Shown: positions 1 to 64,000, counted from the stretch's first letter. The stretch is DNA of 64,000 nt from Geosiphon pyriformis uo1 (GCA_016748015.1 JAAOMT010000258.1:746173-810172); one strand, 5' to 3'. Made by a program: numbers and translations. Notes: generated by a model from the sequence alone, not told the origin.

Positions 1-2833
1 AAATTACCAATTAAAAATGAAAAAATATTTTAAAAGCTATCAAAAACAGCTTTTTACTATTAGTATTTAAAAAAATATAGCCAAAATATTTTGCTTAACT
101 GTTTTAAAAAAAAAATCTTCTTTTATTGAAACTTTATTAGTTATTATAAGAAAAGTAATTAATTAAAACATAAAATTATATTAGTATATTATTTTTTTAT
201 TTTTAAATTATTTTTTATTTTTTAAAAAAAATAATAACTAAAATATTTATAAGATTAATTTTACATATTAAATTTTTATTAATTTGATTTATTTATTTAG
301 GTTAAATTATTCTTTAATTGTTTTTCTGTTTTTTATTAGTGTATTATTTTAAATATATATATAATTAAATATTAAGGTTGAATTATATAAATAAAATAAA
401 TAAATAATATAATATAATATTAATTTAAAAATACTTATGTAATTTTTTATAAAAAATAATAATTTTAATAATATAATTTAATTTTTAAAAATTAATTGTT
501 AAAAATATGTATTATAATAAAAAATTAACTTTTATATTAATAATTTATATATTATATATATTTAATTTTTTTGTTGTTTTAATATTAAATTAAGTATATA
601 TTTGCAATTTTGTTGTAATAAACTATTTTATAATTTTATAATTAAAATTTTTGTATTATTTTTTTAAAATTATATTTAATTATTAAATAATTATAAACAA
701 AAACAACATTAAAATTTAAAAAAAAACTTAAAATATAAAATAGTGATAATACAAATAAATAATTAAAATTTTTTTAATGTTGTTTTAAATATAATATATA
801 GTTTTTTATCTTAATTAATTAAATAGTTTTTTTGTAATAATTATAAATCTTAAAACAATATCTTAAAATTAAATAATTAAAACAATAAATAATAATATTA
901 GTTATATATATTAATTTTACTATAAACAAATATACAAATACTTATTAAAAAAGTTTTTTATAGTCAATTTATAAAAAGCTTTTTTAAATTAAGCAAAATT
1001 TTTTACTGTTGTTTACAGAATTTAATTTTATATACAATATTTAAAAAATTATTAATCCAAAAATAAAGTATTTTATAATTTTTTTTAAATTATATATATT
1101 TTTATATTTAATTTATTTAAATTATCTAAATTTTTACTTAAATTTATTTATTTATTAATTTAAACTATTTAAAAATTACATAAATTTAATAAAATTTTAA
1201 ATTTTTATAACTTAAAAACTAATATATTAAATAATTTTTTTTTAATTATTAATGTTATTATAAGTGCTAAAATTTAAAATACTTAACTTTAATTTATAAA
1301 CCCATTTTTTTGGACTTTTTAAATTATTTTTTAAAATGTTTAACTTAAAAAATATTAATTTAAATTAATTTTGTTATATATATGTATATTACTAATAAAT
1401 TTATTGTATTATTTATAGTTATTAATAAATATAATACAAAGACAAAAAAGATTTTTGTTTTTAATTATAACTAATTTGGTTAACTTTATAATATAGTTTA
1501 TACAAAAATTAATACAATTACATATTAAACTTATAAAATTATAATTATAATTGGCCAAATTTATAATTATTATTTTTAAATTCAAAACTTTGAAAAATTA
1601 TTATATATTAATAAAAAACTTGTGATAATAAGTACTGTTTTAAGTATTAAAAATTTAAATTACTTTTTTTGGTTTAAATAAAAGTTTTATTTAGTTTATT
1701 GTATCTTGTTCAAATGTGTTCAAGCCTAATAAAAAAATTAATTTTTAGAAAAACAAATTCAAGGTATGGTTTTGGTTGCAATTGACTAATCATTTAAAAA
1801 AATCTGTAAAATTGTAACAAATTACAAAATTTAATCATCTTATGTATCTTTTAGCAAATTTTTTTTTTGCTACAAATCATTTTGGCAGAAGCAAATTAAT
1901 TACTTAGTTTGTTAAAACAAGGTCTTTATAATGTTTCGTTGGAGGTTCAAATCGGATAGCAGTGATTATCCTTGCCTTGGGATTATGTTTACGCTGTTCG
2001 TCGGTCATAATAATGTAAGACAAGAAAACCCTGAGATATTTCATGGAAAATCTTAATATTTTAAGATTTCTTTTCGAAAAGAAGATAACTATTAGTTTTA
2101 GCAACTCTCGCGAAAGGCGAGAATTGAATTGAAACTTGTTTAATCTATTTCAACATTCTTAGTTGGGCTGTTGACATTTATGATAAAATATGAATGTTTT
2201 TCAGCGGCAATAACAATTGTGACGCAAACCTCTCATTCAGTCTAGCTCGCCCAGACTTTTTAGCTTTAATTTTCAATTTCAACTACTTTTCCGAAATTTA
2301 TTTTCCGAATTAAAACATAAAATAAAACGAATATAATAGGATACTTAGTTTGAGCAGATATTGTAATAGGTTTCAGGGTCGTTTTCAGGGGCTATTAGGA
2401 ATTTAAAGTCTTTTTTCAAAACGGCAAAATCCAGATATGGCTGGACAAACCTTTTTTCTCATTAGAAGAGAGGCCATAGTTTGCTCTAAAACCACAATTT
2501 TTGCCACAACTTCTTCGTGTAGTGATAAGATGCTGAGGAAGATAACTTTTAAGCTTTGAACTACTCAAAACCTTGAAGTCTTTTTTTGCCAATAATTAGT
2601 AGGAAATCTTCTACGAGGTCTGCTTAAAAGGAGTTTTAAATATGATGTGTGGGATAGGCATGTTTATAATTTCTACATGGATGTTCGATGATCACCAAAT
2701 GCAGCTAGTACTTTAGCTCAGCAATAAGTGTAACACCAACTACTTTTTCCCTCTCTTCAAAGCAAACGCCGAAGCTTGGTTTTTCAAGGTTAAACTATTT
2801 ATTAAACCATATTAGCTATAGCTTGCTAGGAAA

Positions 2834-3965
2834 ATGTCCACGCCTTTGTTCTCCAAGGTAAAAAAATTCTAAAGTTTCCGTAGAGAAGTCTGTAAAATCA
2901 CATGACTTGAATCCTTATTTTTTTCGCAGAGACTTGCAAAAGAATTTCGTGATCTCTCACTCAACCCTCCCACTGGTATAGGAATAATAGAGGCAGATAC
3001 CTTTAAAAGGTGCTAAAACGCGCCAAGCAATAATAATTAGTTTTAAACCAACTACAAAGGTTGTTCACCTGCAATAACTACTAAAATGCTTTCATTTTTA
3101 TTCTGTTTAGCTGGAAGCTTTCACTAGATGGAGTAGAAGATACCTTATATGCAGGCGAGAGTTTTACTTTAGAGGTAGTATATTTGCATTAGGTTTTTTT
3201 TAACTTAGGGATTCACTATCAGATAATCGGGATATCTTCCTAAAATTTAAATTCATAATTCTAGTTTCGATTCACTCCCAATTATCCAATGGAATCACCT
3301 GAGGTAAGACTGTGTCTAATTGTTATCCAAAAAAATATTTCATATTTTTAAAAGAAAATGTTAATATTTGCTGGAACATTAATAATAATAGGTGATTTTT
3401 ATAAATAACATACCAATACATCCCCATGTAAGTTATTTTTGGATTTATCTCTACATAGTTTCCTTTAGCAACTCTACTAACTCACTCCTTATTTTCACCC
3501 TAAGATTTATAGGTAAAGTGATAAGGTTTTTTGAGCACTATGAAAAATAGTTTTGGTAACATCAAATTTGATTTATTCTTTTGTTCTCACCACCTTTAAC
3601 GTTTAATCCTAGGACAGCAATGGTCATATATGCTTGAATGTATTATATGATCAATGGAGCCCCGTTTTAAGTGTTAGATCCGTCTGCCTATCATTACAAT
3701 CAATGCTGTCGAGCTGTACTAAAAAGGTGGGTGAATATTTAATCTCCAATCTTATCGATCATTTGACTGCATTCTCAATTACCTTCATATTCATGTACCA
3801 GGAGCCCCCACCGGATGATGGTCGATATACGAGATCAGCTAAAGCCTCCCCAAAGCACACCCAATGGGCTTTTCACGGTAATATAAAAAGATTGCCATTT
3901 TTGCTATTTTTGTTTTGATTGAGAATATTTGTTAATCTTTATGTCTTTTAGATGATAGCGTTTGA
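2834..3965 (+). CDS. UBE2W: Ubiquitin-conjugating enzyme E2, UBE2W-like (9 exons)
   Basis: Manual splicing gives MSTPLFSK|RLAKEFRDLSLNPPTG...|WKLSLDGVEDTLYAGESFTLE|FRFTPNYPMESPE|VIFINNIPIHPH|IYS|NGHICLNVLYDQWSPVLSVRSVCLSLQSMLSSCTKK|EPPPDDGRY...KHTQWAFH|DDSV*. All introns are GT-AG. HPH-x-YSNGHICL and the C-terminal W-x-FHDD-x-V are typical of UBE2W. Confidence 0.92.
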
Positions 3966-6900
3966 TTCTTTCGTAACCATCTTAATCCAGCAGATTGGAC
4001 TTCTGATATGATTACAGAGTAGCTTTTTCTTTTGTATTTAGAGTTTTTAAATATTTTATTGCTCAATTCATCCAGTTAAGAGTGGTTTCTTAGTTTTTTA
4101 GATCTTATATATTCAGAATAAAGTTTTTTGTTTAATGAAAGTTTGCTATTCAAAACAAAATTTTCTCTATTGGGTCATATTTTTTTTGGTTTCAAAATTA
4201 TTGGTATTAAAAGTTATTGGTTTTTCACTGTTATTGACCAAAAACAATTTTTTATTACATTGCGGTTAAATATGACAAGTAAATAAATTTTTTTTTCAAC
4301 TGATTATAATATTATTATTTTATAATAAAAATGTTTTTTAAATAAAATAATTTAATATAATTTTTTTGAATTAAAATACACAAAAATATTTTAATTTAAT
4401 TAAAAGCTTTAATAATAAATATATTATATTATAATTTTTTTATACAATTAACTTAAAATATATAAAAATAAATATAATATATTTAATAATATTTAAAATT
4501 AAAAATTTAAAAATGTAATTATAAATATTAAATTTAAATTATTAATATAATTACAAAAATTTAATTAAAAATAGCATAACAATTTAAAATTACAAATTTT
4601 TATATTTGTTAAATTGTTTAATTAAATATAATTTATATATTATTTAATTTTTAAAAATTAAAAATTTTTGTATTATATTTTAAATCTAAAAAATTTAATT
4701 ATATTAATTATAAACAAAATAATTTCTAAATTTTATTTATTTTAAAGTTTAAAAATTAATTCTAAATTAACTTTTTTAATTAAAATCATATTATTATTGA
4801 GCTTTAAAATAAATAAAAAAAATTAAAATTATCAAATATTTTAATTATGCTTTATATTTAATTAAAAAAGTTTTTTAAAAAATGAAAATTATTTATTTAA
4901 TAATTATTTTCAAGTACTGATAAATATCTGATGTAATTTTATTTTTCTAACTTACTTTTATAATGTATTTTTCATTTTATTAATAATTAATTATTTCATT
5001 GTATTTAACTAATTATTATTATTATTATTGTTGTTGTTAGAGAATATGCATTAATAATTTTATAAATGTAAATAGGCTTTGAAGATTCTGAATATTTTTA
5101 CCAAGTCGTATTAAATTTAATGCTAAAATTTAATTTGTTTAGAAATATAAAATATTAAATCTGGTCAAAAGAACATCCTAAAATAATTCAATACTACAAA
5201 AGTTTTTTTATTTTCAATCAATATTTTATGTTATTTAAAATAATTGTTGTTCAGAATTAAATGATCTAGAATTATCAAAATTTGACAAAATTCTGCTTCA
5301 TTATTTTTGCGGAAAAACTTTAGATGTCTTTAGCTAGAACTGTTTTTTCGAAAGTTACCGTGCCAAAAAATTATGTTTTACTTCATTTATGATTACACAC
5401 AATTCAAATATCAAGTTCACTTATCAAAATGCCAAGAATATCATTTCCAACATTCCAAAATTCCAACTATTAAATATTGTATTAATAATCTGTTATGAGA
5501 AACTCGAGGCTTCTGAACTTTTTGTAATAAAACAAAAATTCAACAGAGTAAAAGCAAATTTTCAGTGTTTGAAAAGTTAATACTTAAATTAAGTTGAATC
5601 GAGAATTGCTCATTAACATTTTTTAAATCCTTAAAGGGCAATTTTTCAAAGAAGCTTTGATTCATTGCTTCATTTAGCAACTACTCATTCCACAATTTTT
5701 TCGATATTTAAGTTATTTCTAGGCAGAATTTGGACTAAAGCACATTTATTATAAGCGAGGTCTTGAAAGTCGAAAATGGTAGTTGGGTGTTGAAGAGGCA
5801 GACCTTAAAACGAAACATACATAAATGATGTCTAGAGGGATAATGGCAAAAATGAAATACCTACAAATCGCGAAGTACACCTCCCATCGATGTATAGATG
5901 ATTCTTTCGGAAGTGATAAGTCATTAGAGGTTTCAAGGCTTCACCTAATCCGTTTGAAAGCGTTGGCATTCAAAGCCTTCATAATAGATCATTCTGTGCC
6001 AGAAAAGGGATCTTGAATCTGTGGTTCCAGTTCATCAAGATCAATCTTGGCAGCGAGTACCGGCTACATACGAATTGTTCAAGGAATCCTTCTGTCACAT
6101 TCGCAATCATCATCACTATATGGCATGTATAATCATAGAAAGTATTAGAAGTTGTTGCAATAGATCCTTATGATTGATCCGGTCAACTATAACAGAGCTT
6201 TGACTCAATACTGATGGTTGACCTTTTCGAGTTCATCCCTTACTATAAGTTAATACATCCACAATGGGTGGCCAGAGCGATGTTTTCCAGGCAAGATTAC
6301 ACCAGCCAACTATTGTTGACAAACGCTACTATCCACATCAGCCAATACCCAAGCTCAAAGTCTCAGCGTTGATTGAAACAAACGCTCACATCAGCGGAAC
6401 CATATGTAACGTGAATCAAGTTACCGAAACACAATATCGATCATCCTTTTCACTAGTAGAACTACTCTTCCTCTTTGGTTGTGAGTGATCATGTTTACCA
6501 CAAAATTAAGACCAATGATTCAATTGTATACTATATCCAAACTTATTAAACAAATGTCAATTAAAAATTTAATTTTTAAAAATATCTTATTTTATTATCA
6601 ATGGATTTTTAAATTGATAAATATTAATAATCAAATTTTTAAAGAAATCAAATTTTTAATCAATTGCATCTTTATTTGTAAATTTATAATTCTCCATTTA
6701 AATATTTTACATTAATTTTATCATAAAAATAGATATAAAAGGTTAAAATATTTTTAAATAATATTTAAGTGTTTTTCTGTTTTAAATTAGTGAAAAAATT
6801 TATATTGCTAACTTGAAACCTTTTAAATCTTGTAATAAAAATAAAAAATTTCAATATATAATACAATTTTTATTTAAACATAATTAATATTTTAAAAAAG

Positions 6901-7956
6901 AATATACAAATGTTATCTAATTTTTATTTGTTATTTATTTAGTTATCAATATCAAAAAAATTACCAAATTATAAAATCTATTACCATAAATATTATATTA
7001 AATTAGATTTATATATTCAATTAATTAACATTATATATATATTTGCAATTAAATTATTATTTGATTAATTTAAAATCATTATTAATTTCAATAAATTATT
7101 TGAATTTTTAAAATTATAATTTTTGTGCTTAAAATATTAAATAAATAAAAAATTTTTTAATGTAAAAATATTATTAGCTAAATAAGATCAAACCCAAATA
7201 AAAGATTTTTAATTTTAATTTTTAATTTTATTAGCAAATGAAAACAATTAAAATAATTTGAAAAAAATTAATTTATTTTGTTTTATTATTGATTCATTTA
7301 AAATTATTATTACTTTTTTTTAAAAAAGTCTAAAATTTGATAAACAAACTTTTAATTTTATCAAGTATTTTTAAAAAACTTTTATTAATTAAAAAATAAA
7401 TTAATAATAAATAAAAAACCAAAATTTAAAATCAAAATCTAATTTAATAGTTTTTTTCAAAGTATTTTATAATAAATTTTTAAAAAGACGAATTAAGTTA
7501 AAATTTAAATACCAGTTATTTTTTAATGAAAGCTAAATTTATTTTCAGTTTAATTAAATATTAATTAATATTTGAAAAATCATTTTTTTTTTAAATTTAA
7601 AAGCAATTGTGAAAAAAAATTCCAATAATTTTACAATAATTTGATATTAGATTAAATTAAAAAACTTTATTTAATAAAAAAACTTTTTCGACACAAAATT
7701 TTAATGATGTTTATAATAATAATAATATTTTTATAATGGCATCAAGTATGTTACATTAAAACAAATTATTTTTCGTAAATTTTTTGGGAAAAAACAATTA
7801 AATTAGGATTTTTAAATCACTTTAAGGTTTACCAGCAGAAACCAATTTTATATGTTTTTATCTGCAAAAAATGGAAAATCATGATAATGACTTTGAGTAC
7901 AACTATTTTTTATTAAATATTTATTTAATAATATCAGGTAGATAGGGCTAATAGCG

Positions 7957-7977
7957 CCACTTTCAGGTTGATCAAAT
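7957..7977 (+). promoter_or_regulatory. Conserved upstream motif shared by both RNase III genes
   Basis: CCACTTTCAGGTTGATCAAAT lies about 85 bp before the ATG. A near-identical copy (one extra T) is on the minus strand at 13544-13565, upstream of the second paralogue. It contains the palindrome TTGATCAA. A regulatory role is inferred only. Confidence 0.4.
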
Positions 7978-8061
7978 CACGCAGTTTTTAATAATAATGT
8001 CACAATCCCTCATTTTTTTTTTGGAAATGATCAATAAAGGTCTTACTGGTTGTTTGAAGAA

Positions 8062-8625
8062 ATGCTTCAAAATTCAATTAAACCAATATTTTTCAACAGA
8101 TTCAATTTTGAAACAACAAAGTTGCTTAAAGAGCTCGGCGCAAATTTTCCGACTGCCGACGGTATTCATCTTCCCCCAATTAACAATAACCTCCTCTTCT
8201 ATTCGGCACTTCTTCATCCAAGTAAAGGAAACCAACTAGATAAAAGGCTTTCATCACTTTTACCCGCCACATTCTATCGTCTAGCATTTCTAGGTGATGC
8301 AGCACTCACATATCATGTGGCTTTTATCTTACAAGAAAAATATTCAGAAGCGACTGTCGGCAATTTAACAGCACTTCGTAGTAAGATTGTTAGCCGTAAC
8401 AATTTAGCTGAATTTTGCAAATCGGTTGGATTGAAGGATAAAATTGTAGCTTCTTCTGGGATTCAGGAGCAGGTAAACGTGCAGGGGGAAGCTTTTGAAG
8501 CGTATATTGGAGCCTTATGTTTAGATTACAACAAGTATTTTAGTCCGAAAAGCAAAACTAATATAAAATTAATAGCTAATCGAGTGACGGAGTTTGTAAT
8601 AGAACAGCATATGCCGGATTTTTAG
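8062..8625 (+). CDS. Single-domain RNase III-family protein, no dsRBD (copy A, 187 aa)
   Basis: Intronless ORF with ALLHPS...RLAFLGDAAL...GNLTALRSKIVS...LAEFCKSVGL...GEAFEAYIGALCLD, matching the RNase III catalytic fold. ATG 8062 was chosen by alignment with the paralogue start MLRNSIKP. Confidence 0.88.
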   Translation: MLQNSIKPIFFNRFNFETTKLLKELGANFPTADGIHLPPINNNLLFYSALLHPSKGNQLDKRLSSLLPATFYRLAFLGDAALTYHVAFILQEKYSEATVGNLTALRSKIVSRNNLAEFCKSVGLKDKIVASSGIQEQVNVQGEAFEAYIGALCLDYNKYFSPKSKTNIKLIANRVTEFVIEQHMPDF

Positions 8626-9572
8626 TGCAATACATATTTGTATATTGAAATGTCAAAAGTTTATATCCTATGAATGTTCAGCCATTTTATATCACAATTT
8701 ATAATGTATTTAGTTTTCAAGTATTAGTTGATTAGATCTTTAAAGATTGCCAAAAAGCTCAAACCATTTAAAAATTCCAAAAATTGTAGAAGGGCTATAA
8801 AGGTTCGGTGTGTACGTTTTTAGCAACCAAAGAATAGTTTGATTTTCAAAAATAAAGTGTAAATACCCTAGCAGAGCATGACAAAATCCTTTTGCAAGAG
8901 AAAATGGATTTTACAATTTAGTAAAAGTTATGAGAAAATTATCATGACCTTAGATATATGGACCTTTTGACCATATATCAATTCATCATGATTCATGCTT
9001 GAATCCAAAGTTTAATATATATTCTTAGCACCATTCGTTCAATATTATTTAAGCAAGATGTGTTTCTACTTTGCTGACTCCTGCATTCTCCACAGTTTTT
9101 GGAATGAAAGCTTAGATTGATTCGACTGAATTCGTGTAGCAATGAGCTTTGGAAAGGAACTGAAAATTTTTTTTACCAAATATATATATATATATGTTAA
9201 ATTTTTTAATTAACCACCAATCCCTTAATAAAATCAAGCAGCGTAATTTAAAAATTTCTATGGTAAGCTGATTTCTTCGTACTCATCGAATAACCAATCA
9301 GTTTCTGGTTACACGATAAGTTGATCAATGCTCGGCTTGTAACTATGATAATAAGTTAAATGGACAGATTTTTGCAAACAACATATCCTAATTTGCAACT
9401 CTCCAAAATAGCTTTCCCTACAAAAAAAAAAGAATTCTACTGCTAACGCTCCACCTAAGGTTTGTATCAAATTCATTCCTGGAAGGCCTTATGGATATGC
9501 CCTGAAAGTACGTTATCACATTGATTTGAATAGTCAAAATAGGCTTAGCTGTTTTTGTTTAGTTTCATCGCA

Positions 9573-10374
9573 ATGTCGTACCCAGGAAGCGTTGATGAAG
9601 GTTTTAGATCGCTAATTAGCTTGACAGAACAGGCATGTTTAATAACTCATTTAATTGATATATTGAAACCTTTCCCAAATATCTAAATTCGATTAAAAAT
9701 TTTCCACTTTAACGGAATTTTTGCAGCTCACGATAGATCAACCAAATAATTTCGAGAATCAAACTCAAAATTTCCCAAAAAATATTACTCCTCAAGTGCT
9801 AAACAGCTTAATCGAGTCAATAAGACCAAAAAATATTAATAGCTCTCGAATATTCCTGCCATCACCAGCGAATTCCAATTCTGACTTACCACCTCTAGCA
9901 CCGATACATCCTCGGCTTTCTAGGCGACGAGGGGGAACAATGACACAAATTCGGCTCAGCGTCAGTGAAAATTTTATATTCCACTACGAGGTTCGAAAAA
10001 ATCGTGGCTATAGAACTAATACCAATTTTAATGTGGGAATAATCGCCAATGAAATTCTCGCATTAACTAAGCCAACAAACAAATTTGCATCAACCAAGTT
10101 TGCTAAGCAAGAAATGGAAAACAACCTTATCAAATGGATACAGCGTAAAAAGATTCCGGAGGCAAAAATGATACCAATGTTAGAGGATTGGATGGCACAA
10201 CAAATCGACGCTTTGACCGATGAAGAAAAGAAAGCAAGAGAAATGAAAAGAAAGGTTAAGGTAAATTTACAGTTTATTTTCAAAAATTATATATTTTTAT
10301 AAATTGAAATTATCATCTTAAATTGCTATATTTCTTCTATATAGAGAGCTAGAGTTCGCTATGCAAGAATCTAA
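9573..10374 (+). CDS. Hypothetical basic protein (3 exons, about 205-210 aa)
   Basis: The long open frame 9721-10260 ends at an AAG|GTAAAT donor. An acceptor at 10344 gives RARVRYARI*. The probable first exon MSYPGSVDEGFRSLISLTEQ uses an in-frame CAG|GCATGT (GC) donor. No family recognised. Confidence 0.6.
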
Positions 10375-11045
10375 CAATGAATTTATCACCGCTTGATTAA
10401 AATTTTGTTATAAATTTTAAGAAAATTGCCGTCTTTCGCAAAACTGATAGCAACAGTTTACAAAAATTTCATGAGCATTACCATCCGTACATTTAAGGTA
10501 AAGTTTTTAGAAAATCAAAAAACAAATAAGGGAGTTGCGTTTATTTGCATCATTTTGAAAAAAATCAAAATTTACAACCATTCACAATATTCCAAGAGTT
10601 TTGGCTGTTCTATTAAAGGGTTTTAATGTTTGATATTCTTTTCAAGAAACTCCTTACTTTATAAATATCAAATGTGTAATTTACAAAAAAAAAATTCTGT
10701 TACAAAATCACTCAATAAGCATATTAGTGAGTCACAATGTTTGATATGGATTCATAACTAAAATTGAATTGCTAGATTGCAATCTATTGTTGCTTATCAA
10801 AATATTTCGAGTCTCAAATTTGAAATAAATTTCTAATATTTTTAAGGTTTCAGGCATGATATCATACGAAATTTATTCAGCCACGAGAAAACAGATACCG
10901 ATGAAAAGATTTTCTTAATAATCATTTTCAAAATCTTGAAAATAAATATCCCCCTTTTTCTCTTCCCAATTCCCTCTTCACCGAGCTAACTTCTCAAAAT
11001 ACTGAAACCACCACCGCCACTTCCACGACTACCTCTACTACCAAG

Positions 11046-11380
11046 AAAGGTTACCTCTACACCCATGTCTGCAGTGCAAAGAAAAAAGAGGATCTCAATC
11101 TACGAACTCCTCGGCGATATTGGATCAGGTATCAATTTCCAACGATTAGAACTTAAGACCCTATTGAAACAAACCAGCTGCAAATTGATCTCGGAAATTG
11201 TGGTCACTCACCGTGATAAATTTTGCTGATTTTCCTTCGACCTCTTCTAATATACCTTTTTTCTCCATTCTGCAAAACTCCTGGTTCTCTTCGATGATGC
11301 CCTCCGACTAGCATAAACTCATAAAAGACATTCTTGCCATCAACACAGTCTTTATATGCCACATGCAGGGGCAGGAGACC
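11046..11380 (+). mobile_element. Decayed IS607-type serine recombinase (TnpA) pseudogene
   Basis: Across frameshifts it reads KGYLYTHVCSAKKKEDLN / ELLGDIGSGINFQRLELKTLL...ISEIVVTHRDKFC*FSFDLF / KLIKDILAINTVFICHMQG. These correspond to the IS607 TnpA motifs YARVSS, DIGSG(I/L)N, VVV.H.DRL.RF.F(D/E)L and EL.ED(I/L)L.I...F. Confidence 0.8.
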
Positions 11381-11419
11381 ATCACAACTAGCTTGGATAA
11401 AGCCTCAATTAATCAAAGA

Positions 11420-11950
11420 TAAATTAAGCTTTACACAGATATTTGGACAGAAAAAGACGTTAATGAGCATGAAGACGAGAAGCTCCGAAAAGCTGCAATA
11501 TGGGCGAGGGCAAGTTCATGCGAACTGTTCTATGTCTTCGAATGTTGCTTCGGCATGCTTCGGGCATGCATGGCAAAGTGCCCGCAAATATAATCGATAA
11601 AGCAATCGATGAAGCATTGATTGCTAGGGAAGTAATTGAGAGGCAGGGTCAATCATTTTGAGCTTGAAAAGATCTGCAACAAAGAAAAACAGAATTTTTC
11701 GAAATCTTCATGGAACCGTTTTTATGTCACTAATCTCCATAATTCGTTGATGCTTACTACATATCTTTATAAGACTGCCACCATTCTAGATAATGAAAAG
11801 CGTGGTTTTTAGGCTCTTTAGTTCGAAAAAAAGAGACATAATAATAGGTGGCCTGTTCCTCACAAGATGATGTCGGATGACAAGCTCACTTATTATCACA
11901 AAACTAAAGGTGCAAATTTGTTTGAGTATACGAGGCATGAGTTTGCCAAT
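11420..11950 (+). pseudogene. Probable TnpB/Fanzor-like N-terminal remnant downstream of TnpA
   Basis: Same strand, directly after TnpA. Fragments IKLY..., KVPANIIDKAIDEALIARE...SF*A*KDLQQ (the TGA stops are plausibly CGA-derived, giving F-R-x-R-K-D) and KRHNNRWP...DDKLTYYHKTK resemble the REC/WED region of IS607 TnpB/Fanzor proteins. No RuvC motif was found. Confidence 0.5.
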
Positions 11951-12875
11951 AGTAGAAGTTTAGCCAAAAGTTTCCGTCCGCTCGATAATTTTGAAAGCCT
12001 CAAAAGGGTAATGCTCTAATTTGCCAAGAATATAAAGAAAAGCACCAAGTTAGGATGACCCATATCTAGTTTTCAATTTAGCAACAAATGTATTTGATTA
12101 ATCAAAAGTGTGATTGTTTTTTGAAGAATATCTCAATAAAATCTTTGGTTAAGGATTTCAGCCTCGGGGAAAGGAGATAGAATATATCAAGTCCTTTTCC
12201 TTTGAAAAAATAAAGTTAAAAGGTTTTTTTTTAAAATTCAAAACTTTGATCATTGAGACACTCCTGAAGCTAAATCTATCAAACGGTCCACATTAAGAGC
12301 AAAAAACTATCTATATTTTTTTTTTTAGAAAAGCCCATTAACAGAAAATAAAATAAAATACTATCTATAAAAAGCATTTTTTTAACCGACATCAATGGTT
12401 GAAAATTACAAGATTCTACCAAAGCAAATTTATTTGTTCAAAAATTTGAAAATCTTACCAAGTTTTGAATTCTTGAATGAATATTTTTTTATAAAAAAAT
12501 GAACTCAAACCATTTCAAAGATATAATTCATAAGAATTTTTTTTTTCAATTACAATATTCTTTTTATAAAGACTCCAGAACAAAAATACAATCCACTGAA
12601 ACAAGATAATCATTTGAGAAAACAGTAGGATAACTTCTAATTTGCCATAAAAGAAAACAGATAAATATTTTAATATCGTTCAGAAATTCAAAAATTAAAC
12701 AAAAAGGCCTTTTCCCTTTTACAATCATGACTAGCTAAATCGTCATAATTACCTGAATTGTAAATTTTTAAAAGAAAAATTTAGGGAAAATGGAAAGATA
12801 TAATGCAAAAAAACATTTGGCAATCAGTAAATGTATCAATTCCTTGATTAAAAAAAGAAAATATAACTTATCAAA

Positions 12876-13472
12876 CTAAAAATTCGGCACGTGCCCTTCT
12901 ACTGCAAACTCCGTTACTCGTTGAGCTATTAATTTTACATTGGCTTTGCTATTCGAATCAAAATACTTTTTATAATCTAAACATAAGGCTCCAATGTACG
13001 CTTCAAAAGCTTCACCCTGCACGTTTACTTGGTCCTGAATCTTTGAAGAAACAACAATTTTATCCTTTAATCCAACTGATTTGCAAAATTGAGCTAAATT
13101 GCTGCGACTGATAATCTCACTACGAAGTGCTGTTAAATTGCCGACAGTCGCTTCTGAATATTTTTCTTGTAAGATAAAAGCTACTTGATATGAGAGTGCT
13201 GCAGCACCTAGGAATGCTAGACGATGAAATTTAGCGGGTAAAAGTGATGAAAGTTTTTTATCTAGTTCGTTTCCTCTACTTGGATGAAGAAGTGCCGAAT
13301 AAAAGAGGAGGTTATTGTTAATCGGGGGAAGATGAATTCCGTCGGCAGTCGGAAAATTTGCACTGAGCTCTTTAAGTAAATTCTTTTTTTCGAAGTTAAA
13401 TGTGTTGGAAAATATTGGGGGTAGAATTTTCAAGAATTTCACGTTCAAAGGCTTAATTGAATTTCGAAGCAT
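12876..13472 (-). CDS. Single-domain RNase III-family protein, copy B (198 aa), catalytic Asp replaced by Ala
   Basis: Close paralogue of 8062-8625 in convergent orientation, with an 11-aa insertion near the N-terminus. The signature reads RLAFLGAAAL (GAT to GCT). The reading frame is intact. Confidence 0.88.
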   Translation of the reverse strand: MLRNSIKPLNVKFLKILPPIFSNTFNFEKKNLLKELSANFPTADGIHLPPINNNLLFYSALLHPSRGNELDKKLSSLLPAKFHRLAFLGAAALSYQVAFILQEKYSEATVGNLTALRSEIISRSNLAQFCKSVGLKDKIVVSSKIQDQVNVQGEAFEAYIGALCLDYKKYFDSNSKANVKLIAQRVTEFAVEGHVPNF

Positions 13473-14579
13473 TTCTTTAACAACCAGTAAGATCTTTATT
13501 TATTTGCTCATCAAAAAAAAAATGGAGATCATGATACTGCATTATTTGATCAACCTGAAAAGTGGCTTCATATTACTCGATTTAAACTTTTATTGCTATT
13601 AATTATTAATTATTTAGTAATTTAAATTTATTTATAATTAATAGAAATTCAATAAGATTGAAAGGTTAATTTTGTTTATTATATTTGTTAATATATTATT
13701 AACTAGATTGTTAACAGTTAAGTTTTTTAACAAATTATAAATGATATATTTTTTGTTATAATTTGGCATATTTTATAATTATAAAATAATATAAAGTTTT
13801 TAAATTGATAACAAAAAATTCAATTCAAACAAAGTTGTTTAATAAGCTTAATGTAATTTTGTTATTTTTAATAAAAGATGTAATTTTAAGAATAATAATA
13901 TATATTTAAAAAATCAAGCTTATTAAAATATTTAAACTTTGTATTTAAATAATTTTTTTTGTGCAAATTTATCCTAATATTCTAATCTTATCTCCTTTGT
14001 CTCAATATTCTCATCCAATTTAGCAACTTCCTCATTTCAAAATCTTAAGCTTATCACTGTCCATTATTAAAACATCAAAAATAATTTTTTTTATATGATA
14101 GATCTAATAATTTTTTTTAATTGCAAGATTATTGTTGTTAACTTTAAAAAATTTCAAAGAAAAAAAATATTTTATAATTTGTGGTACAAAATGCTTTATT
14201 TAGGTGATAGATTATATAATAAATATATATTTACAAATATGTTTAAGTAAAAAATCTTGACAAAACTCAATTTATTTAATAAAAATTATATAAGTGACAT
14301 CCTTCTATCTTCATGAGGATTAAATAGTTTCTACAAAAAAATTGAATTTGAGTCAGTTTAGAATGGCTGATTCCCTACCTAAATTTATTCATAGTTAAAA
14401 CCTGTTTAATCAATTTTTGAGTAAGATTTGTAGGTGGCGGTAGAATTACATTTTTTAAGTTTAAGGCGTAAATAATTAAATTTATTGCGTTCATATTAAG
14501 AAACAGCATAAAATACCAACCCAGCCTTTAAGAAAATCCTCTTTTTATAATATTTTGTCACATTTTATCCAAACACATT

Positions 14580-15960
14580 ATGGAAAACCTTTGAAATTAA
14601 AAGGACTCGTCCAGAAGCTCATGATTGCAACGACTGTAAAAGGTGTCAAGATAGTATCAGAAATAATAAAGGAAGGAATCACTGTGGCGCATGCCGATTC
14701 TTATTTTTTGAAAAACTTTACAGACTTTACAAGTGGCAATAAAATGGTTGATGAAATAATTAAGAATCCAATCTATATTCCACCTAAGAGTAATAATAAA
14801 TATGATTCTGGTAGAGTTCATTATTATGAATGGATTCCATGGGAGAGTTTAAAGAATATTAACAAAATTGCAGAGGGAGGATTTAGCACAATTTATAAAG
14901 CAACCTATATTGATGTATTTATTGAAAAGTGGAGCATGAAGCATTATGGTAAAATCCAATATATAAGGGAATATGAAGGAAAATTTATGAAGACACCTGT
15001 AGTAATAAAATTTATGAAAACATCATTCCAGAAGAGCTAAGAAGTCTTTAAAGAGGTAATCGAATTATTATTTTATATTCATTTGAAGTTTAATTCCTAC
15101 TTATTTATTTATTTAAATTCTTTACATTTATTTAAATTTCCCTTTTAATAGTTAAATAATATAAGAGCTATTTTCATTAATAAAGGAGATATAGATGATA
15201 TATCTCGAATAAGAGGAATTACACAAAACCTTGAAACATTTGATTACGGGATTGCGATGAATTTTGCCTTATATGGAGACATGCGAAAAAATTTATCATC
15301 AAGATTTTATTCTACTAGTTGATCTCGTAAAGTAGATATCGCGGAGTCTATAGCTTCTGGACTTTCACAAATTCATAGAGCTGGTATGATTCATCGTGAC
15401 TTACACTCAGGCAACATTCTACAATATGCAGTTGATAAGGCATCAATTGGAGACCTCGGATTATGTCAACCTATAAACAATCCAACATTAAAGTCAGAAA
15501 CAACAACAACAGAAGAGAACAAAATATTTGGAGTGATTCCATACATTCCACCAGATGTTTTAAGAGGAGAAAAGTATACGATGGCAGGTGATATTTATAG
15601 TTTAGGAATGTTATTATGGGAATTAGCAACAGGAAAGCCTCCCTTTCATGATCTTCCTCATGACCACTTTCTTGTGAATGACATATTAAAGGGCAATAGA
15701 CCTGAAATTACCTTCCCTCTTATTCCACCTTGTATTGCTGAAATAATTGAAAAGTGTTGGGATGCCAATCCATTCAATCATCCTACTACTGAACAAGTTG
15801 CAGAGAAATTGGGAAAGCTTGAACGGTCAATGATAGAGTTTAAGGAATCAGATAAATACTTAAAAGAAATTACAGAAAACAAAAACCTCAACAGCCATTC
15901 ATCCAAAAGCAATTTATACAAGTCGTATTTTAACAGCTCAAATCGTTAATTTTTCTGAAG
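14580..15960 (+). pseudogene. TKL-type protein kinase pseudogene with Cys-rich N-terminus
   Basis: CNDCKRC...HCGAC, then NFTDFTSGNKMVDEII, IAEGGFSTIYKA, VVIK, IHRDLHSGNIL, IGDLGL, YIPPD and DIYSLGMLLWEL. It has frameshifts in A-runs near the start and in-frame stops near 15038 and 15320. Confidence 0.85.
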
Positions 15961-18122
15961 GTTAGTTTAAAAGAGTTTTTACATTGATTAATTCTTAAAT
16001 TTAATTATTATATATTAAAAATTTAATTTACTTTTTAAAAGAATTAATCTATTTGCCTGAAGGTAAGAAATTACTATAAGAATGTAATTTTATGTTTATT
16101 CTATTTTTTAACATTTATTTATATATTGCCATATATTTAGATGATCAGCAATCCTACATGAGATTTGATTTTTTATTTGATTAATTTATTATAAATTGTA
16201 TTTTTCACACCAAAAAATATTAAATTTAAATTCCTCACAAAATATTTAAAATAAATGCAAATTTGTAATTTTTATAATAAAAACTGCAATTCCTCAAATA
16301 CATATAAAAATTGTATAAATAATGCCATTTTTATAAAATTAATTTTAATTACTAAATTATAGTATTTTTAAATCAATATTTTATGTATAGATAATTATTA
16401 AAACTAAATTTAAAATTACTTGGTTATCAATATAATTTTTTTTTGTTTTTAACTTATAATAATTATCAAATTTATTATTAATTTTCATTTCTAACTTAAA
16501 TTATTGAGTTAAATTTTTTTATGTATTTATTAATGTTAATTATTCTTTTCGAAAAGCATAAAATCGTTTTTTTTAAATTAAAAACAAGTATGAAAAAAAA
16601 ATTTGTCATCAAAATAAGATAAGTTCATAATTTTTTTGTTCATTAACATATGTGATAGGATTATTTTTATCAATAAATATTTGATAAGAAAAAGATTAAT
16701 ATTTTTAAAAATTTAATTTTGAATGGATTAAAACTATAATGTTATTTAATAAATAATAATAAAATTTGTTTGTACTTCGATTTTCAATTTAATGTTTTTT
16801 TTTAATTTTTGACTAATTTTTATGTTTTTATAAATGATATCAGTTTGTTTTTTTGAAATATAAATTAATTTCTTAGAAGTGGTTTCAATTTTATAGATTC
16901 TTAAGATATTTGTATTTATGCCAGAAAAAATCTATTTTCATAAATTTTAAACGAAATCACGTTTTTTGAGAATATATATGAAAAAAATCTAAAACTTAAA
17001 ATACAACATTTTTAGACTTAATTTTACTTTAAAAATATTTGTATAAAGTTTTCTTTGGGAGTTAAAATCTTTTAAGATTAACTTTGGACATTTTTTTAAA
17101 AACATAATGTATATTTATATGTGAATATATCAAATTATATTTCATGTGATCATAAAACAATATATTTTTTTAAGCTTATTTTGATATTTAAAGTTTTTTT
17201 TTAAAAGATAAAGTTCAATTTGTCAAAAGAAATTTTTAATTAAATAAAAAGTGAACAGTTATGTCATTTTCGATTATTAAGAATTTTTTTTTTGCAAGCT
17301 TAATTAGAAATAAATAAATAAATACAATGTATAATAATGAGCTTTTAAGATATTTGAATATATTTTTTGTGAAAAATTGACTCATAAGAATTTTATTTTG
17401 TTTTTAAAGTGAGGTGAATGAGTAAAACTATTATGAAAAATGTTTAAAATTATCGTCTGAAACTTTTTAAATCAAATTTTTCTTACTTTCCATAATGTTA
17501 TGTAGTCTGGTATCTAAAATTGGCTTGATTAAAATTATTTGATTTTTAGGCATAAAGTTTATTTTGAAAAAAATTTCAGGTTTGTTGAAGAACAAATAGC
17601 TTTTATTTTTAAAACACTTAAAATATTTGAATATAGCAATCAACACATTTATTTATATTACTTATTCATAATAGACTTAAAATAGAATAGCTTTTTATAG
17701 TAAAAATGGTCAAATTTTTGAAACTAATTATTTATAAAAAATCTTTTAATGCTAAAATAAAATATTTATTTTCAAAAAAGAAATAAACTTTTGTTTCAAT
17801 TTACTAAAAGATTTTCTATATAAAATTTTCTAGATCCACTTTTCAAGTCAAATTATTAAAATTTTTTCCATTTAATATTTTTGGTTTTAAATACTGGTTG
17901 AGTTATAACTAAGTGTAAACCAATTATTTAAAAAATTACTCAAATATGCTAAATAAAAGTAAGTTGATCATTATATCATAAACTAAACTATCCATATTTT
18001 AAATTGATGCAAGCAGAATCAATTCGAGATTAACAAATATTAATTATCAATTTTTTTTTAATGTATATCAAATGTCAAAATAAAAAGAATTACCAAGAAT
18101 TTCAATTATATTTTTTCAATAT

Positions 18123-18126
<4 letters not shown>

Positions 18127-18160
<34 letters not shown>
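18127..18160. repeat. (AT)17 microsatellite
   Basis: Perfect dinucleotide run. Confidence 0.9.
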
Positions 18161-18164
<4 letters not shown>

Positions 18165-18559
18165 TGTTTTTAAAAGTTAATTAAGTTTTAGTTTTAAATG
18201 TAACTTATTTGTATATATATATAAATTAAAGCTTTTAGTTCATAATTCAAACATTATTTTAAGATTGTAAAAATTTTAAATTACTTTACTATTTAATGCT
18301 TTTAATATAATATCGTGACTTTATTAGCAATATTTTTATATTTTTAGTTTAAAAAATAACCATGTAATAATAATCATAATTTTTTATTAAAATATATTAA
18401 CGCATTAAAGCTATAAAGAAACAAGATATTCCTTCTTTAAATTATATCCTTAGTGGCATTTTGAAATCTATATAATTTAAAGGTTCATTTGAAAATAGTG
18501 CCTCTTTTTTAAAACCAACAGTTAAACATTGGATGAACAAAATTAGTCTATTTAGTTGC

Positions 18560-19910
18560 AGATAAGTATATTTCACAAAATTAGGTGAAATATAGATTTA
18601 TTCTGCTTTATTCATTCAAAAAAAGAGGCACGAAAAATCTCTAAGTAGTTTAAAAGAAAGGCTTTTCTGTGTACAAATATACAAAGACCTAAATTACAGC
18701 TTATCACATATCGGAGAAAAGAATTACTCCGAAGATTTGCAGTAAGAGAATTCAATAAGGTAATAATATATAAATTGTATCTATATGAACCTAAAATTTG
18801 TTTTGTTCATGAAGTAAAAATCAGTAAACTCTATTAAGAAAGTGTCATTTAATTGTTATATCAGAGTATTCTAAATACTTGAGATAAAAAAAGGGCTTAT
18901 AATTATGTCTTAATGTTTTTCAATTTAAATTTTTTTCTTAAGAATTTTTACATATCAATTTTAGGCTTGTTTTTTTCCTTAAGCACTCTGATGTTCTGAT
19001 AAAATGCTTAGATTTAATGAAGGCAAGTAAATGGTATAAGGAATAAGTTAAACCATAGAACTTGCTTGATAAAATTACAAAGTAACATAGTTGTTTGGTT
19101 TAATAGAAGATATTGAGGCTTCAAAATTAGCTTATCTGGAGGGTAATTTTTTGAAAGGCTTGTTTTCTCATGAAATTGTGGTGGAGAGTATTTTTTAACT
19201 ACTTAATTAACGATATATCCTTAGCATTATCATCATCAGCATACTGGAGAGCTTGCAAAAGAATCTCTGGTTTTGAAACATTTCGACATGATTCATAAGA
19301 ATTTGGATTATCACCCGTTTTTTCTCTCAGTAGCATAATTTAGTAAAGAATCCCCTTTATAAGTTTTTTAAAAATCTACGTTAAATGATTTCAAACTGTG
19401 AATTATATGATGACCTTTGTCAAAATTGATTGCGGCAAATAAGGCACTTGGACACGATGCCCATAGTTTGCGCTATTTGGGGAATATGTTATTGGGATTG
19501 GCTTTATTTTTAGTATTGCCTCCAAAATATCAGATTTATTGTTTGGAATAGGGAGAGATTCTCAGATATTTGAATTTGCATCAAGAACCAAAAGTGCATT
19601 TTTTATTGCTAGGCTTATTTCGGAAAGCCCTGTTTCTATCACTAAATTCAAAGCAGTATTCTGATCATGATAATTAATATCGAGTTTATTTTGATGGAAG
19701 TAACTACAAATCTTTTGGAATTTTTCGTCTTGGATATTATTTTTGTTTCGAACAATAAAATGAAATAAGTTTTGGCCAGACTTAGTCCTATCCATTGTAA
19801 TCCTGCAATTATCAGATATATCATTAGGATTATCTCCCTTTTAAAGATGCCTAAAAGCTCCAGACATATCACGACTCTTTATATAAAGGAAAAGAATCCA
19901 TTTACTGCCG
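18560..19910 (-). pseudogene. Decayed copy of the ankyrin half and 3' flank of the kinase-ankyrin gene
   Basis: RTKSGQNLFHFIVRNKNNIQDEKFQKICSYFHQNKLDINYHDQNTALNL aligns with ORF 40919. Reverse-strand nucleotide homology continues into the 3' flank (about 40870-42430), with many indels and stops. Confidence 0.85.
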
Positions 19911-20880
19911 GGTAGTTGCATTTTTAGAGCCAGAGTTTTTGAAAGATCAAAATTGCAAGAGGGGCTTTGCTTCAGATATTTATGCTTTTAGTGTAATTCT
20001 TTGGGAAATTTCTACTTGCAGGCCACCATTTTCTTTTACCAGTAAACACTTTTATCATCTATCTGTTGACTTCATTAGCATATATTTAGCTCTATAAACG
20101 ATGTTGGAGAAATCCTTAAAAAAGGCTAAATTTGATGAGGTTATTTAATCAAAGGTTTATACAATGTTTTAAGTTTAGAAATCTTTTTTATTATTTGAAC
20201 ATACATATGTTAATATTATCTGAAAATATTTTTGCATCTATATCATAGGAGCCACACACAAAAAAATGTGATGAGTTTAGATCCGGCGGTAAATGCAATC
20301 TTTTCCTTCATATAAAGAATTGTAATATGTTTGGTACTTTTTGGCATCTTGAGAAGGAGGATGATTCTAATGATTTGTCTGATGAAGACTTGACCGGGAT
20401 TGAATATACTCTTTTATTTGAATTAAATGTCATAATTACAGATTATGTTATAAATTTAAGGAATAAAATAGTGATTTTTATAACCAGGACTAAGTCTGGC
20501 CAAAAAATTTTTCATCTTCTTGTTAAAAGGAAAATAATATCCAACTTGAGCGCTTATTCAAATATCAAGCCACTAGTAGTATAATGGCCTTTCAAAGACG
20601 AATCTGATATTTGGAGGCAATTTTAAAGAATTCCCCAAACAGCACATAATATCCAAGTCCCTTATTTGCCGCAATCAATTTTGACAATGCTCATTATATT
20701 AAAGTCATTCAATGCCGATTTTGGAAAAACTTATGAAGGGTTTTCTTTGCCACTAACAGGAAAACCCAGGGATGATGATGAAATATCTTGTAGATTCTAT
20801 CGAAATGTTCAAAAATCGGAGACTCTTTCCCACACTCTCCAGCATGCTGCTGAACATATATTCTTGCCTAAGGAATAGAA
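19911..20880 (+). pseudogene. Second decayed kinase-ankyrin copy (kinase C-lobe plus deleted ankyrin region)
   Basis: VAFLEPEF, DIYAFSVILWEIS, KKCDEFRSGGKCNLFLHIKNC...FWHLE and KSFNADFGKTY are collinear with about 40225-41730, with large deletions. Confidence 0.85.
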
Positions 20881-21355
20881 AACCATATTGGTATTAAACA
20901 AGAAGTACAAGTTTGCATAAATCAATGTCCTACTTGTGCTAAAGATATCAATAATGGGTTTTCTTGGTCCTTACATGTGTTTGTATATATTTTCTCAATT
21001 TCTTAAGCCACCGAAAGATATTTTTGCCGTGCTGTTGAATTTATGAAATAGTCATACTTAGCTTCGAAAAAATCAATAGGTTTTGTATTTTTCTATCCTA
21101 ACCAATAATTTCATGACAAATAAATTTAGGCAACGAGAAAAAACTATGATTTATAGCTGCAATTTATAAAGTATTGCTGTATAAAATTTGTTCTATTTTG
21201 ATCCTCTTCTTTAATACGATAGAAGATTTGTATTTGACAAAGAAAAACATTACTCTAAAAATGGAAAACCTTTAAATAAAAGCGGTTTAATGCTTAGATT
21301 TTTCTATGTAATGACTAAAAGAATGGCAAAACCTAATTGAAATTCACTCTGAATT

Positions 21356-22280
21356 TTATAAAAAGAATGGGACAATAGCTTTTCTATCGAGAGGATAATT
21401 TTCTTTAAATTTATTTAAATACCATTGATGTGTTTTTAGAGCACGAGGAAACAAATTTGCAGCTGTCGCAAGAACAAAAACAAGTGCCGGAGGACTCCAC
21501 CATGCTGCAATAGAAAATCCAATCCATTCAATAAATTCTCCAAAATAACTTGGACAGCTGACGTATCGAAAATAACCACCATACGGAATTGAATAGTGTT
21601 GGTTCTGAGTTTTTTCAAAAGGTGTTTTTATATTCGATTTCAGGGCAGCCTTTTTCCTCAATGAAAATAAAATATTGTCATGAGATATATTTATAACCAT
21701 TCCAGTTAGAAAAATTATGATCCCAATGGCAACTCTTAAATAAATCCAGAAACCATGAAAGTCATCTCTTGTGTATTTCCCCAGTTCAATAATCCAATAG
21801 GTGTTGGTAAAGGCATTAAAGAAATTAAAAGTCATTCCACAGAGTATAGTCAGCAAGTGTATCGGAGCAATTCGGGGAGCACGAACGACGTAAATGAAGA
21901 CACGATTGGTATAATGGATTAGCCAAAGTGATATGAGTAAAATCTGAATGATTTTTAAAGACAGAGATGATGAAAAGATTGTATAAAGCAATGTTAAGGG
22001 GGAAACTACTTCCATTATTATCCAAGATATTTTCCCGGGGAACATTAAGAATTTTGTGTATGACCATTCAAATTTCCCTGGAACAAAAAATTTTGTTAGC
22101 CTTTCAAGATTTGGAAATAAAATGCTTTCAAAACTAAGCGATTAAATTACCGTATGGGGCATCAAGACAAGTCAAGAGACTAATGAAGAGAAGGGGAAAA
22201 GTACAGTATATCAAAAAGGCGTTGGCATAAATGTCATGTTTTTTATCAAGCCCCAAAATGTTTGATGTGCTGTTTCCCAT
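21356..22280 (-). CDS. 3-oxo-5-alpha-steroid 4-dehydrogenase (SRD5A/DET2-like), 2 exons
   Basis: Exon 1 MGNSTS...CLDAPYG, intron 22150-22078 (GT-AG), then exon 2 with WIIME, HYTNR, NISHDNIL..LR, YSIPYGGYFRYVSCPSYFGEFIEWIGF, NLFPRALKTHQWY and RKAIVPF. Confidence 0.93.
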
Positions 22281-23069
22281 TACGAATGAAAAGTTCGATT
22301 TTTTCAAAACTACATGTAAATGGAAAGGTCATGAATGATCAATAATCCGATTAATCCATTAATAAACTGATCGTTGCACTAAGAAACATGTTATTAAGTT
22401 AGCTTCATTGAGTCTAAATATTTTGTTGAACTAAAAATCTTGAATGAAAAGGGATAACCATCTATTCTCCAATTTATTAGCGTCTGATCCTAATAGCAAA
22501 ATAGTAACAAAAATAATCAAAACTCATGCCGTTATCTATCACAAGGTATATAATAGTAAATAAATAAGTTGCCGTGCGAATTAATTTTGTTAAAATATAA
22601 TATATATATCCATGTTTGGCAATGAAGGAGTTCAAAACCGTTATATCTATAGAATTTTGAGGTCTCATCATAAAAAACATTAGAATTTTTCAAAAATTAA
22701 TTTACCAAGTTTCATTGTTAAGAAACGCAATAAGATTTTTGATTTAGAGCTCAGAATCAGATGGAGCCAATGCCGAATAAATTTCATTTTGAAAATAATG
22801 TTCATAATCACAACCTTTACAAAGGAAAAAGATAAATCACAATCATGAAGTTACCACTTCTAACCCTAATTACATATTAATAGTTTTTTTTAAAGCGAAA
22901 AAGTGGTTTGGAGAGATTTCCAAAATGGCAATGATGGACAAGCTTTGTATAAATAAAAGCTTTATTTGATTCATGCATCAAAAACAAAGCAATTTTCATA
23001 TTTAAATGTGGGTTTTTGCGATCAAGAATTATAGAATCAACAAAATTGAAAGATTTAACCCAACCTGAG

Positions 23070-24404
23070 ATGCATTCAAAAATAGCTTTTTTAGGTGATT
23101 TAATTTTAGACAGCAACATTCCTTTTATTTGTTTCAAAGAATTTTCAAGCCTTGAATATACAAGTCAAGGTATCACTGGACAATTATGGCAGGCACATTG
23201 GAAAACCAGAAATAATAAAATTACCCTTCAAAATTTTACGCATATCCTGGAAAAGCAGGAAATTAGTATTCGGGAATTCATTAATGAGGTTGTATTCAGT
23301 GACCAAGATGAAATTTTTTAACCAACGACAGATATTTATTTTGAATTTGAAAATGTCACGGATTTCTCAAAATTGAAAGGTTAAATCGCTGTCTAAAATT
23401 CCGAGCCATCCCAATATTATCCATTTCTTGGGAGTGACTCATGGTTTGTTATTCCGTCAAAGGGCTAAGCATTGATAAATTTATCTTATAATTCTTGAAT
23501 GGTCTTCCAAAATCCAGATTCCGAAATGCAGAGATTTTTTCTTGTCTTGGAATATATGACTGGCCAAAATTTATCCCAATTTCTTGAAGAAAATCCTGAC
23601 CTTGATTGGCAGCAAAAAATTGATATTGGGAAAGAAATTGCAAATAGCTTAAAACATATTCATTCAAATGGTCTTATTCATGGAGAATTGGTAGGATTCA
23701 TGAAGCTCAATCATTTGAAATATTAATATTTGTATGAAAAATAGATAATTTAAATTTTTTTCTCCTTTGACTTTTATAAATTATTCCCAAAGTATCCAAG
23801 TAGAATACTTTTCGCCACAAAGAACTCACTTAAAATAACTGGTCTATGCCTTAACTCGGCGATTGAAGAAGCCGTAATCAGCAAAGCTCTTTTCGATGGC
23901 AGTATGATCTACATAGACCCTGCATTCCTTGAAAACCCAAAATACAAAAAAGTCTCAAGTTCGGATATATACAGTTTAGGAATCTTGCTTTGGGAGATCT
24001 CTAGTGGCCGACGGGCATTCTCTGTAAGTCAAAATAGAGGAATAATTCAACTAACATATGCGATAATTAACGGTGAACGCGAGGCTCCGGTTGATGGGAC
24101 GCCATACGAATATGTGAGACTTTATCAAAGATGTTGGAATTCTGATCCTTTAATCCGCCCTCATATCGATGAAGTAATTGAGGCGTTGGCTACCATCAAA
24201 TTATTTCAACAAATGGAAATAAAAAGTTCCAAAATGAGTGATCCTGAGAAAAATTTATCAGAAAAATCTGATACCATGCTGAAAAGTAAAAAAAGAATAT
24301 TTTTCTTTCGGTCAAAGTCTATGGTCAAAAAATTATATAGATTTTGGCGACAAATCATCAAAAGGATTAGAAAGCAAATGACTGAACGGAGAAAGTACTT
24401 GTAA
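23070..24404 (+). CDS. TKL-derived pseudokinase, 355 aa, 4 exons, basic C-tail (left arm copy)
   Basis: Exons 23070-23288, 23380-23443, 23518-23690 and 23793-24404 splice in frame. Motifs: ITLQ (no Lys), IHGEL, LKITGLCL, YIDPAFL, SDIYSLGILLWEISSG and RCWNSDPLIRP. Confidence 0.88.
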
Positions 24405-24667
24405 AATCAAGTATAAATGACAACTTTCTGGGCTTTGTCACGAATTTCGTAAGAAAAACATCAGCGTGTAGAAAATGAGTATCTTTTGAAATTTCTTCAA
24501 ACCAAATAATTCAATAAGTTTACAGTCATAATACTGAAGAAATTTGCATAATTTGTAATTGAAATTAAAAATTTCGGGGTTCGAATATATCAATTTTGTT
24601 TGAATGTGAACTTTGTAATGCTAATAGCAAAAGAATATTAGAAAATTATTCAAATTCATGTTTTTCA

Positions 24668-24687
24668 NNNNNNNNNNNNNNNNNNNN
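24668..24687. other. Assembly gap (20 N)
   Basis: N run. The sequence after it repeats 22973-24667 at offset 1715. Confidence 0.98.
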
Positions 24688-24784
24688 ATGCATCAAAAAC
24701 AAAGCAATTTTCATATTTAAATGTGGGTTTTTGCGATCAAGAATTATAGAATCAACAAAATTGAAAGATTTAACCCAACCTGAG

Positions 24785-26119
24785 ATGCATTCAAAAATAG
24801 CTTTTTTAGGTGATTTAATTTTAGACAGCAACATTCCTTTTATTTGTTTCAAAGAATTTTCAAGCCTTGAATATACAAGTCAAGGTATCACTGGACAATT
24901 ATGGCAGGCACATTGGAAAACCAGAAATAATAAAATTACCCTTCAAAATTTTACGCATATCCTGGAAAAGCAGGAAATTAGTATTCGGGAATTCATTAAT
25001 GAGGTTGTATTCAGTGACCAAGATGAAATTTTTTAACCAACGACAGATATTTATTTTGAATTTGAAAATGTCACGGATTTCTCAAAATTGAAAGGTTAAA
25101 TCGCTGTCTAAAATTCCGAGCCATCCCAATATTATCCATTTCTTGGGAGTGACTCATGGTTTGTTATTCCGTCAAAGGGCTAAGCATTGATAAATTTATC
25201 TTATAATTCTTGAATGGTCTTCCAAAATCCAGATTCCGAAATGCAGAGATTTTTTCTTGTCTTGGAATATATGACTGGCCAAAATTTATCCCAATTTCTT
25301 GAAGAAAATCCTGACCTTGATTGGCAGCAAAAAATTGATATTGGGAAAGAAATTGCAAATAGCTTAAAACATATTCATTCAAATGGTCTTATTCATGGAG
25401 AATTGGTAGGATTCATGAAGCTCAATCATTTGAAATATTAATATTTGTATGAAAAATAGATAATTTAAATTTTTTTCTCCTTTGACTTTTATAAATTATT
25501 CCCAAAGTATCCAAGTAGAATACTTTTCGCCACAAAGAACTCACTTAAAATAACTGGTCTATGCCTTAACTCGGCGATTGAAGAAGCCGTAATCAGCAAA
25601 GCTCTTTTCGATGGCAGTATGATCTACATAGACCCTGCATTCCTTGAAAACCCAAAATACAAAAAAGTCTCAAGTTCGGATATATACAGTTTAGGAATCT
25701 TGCTTTGGGAGATCTCTAGTGGCCGACGGGCATTCTCTGTAAGTCAAAATAGAGGAATAATTCAACTAACATATGCGATAATTAACGGTGAACGCGAGGC
25801 TCCGGTTGATGGGACGCCATACGAATATGTGAGACTTTATCAAAGATGTTGGAATTCTGATCCTTTAATCCGCCCTCATATCGATGAAGTAATTGAGGCG
25901 TTGGCTACCATCAAATTATTTCAACAAATGGAAATAAAAAGTTCCAAAATGAGTGATCCTGAGAAAAATTTATCAGAAAAATCTGATACCATGCTGAAAA
26001 GTAAAAAAAGAATATTTTTCTTTCGGTCAAAGTCTATGGTCAAAAAATTATATAGATTTTGGCGACAAATCATCAAAAGGATTAGAAAGCAAATGACTGA
26101 ACGGAGAAAGTACTTGTAA
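24785..26119 (+). CDS. Identical pseudokinase copy, probably an artefactual duplicate next to the gap
   Basis: Same ORF translations as 23070-24404 at offset 1715. It lies in the contig bounded by the two N gaps. Confidence 0.45.
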
Positions 26120-26953
26120 AATCAAGTATAAATGACAACTTTCTGGGCTTTGTCACGAATTTCGTAAGAAAAACATCAGCGTGTAGAAAATGAGTATCTT
26201 TTGAAATTTCTTCAAACCAAATAATTCAATAAGTTTACAGTCATAATACTGAAGAAATTTGCATAATTTGTAATTGAAATTAAAAATTTCGGGGTTCGAA
26301 TATATCAATTTTGTTTGAATGTGAACTTTGTAATGCTAATAGCAAAAGAATATTAGAAAATTATTCAAATTCATGTTTTTCACGATGCAGCATGAGAATT
26401 TAAATGCTTTTCAAATACTTAAGATCTCGATTAACGCAAATTTAAAAATTGAGATTTTAACTTATATAAGATATGGAAAAAGTTTAATCATTAAAATGAT
26501 TTTAATTTACATGATTATTAATTTTAAAATATAACTTGCATCTCTTCAAAACTTGATATTATTATAGAAAACTTCATAAACTATTCACCTTAGCAAAGTG
26601 CATGTAAATTGCGAAATGTAAAGTTCAAGAAGTATCTTATCAGGGAGATTTTGAAAAAAAGGCATGATTTTAAATCCTTGTCCATCTAAAGTCAAGATTA
26701 TCTGTAAATTCGTCAAATCCAAAGATTCCCTTTCTAGAAACGCTATGGATAGAGAATAATAATTTCAAACTTGCCTTTTTTATATACCGTAAGTTTTTGA
26801 GCCTCAATATATTTGAATTTTCTTAACTACTTTTTGAGGGTAGATAATAAATTTTTTTAAATGCGTTGCTATTTTTCAACAATACACCTGTATAAGGATA
26901 TGAAACAAAATTAAAATTTTTTATCAAAACGAACCCTTACAAGTGTAAGAATT

Positions 26954-27013
26954 AGTCGGGCCTATCACCTTAGTGCTATTAGCACCACGCTCTACCGACT
27001 AAGCTACGAGAGC
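26954..27013 (-). pseudogene. Truncated tRNA-Ile(AAT)-like sequence (gap-duplicated copy)
   Basis: Reverse complement of 30166-30225. Identical to 28053-28112 at offset 1099. Confidence 0.55.
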
Positions 27014-27365
27014 TTTTTTATCTTACTTCATAATTTTATGAATAAAAAACTTTTCAAGCAAACTAGGAAATATTTATTCTCTAACATTGGCTTTTATCCT
27101 AACCATCACATGCTTTAAACCCTGATTAGCAAAGAATTCAATCAAAGAAAAATGTATAAACTGGGGCTTCCTACAATTAAACTTATTATGTTTAAAAAAT
27201 TCTCATCGTTATTTAAATTTGCTTTATAGTAATGATAAGAAAATCTAAACCCCTATTTATGTACCTTGATATCACTCAACCCAAATTGAAGCGTTTTGAA
27301 ATAATGCGTATAATAGACACTCTTTTAAAACCTTCTCAGGTCAGGATCAGCCCATAATTTATGAA

Positions 27366-27385
27366 NNNNNNNNNNNNNNNNNNNN
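27366..27385. other. Assembly gap (20 N)
   Basis: N run. 27386-28464 repeats 26287-27365. Confidence 0.98.
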
Positions 27386-28052
27386 TTTCGGGGTTCGAAT
27401 ATATCAATTTTGTTTGAATGTGAACTTTGTAATGCTAATAGCAAAAGAATATTAGAAAATTATTCAAATTCATGTTTTTCACGATGCAGCATGAGAATTT
27501 AAATGCTTTTCAAATACTTAAGATCTCGATTAACGCAAATTTAAAAATTGAGATTTTAACTTATATAAGATATGGAAAAAGTTTAATCATTAAAATGATT
27601 TTAATTTACATGATTATTAATTTTAAAATATAACTTGCATCTCTTCAAAACTTGATATTATTATAGAAAACTTCATAAACTATTCACCTTAGCAAAGTGC
27701 ATGTAAATTGCGAAATGTAAAGTTCAAGAAGTATCTTATCAGGGAGATTTTGAAAAAAAGGCATGATTTTAAATCCTTGTCCATCTAAAGTCAAGATTAT
27801 CTGTAAATTCGTCAAATCCAAAGATTCCCTTTCTAGAAACGCTATGGATAGAGAATAATAATTTCAAACTTGCCTTTTTTATATACCGTAAGTTTTTGAG
27901 CCTCAATATATTTGAATTTTCTTAACTACTTTTTGAGGGTAGATAATAAATTTTTTTAAATGCGTTGCTATTTTTCAACAATACACCTGTATAAGGATAT
28001 GAAACAAAATTAAAATTTTTTATCAAAACGAACCCTTACAAGTGTAAGAATT

Positions 28053-28112
28053 AGTCGGGCCTATCACCTTAGTGCTATTAGCACCACGCTCTACCGACTA
28101 AGCTACGAGAGC
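28053..28112 (-). pseudogene. Truncated tRNA-Ile(AAT)-like sequence
   Basis: Reverse complement of 30166-30225. Confidence 0.7.
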
Positions 28113-28423
28113 TTTTTTATCTTACTTCATAATTTTATGAATAAAAAACTTTTCAAGCAAACTAGGAAATATTTATTCTCTAACATTGGCTTTTATCCTA
28201 ACCATCACATGCTTTAAACCCTGATTAGCAAAGAATTCAATCAAAGAAAAATGTATAAACTGGGGCTTCCTACAATTAAACTTATTATGTTTAAAAAATT
28301 CTCATCGTTATTTAAATTTGCTTTATAGTAATGATAAGAAAATCTAAACCCCTATTTATGTACCTTGATATCACTCAACCCAAATTGAAGCGTTTTGAAA
28401 TAATGCGTATAATAGACACTCTT

Positions 28424-28705
28424 TTAAAACCTTCTCAGGTCAGGATCAGCCCATAATTTATGAAACATTGCAAATGTGGCGCCTCCAAGTCCGGCCGTAA
28501 CGACAACCCCAAGCGGTAACAATTCAGGTGGAAAATTTCGTATAGCATGACGAATACGATGCGAAAGAGGAAGAGGATCACGCGCCCAAATTCTTTCCCC
28601 ATATTTTTTTTTATAATCGGGTTGAGTGGCGCCTTGGGTGAGGGTCTGGTTTGGAGGGCTTTTTTGGCCATGAGGAGCTATATCTTCATTACTTCTTGGC
28701 ATCAT
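28424..28705 (-). CDS. NDUFA4/B12D (MLRQ)-like small membrane protein with N-terminal extension
   Basis: The C-terminal PPELLPLGVVVTAGLGGATFAMFHKLWADPDLR matches the P-E-L-x-P-L...TM...K-L-x-x-D-P-D pattern of fungal NDUFA4-like proteins. Confidence 0.75.
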   Translation of the reverse strand: MMPRSNEDIAPHGQKSPPNQTLTQGATQPDYKKKYGERIWARDPLPLSHRIRHAIRNFPPELLPLGVVVTAGLGGATFAMFHKLWADPDLRRF

Positions 28706-29572
28706 CTCTTATAGGCTTATGAAGAATCAATCCTTTAAGCAAAGCCAAAACGTGAACTTTTGAGAGATAATATTTAGCTCTTTTAACTTGAATTTTAAAA
28801 GCGAAAAACTTTGATCTATCAAAAAATCTAATCATATTTCAATCATAAGACCTAACGACGATGATACAATTTTGACGAAATAAGCTTGATGACGTAATAA
28901 ACTGAAACTATTTATGTTGAGATGTGACGAAAATGAACTTTGAATTGAATGAAGCCTCTTTGATAAATTTTTTCCTTAAAAAAAAGTAATTAATATGCTA
29001 TTTTATCGTGTGAGCCCTAAAAATTTGCCAAGTCCTCTTCATTGTCTATTTTAGGTATTTCTATCAAGATTTCTCTACTAGGTTAATTGAAATATTCAAT
29101 TGATATACCTCTATTTTTAACATTTGATATATATCAATAATTTGTTTTATAATTAATATTTGCTAATGTTAAATTGATTCTGTCTAAAATATACCTATTT
29201 TGTTTTATGATATAAGGGTAAACAAATCTAACCTGTAAATGTTCAAAAAAATTCTATATTAATTTTTTTATTTAAGGTATAACAAAGGTTTTAATAAAAT
29301 CTAAAATTTTGTCATAAACATCAATTAGTTTTCATCTCATTCCCAAAATCCCTTGACATAAATAATTTCAGTTTATTGCGTCAAAATTGTATCATTGCCG
29401 TTAGTTCTTATGATTGAAATGTGATTGGCTTTTTGATAGATGAAAAGTTTCTCGGTTTTTAAAATTCAAGTTAAAAGAGCTTCTTGCATTCGATTATTTA
29501 ATTATTCTATTTCTTAAAAGTTCAACATTTTGGCTTTGCTTAAAATATTAATTTTTTATAAGCCTGTAAAAG

Positions 29573-29854
29573 ATGACGCCAAGCAGTAATGAAGATATAG
29601 CTCCTCATGGCCAAAAAAAACCTTTAAACCACACCCTCACCCAAGGCGCCACTCAACTAGATTATAAAAAAAAATATGGGGAAAGAATTTGGGCGCATGA
29701 TCCTCTTCCTCTTTCGGATCGTATTCGTCATGTTATCCGAAATTTTCCACCTGAATTATTACCGCTTGTGGTTGTCGTTACGGCCGGACTTGGAGGCGCC
29801 ACATTTGCAATCATTCATAAATTATGGGCTGATCCTGACCTGAGAAGGTTTTAA
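29573..29854 (+). CDS. NDUFA4/B12D-like protein, diverged inverted paralogue
   Basis: 93 aa, collinear with 28424-28705, with several substitutions in the 5' part and an identical 3' end. Confidence 0.75.
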   Translation: MTPSSNEDIAPHGQKKPLNHTLTQGATQLDYKKKYGERIWAHDPLPLSDRIRHVIRNFPPELLPLVVVVTAGLGGATFAIIHKLWADPDLRRF

Positions 29855-30165
29855 AAGAGTGTCTATTATACGCATTATTTCAAAACGCTTCAATTTGGGT
29901 TGAGTGATATCAAGGTACATAAATAGGGGTTTAGATTTTCTTATCATTACTATAAAGCAAATTTAAATAACGATGAGAATTTTTTAAACATAATAAGTTT
30001 AATTGTAGGAAGCCCCAGTTTATACATTTTTCTTTGATTGAATTCTTTGCTAATCAGGGTTTAAAGCATGTGATGGTTAGGATAAAAGCCAATGTTAGAG
30101 AATAAATATTTCCTAGTTTGCTTGAAAAGTTTTTTATTCATAAAATTATGAAGTAAGATAAAAAA

Positions 30166-30225
30166 GCTCTCGTAGCTTAGTCGGTAGAGCGTGGTGCTAA
30201 TAGCACTAAGGTGATAGGCCCGACT
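30166..30225 (+). pseudogene. Truncated tRNA-Ile(AAT)-like sequence
   Basis: GCTCTCG TA GCTT AGTCGGTA GAGC G TGGTG CTAATAG CACTA AGGTG ATAGG CCCGACT. The D arm and anticodon arm (AAT) pair, the T loop has CC for TT, and the 3' T-stem and acceptor strand are missing. Confidence 0.72.
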
Positions 30226-31059
30226 AATTCTTACACTTGTAAGGGTTCGTTTTGATAAAAAATTTTAATTTTGTTTCATATCCTTATACAGGTGTATTGT
30301 TGAAAAATAGCAACGCATTTAAAAAAATTTATTATCTACCCTCAAAAAGTAGTTAAGAAAATTCAAATATATTGAGGCTCAAAAACTTACGGTATATAAA
30401 AAAGGCAAGTTTGAAATTATTATTCTCTATCCATAGCGTTTCTAGAAAGGGAATCTTTGGATTTGACGAATTTACAGATAATCTTGACTTTAGATGGACA
30501 AGGATTTAAAATCATGCCTTTTTTTCAAAATCTCCCTGATAAGATACTTCTTGAACTTTACATTTCGCAATTTACATGCACTTTGCTAAGGTGAATAGTT
30601 TATGAAGTTTTCTATAATAATATCAAGTTTTGAAGAGATGCAAGTTATATTTTAAAATTAATAATCATGTAAATTAAAATCATTTTAATGATTAAACTTT
30701 TTCCATATCTTATATAAGTTAAAATCTCAATTTTTAAATTTGCGTTAATCGAGATCTTAAGTATTTGAAAAGCATTTAAATTCTCATGCTGCATCGTGAA
30801 AAACATGAATTTGAATAATTTTCTAATATTCTTTTGCTATTAGCATTACAAAGTTCACATTCAAACAAAATTGATATATTCGAACCCCGAAATTTTTAAT
30901 TTCAATTACAAATTATGCAAATTTCTTCAGTATTATGACTGTAAACTTATTGAATTATTTGGTTTGAAGAAATTTCAAAAGATACTCATTTTCTACACGC
31001 TGATGTTTTTCTTACGAAATTCGTGACAAAGCCCAGAAAGTTGTCATTTATACTTGATT

Positions 31060-32394
31060 TTACAAGTACTTTCTCCGTTCAGTCATTTGCTTTCTAATCC
31101 TTTTGATGATTTGTCGCCAAAATCTATATAATTTTTTGACCATAGACTTTGACCGAAAGAAAAATATTCTTTTTTTACTTTTCAGCATGGTATCAGATTT
31201 TTCTGATAAATTTTTCTCAGGATCACTCATTTTGGAACTTTTTATTTCCATTTGTTGAAATAATTTGATGGTAGCCAACGCCTCAATTACTTCATCGATA
31301 TGAGGGCGGATTAAAGGATCAGAATTCCAACATCTTTGATAAAGTCTCACATATTCGTATGGCGTCCCATCAACCGGAGCCTCGCGTTCACCGTTAATTA
31401 TCGCATATGTTAGTTGAATTATTCCTCTATTTTGACTTACAGAGAATGCCCGTCGGCCACTAGAGATCTCCCAAAGCAAGATTCCTAAACTGTATATATC
31501 CGAACTTGAGACTTTTTTGTATTTTGGGTTTTCAAGGAATGCAGGGTCTATGTAGATCATACTGCCATCGAAAAGAGCTTTGCTGATTACGGCTTCTTCA
31601 ATCGCCGAGTTAAGGCATAGACCAGTTATTTTAAGTGAGTTCTTTGTGGCGAAAAGTATTCTACTTGGATACTTTGGGAATAATTTATAAAAGTCAAAGG
31701 AGAAAAAAATTTAAATTATCTATTTTTCATACAAATATTAATATTTCAAATGATTGAGCTTCATGAATCCTACCAATTCTCCATGAATAAGACCATTTGA
31801 ATGAATATGTTTTAAGCTATTTGCAATTTCTTTCCCAATATCAATTTTTTGCTGCCAATCAAGGTCAGGATTTTCTTCAAGAAATTGGGATAAATTTTGG
31901 CCAGTCATATATTCCAAGACAAGAAAAAATCTCTGCATTTCGGAATCTGGATTTTGGAAGACCATTCAAGAATTATAAGATAAATTTATCAATGCTTAGC
32001 CCTTTGACGGAATAACAAACCATGAGTCACTCCCAAGAAATGGATAATATTGGGATGGCTCGGAATTTTAGACAGCGATTTAACCTTTCAATTTTGAGAA
32101 ATCCGTGACATTTTCAAATTCAAAATAAATATCTGTCGTTGGTTAAAAAATTTCATCTTGGTCACTGAATACAACCTCATTAATGAATTCCCGAATACTA
32201 ATTTCCTGCTTTTCCAGGATATGCGTAAAATTTTGAAGGGTAATTTTATTATTTCTGGTTTTCCAATGTGCCTGCCATAATTGTCCAGTGATACCTTGAC
32301 TTGTATATTCAAGGCTTGAAAATTCTTTGAAACAAATAAAAGGAATGTTGCTGTCTAAAATTAAATCACCTAAAAAAGCTATTTTTGAATGCAT
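31060..32394 (-). CDS. TKL-derived pseudokinase (right arm copy)
   Basis: Inverted copy of 23070-24404 with identical ORF translations. Confidence 0.88.
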
Positions 32395-33982
32395 CTCAGG
32401 TTGGGTTAAATCTTTCAATTTTGTTGATTCTATAATTCTTGATCGCAAAAACCCACATTTAAATATGAAAATTGCTTTGTTTTTGATGCATACATGATTT
32501 GATGAATCAAATGAAGTTTGGTATTTATTCATTGTTTACATTACCATTTTGAAATAAAAAGGCCGGAACAAATTTCGTAGGGGCACACACATGATCTTTA
32601 ATTTAACCATTTTAAGAATGTTAAAAAGCAACTCTAGTAATATGTTATTTGGGTTAGAAATGATATTTTTATGATTTTGATCTTGTGAATATTCTTTTAA
32701 TTGTCAAAATTGTGTTGATAATGACAATTTCCAAAATGAAATTTAATTAGCTATATTTAAATTTGAATTGTAAATAAAAAATTTTATTGTGTTTGTTCAC
32801 AACAAACCTTTGACAAAAATGCGAAAATCGAAATGTTTTTTTTATCATCAGAATGTAACCAGACCTCAAAATTCAGAGTCTCAAGAGAAATTAGTTTAAT
32901 AAATCGTTAACATCGCTATATATATAACGGTTTTGAACTCTGTGATTGCCAGGCGTGTGTATCTGTATATTATCAAAATATTCTTTTGGCTGTCAATTTC
33001 AAAATATTGGAACTAATCCAGTTTCAAATTTGGAAAATCACTCGTGAATTTAATTTGTCTATTTATTTTTTGATGTTTCAAGGTCCAAAAGTTTTAACTT
33101 TATAAAGAAAATTTTAAAGAAAAATATGTCCACAGCAATGAGAATAAAACAGCAAGAGCTCGAGAACTAGCAAAGTCCCTAAATTCTAATATATATATAT
33201 TTTTAAAAATCCTCTTGGTAAAACTTAATCAAAACTGTTAGCAAGAAATTCATCATCGCGAATTGGGATAAAAAAATGATTTAAAACAGAGGGACTGATA
33301 CAAGCAAAGACAAATGGTTGCATATAAAGCATTAATGCTTCAAATATTCTTGATTTTCCAAATCAAACTTTAAAAATATGGCGAAAATGCAATTTTATTT
33401 TTCACTTTCGAAATTGTGCTCATAGTTAAAAATAGAGGATTTTAAAACCACCAAATAAACTATTTGCTATTATTAAAGAAATTCCTATCACCTGAACTTA
33501 CATTTTTCAGTAAACTATCTCTTCACCGAGAGCGGGATTTAGAAATATCTACGGAATCCGCAATTTTTTAATAAAAGACCAGTCGGAAAAATAGTTTTTT
33601 CAAATATAATGGTTTTCAGCAAACGCTGAGCTATTTATTATTAGAAATCACCTCTATGTCCTGCATATTTTTCAGTTTCGCATTTTGCAAATATGCATAT
33701 TGTTTCATTTAATATATCCTTTTTTCTTTTGCGGCGCTACTGTGCACTACAGCTGCAAAATATAAAAACTTTTTAATGATGAAATCTGCATTAAATGCCG
33801 ATCGTTAAGAATTACTTAAAAAGAGTTTTTTTATTTAAATTCCTCTATCCTTCCGCGTTGTCACGCGCACCTGCCCCTTTCATTTCTGTCTCTTTTTACA
33901 TAAATAAAACAAAATTCATTCATTCGCTTTAAATCACGGCGTGTTTTTTCACATAAAATATTTGAATAGGCTATTTATCACC

Positions 33983-36718
33983 GTGTCCTCTAAAAAAAAT
34001 TGAATGGCTATATCAAGAAATAGAAAATGATGAAATTAATTGTATTCCTTTCATTACATTTCGAAATGTTCAATAAAAACGTTGGGCGGTAATGGAGAGA
34101 TTTGGAGTGCCGAATGTGACAAATATGGACATATCGCTTTAAAATGTTTTAAAAACAGTCTTCAAATCTCCTCGGATGAACAATTCATGCATTTCATTAC
34201 CGAAGTATGATTTGTTTTACTGAATATATGAGATCAATTAAAAAATTAAAAATTTTTCCTTCTTTTGAATATACAGTTGAAAAATTTGAAGAAAGTCGAA
34301 GATCACATAATGTGATTAAATTCCATGGTATTAGCTTCAGTATGTTTAGCAAATGTCTCTTTTTTAGTTATTTATTACCCTTTTTCGGTTTATATCAACC
34401 ATTGCTAACGAAATTTTGATAATCCATCAAAAATTTTATAGATGAAATAGATAACAAGTGCAATTCGCGAAAAATGGTACCCTTCGAGATTACTTGCAAA
34501 AGAATAAGGGAAAGCTTTCGTGGGCTAAAAATATTGAACTTGCATTACAAATTGCATCTAGTCTTTGTCACATATATGCCGCAGGTATTGCTCATCGAGA
34601 TTTAGTAAGTTTTTCTTGTATCAGTCAAAAGATTGGGTTATTTTCTATTTAATTTATCAATAAACTATTTATACCATTGCAGCATTCTAAAAACATCTTG
34701 GTACATGATGATGTTATAAAAATTGCAGATCTAGGTCTTTCAAGAATTGTTGACGAAAAACAATCATCTACATCCAGATTTGGTGGAATTATTGCCTATA
34801 CCGATCCATATCATCTTTATGACTCAAAATTCAAACGCGATAAAATCATCCGACATTTACAGCCTAGGTGTTATCCTCTGGGAAATATCAAGCTGCAGTC
34901 AAAAACCCTGGTATCGGACTTTATCATTTGGCTAGAAAAATTATTGAAGGTGAACGTGAAACACCTGTGGCAGGAACACCTTCAGATTACGTTCGACTGT
35001 ATAGAAACTGTTGGCGTTGTGATTCTATCCAACGACCACTTATTGAAGAAGTGATAAGAAAACTTGGCGAAATTAATTTGGAGGATGTTCACGATTCCCC
35101 AGGTCCACAACATGATATACAGTTCATTCTTCGAGATACTGGTATTTATTTATTTTTTAACTTATCAGAAGATCAAAATCGAGTAGGCTAAATCAGATTA
35201 AACCTCTTTTTTAGAGGGATCTGAAGATAGTCTCACCGATAGTTTTCCCAACAGTGGTCTCAATGATAATTGCTTGATTAAGAAATCTCCCAAGGGTTTT
35301 TGGAAATCACGTAGCACATTTAATATTAGTTCAATATGTAGGTGTCATAGAGATATTCTTTTCTAGCCGAAGATCAAAGACCTTTAATAAATTTAATCTT
35401 CTTTTATAGTTACTATTGCAAGAACTTCAAGGCCAAAGTACTTGGCTCTGCCTAGTCTAGCAGAAAAAGCTGAGGTAGTTATTTTTATTCATCTATTCAA
35501 TAGTTTAATAAAATTTTGGCTCAAATCATATTTAATTTCTTTGGAAAATATCTCCTTTATACAGGAATAACCTTGCAAAATTGTCTAGAAATCTGCAAAA
35601 TGCACGACAAACTTGATATTACAAATTGCCATGCAGGTTATCACATCATATGTGGAGATCCCAAAGGACTTCGATGGCATCTCCAACAAGAACAATTTGA
35701 CCTCAAAATTGAGTACGAGCTTACTATGGCCCATTAATCAATCAAACTATCCCTAATTCTATTAACAGCCCGATATGGCAACAAAAATAGCATTTTAGAA
35801 ATGTTCCGAAATCTTGCACAATTTAAAGTTGAAGCATTGGTCTCAGACAAAGGACAAACAGCATTGCACCACTTAATTGACAACGATAACCTTTTTCTTT
35901 CGACTGAAAATGAATCGACTCAACCTTGTACAACTTTTATTCATGCTGCACAATGGCTTGTCAACCAGCACCATATTGGCATTAATGTAGCTGATTGTCA
36001 GGATCTAACACCATTAAATCTTCTTTTGAAAAAGAGACTTTCTACAATAACAAGTGAGACAATAGATGGAATGTTAAAACTTGGCGCCAACCCAAGACTC
36101 GAGTCAACATTTTGTGCCCCATTACAAATCATTCTGGTTCAAATTTCCCAAAATCCACAATTGACAAATGACATGACTAGAATAGTTGAGATCATGTCAA
36201 AACTTATTGAATTCAAGGCAGATCCAAATTCACCTATAGCGCCATTTGATAAATTGCCCCAACTGCTAAATGCTTTATTCCCAGCAATGCATTTGAAAAA
36301 TAATCGAGACATAATTATGTTATTTCTGAAATCAGATGTTGACGTATGGGCCAAAACAAAAGACGGATTTAATGCGTTAGCAAATGCAGTAAAATTGAAC
36401 CGTATTGATCTAATCGAGCTTCTATTTGAGCAGAAACGCGAACTTTTTTCACCAGAAAGCATGAAATCTGCTTTGAAACTTACTTGCTGGCGGAACAGAG
36501 AGGCAAGAAAAATTCTGAATGCTTCGGCTTTTAAAGGCATCGAAATTTCCCAAAATCATCCACGGCTCGTCAAAAACGCGTTATGGCGAAGATTTATATG
36601 TTGGAAGGCGAGATCCAGTTTTCCAAAAGAGAATCCTCAAGAACAGGAAACTAGTCCGAGACGAAATTTACCAAGCGAGGTAAACGTTAATCAATTCTTT
36701 TTAAAGAACCCGGTTTGA
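33983..36718 (+). pseudogene. TKL kinase-ankyrin repeat gene, disabled
   Basis: GGNGEIW, IALK, IAHRDL|HSKNIL, KIADLGL and SDIYSLGVILWEISS, followed by ankyrin repeats (GQTALHHL, DLTPLNLL, LGANP, GFNALANAV). It has GTG at the start position, stops near 34073 and 35735, and frameshifts that scatter the kinase C-lobe over three frames. Confidence 0.85.
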
Positions 36719-37766
36719 CAGAAAATGACCTTGCCACCCTCTTATCTGATGATTAATGCTCTCAACGGTGACAGAAAAAGGATTATGATATTTAGTAGAT
36801 TTCTAATCCTCCTTCCTTATTTGTGTCAAATAAAATTTAGGAAGGCATTTCAAACCATATGATACTTTGAAATGGCCACTTTTTAAAAGCATATTTTATT
36901 TTGATATCCAATTCTTTCGCCTTTACTCTCGATCAATAACTCGCAACGCGCGACATTGAATTTATTAAATTGATTGATGTAATTATTGGTTGGCTGCAAT
37001 TTTCCTTTCAGAATTTTCTAGTTATACTATCGGAATTCTGTGTATCTCTAAACAAAGGAAGGAATGAATGAATTATTCTGGTGACCAAAGCAGCTTGAAT
37101 GACTCAAATAGCAAATAAAATATCACTCTTAACATTAATCATAAGTTTTGATGTAATGAATGTTACTTTTTTCGATTAACTCAAAAATAAAAGCAGTTTG
37201 AAAACTTTTGTGTTCTGTTCTTAAGATGATTCAGATAATTGATAAACAGCTATTCAAATATTGGATTGAGAATTCAAAATCAAAAAAAGTAGTAATTGGT
37301 AAAAGTGATGAACAAAGTAATTAATTTATAAAAGTGTTTTTTTTGTTATTAGTTTCAAAGTAGGTTTGATCAAAAAAGTGAATAGAATAGAATATATGCC
37401 TTTCAGATGAGTGTTAATTAAGAAAACTACTTTTTAAGAATCTTGCAATTGTTCACTGAATTGTTCTTTAACTGGATCAAAAACTAAACAAATAAAAAAA
37501 TGGGTTTGATTTAATTTAAAATATTTTTCAGTTTTTTGAATAAAATATATAATCACTTATAGAATAAACAACACAATATATTTGACAATTTTACAGAGAA
37601 CAATAATTAATCAACAAAAAATAATTTAAAAACCAAATTAAATGTGTAAGTTATTTAATTAAAGAAATTAATCTCAAAATCTTAATTTTAATTATTTGAT
37701 TAATCATTTTTCTTTAATCCGTGATTTGATGAAAATTAATATAATACGATAAACTAGTAAATCTTT

Positions 37767-38826
37767 CATAGAAGCAGATTCTAACACAAGTTTTCACTGG
37801 GATGTAAATGAAGAAAGAACAAAGAACACAAATTCACAACTTTAATTGACATCTATACCTTGGAAATCTTTTAAATAAAGTTTGAATACAAAATAGCATA
37901 CTTTTTCACAAAATTTATAGCTAGAAATTTCTACTATTATTATAGTATCTTTCAGGTTTTGAACAAAAGTTGAGTTTTAGCAGACGCTGTATAATTGCTC
38001 TTTCTGGAAACTAAGAAATTTTCCTAATATTCATTATCTTCTATAGCTTTTTTTATCTATAGCTTTAATTATATAAGACTTATTATAAATTTTGAATGAG
38101 AAACTTTATTTATTGAGATCCCGCTTTCTGCTAATATAAGAAGGTAAAGGAAGCTCGTTAAAAAAGTCTACTTTTTCCCAAAGTAAACGTATATTGGAAC
38201 CCTTGAATGTGACACATAAATGCCATGCTGATTATTTCCTATTTCAATAAAAAGGTGTCTGCTTAGATCTCATTATTCTCAACGTAAAAATGAAATAGTT
38301 GCTATTTACAGATAAAAAGTAATGCATGTCTAAGGAAGAATAGATTTTGTTATCCATATACAGCATTCCATGAATAAAGTCTATATGAAAGCTAATAGAT
38401 TATTTAGTTTTTCTATTAATTCTGCTTGGAAGATTAACTAACTTTGTACACTTTTATTTGTATCTAATAGATGTATACATTATCTAACTCTTTTACAGTT
38501 TTTTATTACTGTACAATTGAAATCTGGCAGAATGAAGCTGCTGGTGGAAAAGAATATTTTGTTTGGAGATTACACAAAATATCCACTTTCTCTTTCATAG
38601 TACATTTAATAATAGGAAACACTGTGGCTGAATATACGGAATTTAATTGAATATAAAAATTCAAGAGCTGAACGAACACAGGATATTGCAGCTCTGATAT
38701 TTTCATTGAGAATTCTTAAACATCCTCATATCAAGGGATCAAAATCTTTTGCAGTGTTTACAAAAATTGTCTCACGAAGCTACATTGTCACTCTCAAAAA
38801 ATTATCATTGACATATTACTAAATAA
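37767..38826. repeat. Left arm of an inverted repeat of about 1 kb
   Basis: Reverse complement of about 47113-48092. The inner ~560 bp are nearly identical (the 66-aa ORFs differ by one residue) and the outer part is diverged. Confidence 0.9.
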
Positions 38827-39404
38827 GGACTAATTCTGGAAAGGTGGCGAGATATTCTCTTTTCACTTTAAGTTAATATAAAAGAGCGTTATGTTTGAAG
38901 TTCAGCCGCCGAGTTTCACCCCTACATTTAAGCTTGAACAAATTTTTCAATTTAGAAATTACAAAATATAAACTCAAATTGGCATTTTTTTTCATTCACT
39001 TGGACAAAGTTTAAAACTTATTTTTTAACAAAATTGATTGGACGAAAATTTACTATTTTTATTAATAGATTTTAAGGTATTTCGTTATTAAAGAAATTAT
39101 TGTATGATTAGGCAGATTTTCTCAGTGCATTTTTGATGAAACTTAAGACCTAAATTTTTGATAGCGAGACATAAATTTCTATAGGCGTTAAAAGAGTACA
39201 TATACTAGCTTTTTCATAAAAATTGGGAAAAAATAATTATAAATGCCCCAGACTATTTCAAAAACAATTTTTTTTACGCTATTTCAATTATTTGGAGCCT
39301 CAGCTTGCACTCCATGGGAGCCTCTTTTAATTCACCTTAAATAATATTTTTCTATTTTCTCTTTCCTATTTCCTATTTTTGATTAAAGTTTACCTATTCT
39401 AAAA

Positions 39405-42083
39405 ATGTCCAGCGAAATAACACTTGTTCATGAGAGGCTGATAAAGATTTTAAAAGATTGCAAAATCCCTACACTCCCTTTTTCAGAATTTTCAAAACCT
39501 GTAGTTGCCGGAAATGGTGGAACTGGCATAATATATAAATCTAGATGGAAGGACCAAGATGTCGCATTAAAAAGCATAACAGATATATTTTCAGAAAATA
39601 ATCCTGACGCAAATAATCAATTTCAATACGAAGTAAATTTAATTCAAAGATTTATCCTCTTTTGCAACATATTTTGGTTTTTTCATTGAAAAACTTATTC
39701 AAAACTGAAATTTTCTCAAACACTTTTAAAAACAAGCTTAAACTTCTTTCCCGAATAACAGATCATAAAAATGTAATAAAGCAATTTGGATATACTCAAG
39801 GTATAATAATTTATTTTATGTGTAAAATATAGCCTTTATAATGATAATAAATACTTTTCATAATTTCCCATAGACGAAAAATCAGAAGAGAGCTATATTG
39901 TATTAGAATGGGCAGAAGGTGGCACTTTAAGAGATTATTTGAAACGAAATCCTCATATTGATTGCAATAGAAAAGTTGAAATCGCCCTTCAAATACTCAA
40001 TGGGCTAAAGGCTATCCACAATAATCAAATAGCTCACCGCGATTTGGTGAGTTTTTTTGCTTATTCTCTTTAAAATTGAATACTCTAGCTTAACTTTCTA
40101 ATATTAAATGCTTTTTCTCTTTAAAAGCATACAAAAAACATATTGATTATGAGTGATGGTGCTTTTAAAATTGCTGACCTTGGTCTATCAAAGCGTGAAA
40201 ATTCATTACAAGTCTCAATAACCGGGGGCATGGTTGCATTTTTAGAGCCAGAGTTTTACAAAGACCAAAGATACAAGAGGGATTTCGCCTCAGATATTTA
40301 TGCCTTTGGTGTACTTCTTTGGGAAATTTCTGCTTGCAAGGCACCATTTTCTTCTGATACTAGCCCTTATTATCTAGCTTATGAGTTACAACAGGGCAGG
40401 CGGGAAAGTCCAAAAATAGGAACTCCATTAGCATATGTTGAGCTCTATCAACGATGCTGGGATGGAAATCCTCAAAAAAGGCCTAAACTTGATGAGGTTA
40501 TTCAAACAATGGAGAATTTATCATTTTCTCCTGTATATGATGGGCTCCCAATAGATACTATTGGAAACTCGGGTAAGCTAATGACTTTGGATCAACAGGC
40601 TATTGATTTAAATATAAATTCAACCCAATAATTTTATTATTTCTAGAATATTTATTAACATACCCTGAAGACGATGAGATCAGCATTTGTGAAGACCCAG
40701 ATAACAATTTACCAGCAATAACAATTTCGCCTGCAGTAGACAAATCTACTTCTGAGGTTTTACAATGTTTTAAGTTTAGCAATCTCTTTTATGCTGTATA
40801 TTGACATTATCTGAAAAATACTTTTGTATCTATATCATAGGAGCGACATCCAAAAAAATGTGATGAGTTTAGATCCGGCGGTAAATGCAATCTTTTCTTT
40901 CATATAAAGAACTGTGATATGTCTGGAGCCTTTTGGCATCTTGAGAATGGGGATAATCCTAATGATATATCTGATGAAGGCTTGACCGGGATTCAATATA
41001 CTATTTTATTCGCATCAAATGCCACAATCACAGGATTATGTCGTAAATTGAAGGATTACAATGGTGATGTTATGGCTAAGACTAAGTCTGGGGAAAACTT
41101 ATTCCATCTTCTTGTTCATAACAAAAATAATATCCAACTCGAACAATACAAAAAGATTGGTAACTGGCTCCATAAAAATAAAGTCGAAATCAATCATCAA
41201 GATCAGAATGGTGATACTGCTTTGAATTTATTGATAGAAGCAGGGCTTTCCGAAACGACCCTAGCAATAATAAATGTTCTTTTGGTTCTTGGTGCCGATT
41301 CAAATATCCGAGACGCTAGTGGTATGACGGCTTTTCAAAGAGTCTTGCATAGCATCTATGAGAATCCCCTTCTATCCCAAAAGGTCGAATCTGAAATTTT
41401 GGAGGCAATGTTAAAGAATAAAGCAAATCCCAATATCATATTCCCCAAACAGCATAAACTATGGCCATCGTGTCCAAGTGCCTTATTTGCCGCAATCGAT
41501 TTTCCTGATGGTCGTCACATCATTAACAGTCTAAAATCATTCAATGCCGACTTTGGAAAAACTTACAAAGGTCATTCTTTGCTAGACTATGCCACTACCA
41601 AAAAAAAAAGGGGGATAATGCAAATTCTTTTAAATCATGTCGAAAATTTTCAAAAATTAGAGGCTCTTTCTCAGGCTCTTCAGTATGCTGCTGATGATGC
41701 TGAGCATATATTGTTAACTAAGGAGTTAGAAAAATACCCCCTACCACAAATGTTTGAGGAAACAATTTTTCCGAAAAATAGTTCTCCGGATGAGCTAAAT
41801 TTGAGGCCTCAAGATCTTCTATCAAGTCAAACAAGTATGTCACTTTGTTAATTTTATCAAGCAGTTTTACAACTTGACTCATTTCTTATGCCATTTAGCT
41901 ACCTTCATTGGCTCTGAACCTTCCCAAAATGGTGATTTATGTCGCAGTTCGAGTTCTATCAGAACATCAGAGGGTAAGGCTCAAGGAAAAAAAGACAAAC
42001 CTAAAACTGATAGGTGGAAGCGTATTAAAAAAAAATTCAATTTCAAAAAATCTAAAGATATCATTGTAACCACGTCTAAGTAG
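39405..42083 (+). CDS. TKL kinase with C-terminal ankyrin repeats, intact (7 exons, about 730 aa)
   Basis: Manual splicing is open throughout: GNGGTG, VALK, IAHRDL|HTKNIL, KIADLGL, FLEPE, SDIYAFGVLLWEIS, an acidic linker, ankyrin repeats (GENLFHLL, GDTALNLL, GMTAFQRV, GHSLLDYA) and the basic tail DRWKRIKKKFNFKKSK. Confidence 0.9.
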
Positions 42084-42489
42084 AACTTTTTAATTTATTT
42101 ATCCCAAGAATTTAGCACTCTAATATAAATATTAAATAATACAATATTTAAAGCTATGTAAACTTTCTTAATAGGTTTTACTTGATGTCATATATTATAC
42201 TTATTCATCTTTCATATTAATATTATTATTGGTCATTTTCTTAATACAGGAACAGAATAGACTTTAAATTCATATATATGCAATCTGTACTTTATCATCT
42301 TATTAAATTCTCTTACTACAAAGCCTCAGGATGTTTTCGCAATATCTGTACGCAGAAAATCCTTTCCCTTTGAACTAGAAGATTTTTTGTGCCGTTCATT
42401 GTTAATGAGTGAAGATATATAGACAAAAATTACTGCGCTGCATATAAAACCTTTTGTCCAATCCCAAATGAATCTGTCGGTCAAAGAAT

Positions 42490-43240
42490 ATAGCAAGCAA
42501 AAGCTGATCTCCTGGATGAGGATGAATGTTCTATTCTAAAGATCACTAGTTACCTATCTCAACTGTACGATACAATGTCAAAAAGTTGGAAAAACTTAGC
42601 ACAAAGGTGGTAATGGTCGTCATAAGAAAATTACAGGACATATATGGAGAAGAGTAGGTTAATATATTCATAAGAATTCTTTGTTTTTGCAAGGATTGCT
42701 ACTAAATTAAATACAGAGGAGTAGAAATTTCATATCGCACAATTGACAGACATTTAAAATCACTTGGATATATGAAAAATTTACCAATTACTACACTAAT
42801 GCTCACGTAATTTCCAAAGCAGAAACATGTCGAAGGGGCCGAATTTCATCTTAATGGTAACTGGAAAAAACCTTATTTTTGGATGAAACAGCATTTCAAC
42901 TGTTCCCAAATACAATTGAGAGTTGGTACAAAGGAAAACGAAAAGATTCCGCAAAAAATTATTGCGTGTGACAGTTTTGTATGAAGGGAAAAACCAGCTT
43001 ATTTTGTTTTGGGGTATCATGGATGTTAATTTTTATATTCGGATTTTGCGACAACATGTTGGAGATGTTAATGGGATAATTGGGAAGAAGTGGCACTTTC
43101 AGCAGGATAACAATCCCAAGCATACAAGCCGAGTAGCTAAGGCCTTTCTTGCGGGAAATTTATCCGAAGTCATTGACTGGCCCGTCCCATAGTTCGGATC
43201 TAAATGTTATTGAAAAATCCATGTGCAATCGTTAAATGTG
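42490..43240 (+). mobile_element. Tc1/mariner transposase relic
   Basis: FLDETAF-like segment, WHFQQDNNPKHTS, VIDWP and a degraded SSDLNVIE motif. Frameshifted, no TIRs identified. Confidence 0.85.
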
Positions 43241-43574
43241 AGCTAGTTTTGCTCTTTATCAATTGATTCAATTGCGGTGTGGAATTTTGAAAAAGCTTCT
43301 TCTATTTTGCTCATTCAATTATTTGACTAACGGTTGGCTTTACAAAAGAGCACTATATTTAAATAAGACCTCTAAATTATATAGATTTCAAAATGCTATT
43401 AAGAACATATTCAAAAGAGGAATAGCTTCTTAAACAGCGTTATTACATTAATATATTTTTAAAAATATTGCTAATTATTAATTTAAAATTTAAACAAATT
43501 GATTTGAATAAATTTTTTTATGCCTTTCGACACACAAAAAGACTTTTCATTAAAGGCACCCAATAATACACATA

Positions 43575-44007
43575 CAGGGGGGTATAAAAAGTATTGGACA
43601 CTTTTATAATATGTTATATAAAAGAACTAACTTATGAATCGTTAATTTTTTTTTATTATATTAAAATACATGTTAGTATTTTGTTTGACCCCCATTTGGT
43701 TCAAGAATAGCTTGAACTCGACGTGGCATAGACTTGATCAAATTACGATAGTAATTTACAGGTATCGCATCCCATTCTTCCTTAACCCACTGTTCCAATT
43801 GTACAATATTTGAGGCTGTCTCTTATACACATCTAATACGCGTATGATCCACTGTTGTGTTTTACAAGGACGCGATTTATGTTGATTTGTAGATTATAAC
43901 TATAAGTAATTATAAAAAAAATTATGGCTTAAATTGGTAATGGTATTACTATATATAGCCTTTTTTATATATTATATTAAGTGTCCAATACTTTTTATAC
44001 CCCCCTG
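43575..44007 (-). mobile_element. Tc1 element with perfect 29-bp TIRs and TA target duplication, interior missing as assembled
   Basis: TA|CAGGGGGGTATAAAAAGTATTGGACACTT...AAGTGTCCAATACTTTTTATACCCCCCTG|TA. The minus strand encodes an intact Tc1 C-terminus, SNIVQLEQWVKEEWDAIPVNYYRNLIKSMPRRVQAILEPNGGQTKY*. Confidence 0.92.
43816..43834 (+). other. Tn5 mosaic end / Nextera adapter contamination
   Basis: Exact 19-mer CTGTCTCTTATACACATCT. Confidence 0.95.
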
Positions 44008-44039
44008 TATCTTTCATATAATTTTTTTTCACAAAAAAT

Positions 44040-44890
44040 TCCGAATTATTAGATTTCTAACAATTTATACCTAAAATCATATTTTTTCGGCCTGAATTTG
44101 GCTTTAATACTGCTTCAATCCTCTTAAGCATTGAGGCAATAACCTCTTTGAGAAAAGAGACACTGAGTTTCTCATTCCTCCTTTAGCGCGGCCTTAATTC
44201 GACCACAAACTTCGGAAAGACTTCAAGCTTTGTATATTGTCCTTCAATAGCTTCCAAATCTTCTCAATTGGGTTTAGGTCAGGCGAATTTGCCGGCAAGT
44301 TGATAGTGGTAAACTTATTTTCCGTTAACCATTTTTTCGATTTTCCCGCAGCATGGTGCGGCACGTTATCATGTTCTGAAATGGTAAAAAGTTGATTTAT
44401 AAGATTTCAAGGTGACTATTCGCATTTATTTATTTTTTATCATTTTTTATTCATTACAAAATATTAATGATCCCTTTAATTCCCCCGCAAAACATCCCCA
44501 AATTATATCAGTTTCTCTTTTACTTTTGAAAATAGGCGCCAAGCGATTAACATTAAAGTTCTCTCAAGTGTGTCGCCAAACTTTTCGTTGTCGTAATCGC
44601 TTCCAAATCTCCACACTGAATAATAAGCAATTTTATTTTCCTCGCACCACCCAACACGGTAAAAGCATGTGCTTCAGAGATATAGGCTTCTTTGTTTGTT
44701 GCGATACGTAAATGAAGTCCGGAGTTGTAGAGTACATTTCCCGGCAGTTAAAGAAGACCAAAACTTTTGAAAATATCGCGGAGTGATGCATGGTGGTCTT
44801 CCAGAACGTATTAAGTTTTAATGTATTCGCTTTTTGTCAGAAAAAAAATGTTTACACACTCAAATCGGGCTTTATTTTTGGGGGGTACTG
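44040..44890 (-). mobile_element. Tc1/mariner relic
   Basis: The minus strand gives HDNVPHHAA and LPANSPDLNPIEKIWKLLKDNIQ. The right end reads TA|CAGTACCCCCCAAAA on the minus strand. Confidence 0.82.
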
Positions 44891-45511
44891 TAGTTAAACA
44901 CAATTCTGGAATGACAAATCTCTTATGCTAATTTAGGAAATGATCTATAAGGAATTTGTGCTTTCGACCGCTAGATTAAAATACAGAACATATATATTAT
45001 AAATTTCAATTTGTCTTCGATCTATTAATACATCTGACAACCTGGAATTTTTGGTAGTACTTCAAAACTCCGAGAAGGGCTACAAATGCATCAGTTGGCT
45101 CCGCTTAGAACGAACGCAATTAATTTAGACTTTTCGGCATAATCCAGAGTGGTTTCCAGAAATGCTTATTATAGTTGAATAATTGTTAACTAACTAGAAT
45201 AAAAATTTCTCCTTAAACCATAGTTGTATAATCCAAAGATTGGCTTAACGAAGAATTTTTACTTTTTGGCGAATTTTCCAAATAATCGTACTTACCATCA
45301 TTTATTATATCAATCTCTGATTCAGAATAGGATTGTATTGATTTCTTGAACAAATCAGAGTTATTTAATCTAAAGAAAACAAACCTTTTTCCTTTTTATT
45401 TGAAACTCACTGGCATTATCAATGGGGATGTTGATTAAATTTCTTATAAAAAGCTCAAAGAATTTCTAAATCTTATTTTTAATCTCTAAATATTCTTCTA
45501 CATTAAAGAAA

Positions 45512-46793
45512 ATGTCGGAGAATAACAAAGCTATCAATGAACTGTTAAATTCAGATATTGTTTCATATATACCTTTCGAACAATTTGAAAATCTTGTGTA
45601 CATTAGTCGTGGAATCAGAGGACAAATATGGGAGTCTATATGGAAAATTCAGGATCAAAGCGTAATGCTTCAAGATTTTTCTACTATTTTTGAAAGAGAC
45701 GAGCAGAGCGTAAAAATTTTCTTGAATGAGGTCTTTGGATGCTTTCTTGATATTAGTTAATTAAACAAAATATATCATGTAAATTTTGACCCTATTATTT
45801 TTTCCTTACTTGCAGATCGAAAAACTAGCACCACTTCCTGAACATCCAAGCATCCAGAAGTTCTTTGGAGTAACTCAAGGTCTTTATGGCTTTTATTAAG
45901 GACTGATGATAAATAAAATCTTGAATTAATTCGGGTTATTTTATTTTTCAGATTTCAAACTCAATCGCTATTTCCCGGTCTTAGAATCAATTAAAGGTCA
46001 AAGCCTACTAGATTATTTAGAGAAAAACCCTGCGATAACCTGGATCGAAAGAATTAAATATTGCTAAAGGTTTAAATCATATCCACTCTATTGACATATT
46101 TCATGGGGAATTGGTAATATTTTTTATTGAATTTTAAAAATGTGCGTTTAAACCATAATTAATTTAACAAAGTTGAAAAATAAAAACATATAGGTTTCAG
46201 ATAGGGTTATTGTAAAAAGTGTACACAGTGTCAAAATAACAGGTATATGTTTATCGGCTGCCACAGAAGATGCAGTAATTGCGAAAACACTTTTTGGAGG
46301 AGCAATGGCCTATATTGAACCCGCCTTTCTTCAGGATTCAAATTACATCAGAACACTTAGTGCAGACATTTACAGTTTAGCAGTTTTATTATGGAAAATT
46401 TCAAGTGGTCACCACGTTTTTCAAGGCCTTTTAAAGAAAGAAATGATACAGATGACATGCCAAATTATTAAAGGCACAAGGGAAGAACCAGTTGAAGGAA
46501 CTCCTCCTGATTATTCAGGGTTATATAAACAATATTGGAATAGTATTCCTGACCAAAGACCAGAGATTAAGAAGGTAATCAAAAGTCTTGAAGGAATTGA
46601 AAAAAAAATATCTCGCCCCTCGAAATGAGAACAATCGGTATGAAAATGAAGAAAAGATGCATGAGAAATCGCATACAAGCAATTCTTCCTAACAGAAAAG
46701 AATATATTCAGACAATCAACTGATTCTGAAGCAAAAAAGTTGTTCCGAAAAGTATTGAAAAAAGGTGAAAAAGCTATGAATGAGAAATGGTAG
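45512..46793 (+). pseudogene. Second pseudokinase subtype, frameshifted
   Basis: SRGIRGQIW, VMLQ, IFHGEL, VKITGICLSAATEDAVIAKTLFGGAMAYIEPAFL. It has the same introns as the intact pseudokinase. Exon 3 is 162 nt instead of 173 (11-nt deletion), and the tail has further frameshifts. Confidence 0.82.
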
Positions 46794-47112
46794 CACCAAT
46801 TTTTAATTTTAAAAGTTACTTGAATGTATTTTAAAATCAAAGTTGATTTACATACACAAATATCGTTATTTTATATGATAAAAATTATAAACAAAAATTT
46901 CGCCCCTTAGTTTTTCATTCGCAAAAAAAACTTATTCAAAAGAAAATGAATGAAAAATATTAATGATAATTAAACTTTATAAAATACAAAATTTAAATAC
47001 AAGAAATTTAACTATATACGATATTTAATTAATTTACTCTCTCATCGCAATCTTCCTTTTCAATATATGTTTTTTTTTAATTTTTGAATAAGTGTACTGC
47101 AATTTTTAAAGT

Positions 47113-48092
47113 TATTTAGTAAAATGTCAATGATAATTTTTTGAGAGTGACAATGTAGCTTCGTGAGACAATTTTTGTAAACACTGCAAAAGATTTTGAT
47201 CCCTTGATATGAGGATGTTTAAGAATTCTCAATGAAAATATCAGAGCTGCAATATTCTGTGTTTGTTCAGCTCTTGAATTTTTATATTCAATTAAATTCC
47301 GTATATTCAGCCACAGTGTTTCCTATTATTAAATGTACTATGAAAGAGAAAGTGGATATTTTGTGTAATCTCCAAACAAAATATTCTTTTCCACCAGCAG
47401 CTTCATTCTGCCAGATTTCAATTGTACAGTAATAAAAAACTTGTAAAAGAGTTAGATAATGTATACATCTATTAGATACAAATAAAAGTGTACAAAGTTA
47501 ATTAATCTTCCAAGCAGAATTAATAGAAAAACTAAATAATCTATTAGCTTTCATATAGACTTTATTCATGGAATGCTGTATATGGATAACAAAATCTATT
47601 CTTCCTTAGACATGGATTACTTTTTATCTGTAAATAGCAACTATTTCATTTTTACATTGAGATTAATGAGATCTAAGTAGAAAAATGGATAGCTTGAAAC
47701 TCTACACCTTTTTAAGGGTTCACTTTACATATTTCTTTGCATCGGGGTATGGAAAAAATAGAAATTTTTAACGAGATATCAATAAAATAAAGTTTTTTAT
47801 TTAAAATTTATAATAAGTCTTAGATAAAAAAGCTATCGAAAACAATAAATATTAACAAAACCTCTAGTTTCTGGAAAGAGCAATTATACAATGCCTGCCA
47901 AAATTCAATTTAATCAAACATGAAAGATGCTATGACAGCAGCAGAAATTTTTATCAACCTAGAGAGAAAGTATGATTTGTGTATTCAAACTTTATTCTTA
48001 CGTTTTTGAAAGTGTGGATGTCAATTAAAGTTGCGATTGTTCTTTTCTCATTTTAATCTCAGTGAAACCTTGTGTTAAAATCTACTTCTATA
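47113..48092. repeat. Right arm of the inverted repeat of about 1 kb
   Basis: Reverse complement of 37767-38826. Confidence 0.9.
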
Positions 48093-48601
48093 AACATAGG
48101 TTGTGCAGAGTCTAAAAGATAGATGAAAAATTTCGAATATTTTATGCTCTAATAACATCCAAATTGGATACGATAAATAATTTTTTTGATAACTGAATAC
48201 ATGTATTCCATTTCAAATTTTATATGGTACATAAAAAAAATATTCCATGAAAAGAATTTTTTTAATTTCTGGAGAAATCTGAGCTTTTCCACATTTTCCT
48301 AATTGATTTTTGGGTTCATGCCACTGTCTTTATTCAATAGAGAATTTAGTATGGATCTCGTTAATATTATTCTCATTTTGGTATGAAATCTTTGCAAAAA
48401 TATTATTTCAAGAGTAAACACGAATTGTTCTTCCTATTTCTAATGAATAAAATTATCTTTTAACTGTCAAATATTTTCATTTAGCTCAGCTCATATTAAT
48501 TAAAAACTACTACAAGAAACATTCGCTGAAAATTGCATGATTTTTTTGATAGTAACCCAGTTAAAAGACTAGTATCCTAGATTGATTCAATTTTCGTACC
48601 A

Positions 48602-49675
48602 CAGTCGCCTCGGAAATGTAAAAATTTTCCCCTTTGAATTGTTTTTAGTCCTAATTTCTTGCTTATTATTTCTTCAATGTTTAAACTTAAGCTCGGCAAA
48701 TTTTTTTGGCGGAAATATGACACATAATCGTATGTAGTTAATCGACATGATGGTAAAATATTGGATCTTAAGAAAATTATGCATGCTGAGAAAGTTGTGA
48801 AGAAAATAAAGTGTGACCTTACAAAAATACGACGTTTCCTAGCTAAATACAAAAGGACCAAGAAAATTGAAAATTTACAAGAGTCCCGAAGACTACATAT
48901 TCTAAAAAACAAACGAAAAAATGCACTTATACGTAAAGCTATAAAAAACAGGACGCAACTCACATTGTGATATTGTTAACAATTTAGAGCTTTGCTCTAT
49001 AACAACAGCTACAACAGCACTTCATGATGCAAGAATTCAAATTCATATCGCAGCAAAAAGTCATTTGTTTTTGAAAATTAAGCAATTAAATGAATGACTT
49101 GATGCGAAGAAGATGTCACCAAAATATATATTATTGGTGGGATGTTATTTTTTCAGATGAAAAATGAGCAAAAAAAATTATTATAAATAAATGTATGGCA
49201 TCATGAAATTATATAGAATGTTTAACGCCAACTTTAAAGAGTGTTCGGAGCTCGGTAATGGTTTGGGATGTTTCGTAGAAGAAATCAAGGGTCTGTTTTT
49301 CAAAATTATAAAGAAAAAAAAGAAAAAATCAATAAAAAAATAGCTTTACAAAACAGCGTGTTTATTGGTAAGTGAATTTTTGGTGTCTCAACAAGATAAT
49401 GCAAATGAAGTTGTCAAATTGTTCGCAATAAAACAAATTAAAACTAATAATTGGCCCTGACCTTAATCCCATAGAAATTGCGAAATATTTCTGAAGACTG
49501 TAGGAGAACTTAAGAGAGAAGTGATCTAATTTTAATACTTTGAGTTTTGAGTGTGAATGGAGAGCCGACAAAATATTAGCGTATTCTAAAAAAAAATTTA
49601 TATACATAATCATGTATGTATTTAAGTTTTTGCTTGTAATAACAAAAAGTCGGGCGTTACTTTCCGAGGCGACTT
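48602..49675 (+). mobile_element. Tc1-like relic with imperfect TIRs
   Basis: Left CAGTCGCCTCGGAAATGTAA versus right (reverse complement) AAGTCGCCTCGGAAAGTAA. The internal KKIKCDLTKIRRFLAKYKRTKKIENLQESRRLHIL resembles the Tc1 HTH/GRPR region, and a VMVW fragment is present. Confidence 0.72.
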
Positions 49676-49683
49676 TATATGTA

Positions 49684-50762
49684 CAGCGCATCGCAAAAGT
49701 ATCCGATCCTCAATAACTCTGTAGAATAAGTTGGAGCCCCAGAATTTTCTAAAGACAAAGAATGCCATAAATGCTAATCATTCATAAATTTTATAGGTCG
49801 ATAAATCTTCTATATCAGGTATTTTATCATAATCACAAAAATGTCTCTTCCAAAACACAAGCGATATGAAATAATTTTTTTAAAAAAGCATTCCAAAGAC
49901 CCGAGACTTTAACTTCCAGTCACAACAAATTACATTCATTGTTGTAGGTCTACAGCACTTTATTAAGTTAAAAAATGGCCAGAAACAAAAAACTTAAGAT
50001 ATCAACCAAAATCTGGCCGAAATCGAATCACGACCCCAAAACAAGATGCCAAAATTGTAAAACTTGCAAAGAAAATAAATTAATCTAACCCACGGGAAAT
50101 ATAAAAAACGAAAGGTTAGCATTAGTTTAGACACTATTCAACGATGTTTACGTTAAGATGACGGTAAATATAGGGCTAATATTCCCAAATCGTTACTTAC
50201 TAATAAAGATAAAAAAACGTTTGGAGTGGGCTAAAATTTTGACTGGGAATCGATTTGTATTTTCAGACAAAAGCAAATTTCGTCTAAACCAACCAAACAT
50301 TAAAAGTTTGACAGTTTTCTGAACGAAGAAAATTATTCCGGTCTGTGAAGCATTCATTAAAGACAAATGTATGGGGCTGTTTTCCAGTGTTGGGTTTTGA
50401 GCTGGTTAGCTTCCAACACAATCTCAATGCTACTTTTACGATTACAATATTGAAATATGATTTTTAGGAGCTATTCTATAAAGTGGATCTTACAAAAAAA
50501 TAATGATCGAAAATATCGTTCAAAAAAAGTGACCTAGTTAGGAGGAAAATAATGTCAATGTTATTCCATGATCATCAATATCACCTAACCAAGATCCAAT
50601 TGAAAACGTTTGGCAAAAAAAATTAAAACTCTTAAGGTATTAAAAGGATCGCTTACCCAATGAGCTTGTAGCAAATCTTGTCAATAGTATGAATATATTA
50701 GATCTTGTAAACTTTAGCTGTGTACCGAGTTATGAGAGATCGAATACTTTTGCGGGGTACTG
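49684..50762 (+). mobile_element. Tc1/mariner relic with imperfect TIRs and TA flanks
   Basis: TA|CAGCGCATCGCAAAAGTATCCGATC versus TA|CAGTACCCCGCAAAAGTATTCGATC. Fragments: MSLPKHKRYEIIFL, KSGRNRITT, FSDKSKF, NVWGCF and SPNQDPIENVW. Confidence 0.85.
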
Positions 50763-53700
50763 TATCAGAAACCAATATTCTGGTTCTTCAAAGAATTTGT
50801 AATTGATTACATAAAAAGTGAAAGTAATTCTAGACTATTTGAAATATTCAATCGATTTATCATATATATTTCTATTTTGAGATTGCTAATAAATCAATTT
50901 TTTGCCTTCTCAAAATTCATGCTTCTTTTTTATCTGCCAATACTATGATGTTATTTATGATTGAACGTAAAAGCTTTTACAGGTAAAAACCTCATGTAGT
51001 TATTCTTGATATAACGTATAATTTTTTTGTTATTATTAATTAAATTTTTGTTAATTTCAAAATACATCTGGCCACACATATTTGAAGTGGCTTTTTGGAT
51101 CCTTTCTTAAGTATACATGTATTTGTATTGATACCAAAGCTTGCTATTTATAATGAATTTTAAATGGGTTTCTGGATGAACTTTTATTGTTAAATTTTAA
51201 AAGAATATTATTAATTGAAAATAGTATACTAAAAAGAATCGGGCATTGTTATTTAATAAACGCGTTCGGTAAATAATGCTTAACGATAAATAAATTAAAT
51301 GAATTTGAAAATTTTTATTCAAAAAGGTTATCTTCAGCTTGAAATCTAAATATAACGGGATTTTTAAATCTATCGTTCGACTGGCTTAATTTTTCAATTT
51401 AAATACTTTAGGCACTCAAAATTCTTGACTAGCTGGCCAAGTTAAGCGCATGAACACCCTCAAACAGGAGTTGAATACTTTTAGAGCCAGCCCGATTAGC
51501 TCTTGAACCACCTGATCTAATCTGTAGGTGATTTACTTTTTGATTTATTTCTTCCAGCAAGCCGTGAAAAACGTATTCGAAAAAATTGAATTAAGTTGGA
51601 ACTTTTAGAATGTATAAATCAGATACGTAGATTGCTATAAAATCAAAGAAACAAATAAAAATTACATTGTCGATCCCCCAAATGCATTTCTCACTACTCG
51701 GCAGCTGTAAGAAATATAAATCTAAAAAATGATTTAATCAAAACAACTCGAAACACTCCTTTTTAAGCTTATAACTGAATTTATTTTTGGATTATATTAT
51801 CTACTTGTTTCTTTAGAAATTCATTATCACAAGCCTAAGATATAAATTGTCATTACATTAATATTATGAATCTTGAATTTCCTATCAAAAAGCAAATCAA
51901 TGGTAAAAGGATATAAGAAAAATTCAAGTCAAGCTTTATAGTGATTCTTGTCAAAAAGCCTTGGAATAGCATAGAGTAATAATAAATTTATTAAGATCTG
52001 TTTAATTTTCAGCAGATAATAATTATTGTTCCATGTTCCCATGATATCTCAGTTGTTTATGACAAAAAAAGCATTAGCAAGTTGATATTTTTTCTGAGCA
52101 AATATTTTGATTCCCTTATTTGAAAATTTGCAACAAGTTTTGGTTACGGGCATCATCAAGGAAAAACTAAATGATATTGAGAGAAGACAAATATTGAGGA
52201 TCATTTTGATTATTGACTTTGCACCGGAAAATTCAAAATATATTAGCTGCTTAGCATAGAAATCTTGTTTTAAGCTAATAAAGTTTGATATTACTTACTT
52301 TCTGGCAATTTCTAGCATTGAAATTTTAAATCAAAACGAAGATGAAATACATTCTCCTATTTAAAATTTTGTTCTTAATTGTTCTTTTGGATATATTGAT
52401 GCACGAAAATTTTGCGACTAGTGAAAAAATTGGTAATTTATTCAAATGTGAAATCATGTTTAAATTTATAGTATGAAAATAATCGAATATTTCTTTGGCT
52501 AACCACTCACAAAATTCGGCACATTTAAAAATAGTGAAACGTGATTCTGATCATGAACAGGTATTTAAAAGAGGCTTTTTTGAAAATCTCATCTATTGAA
52601 AATAAAGCAACTAATCCAGAACTTATTGGAAAGTTGAGAAATGTTCCTTATCGTTCTCCGGAACTACATGGTAAACCTATCGAACGCTCTGCCAAGCCAA
52701 TTGTGAAAATTCTTCGATTTACCCAGTACTCTCCAGAGGTGATCGTCAAGGCTAATAGATTTATATACCTTTCACCTCAACCTATCACAAAAATTTTAGG
52801 TCCTGCAAAAATAATGTAAGAAATGTTTGAAATTTTTCGAGGTTATCAATGCCTCTTTCAAAAAATGTAAAGATTCCCTTACATGCATTAATCATACTAG
52901 CTACGCTAAATCTAATTCTTCCCTTGATAATCAAACGTATAAAGAAAGTTATCACAGAATTTAAGTGGAAATGTATTTTAATATCTTTTGACAACTTCCT
53001 CTATTCTATTTACATTTTCACGTTTTGCTTATTACCTAAAATTTTTAATTATTCTCTGTGAATTTAATATAAAAATAGAAAAAGGGTACTTTTCTCAAAA
53101 TCGAAAAACTTCATATCCAATTCCCTTATTAATATACATTATCTCATTCATTTGAATTTTCACAAAATACTTTTGATAAAATAAACTAAAAAGAAATTTT
53201 AATAAAAATTTGAAATAAAATAAAATTAGTTATGTCTCAAAAAATAAAAGCAAAATAATTCTAAAATATCACAATAATCTGCAATTTCAAAAGAAAAAAA
53301 CTTTTAAAAAATTATGATACTTTTAACTAAAAAATAATTGAAATTTTTTTGGATTTCAAAAATTTAATGTAATAAATATAAAAACAAAATAATTTTCAAA
53401 AGAAAACGAAGAATTAATATATATTAGTGAAATATTGAAATCCTGATCATATCTCAATAAAACAAAATTGTAAACAATAAATGACCTTAAATATATATTA
53501 TATTCAAAAAGAGTAATTTCCTTTCAAAAATAAAAACGTTAATGAATTAATTTAGAATAATTCAAAGATATAGTAGTTCAAATATATTTTTTAAAATTTA
53601 TTATTATTTTTAAAAATTCTAACACTGAACATGAAAACTTGTAAAAATTAAATTTTTTAATGCAGTAAAAACATTATCATTAACTTTTATGGTATTTAGT

Positions 53701-54435
53701 TTTTGTTGGTTTAATTTCAAAAAATAAAAAAATTTCAATATTATCGTAGGTTTTTTTTTCAAAAGAAAAAGGAATTATACATACGAAATATTTTCTTTGA
53801 ATAATCATAATACTTATTTACGGCAAACAAGTTAAGATTGTGATTCATATATTTTAAAAAAATTTTATCCTAATTTAAAAATAAAATGTTTCTATCCAAA
53901 ATCTCACAATATTAATATAAAAAAACGATTGTCTGCGCAGATAGTCATTGTAGCTTTTAAGGCTATACTCTCATTAATCATTTATTAAAACCTAACCTTT
54001 CGTAAATATATAAATTAAAATGTTTTTTTAAATGCGTGCCTAAAATTTCTATTTAGATTTGGGTTGGTTCTTTATTTTCATTATTTTTAATTTTGGAAAA
54101 CGAAAAAATTTTATTTGCTGCAAATTGGAATCAATGAAAAAAGAAAATATAAATTAATTTAATTTAATTTAAATGTTTATAATTTGAATGACTTTAGTAA
54201 CTTCAAAATTAATGATTCAAAAAAAAATTGAAATTTATAGGCATTCGGTTAGAATGATAAGCTCATTTGAAAAAAAAATTTATCCAATTAATTAAAATTC
54301 CATCTGCAAGAAATATAATCTATAATACATATTCTAACTTTCAAAATTCTTAATTTACATTGTTCCGATTTTTTTCCCAAAAATATATTATTTTTATTTT
54401 ACCATATAACCGTCAATCACTAGAGTCTCTGAAAT

Positions 54436-56637
54436 TTATAATTCAACACCTTCTCTCTTTAGAACCTGTGCAAAGGCCCTCTCAGCCGCTTGAACAGCGC
54501 CAGACATGTACCCAATATCCTGATGTGCAGTTTCGGTACCTGGATAGTTTATTTACCAAAAAAAGAAATTGAAATCAAAAATGATTCATTATATTAAAAA
54601 GGTCAAAAATTAAACGCTCACCAGCAAAGTAAACATTTCCAATAGGCTCTCGAAGTGCATCTGCATAGTAAATCAAAGTTCCCGGAGGCTATATGATTTA
54701 CAACAAGGTTTATTTTGAAATTTTAAGCAATACAGTTTTATAAAAATATATATATATAACTTTCATACACAAATTCCTACTGGTGCGCCGCCGATCCAAT
54801 CATCCAGAAGCCAATTCTTTTCAATATAATGAGTTGGATTTTCCGCCTCGGCTGAGTTGAAAATGCGCGCCACCAAGGATAAAAGACGCGCTCGTGTTAT
54901 TTCAAGTGGCAACTATAGTAATTTCTCGGCGTATTAATATTCGAAATTGAAATTAAAAATTTTCACGCCAAAAATTTAAACCGATTATCGAAGAGACAAA
55001 CTTTTGTGTGCTCAATTGCATGTTTTCCAACAATGAACACGGTCAACGCAATGACTGACAAATCATGGTTACAACCATCGTAAATCTGGAATATCTTTTA
55101 TTAGAATATCTTGTATTCATAAGTCATTGAATTTTCACAAAGGAACTTACCATCGATATAGGTGACACTGCTTGACCTTCTGCATTTGGAAAATCATCAA
55201 ATGGGATGGCCTCACCAGCATAACCTTTTTCTCGCCACCATGCTGTTTCGTAAACAAGGTGAACTTTCATATATGCTGCCATGAAAAATTTTTCACATAG
55301 CTAAAAGAATGAGGTGATTAGATTTAGAATATATATAAATGAAACAACATATAAATTGAAAAGTTCCTTGAGAAGGTTACTTTATTTCTTGGGACTCCAA
55401 GAGACGGTTCAAAGGTTATCTTTGACTGAGCTGTCGGAGGAATAGCGAGAACGATGTAATCACTGGTAAATAATTTATCTCCACTGTAAACGTCGACACT
55501 TGTTTCATGACGGTAAACATAAGTCACTGGATGTTCTAGGTAAATACAATTGGGTGGTAATTTCCTTTGGATGAGCAATGGAATCCTATAAGCCCCTCCT
55601 TTAATTTTATATTCTTGGACACCATTTGTGGTTTCACATAGGTTCAATATTCCTGATTGAAGGATAGTAAAGTAAATTTAGAGTTTTTATGCCTTTTCAA
55701 ATATTGATATAAACATAGCAAATTTATATTAACCTCCAGCTGATTTAATTGTGCACAAGAAAAACAACATTGAAATTTCTTTAGCCTCTGCACCGAAAAT
55801 CATTCGTACAGCTACATCCAGCAATTCTTTGGCACTTGTCGTCCTTATTTTGGATTTGGTCCAGGATTCAACTGTTATAGAATCCCAATATGCAGCGTTT
55901 TCTAAGTAAGTCCAAATAAAATAAAATTCAATAAAATTCAATAGACTGTATCTTTTTCGATAAAAAGCTTTTGCGATCATACTTGATTTTTGTGGAGAAT
56001 CGATATTAATATCTTTTATTAGTTTGTCTAAAGTTGATATAGCGTTAAATTGAAGATCAAGCAAAGCTAAAAAATGAGATTAATTGTTGAAACCTTTTGG
56101 TTATAAAAAAAATTCGAGCTATTATTTTTACATAAAAACTTACCAAAAATGTTTAATGGTGGTATTGAAGATTTACTGCTAAATTTTTTAATTCCATTTT
56201 TCCGCCAATGAACTTTTGTCCCTTGGTTATATTGTTCGTAGGTTTCGACATTAAATTCTTTCAATAGATCGAGAATATGTGTTTGGGTTTTTCCGACCCA
56301 TTGAGCTATGAAACAAAACGAATTCCTTTAATCTCTCTCGAAAATCAAAATTGCCTAAGATGTTACTCGACTTGCCTCCCATATCTATTTTATTATCATG
56401 GTCCACATCTTCGGCGTAAATACGACCACCAATACGATTACTAGCTTCCAGGATTTTAACTTCAAAACCAGCCTTGTGGAATAATTGAGCAGCACGAAGA
56501 CCTGATAGACCAGCTCCACTTTCAATATTCCCATAAAAAGAATAATTTAAGCCCTATCTAAGGTAAAAGTTAAACGAAAAACAACCAAATTTTAGCTCGC
56601 CTTATAAAACTTACACAATAATAACAGATTTTAGCAT
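54436..56637 (-). CDS. Flavin-containing amine oxidase (monoamine oxidase family), multi-exon
   Basis: MLKSVIIV|GAGLSGLRAA...LEASNRIGGR...DMG|AQWVGKTQ, EAKEISMLFFL, QEYKIKGG, IVLAIPP, KVHLVYETAWWREKGYAG, LREPIGNVYFA|GTETA and GYMSGAVQAAERA. Confidence 0.93.
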
Positions 56638-59600
56638 CTTTTGTAAGAAATGAAGGATCTTTTTTTTCGTCAAGAAAAAAGTTCAAATATGTTGGGAGTT
56701 CTTTGTATTCTGCAGAATGTCTATCAAATCTATTCTTGAATTATTTGAAAAGTCGAAAGCTACACAACAATACCTTTGACTCACAAATGTGATTGGGAAG
56801 ATCGAAAATCGCTTGTTTGTTAAGGCTAATTATGGTTAGGGTGATCTGGATGTAATTGGGCTTAAGTATGCAGTTTGCATTTAATAAAAATACTTCCATG
56901 AATGGTTTTACGACATATCCAAAAATAACTTAGATTTTGGATAAATCAAGGCTAGTGAAATTAAGTTACATTGTCAATTGAGAGAAATGATTCTCTGAAG
57001 TTAGCTTCAAACGTATTTGGTAAACTTTTTAATGGGACTTTTCCTTAAAAAAAAAAAAATTCTGCCAAGATTTTTTTTGATATATTGATAAGAAATTAAC
57101 ACGTGATACCGAATTGATGAAGAACTTTTCTTTATTAAACTTTCATCAGGTATAAAGTGTCATTTGTAAAATAGAGTATATATCATTTTCAGAATTATCA
57201 TTCCGATTTTGGAAGGCATTAGATTGTTGAATAGTCTCTAATCAAAATCCGCTTGGAACGATGCACTGAGGTTCATTTGTGTTTCCTTAAAAATTAAGTG
57301 TTGCAGTATCCTAACTTAGCTCCTCTTATATAATCTTCAAAATTTATTAAAAGAAAATATCTGAGCCAAAAAAAAGCAGTTTCATTAAATCAATTTCAAA
57401 ATAATTTTTACAAAAAACTAAGAGAATAAAATTTAAATTTTTTTCTGATGGGCAAAATTATTTGATAAAACAATTTAAACAGAGCTTTGCAAAGAACCCT
57501 TGTTCAAAGTAAAATAGCTATCAATAATATAACTTATTATAAAAGCAACCAGAGCAGCATTAATAATATTTGTTGATTTTTTGGGTGAATGTAAAAAATT
57601 TAACTCATCTCAAAATTTTGACTTTGACCACAATATAACTTCTGTTTCAGTTCATGAAAACATACAATTTGTGCTTAATATATAATTGACCTATAACGAT
57701 ATTTCACATTGTAGTAGTTTCAAAATTTTGTTTCTTTGATTTCAAAAAACTAAAAATAGGTTCAGTACTTTATTACCAAATGGTTTAACGATAATTTTTC
57801 AATGAAAAAGCCTCGTTTACAGGTGCATCGTTCTTTCCTAATCCGTTTACGATTGGGAAAAAATTCTAAAAACTTAATAAATCACAATTCCTAAAAAAGT
57901 TATAAATATCTTTGGAAACGTTGGAAAATTGAAAGTGACACTAATAGCTGGCCTTTGATAGTCTTAAGTCCTTCCAACTTTTCAAAAGATGTGAATGAAG
58001 ATTCTATGAATCTTGATATTACAGGAAAAAACCAAAGTTTTTACATTTAAATTTGGAGAAACACGATGTGTTTATATACTTGAATTTTTATAATTTATAT
58101 CAACTTTTTCTAATGTTGTTCAAATTTTTTTGACAAGAGTCAATTTTTTTTTGCATAAATATTTTCCAATAGGAAATGAAAAAGATTATAATATTGAATT
58201 TTTTGTTTTTTAGATTATTTCTCAAAAACCCAAAATTTTCTTAAAACCTTGATTTTTAAAATGTATTTGCTCTTCAATTTTAAAAAGTAAAAAAATTATA
58301 CCAATTCTCATGATGATACTTTTGGTTCTTTTGCCTTGATCAAATTTTTGCAACTATTTCAAAATTTATCATTCATTTATACAGTTTATCTTTTGAATTT
58401 AAATATTTTACATAAACAATATGTCAACATAATGTATCAAATGGAAGCTATTTTAAAAGCGAAATCCAAAAAAATTGGCTTATGTTGAAGATTTTCAATT
58501 CTTGGCACAAAAAATGAATTAGCTTTCACCAATGTCAATATTATTCAAAAATATCTATTTTATTTTAGTTTCTGTTAAATTATTAATATTAAACCTAACT
58601 TCATTTTAAAATTTTATATACATGTAGAAAAAGAAATGATATTGAAAAATTTTGAATGCATATATTTGATTCGTAAATAATTGTGGTCAAAAATTAAAAA
58701 ACCTTATAACAAACATTTTTCAAAAACCTTAGAAAATTTCCAATAATCAAAAATAAAAACTATTTTCTTTAAATCAAAAACTTTTTTGTCTTCAATTGGA
58801 AACATTATACCTCAGAATTTTTTGATATTTTAATTTTGTTAAAATATTTTTAGCATTAATTACATTAAAAAGATAAAAAACCTTTCAAAATATATTATAA
58901 CTTTTAAACTACTTTCTACTCTTCATACAATAGTTTTAAATTTTTGATTATCCAATAATGGAGTATTAATTTTTAGAGATCGTTTTTGCATTTTTTATAG
59001 TAATATCATACGTTTTCATAAACAAAATAATTCTTTAAAAATTAATATTAAATTCTTTTGGTTTTTGTTTTGATAATCTGTTTTTCGAATTAAGCAATCA
59101 TTGCTTGATTTAATTCATATCAAACTTAATATCTAAAATATAGTTTTTCAAATCTTTTAATATTTATCACGCATTCATGTGATATCTTCATAAATTTACA
59201 TTCTGTGTTTTGACAGAAACACTTTTTTATATCACATAAAAGCTAAAAATTTAATAAAAAAACTTTAGGTCAATAATTAGTAAAACACTTTAAATAAACT
59301 TTTCCCATTTTTCTAACTCATTTCAAGGAAAAAAATTGTAAAATTTTTTGATTTTCAAAAAAAAATATTATTTTCAGAAAAGCATTCAAATCTAACTTTG
59401 TATTACAATTTATAAAAAAAAATTTTCAAGATATTCTGCTAATTCTTTTTTGCCTTGAGTGCGCACATTTCGAAAATTAGCTCCAAATATATATTAAAAC
59501 TGTAAAAAAGTCTAAAAGTTTGTCCAACAAAAATTTGAGAATTAAGGAGATTTTTAAGAACTCGAAAGTTTTCATTTGAAAAATAAATTCTCTCTGAGAT

Positions 59601-62600
59601 GTTATACTTAACATGATATTTGGGTTCAAAAAATAGGCTCAAAATTTATTAAACTTGACTTTACAATAAAAAGTTATGTTTAATTCCTTTCATTTAACCT
59701 GAGTTCCTTATTACACTTTGAATTTTGGTAAACTTGAATTTTAACAATTTTTATTGAATTATCATTCAAAATTTCGTGATTTGAGTAAAATTGTGTTAAA
59801 CTAAACCAAAAAATATCAAAATATATTTCCTTCCAATTCAATAGCTTAAATTGACAAATATATTAAAATTTAACGCTTTTTTAATATTGATTAACTAGAC
59901 TATCCCATAAGAACTTTTCTTTTATAAAGACAAAAACTGAATTTCCAAATAAAAGATTTACATAACTGTTTGTCTCCACTTTTCAATTGAAAAGCTTTAA
60001 TTAAAAAATTAACGAATAAGTAAAGTTAAATAACACTTGCTTAAAAGTAAGAGAAATTGACAAACTAGCCTTTTGAAAAAATCTAAAAAAGCTTCACAAA
60101 CTTATAGTAAAGAATTTTAATTAAACTGCATCTGCTCATAAGCTTAATTAAAAACAACTGTATAAATAACCTTTTAATTTCAAGGAAATATATTGTTTCA
60201 TTTTAAAAATTTAAACAAAAAATTTTAATTTATACAATTAACTAAATACATATAGTTTATTTAATTTTGGCGTTGAACATGTTTTGATGATATTTCAAAT
60301 TTTCAAAATATTTATTCAATACTAAACATTCCACTATTAGTAAACAATATTGATCAGGTTTCAGTAAAAAAATATGTGATAAAAAACTATAGTATAAATT
60401 AACTTCAATTAGCTTTTGTGATAATTCAGCAAAAGAGAAAATTTTGAAAACATACAATATCTTCTGTATATGGTTTTCTAAAAAAAAACTTTTCTCTTTT
60501 ACCAACTCAAACAATTTTGGTTTTAATATATGCCACTTTTCAGAAATATCCACATTAGTAAGATATATTTAGATTTTTTTGAGGCAAAAGACCATTTTAC
60601 ATAATTTATAATAACTGGCCAACAATAATCAATGATAAATACAGATTCTATTATAATCTAAAAAAGCAGATTAAAATTTTATTTCAAAAACTAATATGAG
60701 AATGGCATTTATCTCCAATTCTTTCTTTGATATCGGTTGCTTAAAAAACTGATTAATTTTATATATGAAAAATTTAATATTTTTGAAAAAACAAATATTC
60801 CATTTAAAACATTGATATAATATTATTATCATACTATATATTTTCAATGAAATTAAAATTTAAAAACACACTATTTAGTCATTTAATTTAATATTGACAG
60901 AAATATTTTATGATAAATCAAAATTGAGTATTTTCAATGCTAAAAAAGTATTTGACAGATTTTCCAGATTTCCAGATGAAATAAATAAATAATATTTTAA
61001 TCTGTTTTTGCTATTAGAATTCCAATACCTCGAAATATAGAGCAATGAACCTCTAGTAATAATTTGATTTTTCAAATAAGTAAACTCATTTAAAATAAAA
61101 TCTTATAAGAGCAATTTTTAAAAGTAACCAAAATTTTAAAATATCAATTTTAGGATATATGTCCGTTTTAATATATTCATTGAAATCATTTCGGTTTTTA
61201 AAAAAAGAAATTTTGTATAGAATACTTCATCAAATAAACAGAAAAAAATACCCAAAATAAGGTGCAAAAATCAGAACAAAGCTTTGTTTAAGCAAAATAT
61301 TTTCACGCGCTATTTTAACCGAAACAAACAAAAATGTTCACAGAAATAAAAGTAAAGAGTTATTACATATTTAAAAAAATATTTTCACGCACATTTCTTC
61401 CAATCCAATTTCTTCATTCACCTATGAGAGCCCAGTCTAAAAAATTTTCAAAATAATTTAATTTAATATAAAAAATAGCATGCTTAAATGTGATAATTTT
61501 CAGAAACTCTTTTCATTTGAGATTTATTTTGAAGTTAAAAACAAGCTTTTTACATATTAAAAGTTAATGATCGAATTTTAATTTATTTTTGAGATAATAT
61601 GAAGTGTCTGTCTTTCCGATAACAAAAAAAATTCTAAAACGGTAGATTTTTTTTCAATTCTACTTAAAACTTGAATGAAAATTACGATACTATAATCTGA
61701 TTTTTAAATTAAATCTAAATTTAAAGACAAAGGCTAATTGCCTTATAAATTCAATATTTATGTATGTGATTTTTTCCAATTTTTTAATAAATTTTCCAAT
61801 AATTTATTGAGAAATACTGCATATTTTAAACTACACACTTTAATCTTTGCTCTAACATTAAATAAAATATTCACATCTAGAAGAAATTTATAATTATCAA
61901 ATTTTTACAAATAATTAAAATTTTATGCTTTATTAGTATTATAATTAATTGATTTTTCTTTTCAAAAAAATTAAAATCCATCCTTTAAAATTTTCTGAAA
62001 TCTAAAACCTCTACTTTTATTTTTTCAAATTTAAAAAAACACAACTTCTGAAGATAAAATATTAATATTATAATTGTATTGTATACCTTCGTTCTTGAAC
62101 TTTTCAAATTTGTTGCATTTCTATATATGAATAAAACTGGCCATCAAATCAAAATTTTGTCAATTAAAGAATCCTTAACTCACAAAATATTAACAAAATT
62201 GTGAATTTAAACCCAATAATCTCACAAAGTGCATACATCTGTCTGCACAGCTAATTAATTAATAAATAAATATTTTTCCAATGTTTTGCTCAAAAAACAA
62301 AAGGTAAAATACCAAAAAACATCGAAAACAACATATTTGAACCTATAATTAGATTCAGATTTCGTTACATTATAATTTGCTTGGATTAAAAAAGATCATT
62401 TTGAACATTAAATATAAAAGTGCTTTGTTTGCTATGTCATACTGGCTTTTTCTCAATAACTTTTATGACTGCATTTCTCAATCAAATTAAAAAAATTACT
62501 ATATTTACATTATATTTTTCTTCAAGGGTTGTACAGAGCCAAAAATAAGAAAAATTAAAAATATGATGAAATTATGTTTCAAAAAAAATTGAGTTAAAAT

Positions 62601-64000
62601 GAAACGCTTTACATACAAGAAAGATCAAATTCTAGGGACTCTATCATTTCAATCTATTAATTGTAACAGGAATTAAAATTTTACTTTTTACAGACATTGA
62701 TATTAGCAAATGTATTATAAATTGATAAATTACAAAATTTTAAATTTTCAAACCAACGCTTTTTACAAATATAATTTTGAACTTTTCTTTTCTTTACATT
62801 TTGAACTTTTCTTTACATTTTGAAAATATTTTAAGGCATGAAGAAAACTATCAAGTCCTATGTTACAAGGCAAATAGCATGGTCGGATACTATGCTTCAA
62901 CTCTTTGTGGACACTTGTCAGTTTTTTGATAGTAACAAGAAACAGTGAAGCTAGGAAGTGGAGCTCTAAGAACTTGAAAAGAACATACATCAAAACTTTT
63001 TATAAAACAATTTCATTAGATACCCTAAAACTTCTGTTTTTGACTTACTATAGCAGTGTTGAAGTTTGTGAGATTTCAAAAAAGCAACTCCTTCATACAA
63101 TTTTTTACAATAGTTTCAGTGGAGAGCCTTGAATAAAAACAAAAATTTTGAAATTTTCAAAAGATTAAGTTTTTTATGACAATAAAAAATAATATCAAAG
63201 AATTCAAATACATTTATTTTATTTTATTATGCTTTACAAATAAGCCATAAAAAAAATAATCTTTATAAAAAAATTTTATTGATTTTTTACTTTTATATTC
63301 AAAAAACATTATAATTTTTTTAAATGCTCATTTTTTAAGACATAATAACTATTCCACATAGAAGTTAATTTTAAAAAAAAGCAAAATTTAATATTTTAAA
63401 ATATTTAATAAAAAAAGATTATCAAAGAATTTATATGATGATTTTGTTTATTTTGCTTTACAAAAAAGCCAAGAGAAATTTAATTCAAGAGTATTAAGTT
63501 TAATTAACAAAAAAATTTGTAATCATACAAAGCATAAATATTACATATTAACATATTTTTGTTGAAAATTCATTTCTCGAAAGTGAATTACAAGAAAAAT
63601 TTCATATATTTCAAGTTATAGTTTGCAAAAGGACACTATAAGAGATACAAGAATATTTTAAAATGGGATAAAAACCTTCAATATATCTATAATCAATGAA
63701 AAAGTTTAAAAATTTGATTAAAAATCTATTTTTAAAATATGATGTTTTATTACAAAATGCAAAATAAATTTTGAATTTTTAAGATGACTATTTTGGTAAA
63801 AGTAAAAAATAAGTTTTGCAAAACCAGGATAGCTAATACACAATCATTTCAATAAAACAATACAGATTATAAAAATATTAATTTAACATAAAATTACAAA
63901 ATTGGTACTTTTGGTATGTTTTAAACTTTTTATTAAATTTAAGACTTAAAATTTCAAAATAATTAAGAAAATCAATATATCAAGCATAAAATATTTTAAA

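Follow-up and report, generated by a model that had tools for sequence, protein, structure and literature searches.

The locus described here raises the question of whether kinase-ankyrin genes and catalytically dead kinase genes lying side by side in a fungal genome form a paired signalling or immune module, as the initial annotation proposed, or are neighbours for another reason. It lies in a window (the whole stretch of DNA that was analysed, 64,000 nucleotides) from Geosiphon pyriformis (Glomeromycota). We think it probable that the window holds members of a single intron-bearing subfamily of the expanded Glomeromycota TKL kinases in a birth-and-death cluster, shaped by local inverted duplications and then by decay. 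Local paralogues of graded divergence (from 100% to 70% nucleotide identity, and down to about 25% amino acid identity) are found with intact genes beside pseudogenes, four of the seven real loci in the cluster are broken, and the surrounding DNA is repeat-rich and rearranged; the C667 cluster, of the same subfamily, likewise shows inverted duplications and decay. Clusters of this type, consisting of duplicated and partly dead signalling-kinase genes, are already known from mycorrhizal fungi: AM fungal genomes contain about 1500 Pkinase_Tyr motifs each, and duplicated kinases stand in tandem arrays (PMC9453076; bioRxiv 10.1101/2021.03.30.436303; PMC4219462).

The kinase-ankyrin genes, given in the initial annotation as one intact and three decayed copies, are all borne out by the sequence, and are listed here with an unrelated gene and a kinase outside the finding:

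15251..15835, plus strand: TKL kinase fragment or gene, not part of the finding (tblastn; Pfam PF07714, E=1.7e-16; in-frame stop upstream)
18368..19911, minus strand: decayed inverted copy of the 3' part of the 39405 gene (ANK exon and downstream DNA, equivalent to 40875-43480), about 75% nucleotide identity
19915..20882, plus strand: decayed direct partial copy (kinase C-lobe and ANK exon, corresponding to 40233-41733), disrupted by deletions and stops
21356..22045, minus strand: unrelated gene between the copies, 3-oxo-5-alpha-steroid 4-dehydrogenase-like (Pfam PF02544, E=8e-37)
about 33983..36718, plus strand: kinase-ankyrin paralogue of ancient divergence, now dead (exon 1 interrupted by two in-frame stops, exon 4 by two frameshifts)
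39405..41851, plus strand: intact TKL kinase-ankyrin gene with C-terminal ankyrin repeats (NCBI G9A89_010101, model P0087)
42923..43192, plus strand: 89-aa ORF with a 'QDNNPKH' stretch, fused into the public kinase-ankyrin model

The exons of the intact gene (39405-39632, 39737-39800 of 64 nt, 39874-40046 of 173 nt, 40128-40572, 40647-40756 and 40841-41834/41851) are bordered by GT/AG throughout and agree with the NCBI model. By motif reading its catalytic residues are complete (GNGGTG, VALK, HRDL, HTKN and DLG), and the protein is predicted to be a catalytically competent, active kinase of the Ser/Thr-type TKL kind, whose ankyrin repeats, a weak and divergent region, would dock partners. Against a cut-off of 23.1 bits for the kinase profiles PF00069/PF07714, P0087 scores 150 bits and P0121 169 bits. 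The public model extends 3' into a putative transposase fragment: the 'QDNNPKH' ORF, which had no match in a Pfam search, looks like a piece of a Tc1/mariner-type DDE transposase. Among the decayed copies, the inverted one at 18368..19911 carries 5 TGA, 1 TAG and 5 TAA stops and a moderate GC-to-AT bias, and its direct neighbour is the sister of P0087 in the tree (support 97); together the two are an old palindromic duplication, and would amount to a single scrambled, dead, partial duplicate of the kinase-ankyrin lineage. The paralogue at 33983 still has an open 305-aa ANK ORF (35801-36718). The kinase at 15251..15835 is without an intron after HRDL (no GT donor) and hence belongs to a different subfamily.

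Pseudokinase A lies in a palindrome that contains two scaffold gaps:

22973..24667, plus strand: outer 1695 nt of the left palindrome arm, with pseudokinase A (NCBI G9A89_010099), as assembled
24668..27385, plus strand: assembly redundancy (gap, contig 24688-27365, gap), in which contig ends duplicate flanking sequence
27386..28753, plus strand: inner left palindrome arm, with a small B12D/NDUFA4-like gene at 28424-28705 (minus strand; PF06522)
28754..29524, no strand: spacer of 771 nt at the palindrome centre
29525..32491, minus strand: right palindrome arm of 2967 nt, with a B12D-like gene at 29573-29854 (plus strand) and pseudokinase A at 31060-32394 (minus strand)

At least three pseudokinase loci of two subtypes had been counted. 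Both subtypes, A and B, are real, but A occurs twice and not three times. The gaps (24668-24687 and 27366-27385, both outside coding regions) are flanked by contig ends that overlap without mismatch over 1695 nt and 1079 nt: the contig 24688-27365 repeats 22973-24667, and 27386-28464 repeats the contig in turn, so that the left-arm copy of pseudokinase A has been assembled a second time, at 24785-26119. An independent contig of the DNA run X1, in which the 22972/22973 junction is also seen, links 26286 straight to 27386 at a depth of 181.6, about twice that of its flanks (73-89). These overlaps and this join leave two copies of A, one in each arm. That the whole palindrome is an assembly or amplification artefact, with one A copy only, is highly improbable in our judgement: the redundant contig ends lie inside it and the outer 2678 nt of the right arm are 100% identical to the left arm, but in X1, which may be the assembly's own run, the repeat (depth 182) continues into two different unique flanks (depth 73 and 89), and the inner arm ends correspond to two X1 variant contigs (depth 57 and 62) with 6 differing sites. 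The assembled arms themselves show 25 differences within their innermost 289 nt, their B12D-like proteins are not the same, and weaker homology reaches beyond the arms to 32810 and 22707. The two A copies would most simply have been held identical over the 2678-nt tract, within an older palindrome, by gene conversion.

Pseudokinase A (exons 23070-23288, 23380-23443 of 64 nt, 23518-23690 of 173 nt and 23793-24404) has an open frame, four exons, canonical splice sites and every C-lobe residue that is conserved in its clade. Its catalytic site reads ITLQ (no beta-3 Lys), HGEL in place of HRDL and ITG in place of DFG, with Arg at the position of the Asn in the catalytic loop. Short contigs of X2, a run of unspecified kind, lie on its exons 1 and 4, which is compatible with transcription of A but falls short of proof. 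The second subtype lies within an inverted repeat:

37765..38826, plus strand: inverted-repeat left arm, pairing with 47112-48094 (82% identical overall, inner 569 nt 98%)
45512..46628, plus strand: pseudokinase B (NCBI G9A89_010102), exons 45512-45730, 45816-45879 (64 nt), 45952-46113 (162 nt) and 46194-46628
47112..48094, minus strand: inverted-repeat right arm, which with the left arm encloses the intact 39405 gene and pseudokinase B

The sequence of these arms occurs in only two copies genome-wide, which marks it as a local inverted duplication and not a transposon end. The catalytic site of B reads VMLQ, HGEL, R and ITG, and the exons of both A and B match the kinase-domain profile; unlike A, however, B lacks some of the residues conserved in the clade's C-lobe, and an 11-nt deletion in its exon 3 (162 nt against 173) creates an in-frame TAA. 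B is probably a pseudogene; its public model leaves out exon 3. The two close pairs to which the initial annotation had pointed are real as arrangements and incomplete as pairs: the head-to-head pair (32394 minus, 33983 plus) joins A to a dead kinase-ankyrin pseudogene, and the block bounded by the inverted repeat holds the 39405 gene with a disabled B, so that in both one member is broken.

The pseudokinases had been described as a catalytically stripped sibling of the kinase-ankyrin gene and not as random decay, and the second part of this claim stands. In the tree, A and B group with PsiC, an unlinked gene of Geosiphon itself (on C642, G9A89_010613), and with its Ambispora gerdemannii orthologue (support 100/98); within this clade PsiC and the Ambispora pseudokinase pair at 100/96. 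The clade is marked by GIxGxxW, HxEL (FKEL in Ambispora), an Asn-to-Arg change and KITG; the catalytic sites of the other two members read VQLL, HTEL, R, ITG (C642) and VQLK, FKEL, R, ITG (Ambispora), and all four combine a kinase fold with missing catalytic residues. Their common substitutions and intact four-exon structure point to an old, maintained dead-kinase lineage. The profile scores of P0031 (the C642 pseudokinase) and P0054 are 109 and 102 bits, again against 23.1, and the AF2 model of P0031 is a confident kinase fold (pLDDT >90 over most of residues 1-300), with one helix (residues 3-14) ahead of the N-lobe, the fold from about residue 20, and a disordered tail past 300. In such a lineage three residues, the Asp of HRD, the Asn of the catalytic loop and the Asp of DFG, would have been lost before Geosiphon and Ambispora separated, and the lineage would be represented by the unlinked C642 gene as its conserved member and, in the window, by A (intact, two copies) and B (broken). 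The sibling claim holds in that both types belong to the same intron-bearing TKL subfamily, but a single local origin of the window members is rejected (AU p=0.0136). The two lineages may be deep sisters, a relation that the tree backbone does not resolve.

Everything in the cluster except the 39405 gene could be non-functional, with A a recent pseudokinase duplicate caught before its disabling mutations and no pseudokinase function in the cluster. The state of B, of the 34-kb copy and of the 18-21 kb copies, all broken, agrees with this, as do the repeat-rich, rearranged region and an NCBI model of A that is merely partial. We nevertheless find it unlikely, since A and B together would have parted from PsiC when Geosiphon and Ambispora had not yet separated, provided that the root falls outside the clade, and yet the frame, exons, splice sites and residues of A are intact; moreover, the branch of A (0.63) is close to those of the conserved orthologues (0.39-0.60), that of B being longer (0.86).

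It remains to ask whether kinase and pseudokinase belong together. Shared introns, and internal exons of 64 and 173 nt, had been cited in favour; the stand-alone pseudokinases do share the intron positions of the 39405 gene, and A has both exon lengths, B the 64-nt exon but an exon 3 of 162 nt. The same intron positions occur in K-ANK2, PsiC, the Ambispora pseudokinase, and paralogues on C726, C701, C714, C645, C592 and C667; as a subfamily-wide trait, found in at least eight paralogues at other loci, they lend no support to a dedicated module. Linkage speaks against the proposed kinase/pseudokinase switch or decoy: in the co-localisation check, named beforehand as the first of the points on which the proposal would fall, the partner was absent within about 10 kb at all seven other loci. 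No kinase-ankyrin gene lies near the pseudokinases on C642 (17 kb) or in Ambispora gerdemannii (10 kb to either side), and no clade pseudokinase lies near the five kinase-ankyrin genes on C727 (17 kb) and in Ambispora leptoticha, Acaulospora morrowiae, A. colombiana and Cetraspora pellucida; in the other species these checks cover about 10 kb around each gene, on contigs of 8-33 kb. No result shows a working partnership between the pseudokinases and the kinase-ankyrin genes beside them.

A pair confined to Geosiphon, consisting of intact A and the 39405 gene and kept together by selection for signalling or non-self recognition, could escape the comparison between species. Both genes are intact and about 7 kb apart (A at 32394); A keeps the clade's conserved C-lobe residues, which B does not, and its copies are identical between diverged flanks. 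Each is the divergent paralogue of a conserved gene that lies unlinked elsewhere, a pattern that suits fast-evolving modules, and the window is the sole site in the Geosiphon genome where both lineages meet, apparently in divergent, Geosiphon-specific copies. We consider such a pair quite unlikely, given the missing linkage elsewhere, the dead partner in both adjacent pairs, and searches that found neither a guard nor an executioner component. A six-frame, exon-by-exon profile search of the genome, which split domains can escape, gave no PF00931 (NB-ARC) or PF05729 (NACHT) match at E<=0.001; the RHIM core [IV]Q[IVLC]G does not occur in the six proteins checked; and the P0031 model has no MLKL-type four-helix-bundle executioner domain.

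In the birth-and-death reading that we prefer, two old lineages of one TKL subfamily, kinase-ankyrin and pseudokinase, would have come to lie in the window by chance, as a side effect of local duplication in a kinase-rich, repeat-rich region; repeated palindromic duplications would have built the cluster, and decay would have followed. The conserved member of the kinase-ankyrin lineage would be the unlinked C727 gene G9A89_020869, with its Ambispora orthologues; K-ANK2 groups with an Ambispora leptoticha gene (support 99/97), and genes of like build are also found in Acaulospora and Cetraspora. At least 361 candidate kinase C-lobes were counted in the Geosiphon genome. Catalytic sites have often degenerated within this expansion: one catalytic Asp or more is missing from 145 of 270 kinase-domain alignments, and a paralogue on C701 (HGNL/GFG) has degenerated independently.

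The nearest known system is the expanded TKL kinases of the Glomeromycotina, with which the cluster shares its organism group, the PF07714/PF00069 domains, and local duplicates and pseudogenes in repeat-rich DNA (PMC4219462, PMC9453076, bioRxiv 10.1101/2021.03.30.436303). The closest homologues among the matches listed are all Glomeromycota 'kinase-like domain-containing proteins' (the survey took the best 150 matches in a representative library, in which each entry also stands for its relatives above 50% identity), and the closest characterised relatives are TKL kinases, by sequence and fold matches. The cluster differs in its ankyrin repeats, the described kinases mostly having Sel1 repeats or no extra domain, and in the conserved dead-kinase clade (HxEL / R / KITG) set apart here within the expansion, which our literature search on the Glomeromycotina TKL expansion did not find described.

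The likenesses to better-known systems are looser. RIPK4 and ANKK1 of animals have the same order of N-terminal TKL kinase, linker and C-terminal ankyrin repeats, but the fungal kinase domain has no specific sequence affinity to them: its best solved relatives are TAK1 (6.6e-29), BRAF, ZAK and CTR1, which score at least as well as RIPK1 (1.5e-24), and the best 60 do not include RIPK4, so that membership of this family is rejected. The architecture most likely arose independently. RIPK3-MLKL likewise combines an active TKL kinase with a TKL-derived pseudokinase, and MLKL's pseudokinase domain ranks high among the matches to the fungal pseudokinase in both sequence and fold; the PDB matches of the P0031 model, however, are spread evenly over RIPK1/2/4, MLKL, BRAF and ZAK, those to MLKL being no better than the others, and with a single helix before the N-lobe, no RHIM in the six proteins checked and no conserved linkage a module of this type is rejected. 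The plant ZED1/RKS1 (ZRK) genes resemble the cluster as grouped pseudokinase paralogues from an active kinase family under birth-and-death evolution. ZRK pseudokinases are guarded by the NLR ZAR1; in contrast, the conserved members of the fungal clade are single unlinked genes, and the lack of any NB-ARC or NACHT match in the six-frame genome search, which can miss split domains, speaks against a guarded decoy of this kind. With KSR-RAF there is no orthology, and the CA1-CA4 regions are absent; the resemblance is one of possible working only: the fungal proteins are TKL pseudokinases, their C-lobe is well conserved, they have conserved pseudo-active-site motifs of their own, and KSR1 and BRAF are among the sequence and fold matches. 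By this analogy the fungal pseudokinases could regulate active TKL kinases through dimerisation, and may serve TKL kinases generally, as scaffolds without catalytic activity or as allosteric partners, and not their neighbour specifically.

The best-supported reading of this locus is that it is a birth-and-death cluster of TKL kinase paralogues. Geosiphon is a member of the Archaeosporales (Glomeromycota). The window (C637:746173-810172) comes from an AT-rich genome that spans 128 Mb in 792 contigs (for the published assembly, PMC9453076 gives a size of 129 Mb, 795 scaffolds and a repeat content of 64%). TKL kinases are hugely expanded in Glomeromycotina genomes, where Pkinase_Tyr motifs average ~1500, and they frequently form duplicate arrays in repeat-rich DNA (PMC4219462; PMC9453076; bioRxiv 10.1101/2021.03.30.436303). 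With a single kinase C-lobe exon as query, at least 361 candidate kinase loci were found in the Geosiphon genome. Degenerate catalytic sites are frequent among the closest relatives, where at least one catalytic Asp is missing from 145 of 270 kinase-domain alignments and both are missing from 45; the set is biased, having been gathered with a pseudokinase as query. The same TKL subfamily also forms a cluster at C667:1-12100 (L009:770-1177, L009:8201-8587, L010:2706-3104); it contains two near-identical copies in inverted orientation, one of them interrupted by an in-frame stop, plus a third in which DLG has become DHR. In the window, 3 kb beyond the reported cluster, 15251-15835 on the plus strand holds one more TKL kinase, which lacks an intron after HRDL and so falls in a different subfamily; an in-frame stop stands immediately upstream.

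The anatomy described in the initial annotation (kinase-ankyrin copies, pseudokinases, and head-to-head and repeat-bounded pairs) was recovered in the sequence. The intact kinase-ankyrin gene, G9A89_010101, has exons of 228, 64, 173, 445, 110 and ~1000 nt with canonical splice sites, in agreement with its public model P0087; it carries the full set of kinase motifs and a C-terminal region weakly matching ankyrin profiles, and is probably an active signalling kinase. The public model (872 aa, window 39405-43189) joins the gene via three small exons to 42934-43189, which we read as a Tc1/mariner-like transposase fragment; the natural stop at 41851, or one short additional exon, seems a more likely true end than the fused model. 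Another copy in the window (~33983-36718) is disrupted by two stop codons in exon 1 and by two frameshifts in exon 4, with a 305-aa ankyrin ORF remaining open. The 3' half of the intact gene also has an old duplicate, now scrambled, at 18368-20882, which again is arranged as an inverted pair. Each pair has one defective member: the dead kinase in the head-to-head pair and the broken pseudokinase in the repeat-bounded one. RIP-like hypermutation was considered for the dead copies and set aside, the GC-to-AT excess being only moderate (58 vs 34, 25 vs 10, 19 vs 6) and absent from the kinase-ankyrin copy at 34 kb. The inverted repeat that brackets 39405 and 45512 (38.3/47.1 kb) has two copies only in the genome, for which reason a transposon origin was rejected. 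Three unrelated genes are interspersed in the cluster:

21356-22045, minus strand: intact 3-oxo-5-alpha-steroid 4-dehydrogenase-like (steroid-reductase-like) gene (PF02544, E=8e-37)
28424-28705, minus strand: 93-aa B12D/NDUFA4 (complex I MLRQ subunit)-like ORF
29573-29854, plus strand: 93-aa B12D/NDUFA4-like ORF, facing the former

Pseudokinase A (G9A89_010099, neighbours G9A89_010101 and G9A89_010102) has exons of 219, 64, 173 and 612 nt, of which exons 3-4 match the NCBI protein at 100% identity. Its beta-3 Lys is replaced by Gln, HRDL by HGEL, the catalytic-loop Asn by Arg and DFG by ITG. Pseudokinase B (G9A89_010102) is built like A, yet its exon 3 measures 162 nt, and an 11-nt deletion creates an in-frame TAA; the public model skips exon 3 and so avoids this stop. 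B is also altered at residues invariant among its relatives (WEI to WKI, SLG to SLA, RCW to QYW). In X2, a sequencing run of uncertain kind, patchy read-length contigs cover exons 1 and 4 of pseudokinase A and the B12D-like gene, and none of the X2 contigs on either gene crosses a splice site.

The copy number of pseudokinase A depends on two assembly gaps. At the first, 22973-24667 before the gap equals 24688-26382 after it (0 mismatches in 1695 nt), and at the second, 26287-27365 equals 27386-28464 (0 mismatches in 1079 nt); each of the three scaffolded contigs thus overlaps the next at its end, and nothing is hidden in the gaps. Both gaps lie outside coding regions, and an ORF spanning the first was discarded as an artefact. 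In X1, a DNA sequencing run that is possibly the source of the assembly and whose support is thus not fully independent, a single 2722-nt contig (depth 181.6) spans 24688-26286 and continues directly to 27386-28508; two distinct unique flanks (depth 73 and 89) join it at 22973, and its inner end divides into two variants (depth 57 and 62). The actual structure is one palindrome with two 2967-nt arms and a 771-nt spacer. The outer 2678 nt of the arms are identical, 25 of the 289 innermost nt differ (8.7% divergence), and beyond the arms self-blastn detects weaker homology with identity dropping from 98% to 70% (2-30% divergence). Because it has diverged homologous sequence on both sides, the 2678-nt tract (palindrome 22973-32491) is most simply read as a recent gene-conversion tract within an older inverted duplication. 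This tract encloses the whole of pseudokinase A, which has two copies, not three. The two B12D/NDUFA4-like ORFs lie at the palindrome's inner ends and show 12 residue differences out of 93, in contrast to the identity over the remaining arms.

An exhaustive profile search with the public model of pseudokinase A returned 170,639 kinases at E<=0.001, and among the top matches its signature was found only in B, in G9A89_010613 (contig C642) and in Ambispora gerdemannii CAG8475356.1. Common to all four are GIxGxxW in the Gly-loop region, x-E-L for HRD, Arg for Asn, and KITG at the DFG region; the Ambispora protein retains the beta-3 Lys. In the maximum-likelihood tree the four form a clade (100/98), with A and B (97/78) and the C642 and Ambispora members (100/96) as its pairs, which indicates that the catalytic residues were lost before the split between Geosiphon and Ambispora. 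The initial annotation had regarded the pseudokinase as a catalytically stripped sibling retained in the cluster and not as random decay. Its non-random nature and its place in the same subfamily stand, but a common local origin does not, as forcing all window members into one clade was rejected (AU p=0.0136); the HxEL/Arg/KITG pseudokinases are an old, separate lineage of the subfamily and not stripped copies of present neighbours. Forcing all kinase-ankyrin genes into one clade was not rejected (p=0.117). Paralogues are only 36-53% identical in protein, and synonymous sites are accordingly saturated. As a member of this dead-kinase lineage, pseudokinase A probably has a non-catalytic function, which we infer to be scaffolding or allosteric. 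An 'RGSVYSQFS..SHH' motif is conserved between the C-termini of the C642 and Ambispora public models (P0031 and P0054), whose tails are otherwise disordered and finish in a short basic/aromatic segment with a Cys near the C-terminus; such a tail could be membrane- or partner-binding. Contig C701 (at 373.2 kb; L004:3688-4457) carries a predicted pseudokinase of this subfamily, with HGNL for HRDL and GFG for DFG, that is independent of, and unrelated to, the HxEL/KITG clade.

The shared introns, from which the initial annotation had argued for a stripped sibling, are not special: an intron immediately following HRDL or its counterpart also occurs in paralogues on eight other contigs (C727, C726, C701, C714, C645, C592, C667 and C642) and in orthologues from other species. 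Exon lengths in the public models are given below, and phases are the same throughout, the 52-nt exon of the Ambispora model being the counterpart of the 64-nt exon.

Exon lengths (nt) in public models of related genes
Second kinase-ankyrin gene, contig C727: 234, 64, 179
Pseudokinase, contig C642: 219, 64, 176
Pseudokinase, Ambispora: 240, (52), 176

The shared gene structure is a mark of the subfamily, and not of a special bond between neighbours.

The main test of the proposed module, co-localisation elsewhere, went against it. Neither annotated nor unannotated kinase-ankyrin sequence was found around the C642 pseudokinase (17 kb) or the Ambispora pseudokinase (±10 kb), and no pseudokinase of the clade was found around the C727 kinase-ankyrin gene (17 kb) or four such genes from other species, on contigs 8-27 kb long; beside the Acaulospora morrowiae gene another active TKL lies 7.7 kb off. 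Within the genome the ankyrin domain type is confined to the window and C727. The C727 gene, G9A89_020869, falls in the tree with its Ambispora leptoticha orthologue (99/97), to which it is 46% identical along the full length, and further kinase-ankyrin genes with intact catalytic motifs occur in Acaulospora morrowiae, A. colombiana and Cetraspora pellucida. Given the missing linkage at the loci examined and the restricted ankyrin type, the window is the sole place where the two lineages meet, and a dedicated pairing of pseudokinase A with its kinase-ankyrin neighbour is not supported, and would be unlikely even as a trait of Geosiphon alone. It would be a long shot that the HxEL/Arg/KITG proteins form an undescribed, conserved dead-TKL family of the Archaeosporales, or perhaps of all Glomeromycota, from which in Geosiphon a lineage-specific, concertedly evolving duplicate, A, was recruited beside a kinase-ankyrin gene that is likewise lineage-specific, the two making up a rapidly evolving pair for regulation or non-self sensing.

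Under the birth-and-death reading, inverted duplications would generate TKL paralogues locally, and local homogenisation would act on palindromic duplicates before copies decay; the C667 cluster has the same duplication and decay pattern. The locus adds one more case to the kinase expansions already known from mycorrhizal fungi, and its general importance is low. It illustrates palindromic duplication and local sequence homogenisation as a driver of kinase turnover in this genome, and the small Geosiphon and Ambispora clade, with its own pseudo-active-site signature, offers an entry point to the role of these fungi's many dead kinases. The public assembly and annotation are wrong here: two spurious gaps raise the apparent copy number of a gene, the model of one gene runs on into a transposase fragment, and those of two pseudokinases are cut short.

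A six-frame, exon-by-exon profile search of the genome gave no hit to NACHT or NB-ARC at E<=0.001; no RHIM motif was found in the proteins examined, and no four-helix-bundle domain in the AlphaFold2 model of the C642 pseudokinase. This model (mean pLDDT 79, >90 over most of residues 1-300) predicts an ordinary kinase fold followed by a disordered tail, and its PDB matches (RIPK2, MLKL, RIPK1, RIPK4, BRAF and ZAK) have indistinguishable scores. By sequence, the kinase domain of the kinase-ankyrin gene is closest to TAK1, BRAF, ZAK, CTR1 and RIPK1, and the pseudokinase to CTR1, the MLKL pseudokinase domain, DLK and RIPK1. The likeness of the kinase-ankyrin gene to RIPK4/ANKK1, and that of the window's kinases to RIPK3-MLKL, is therefore limited to TKL group and domain order.
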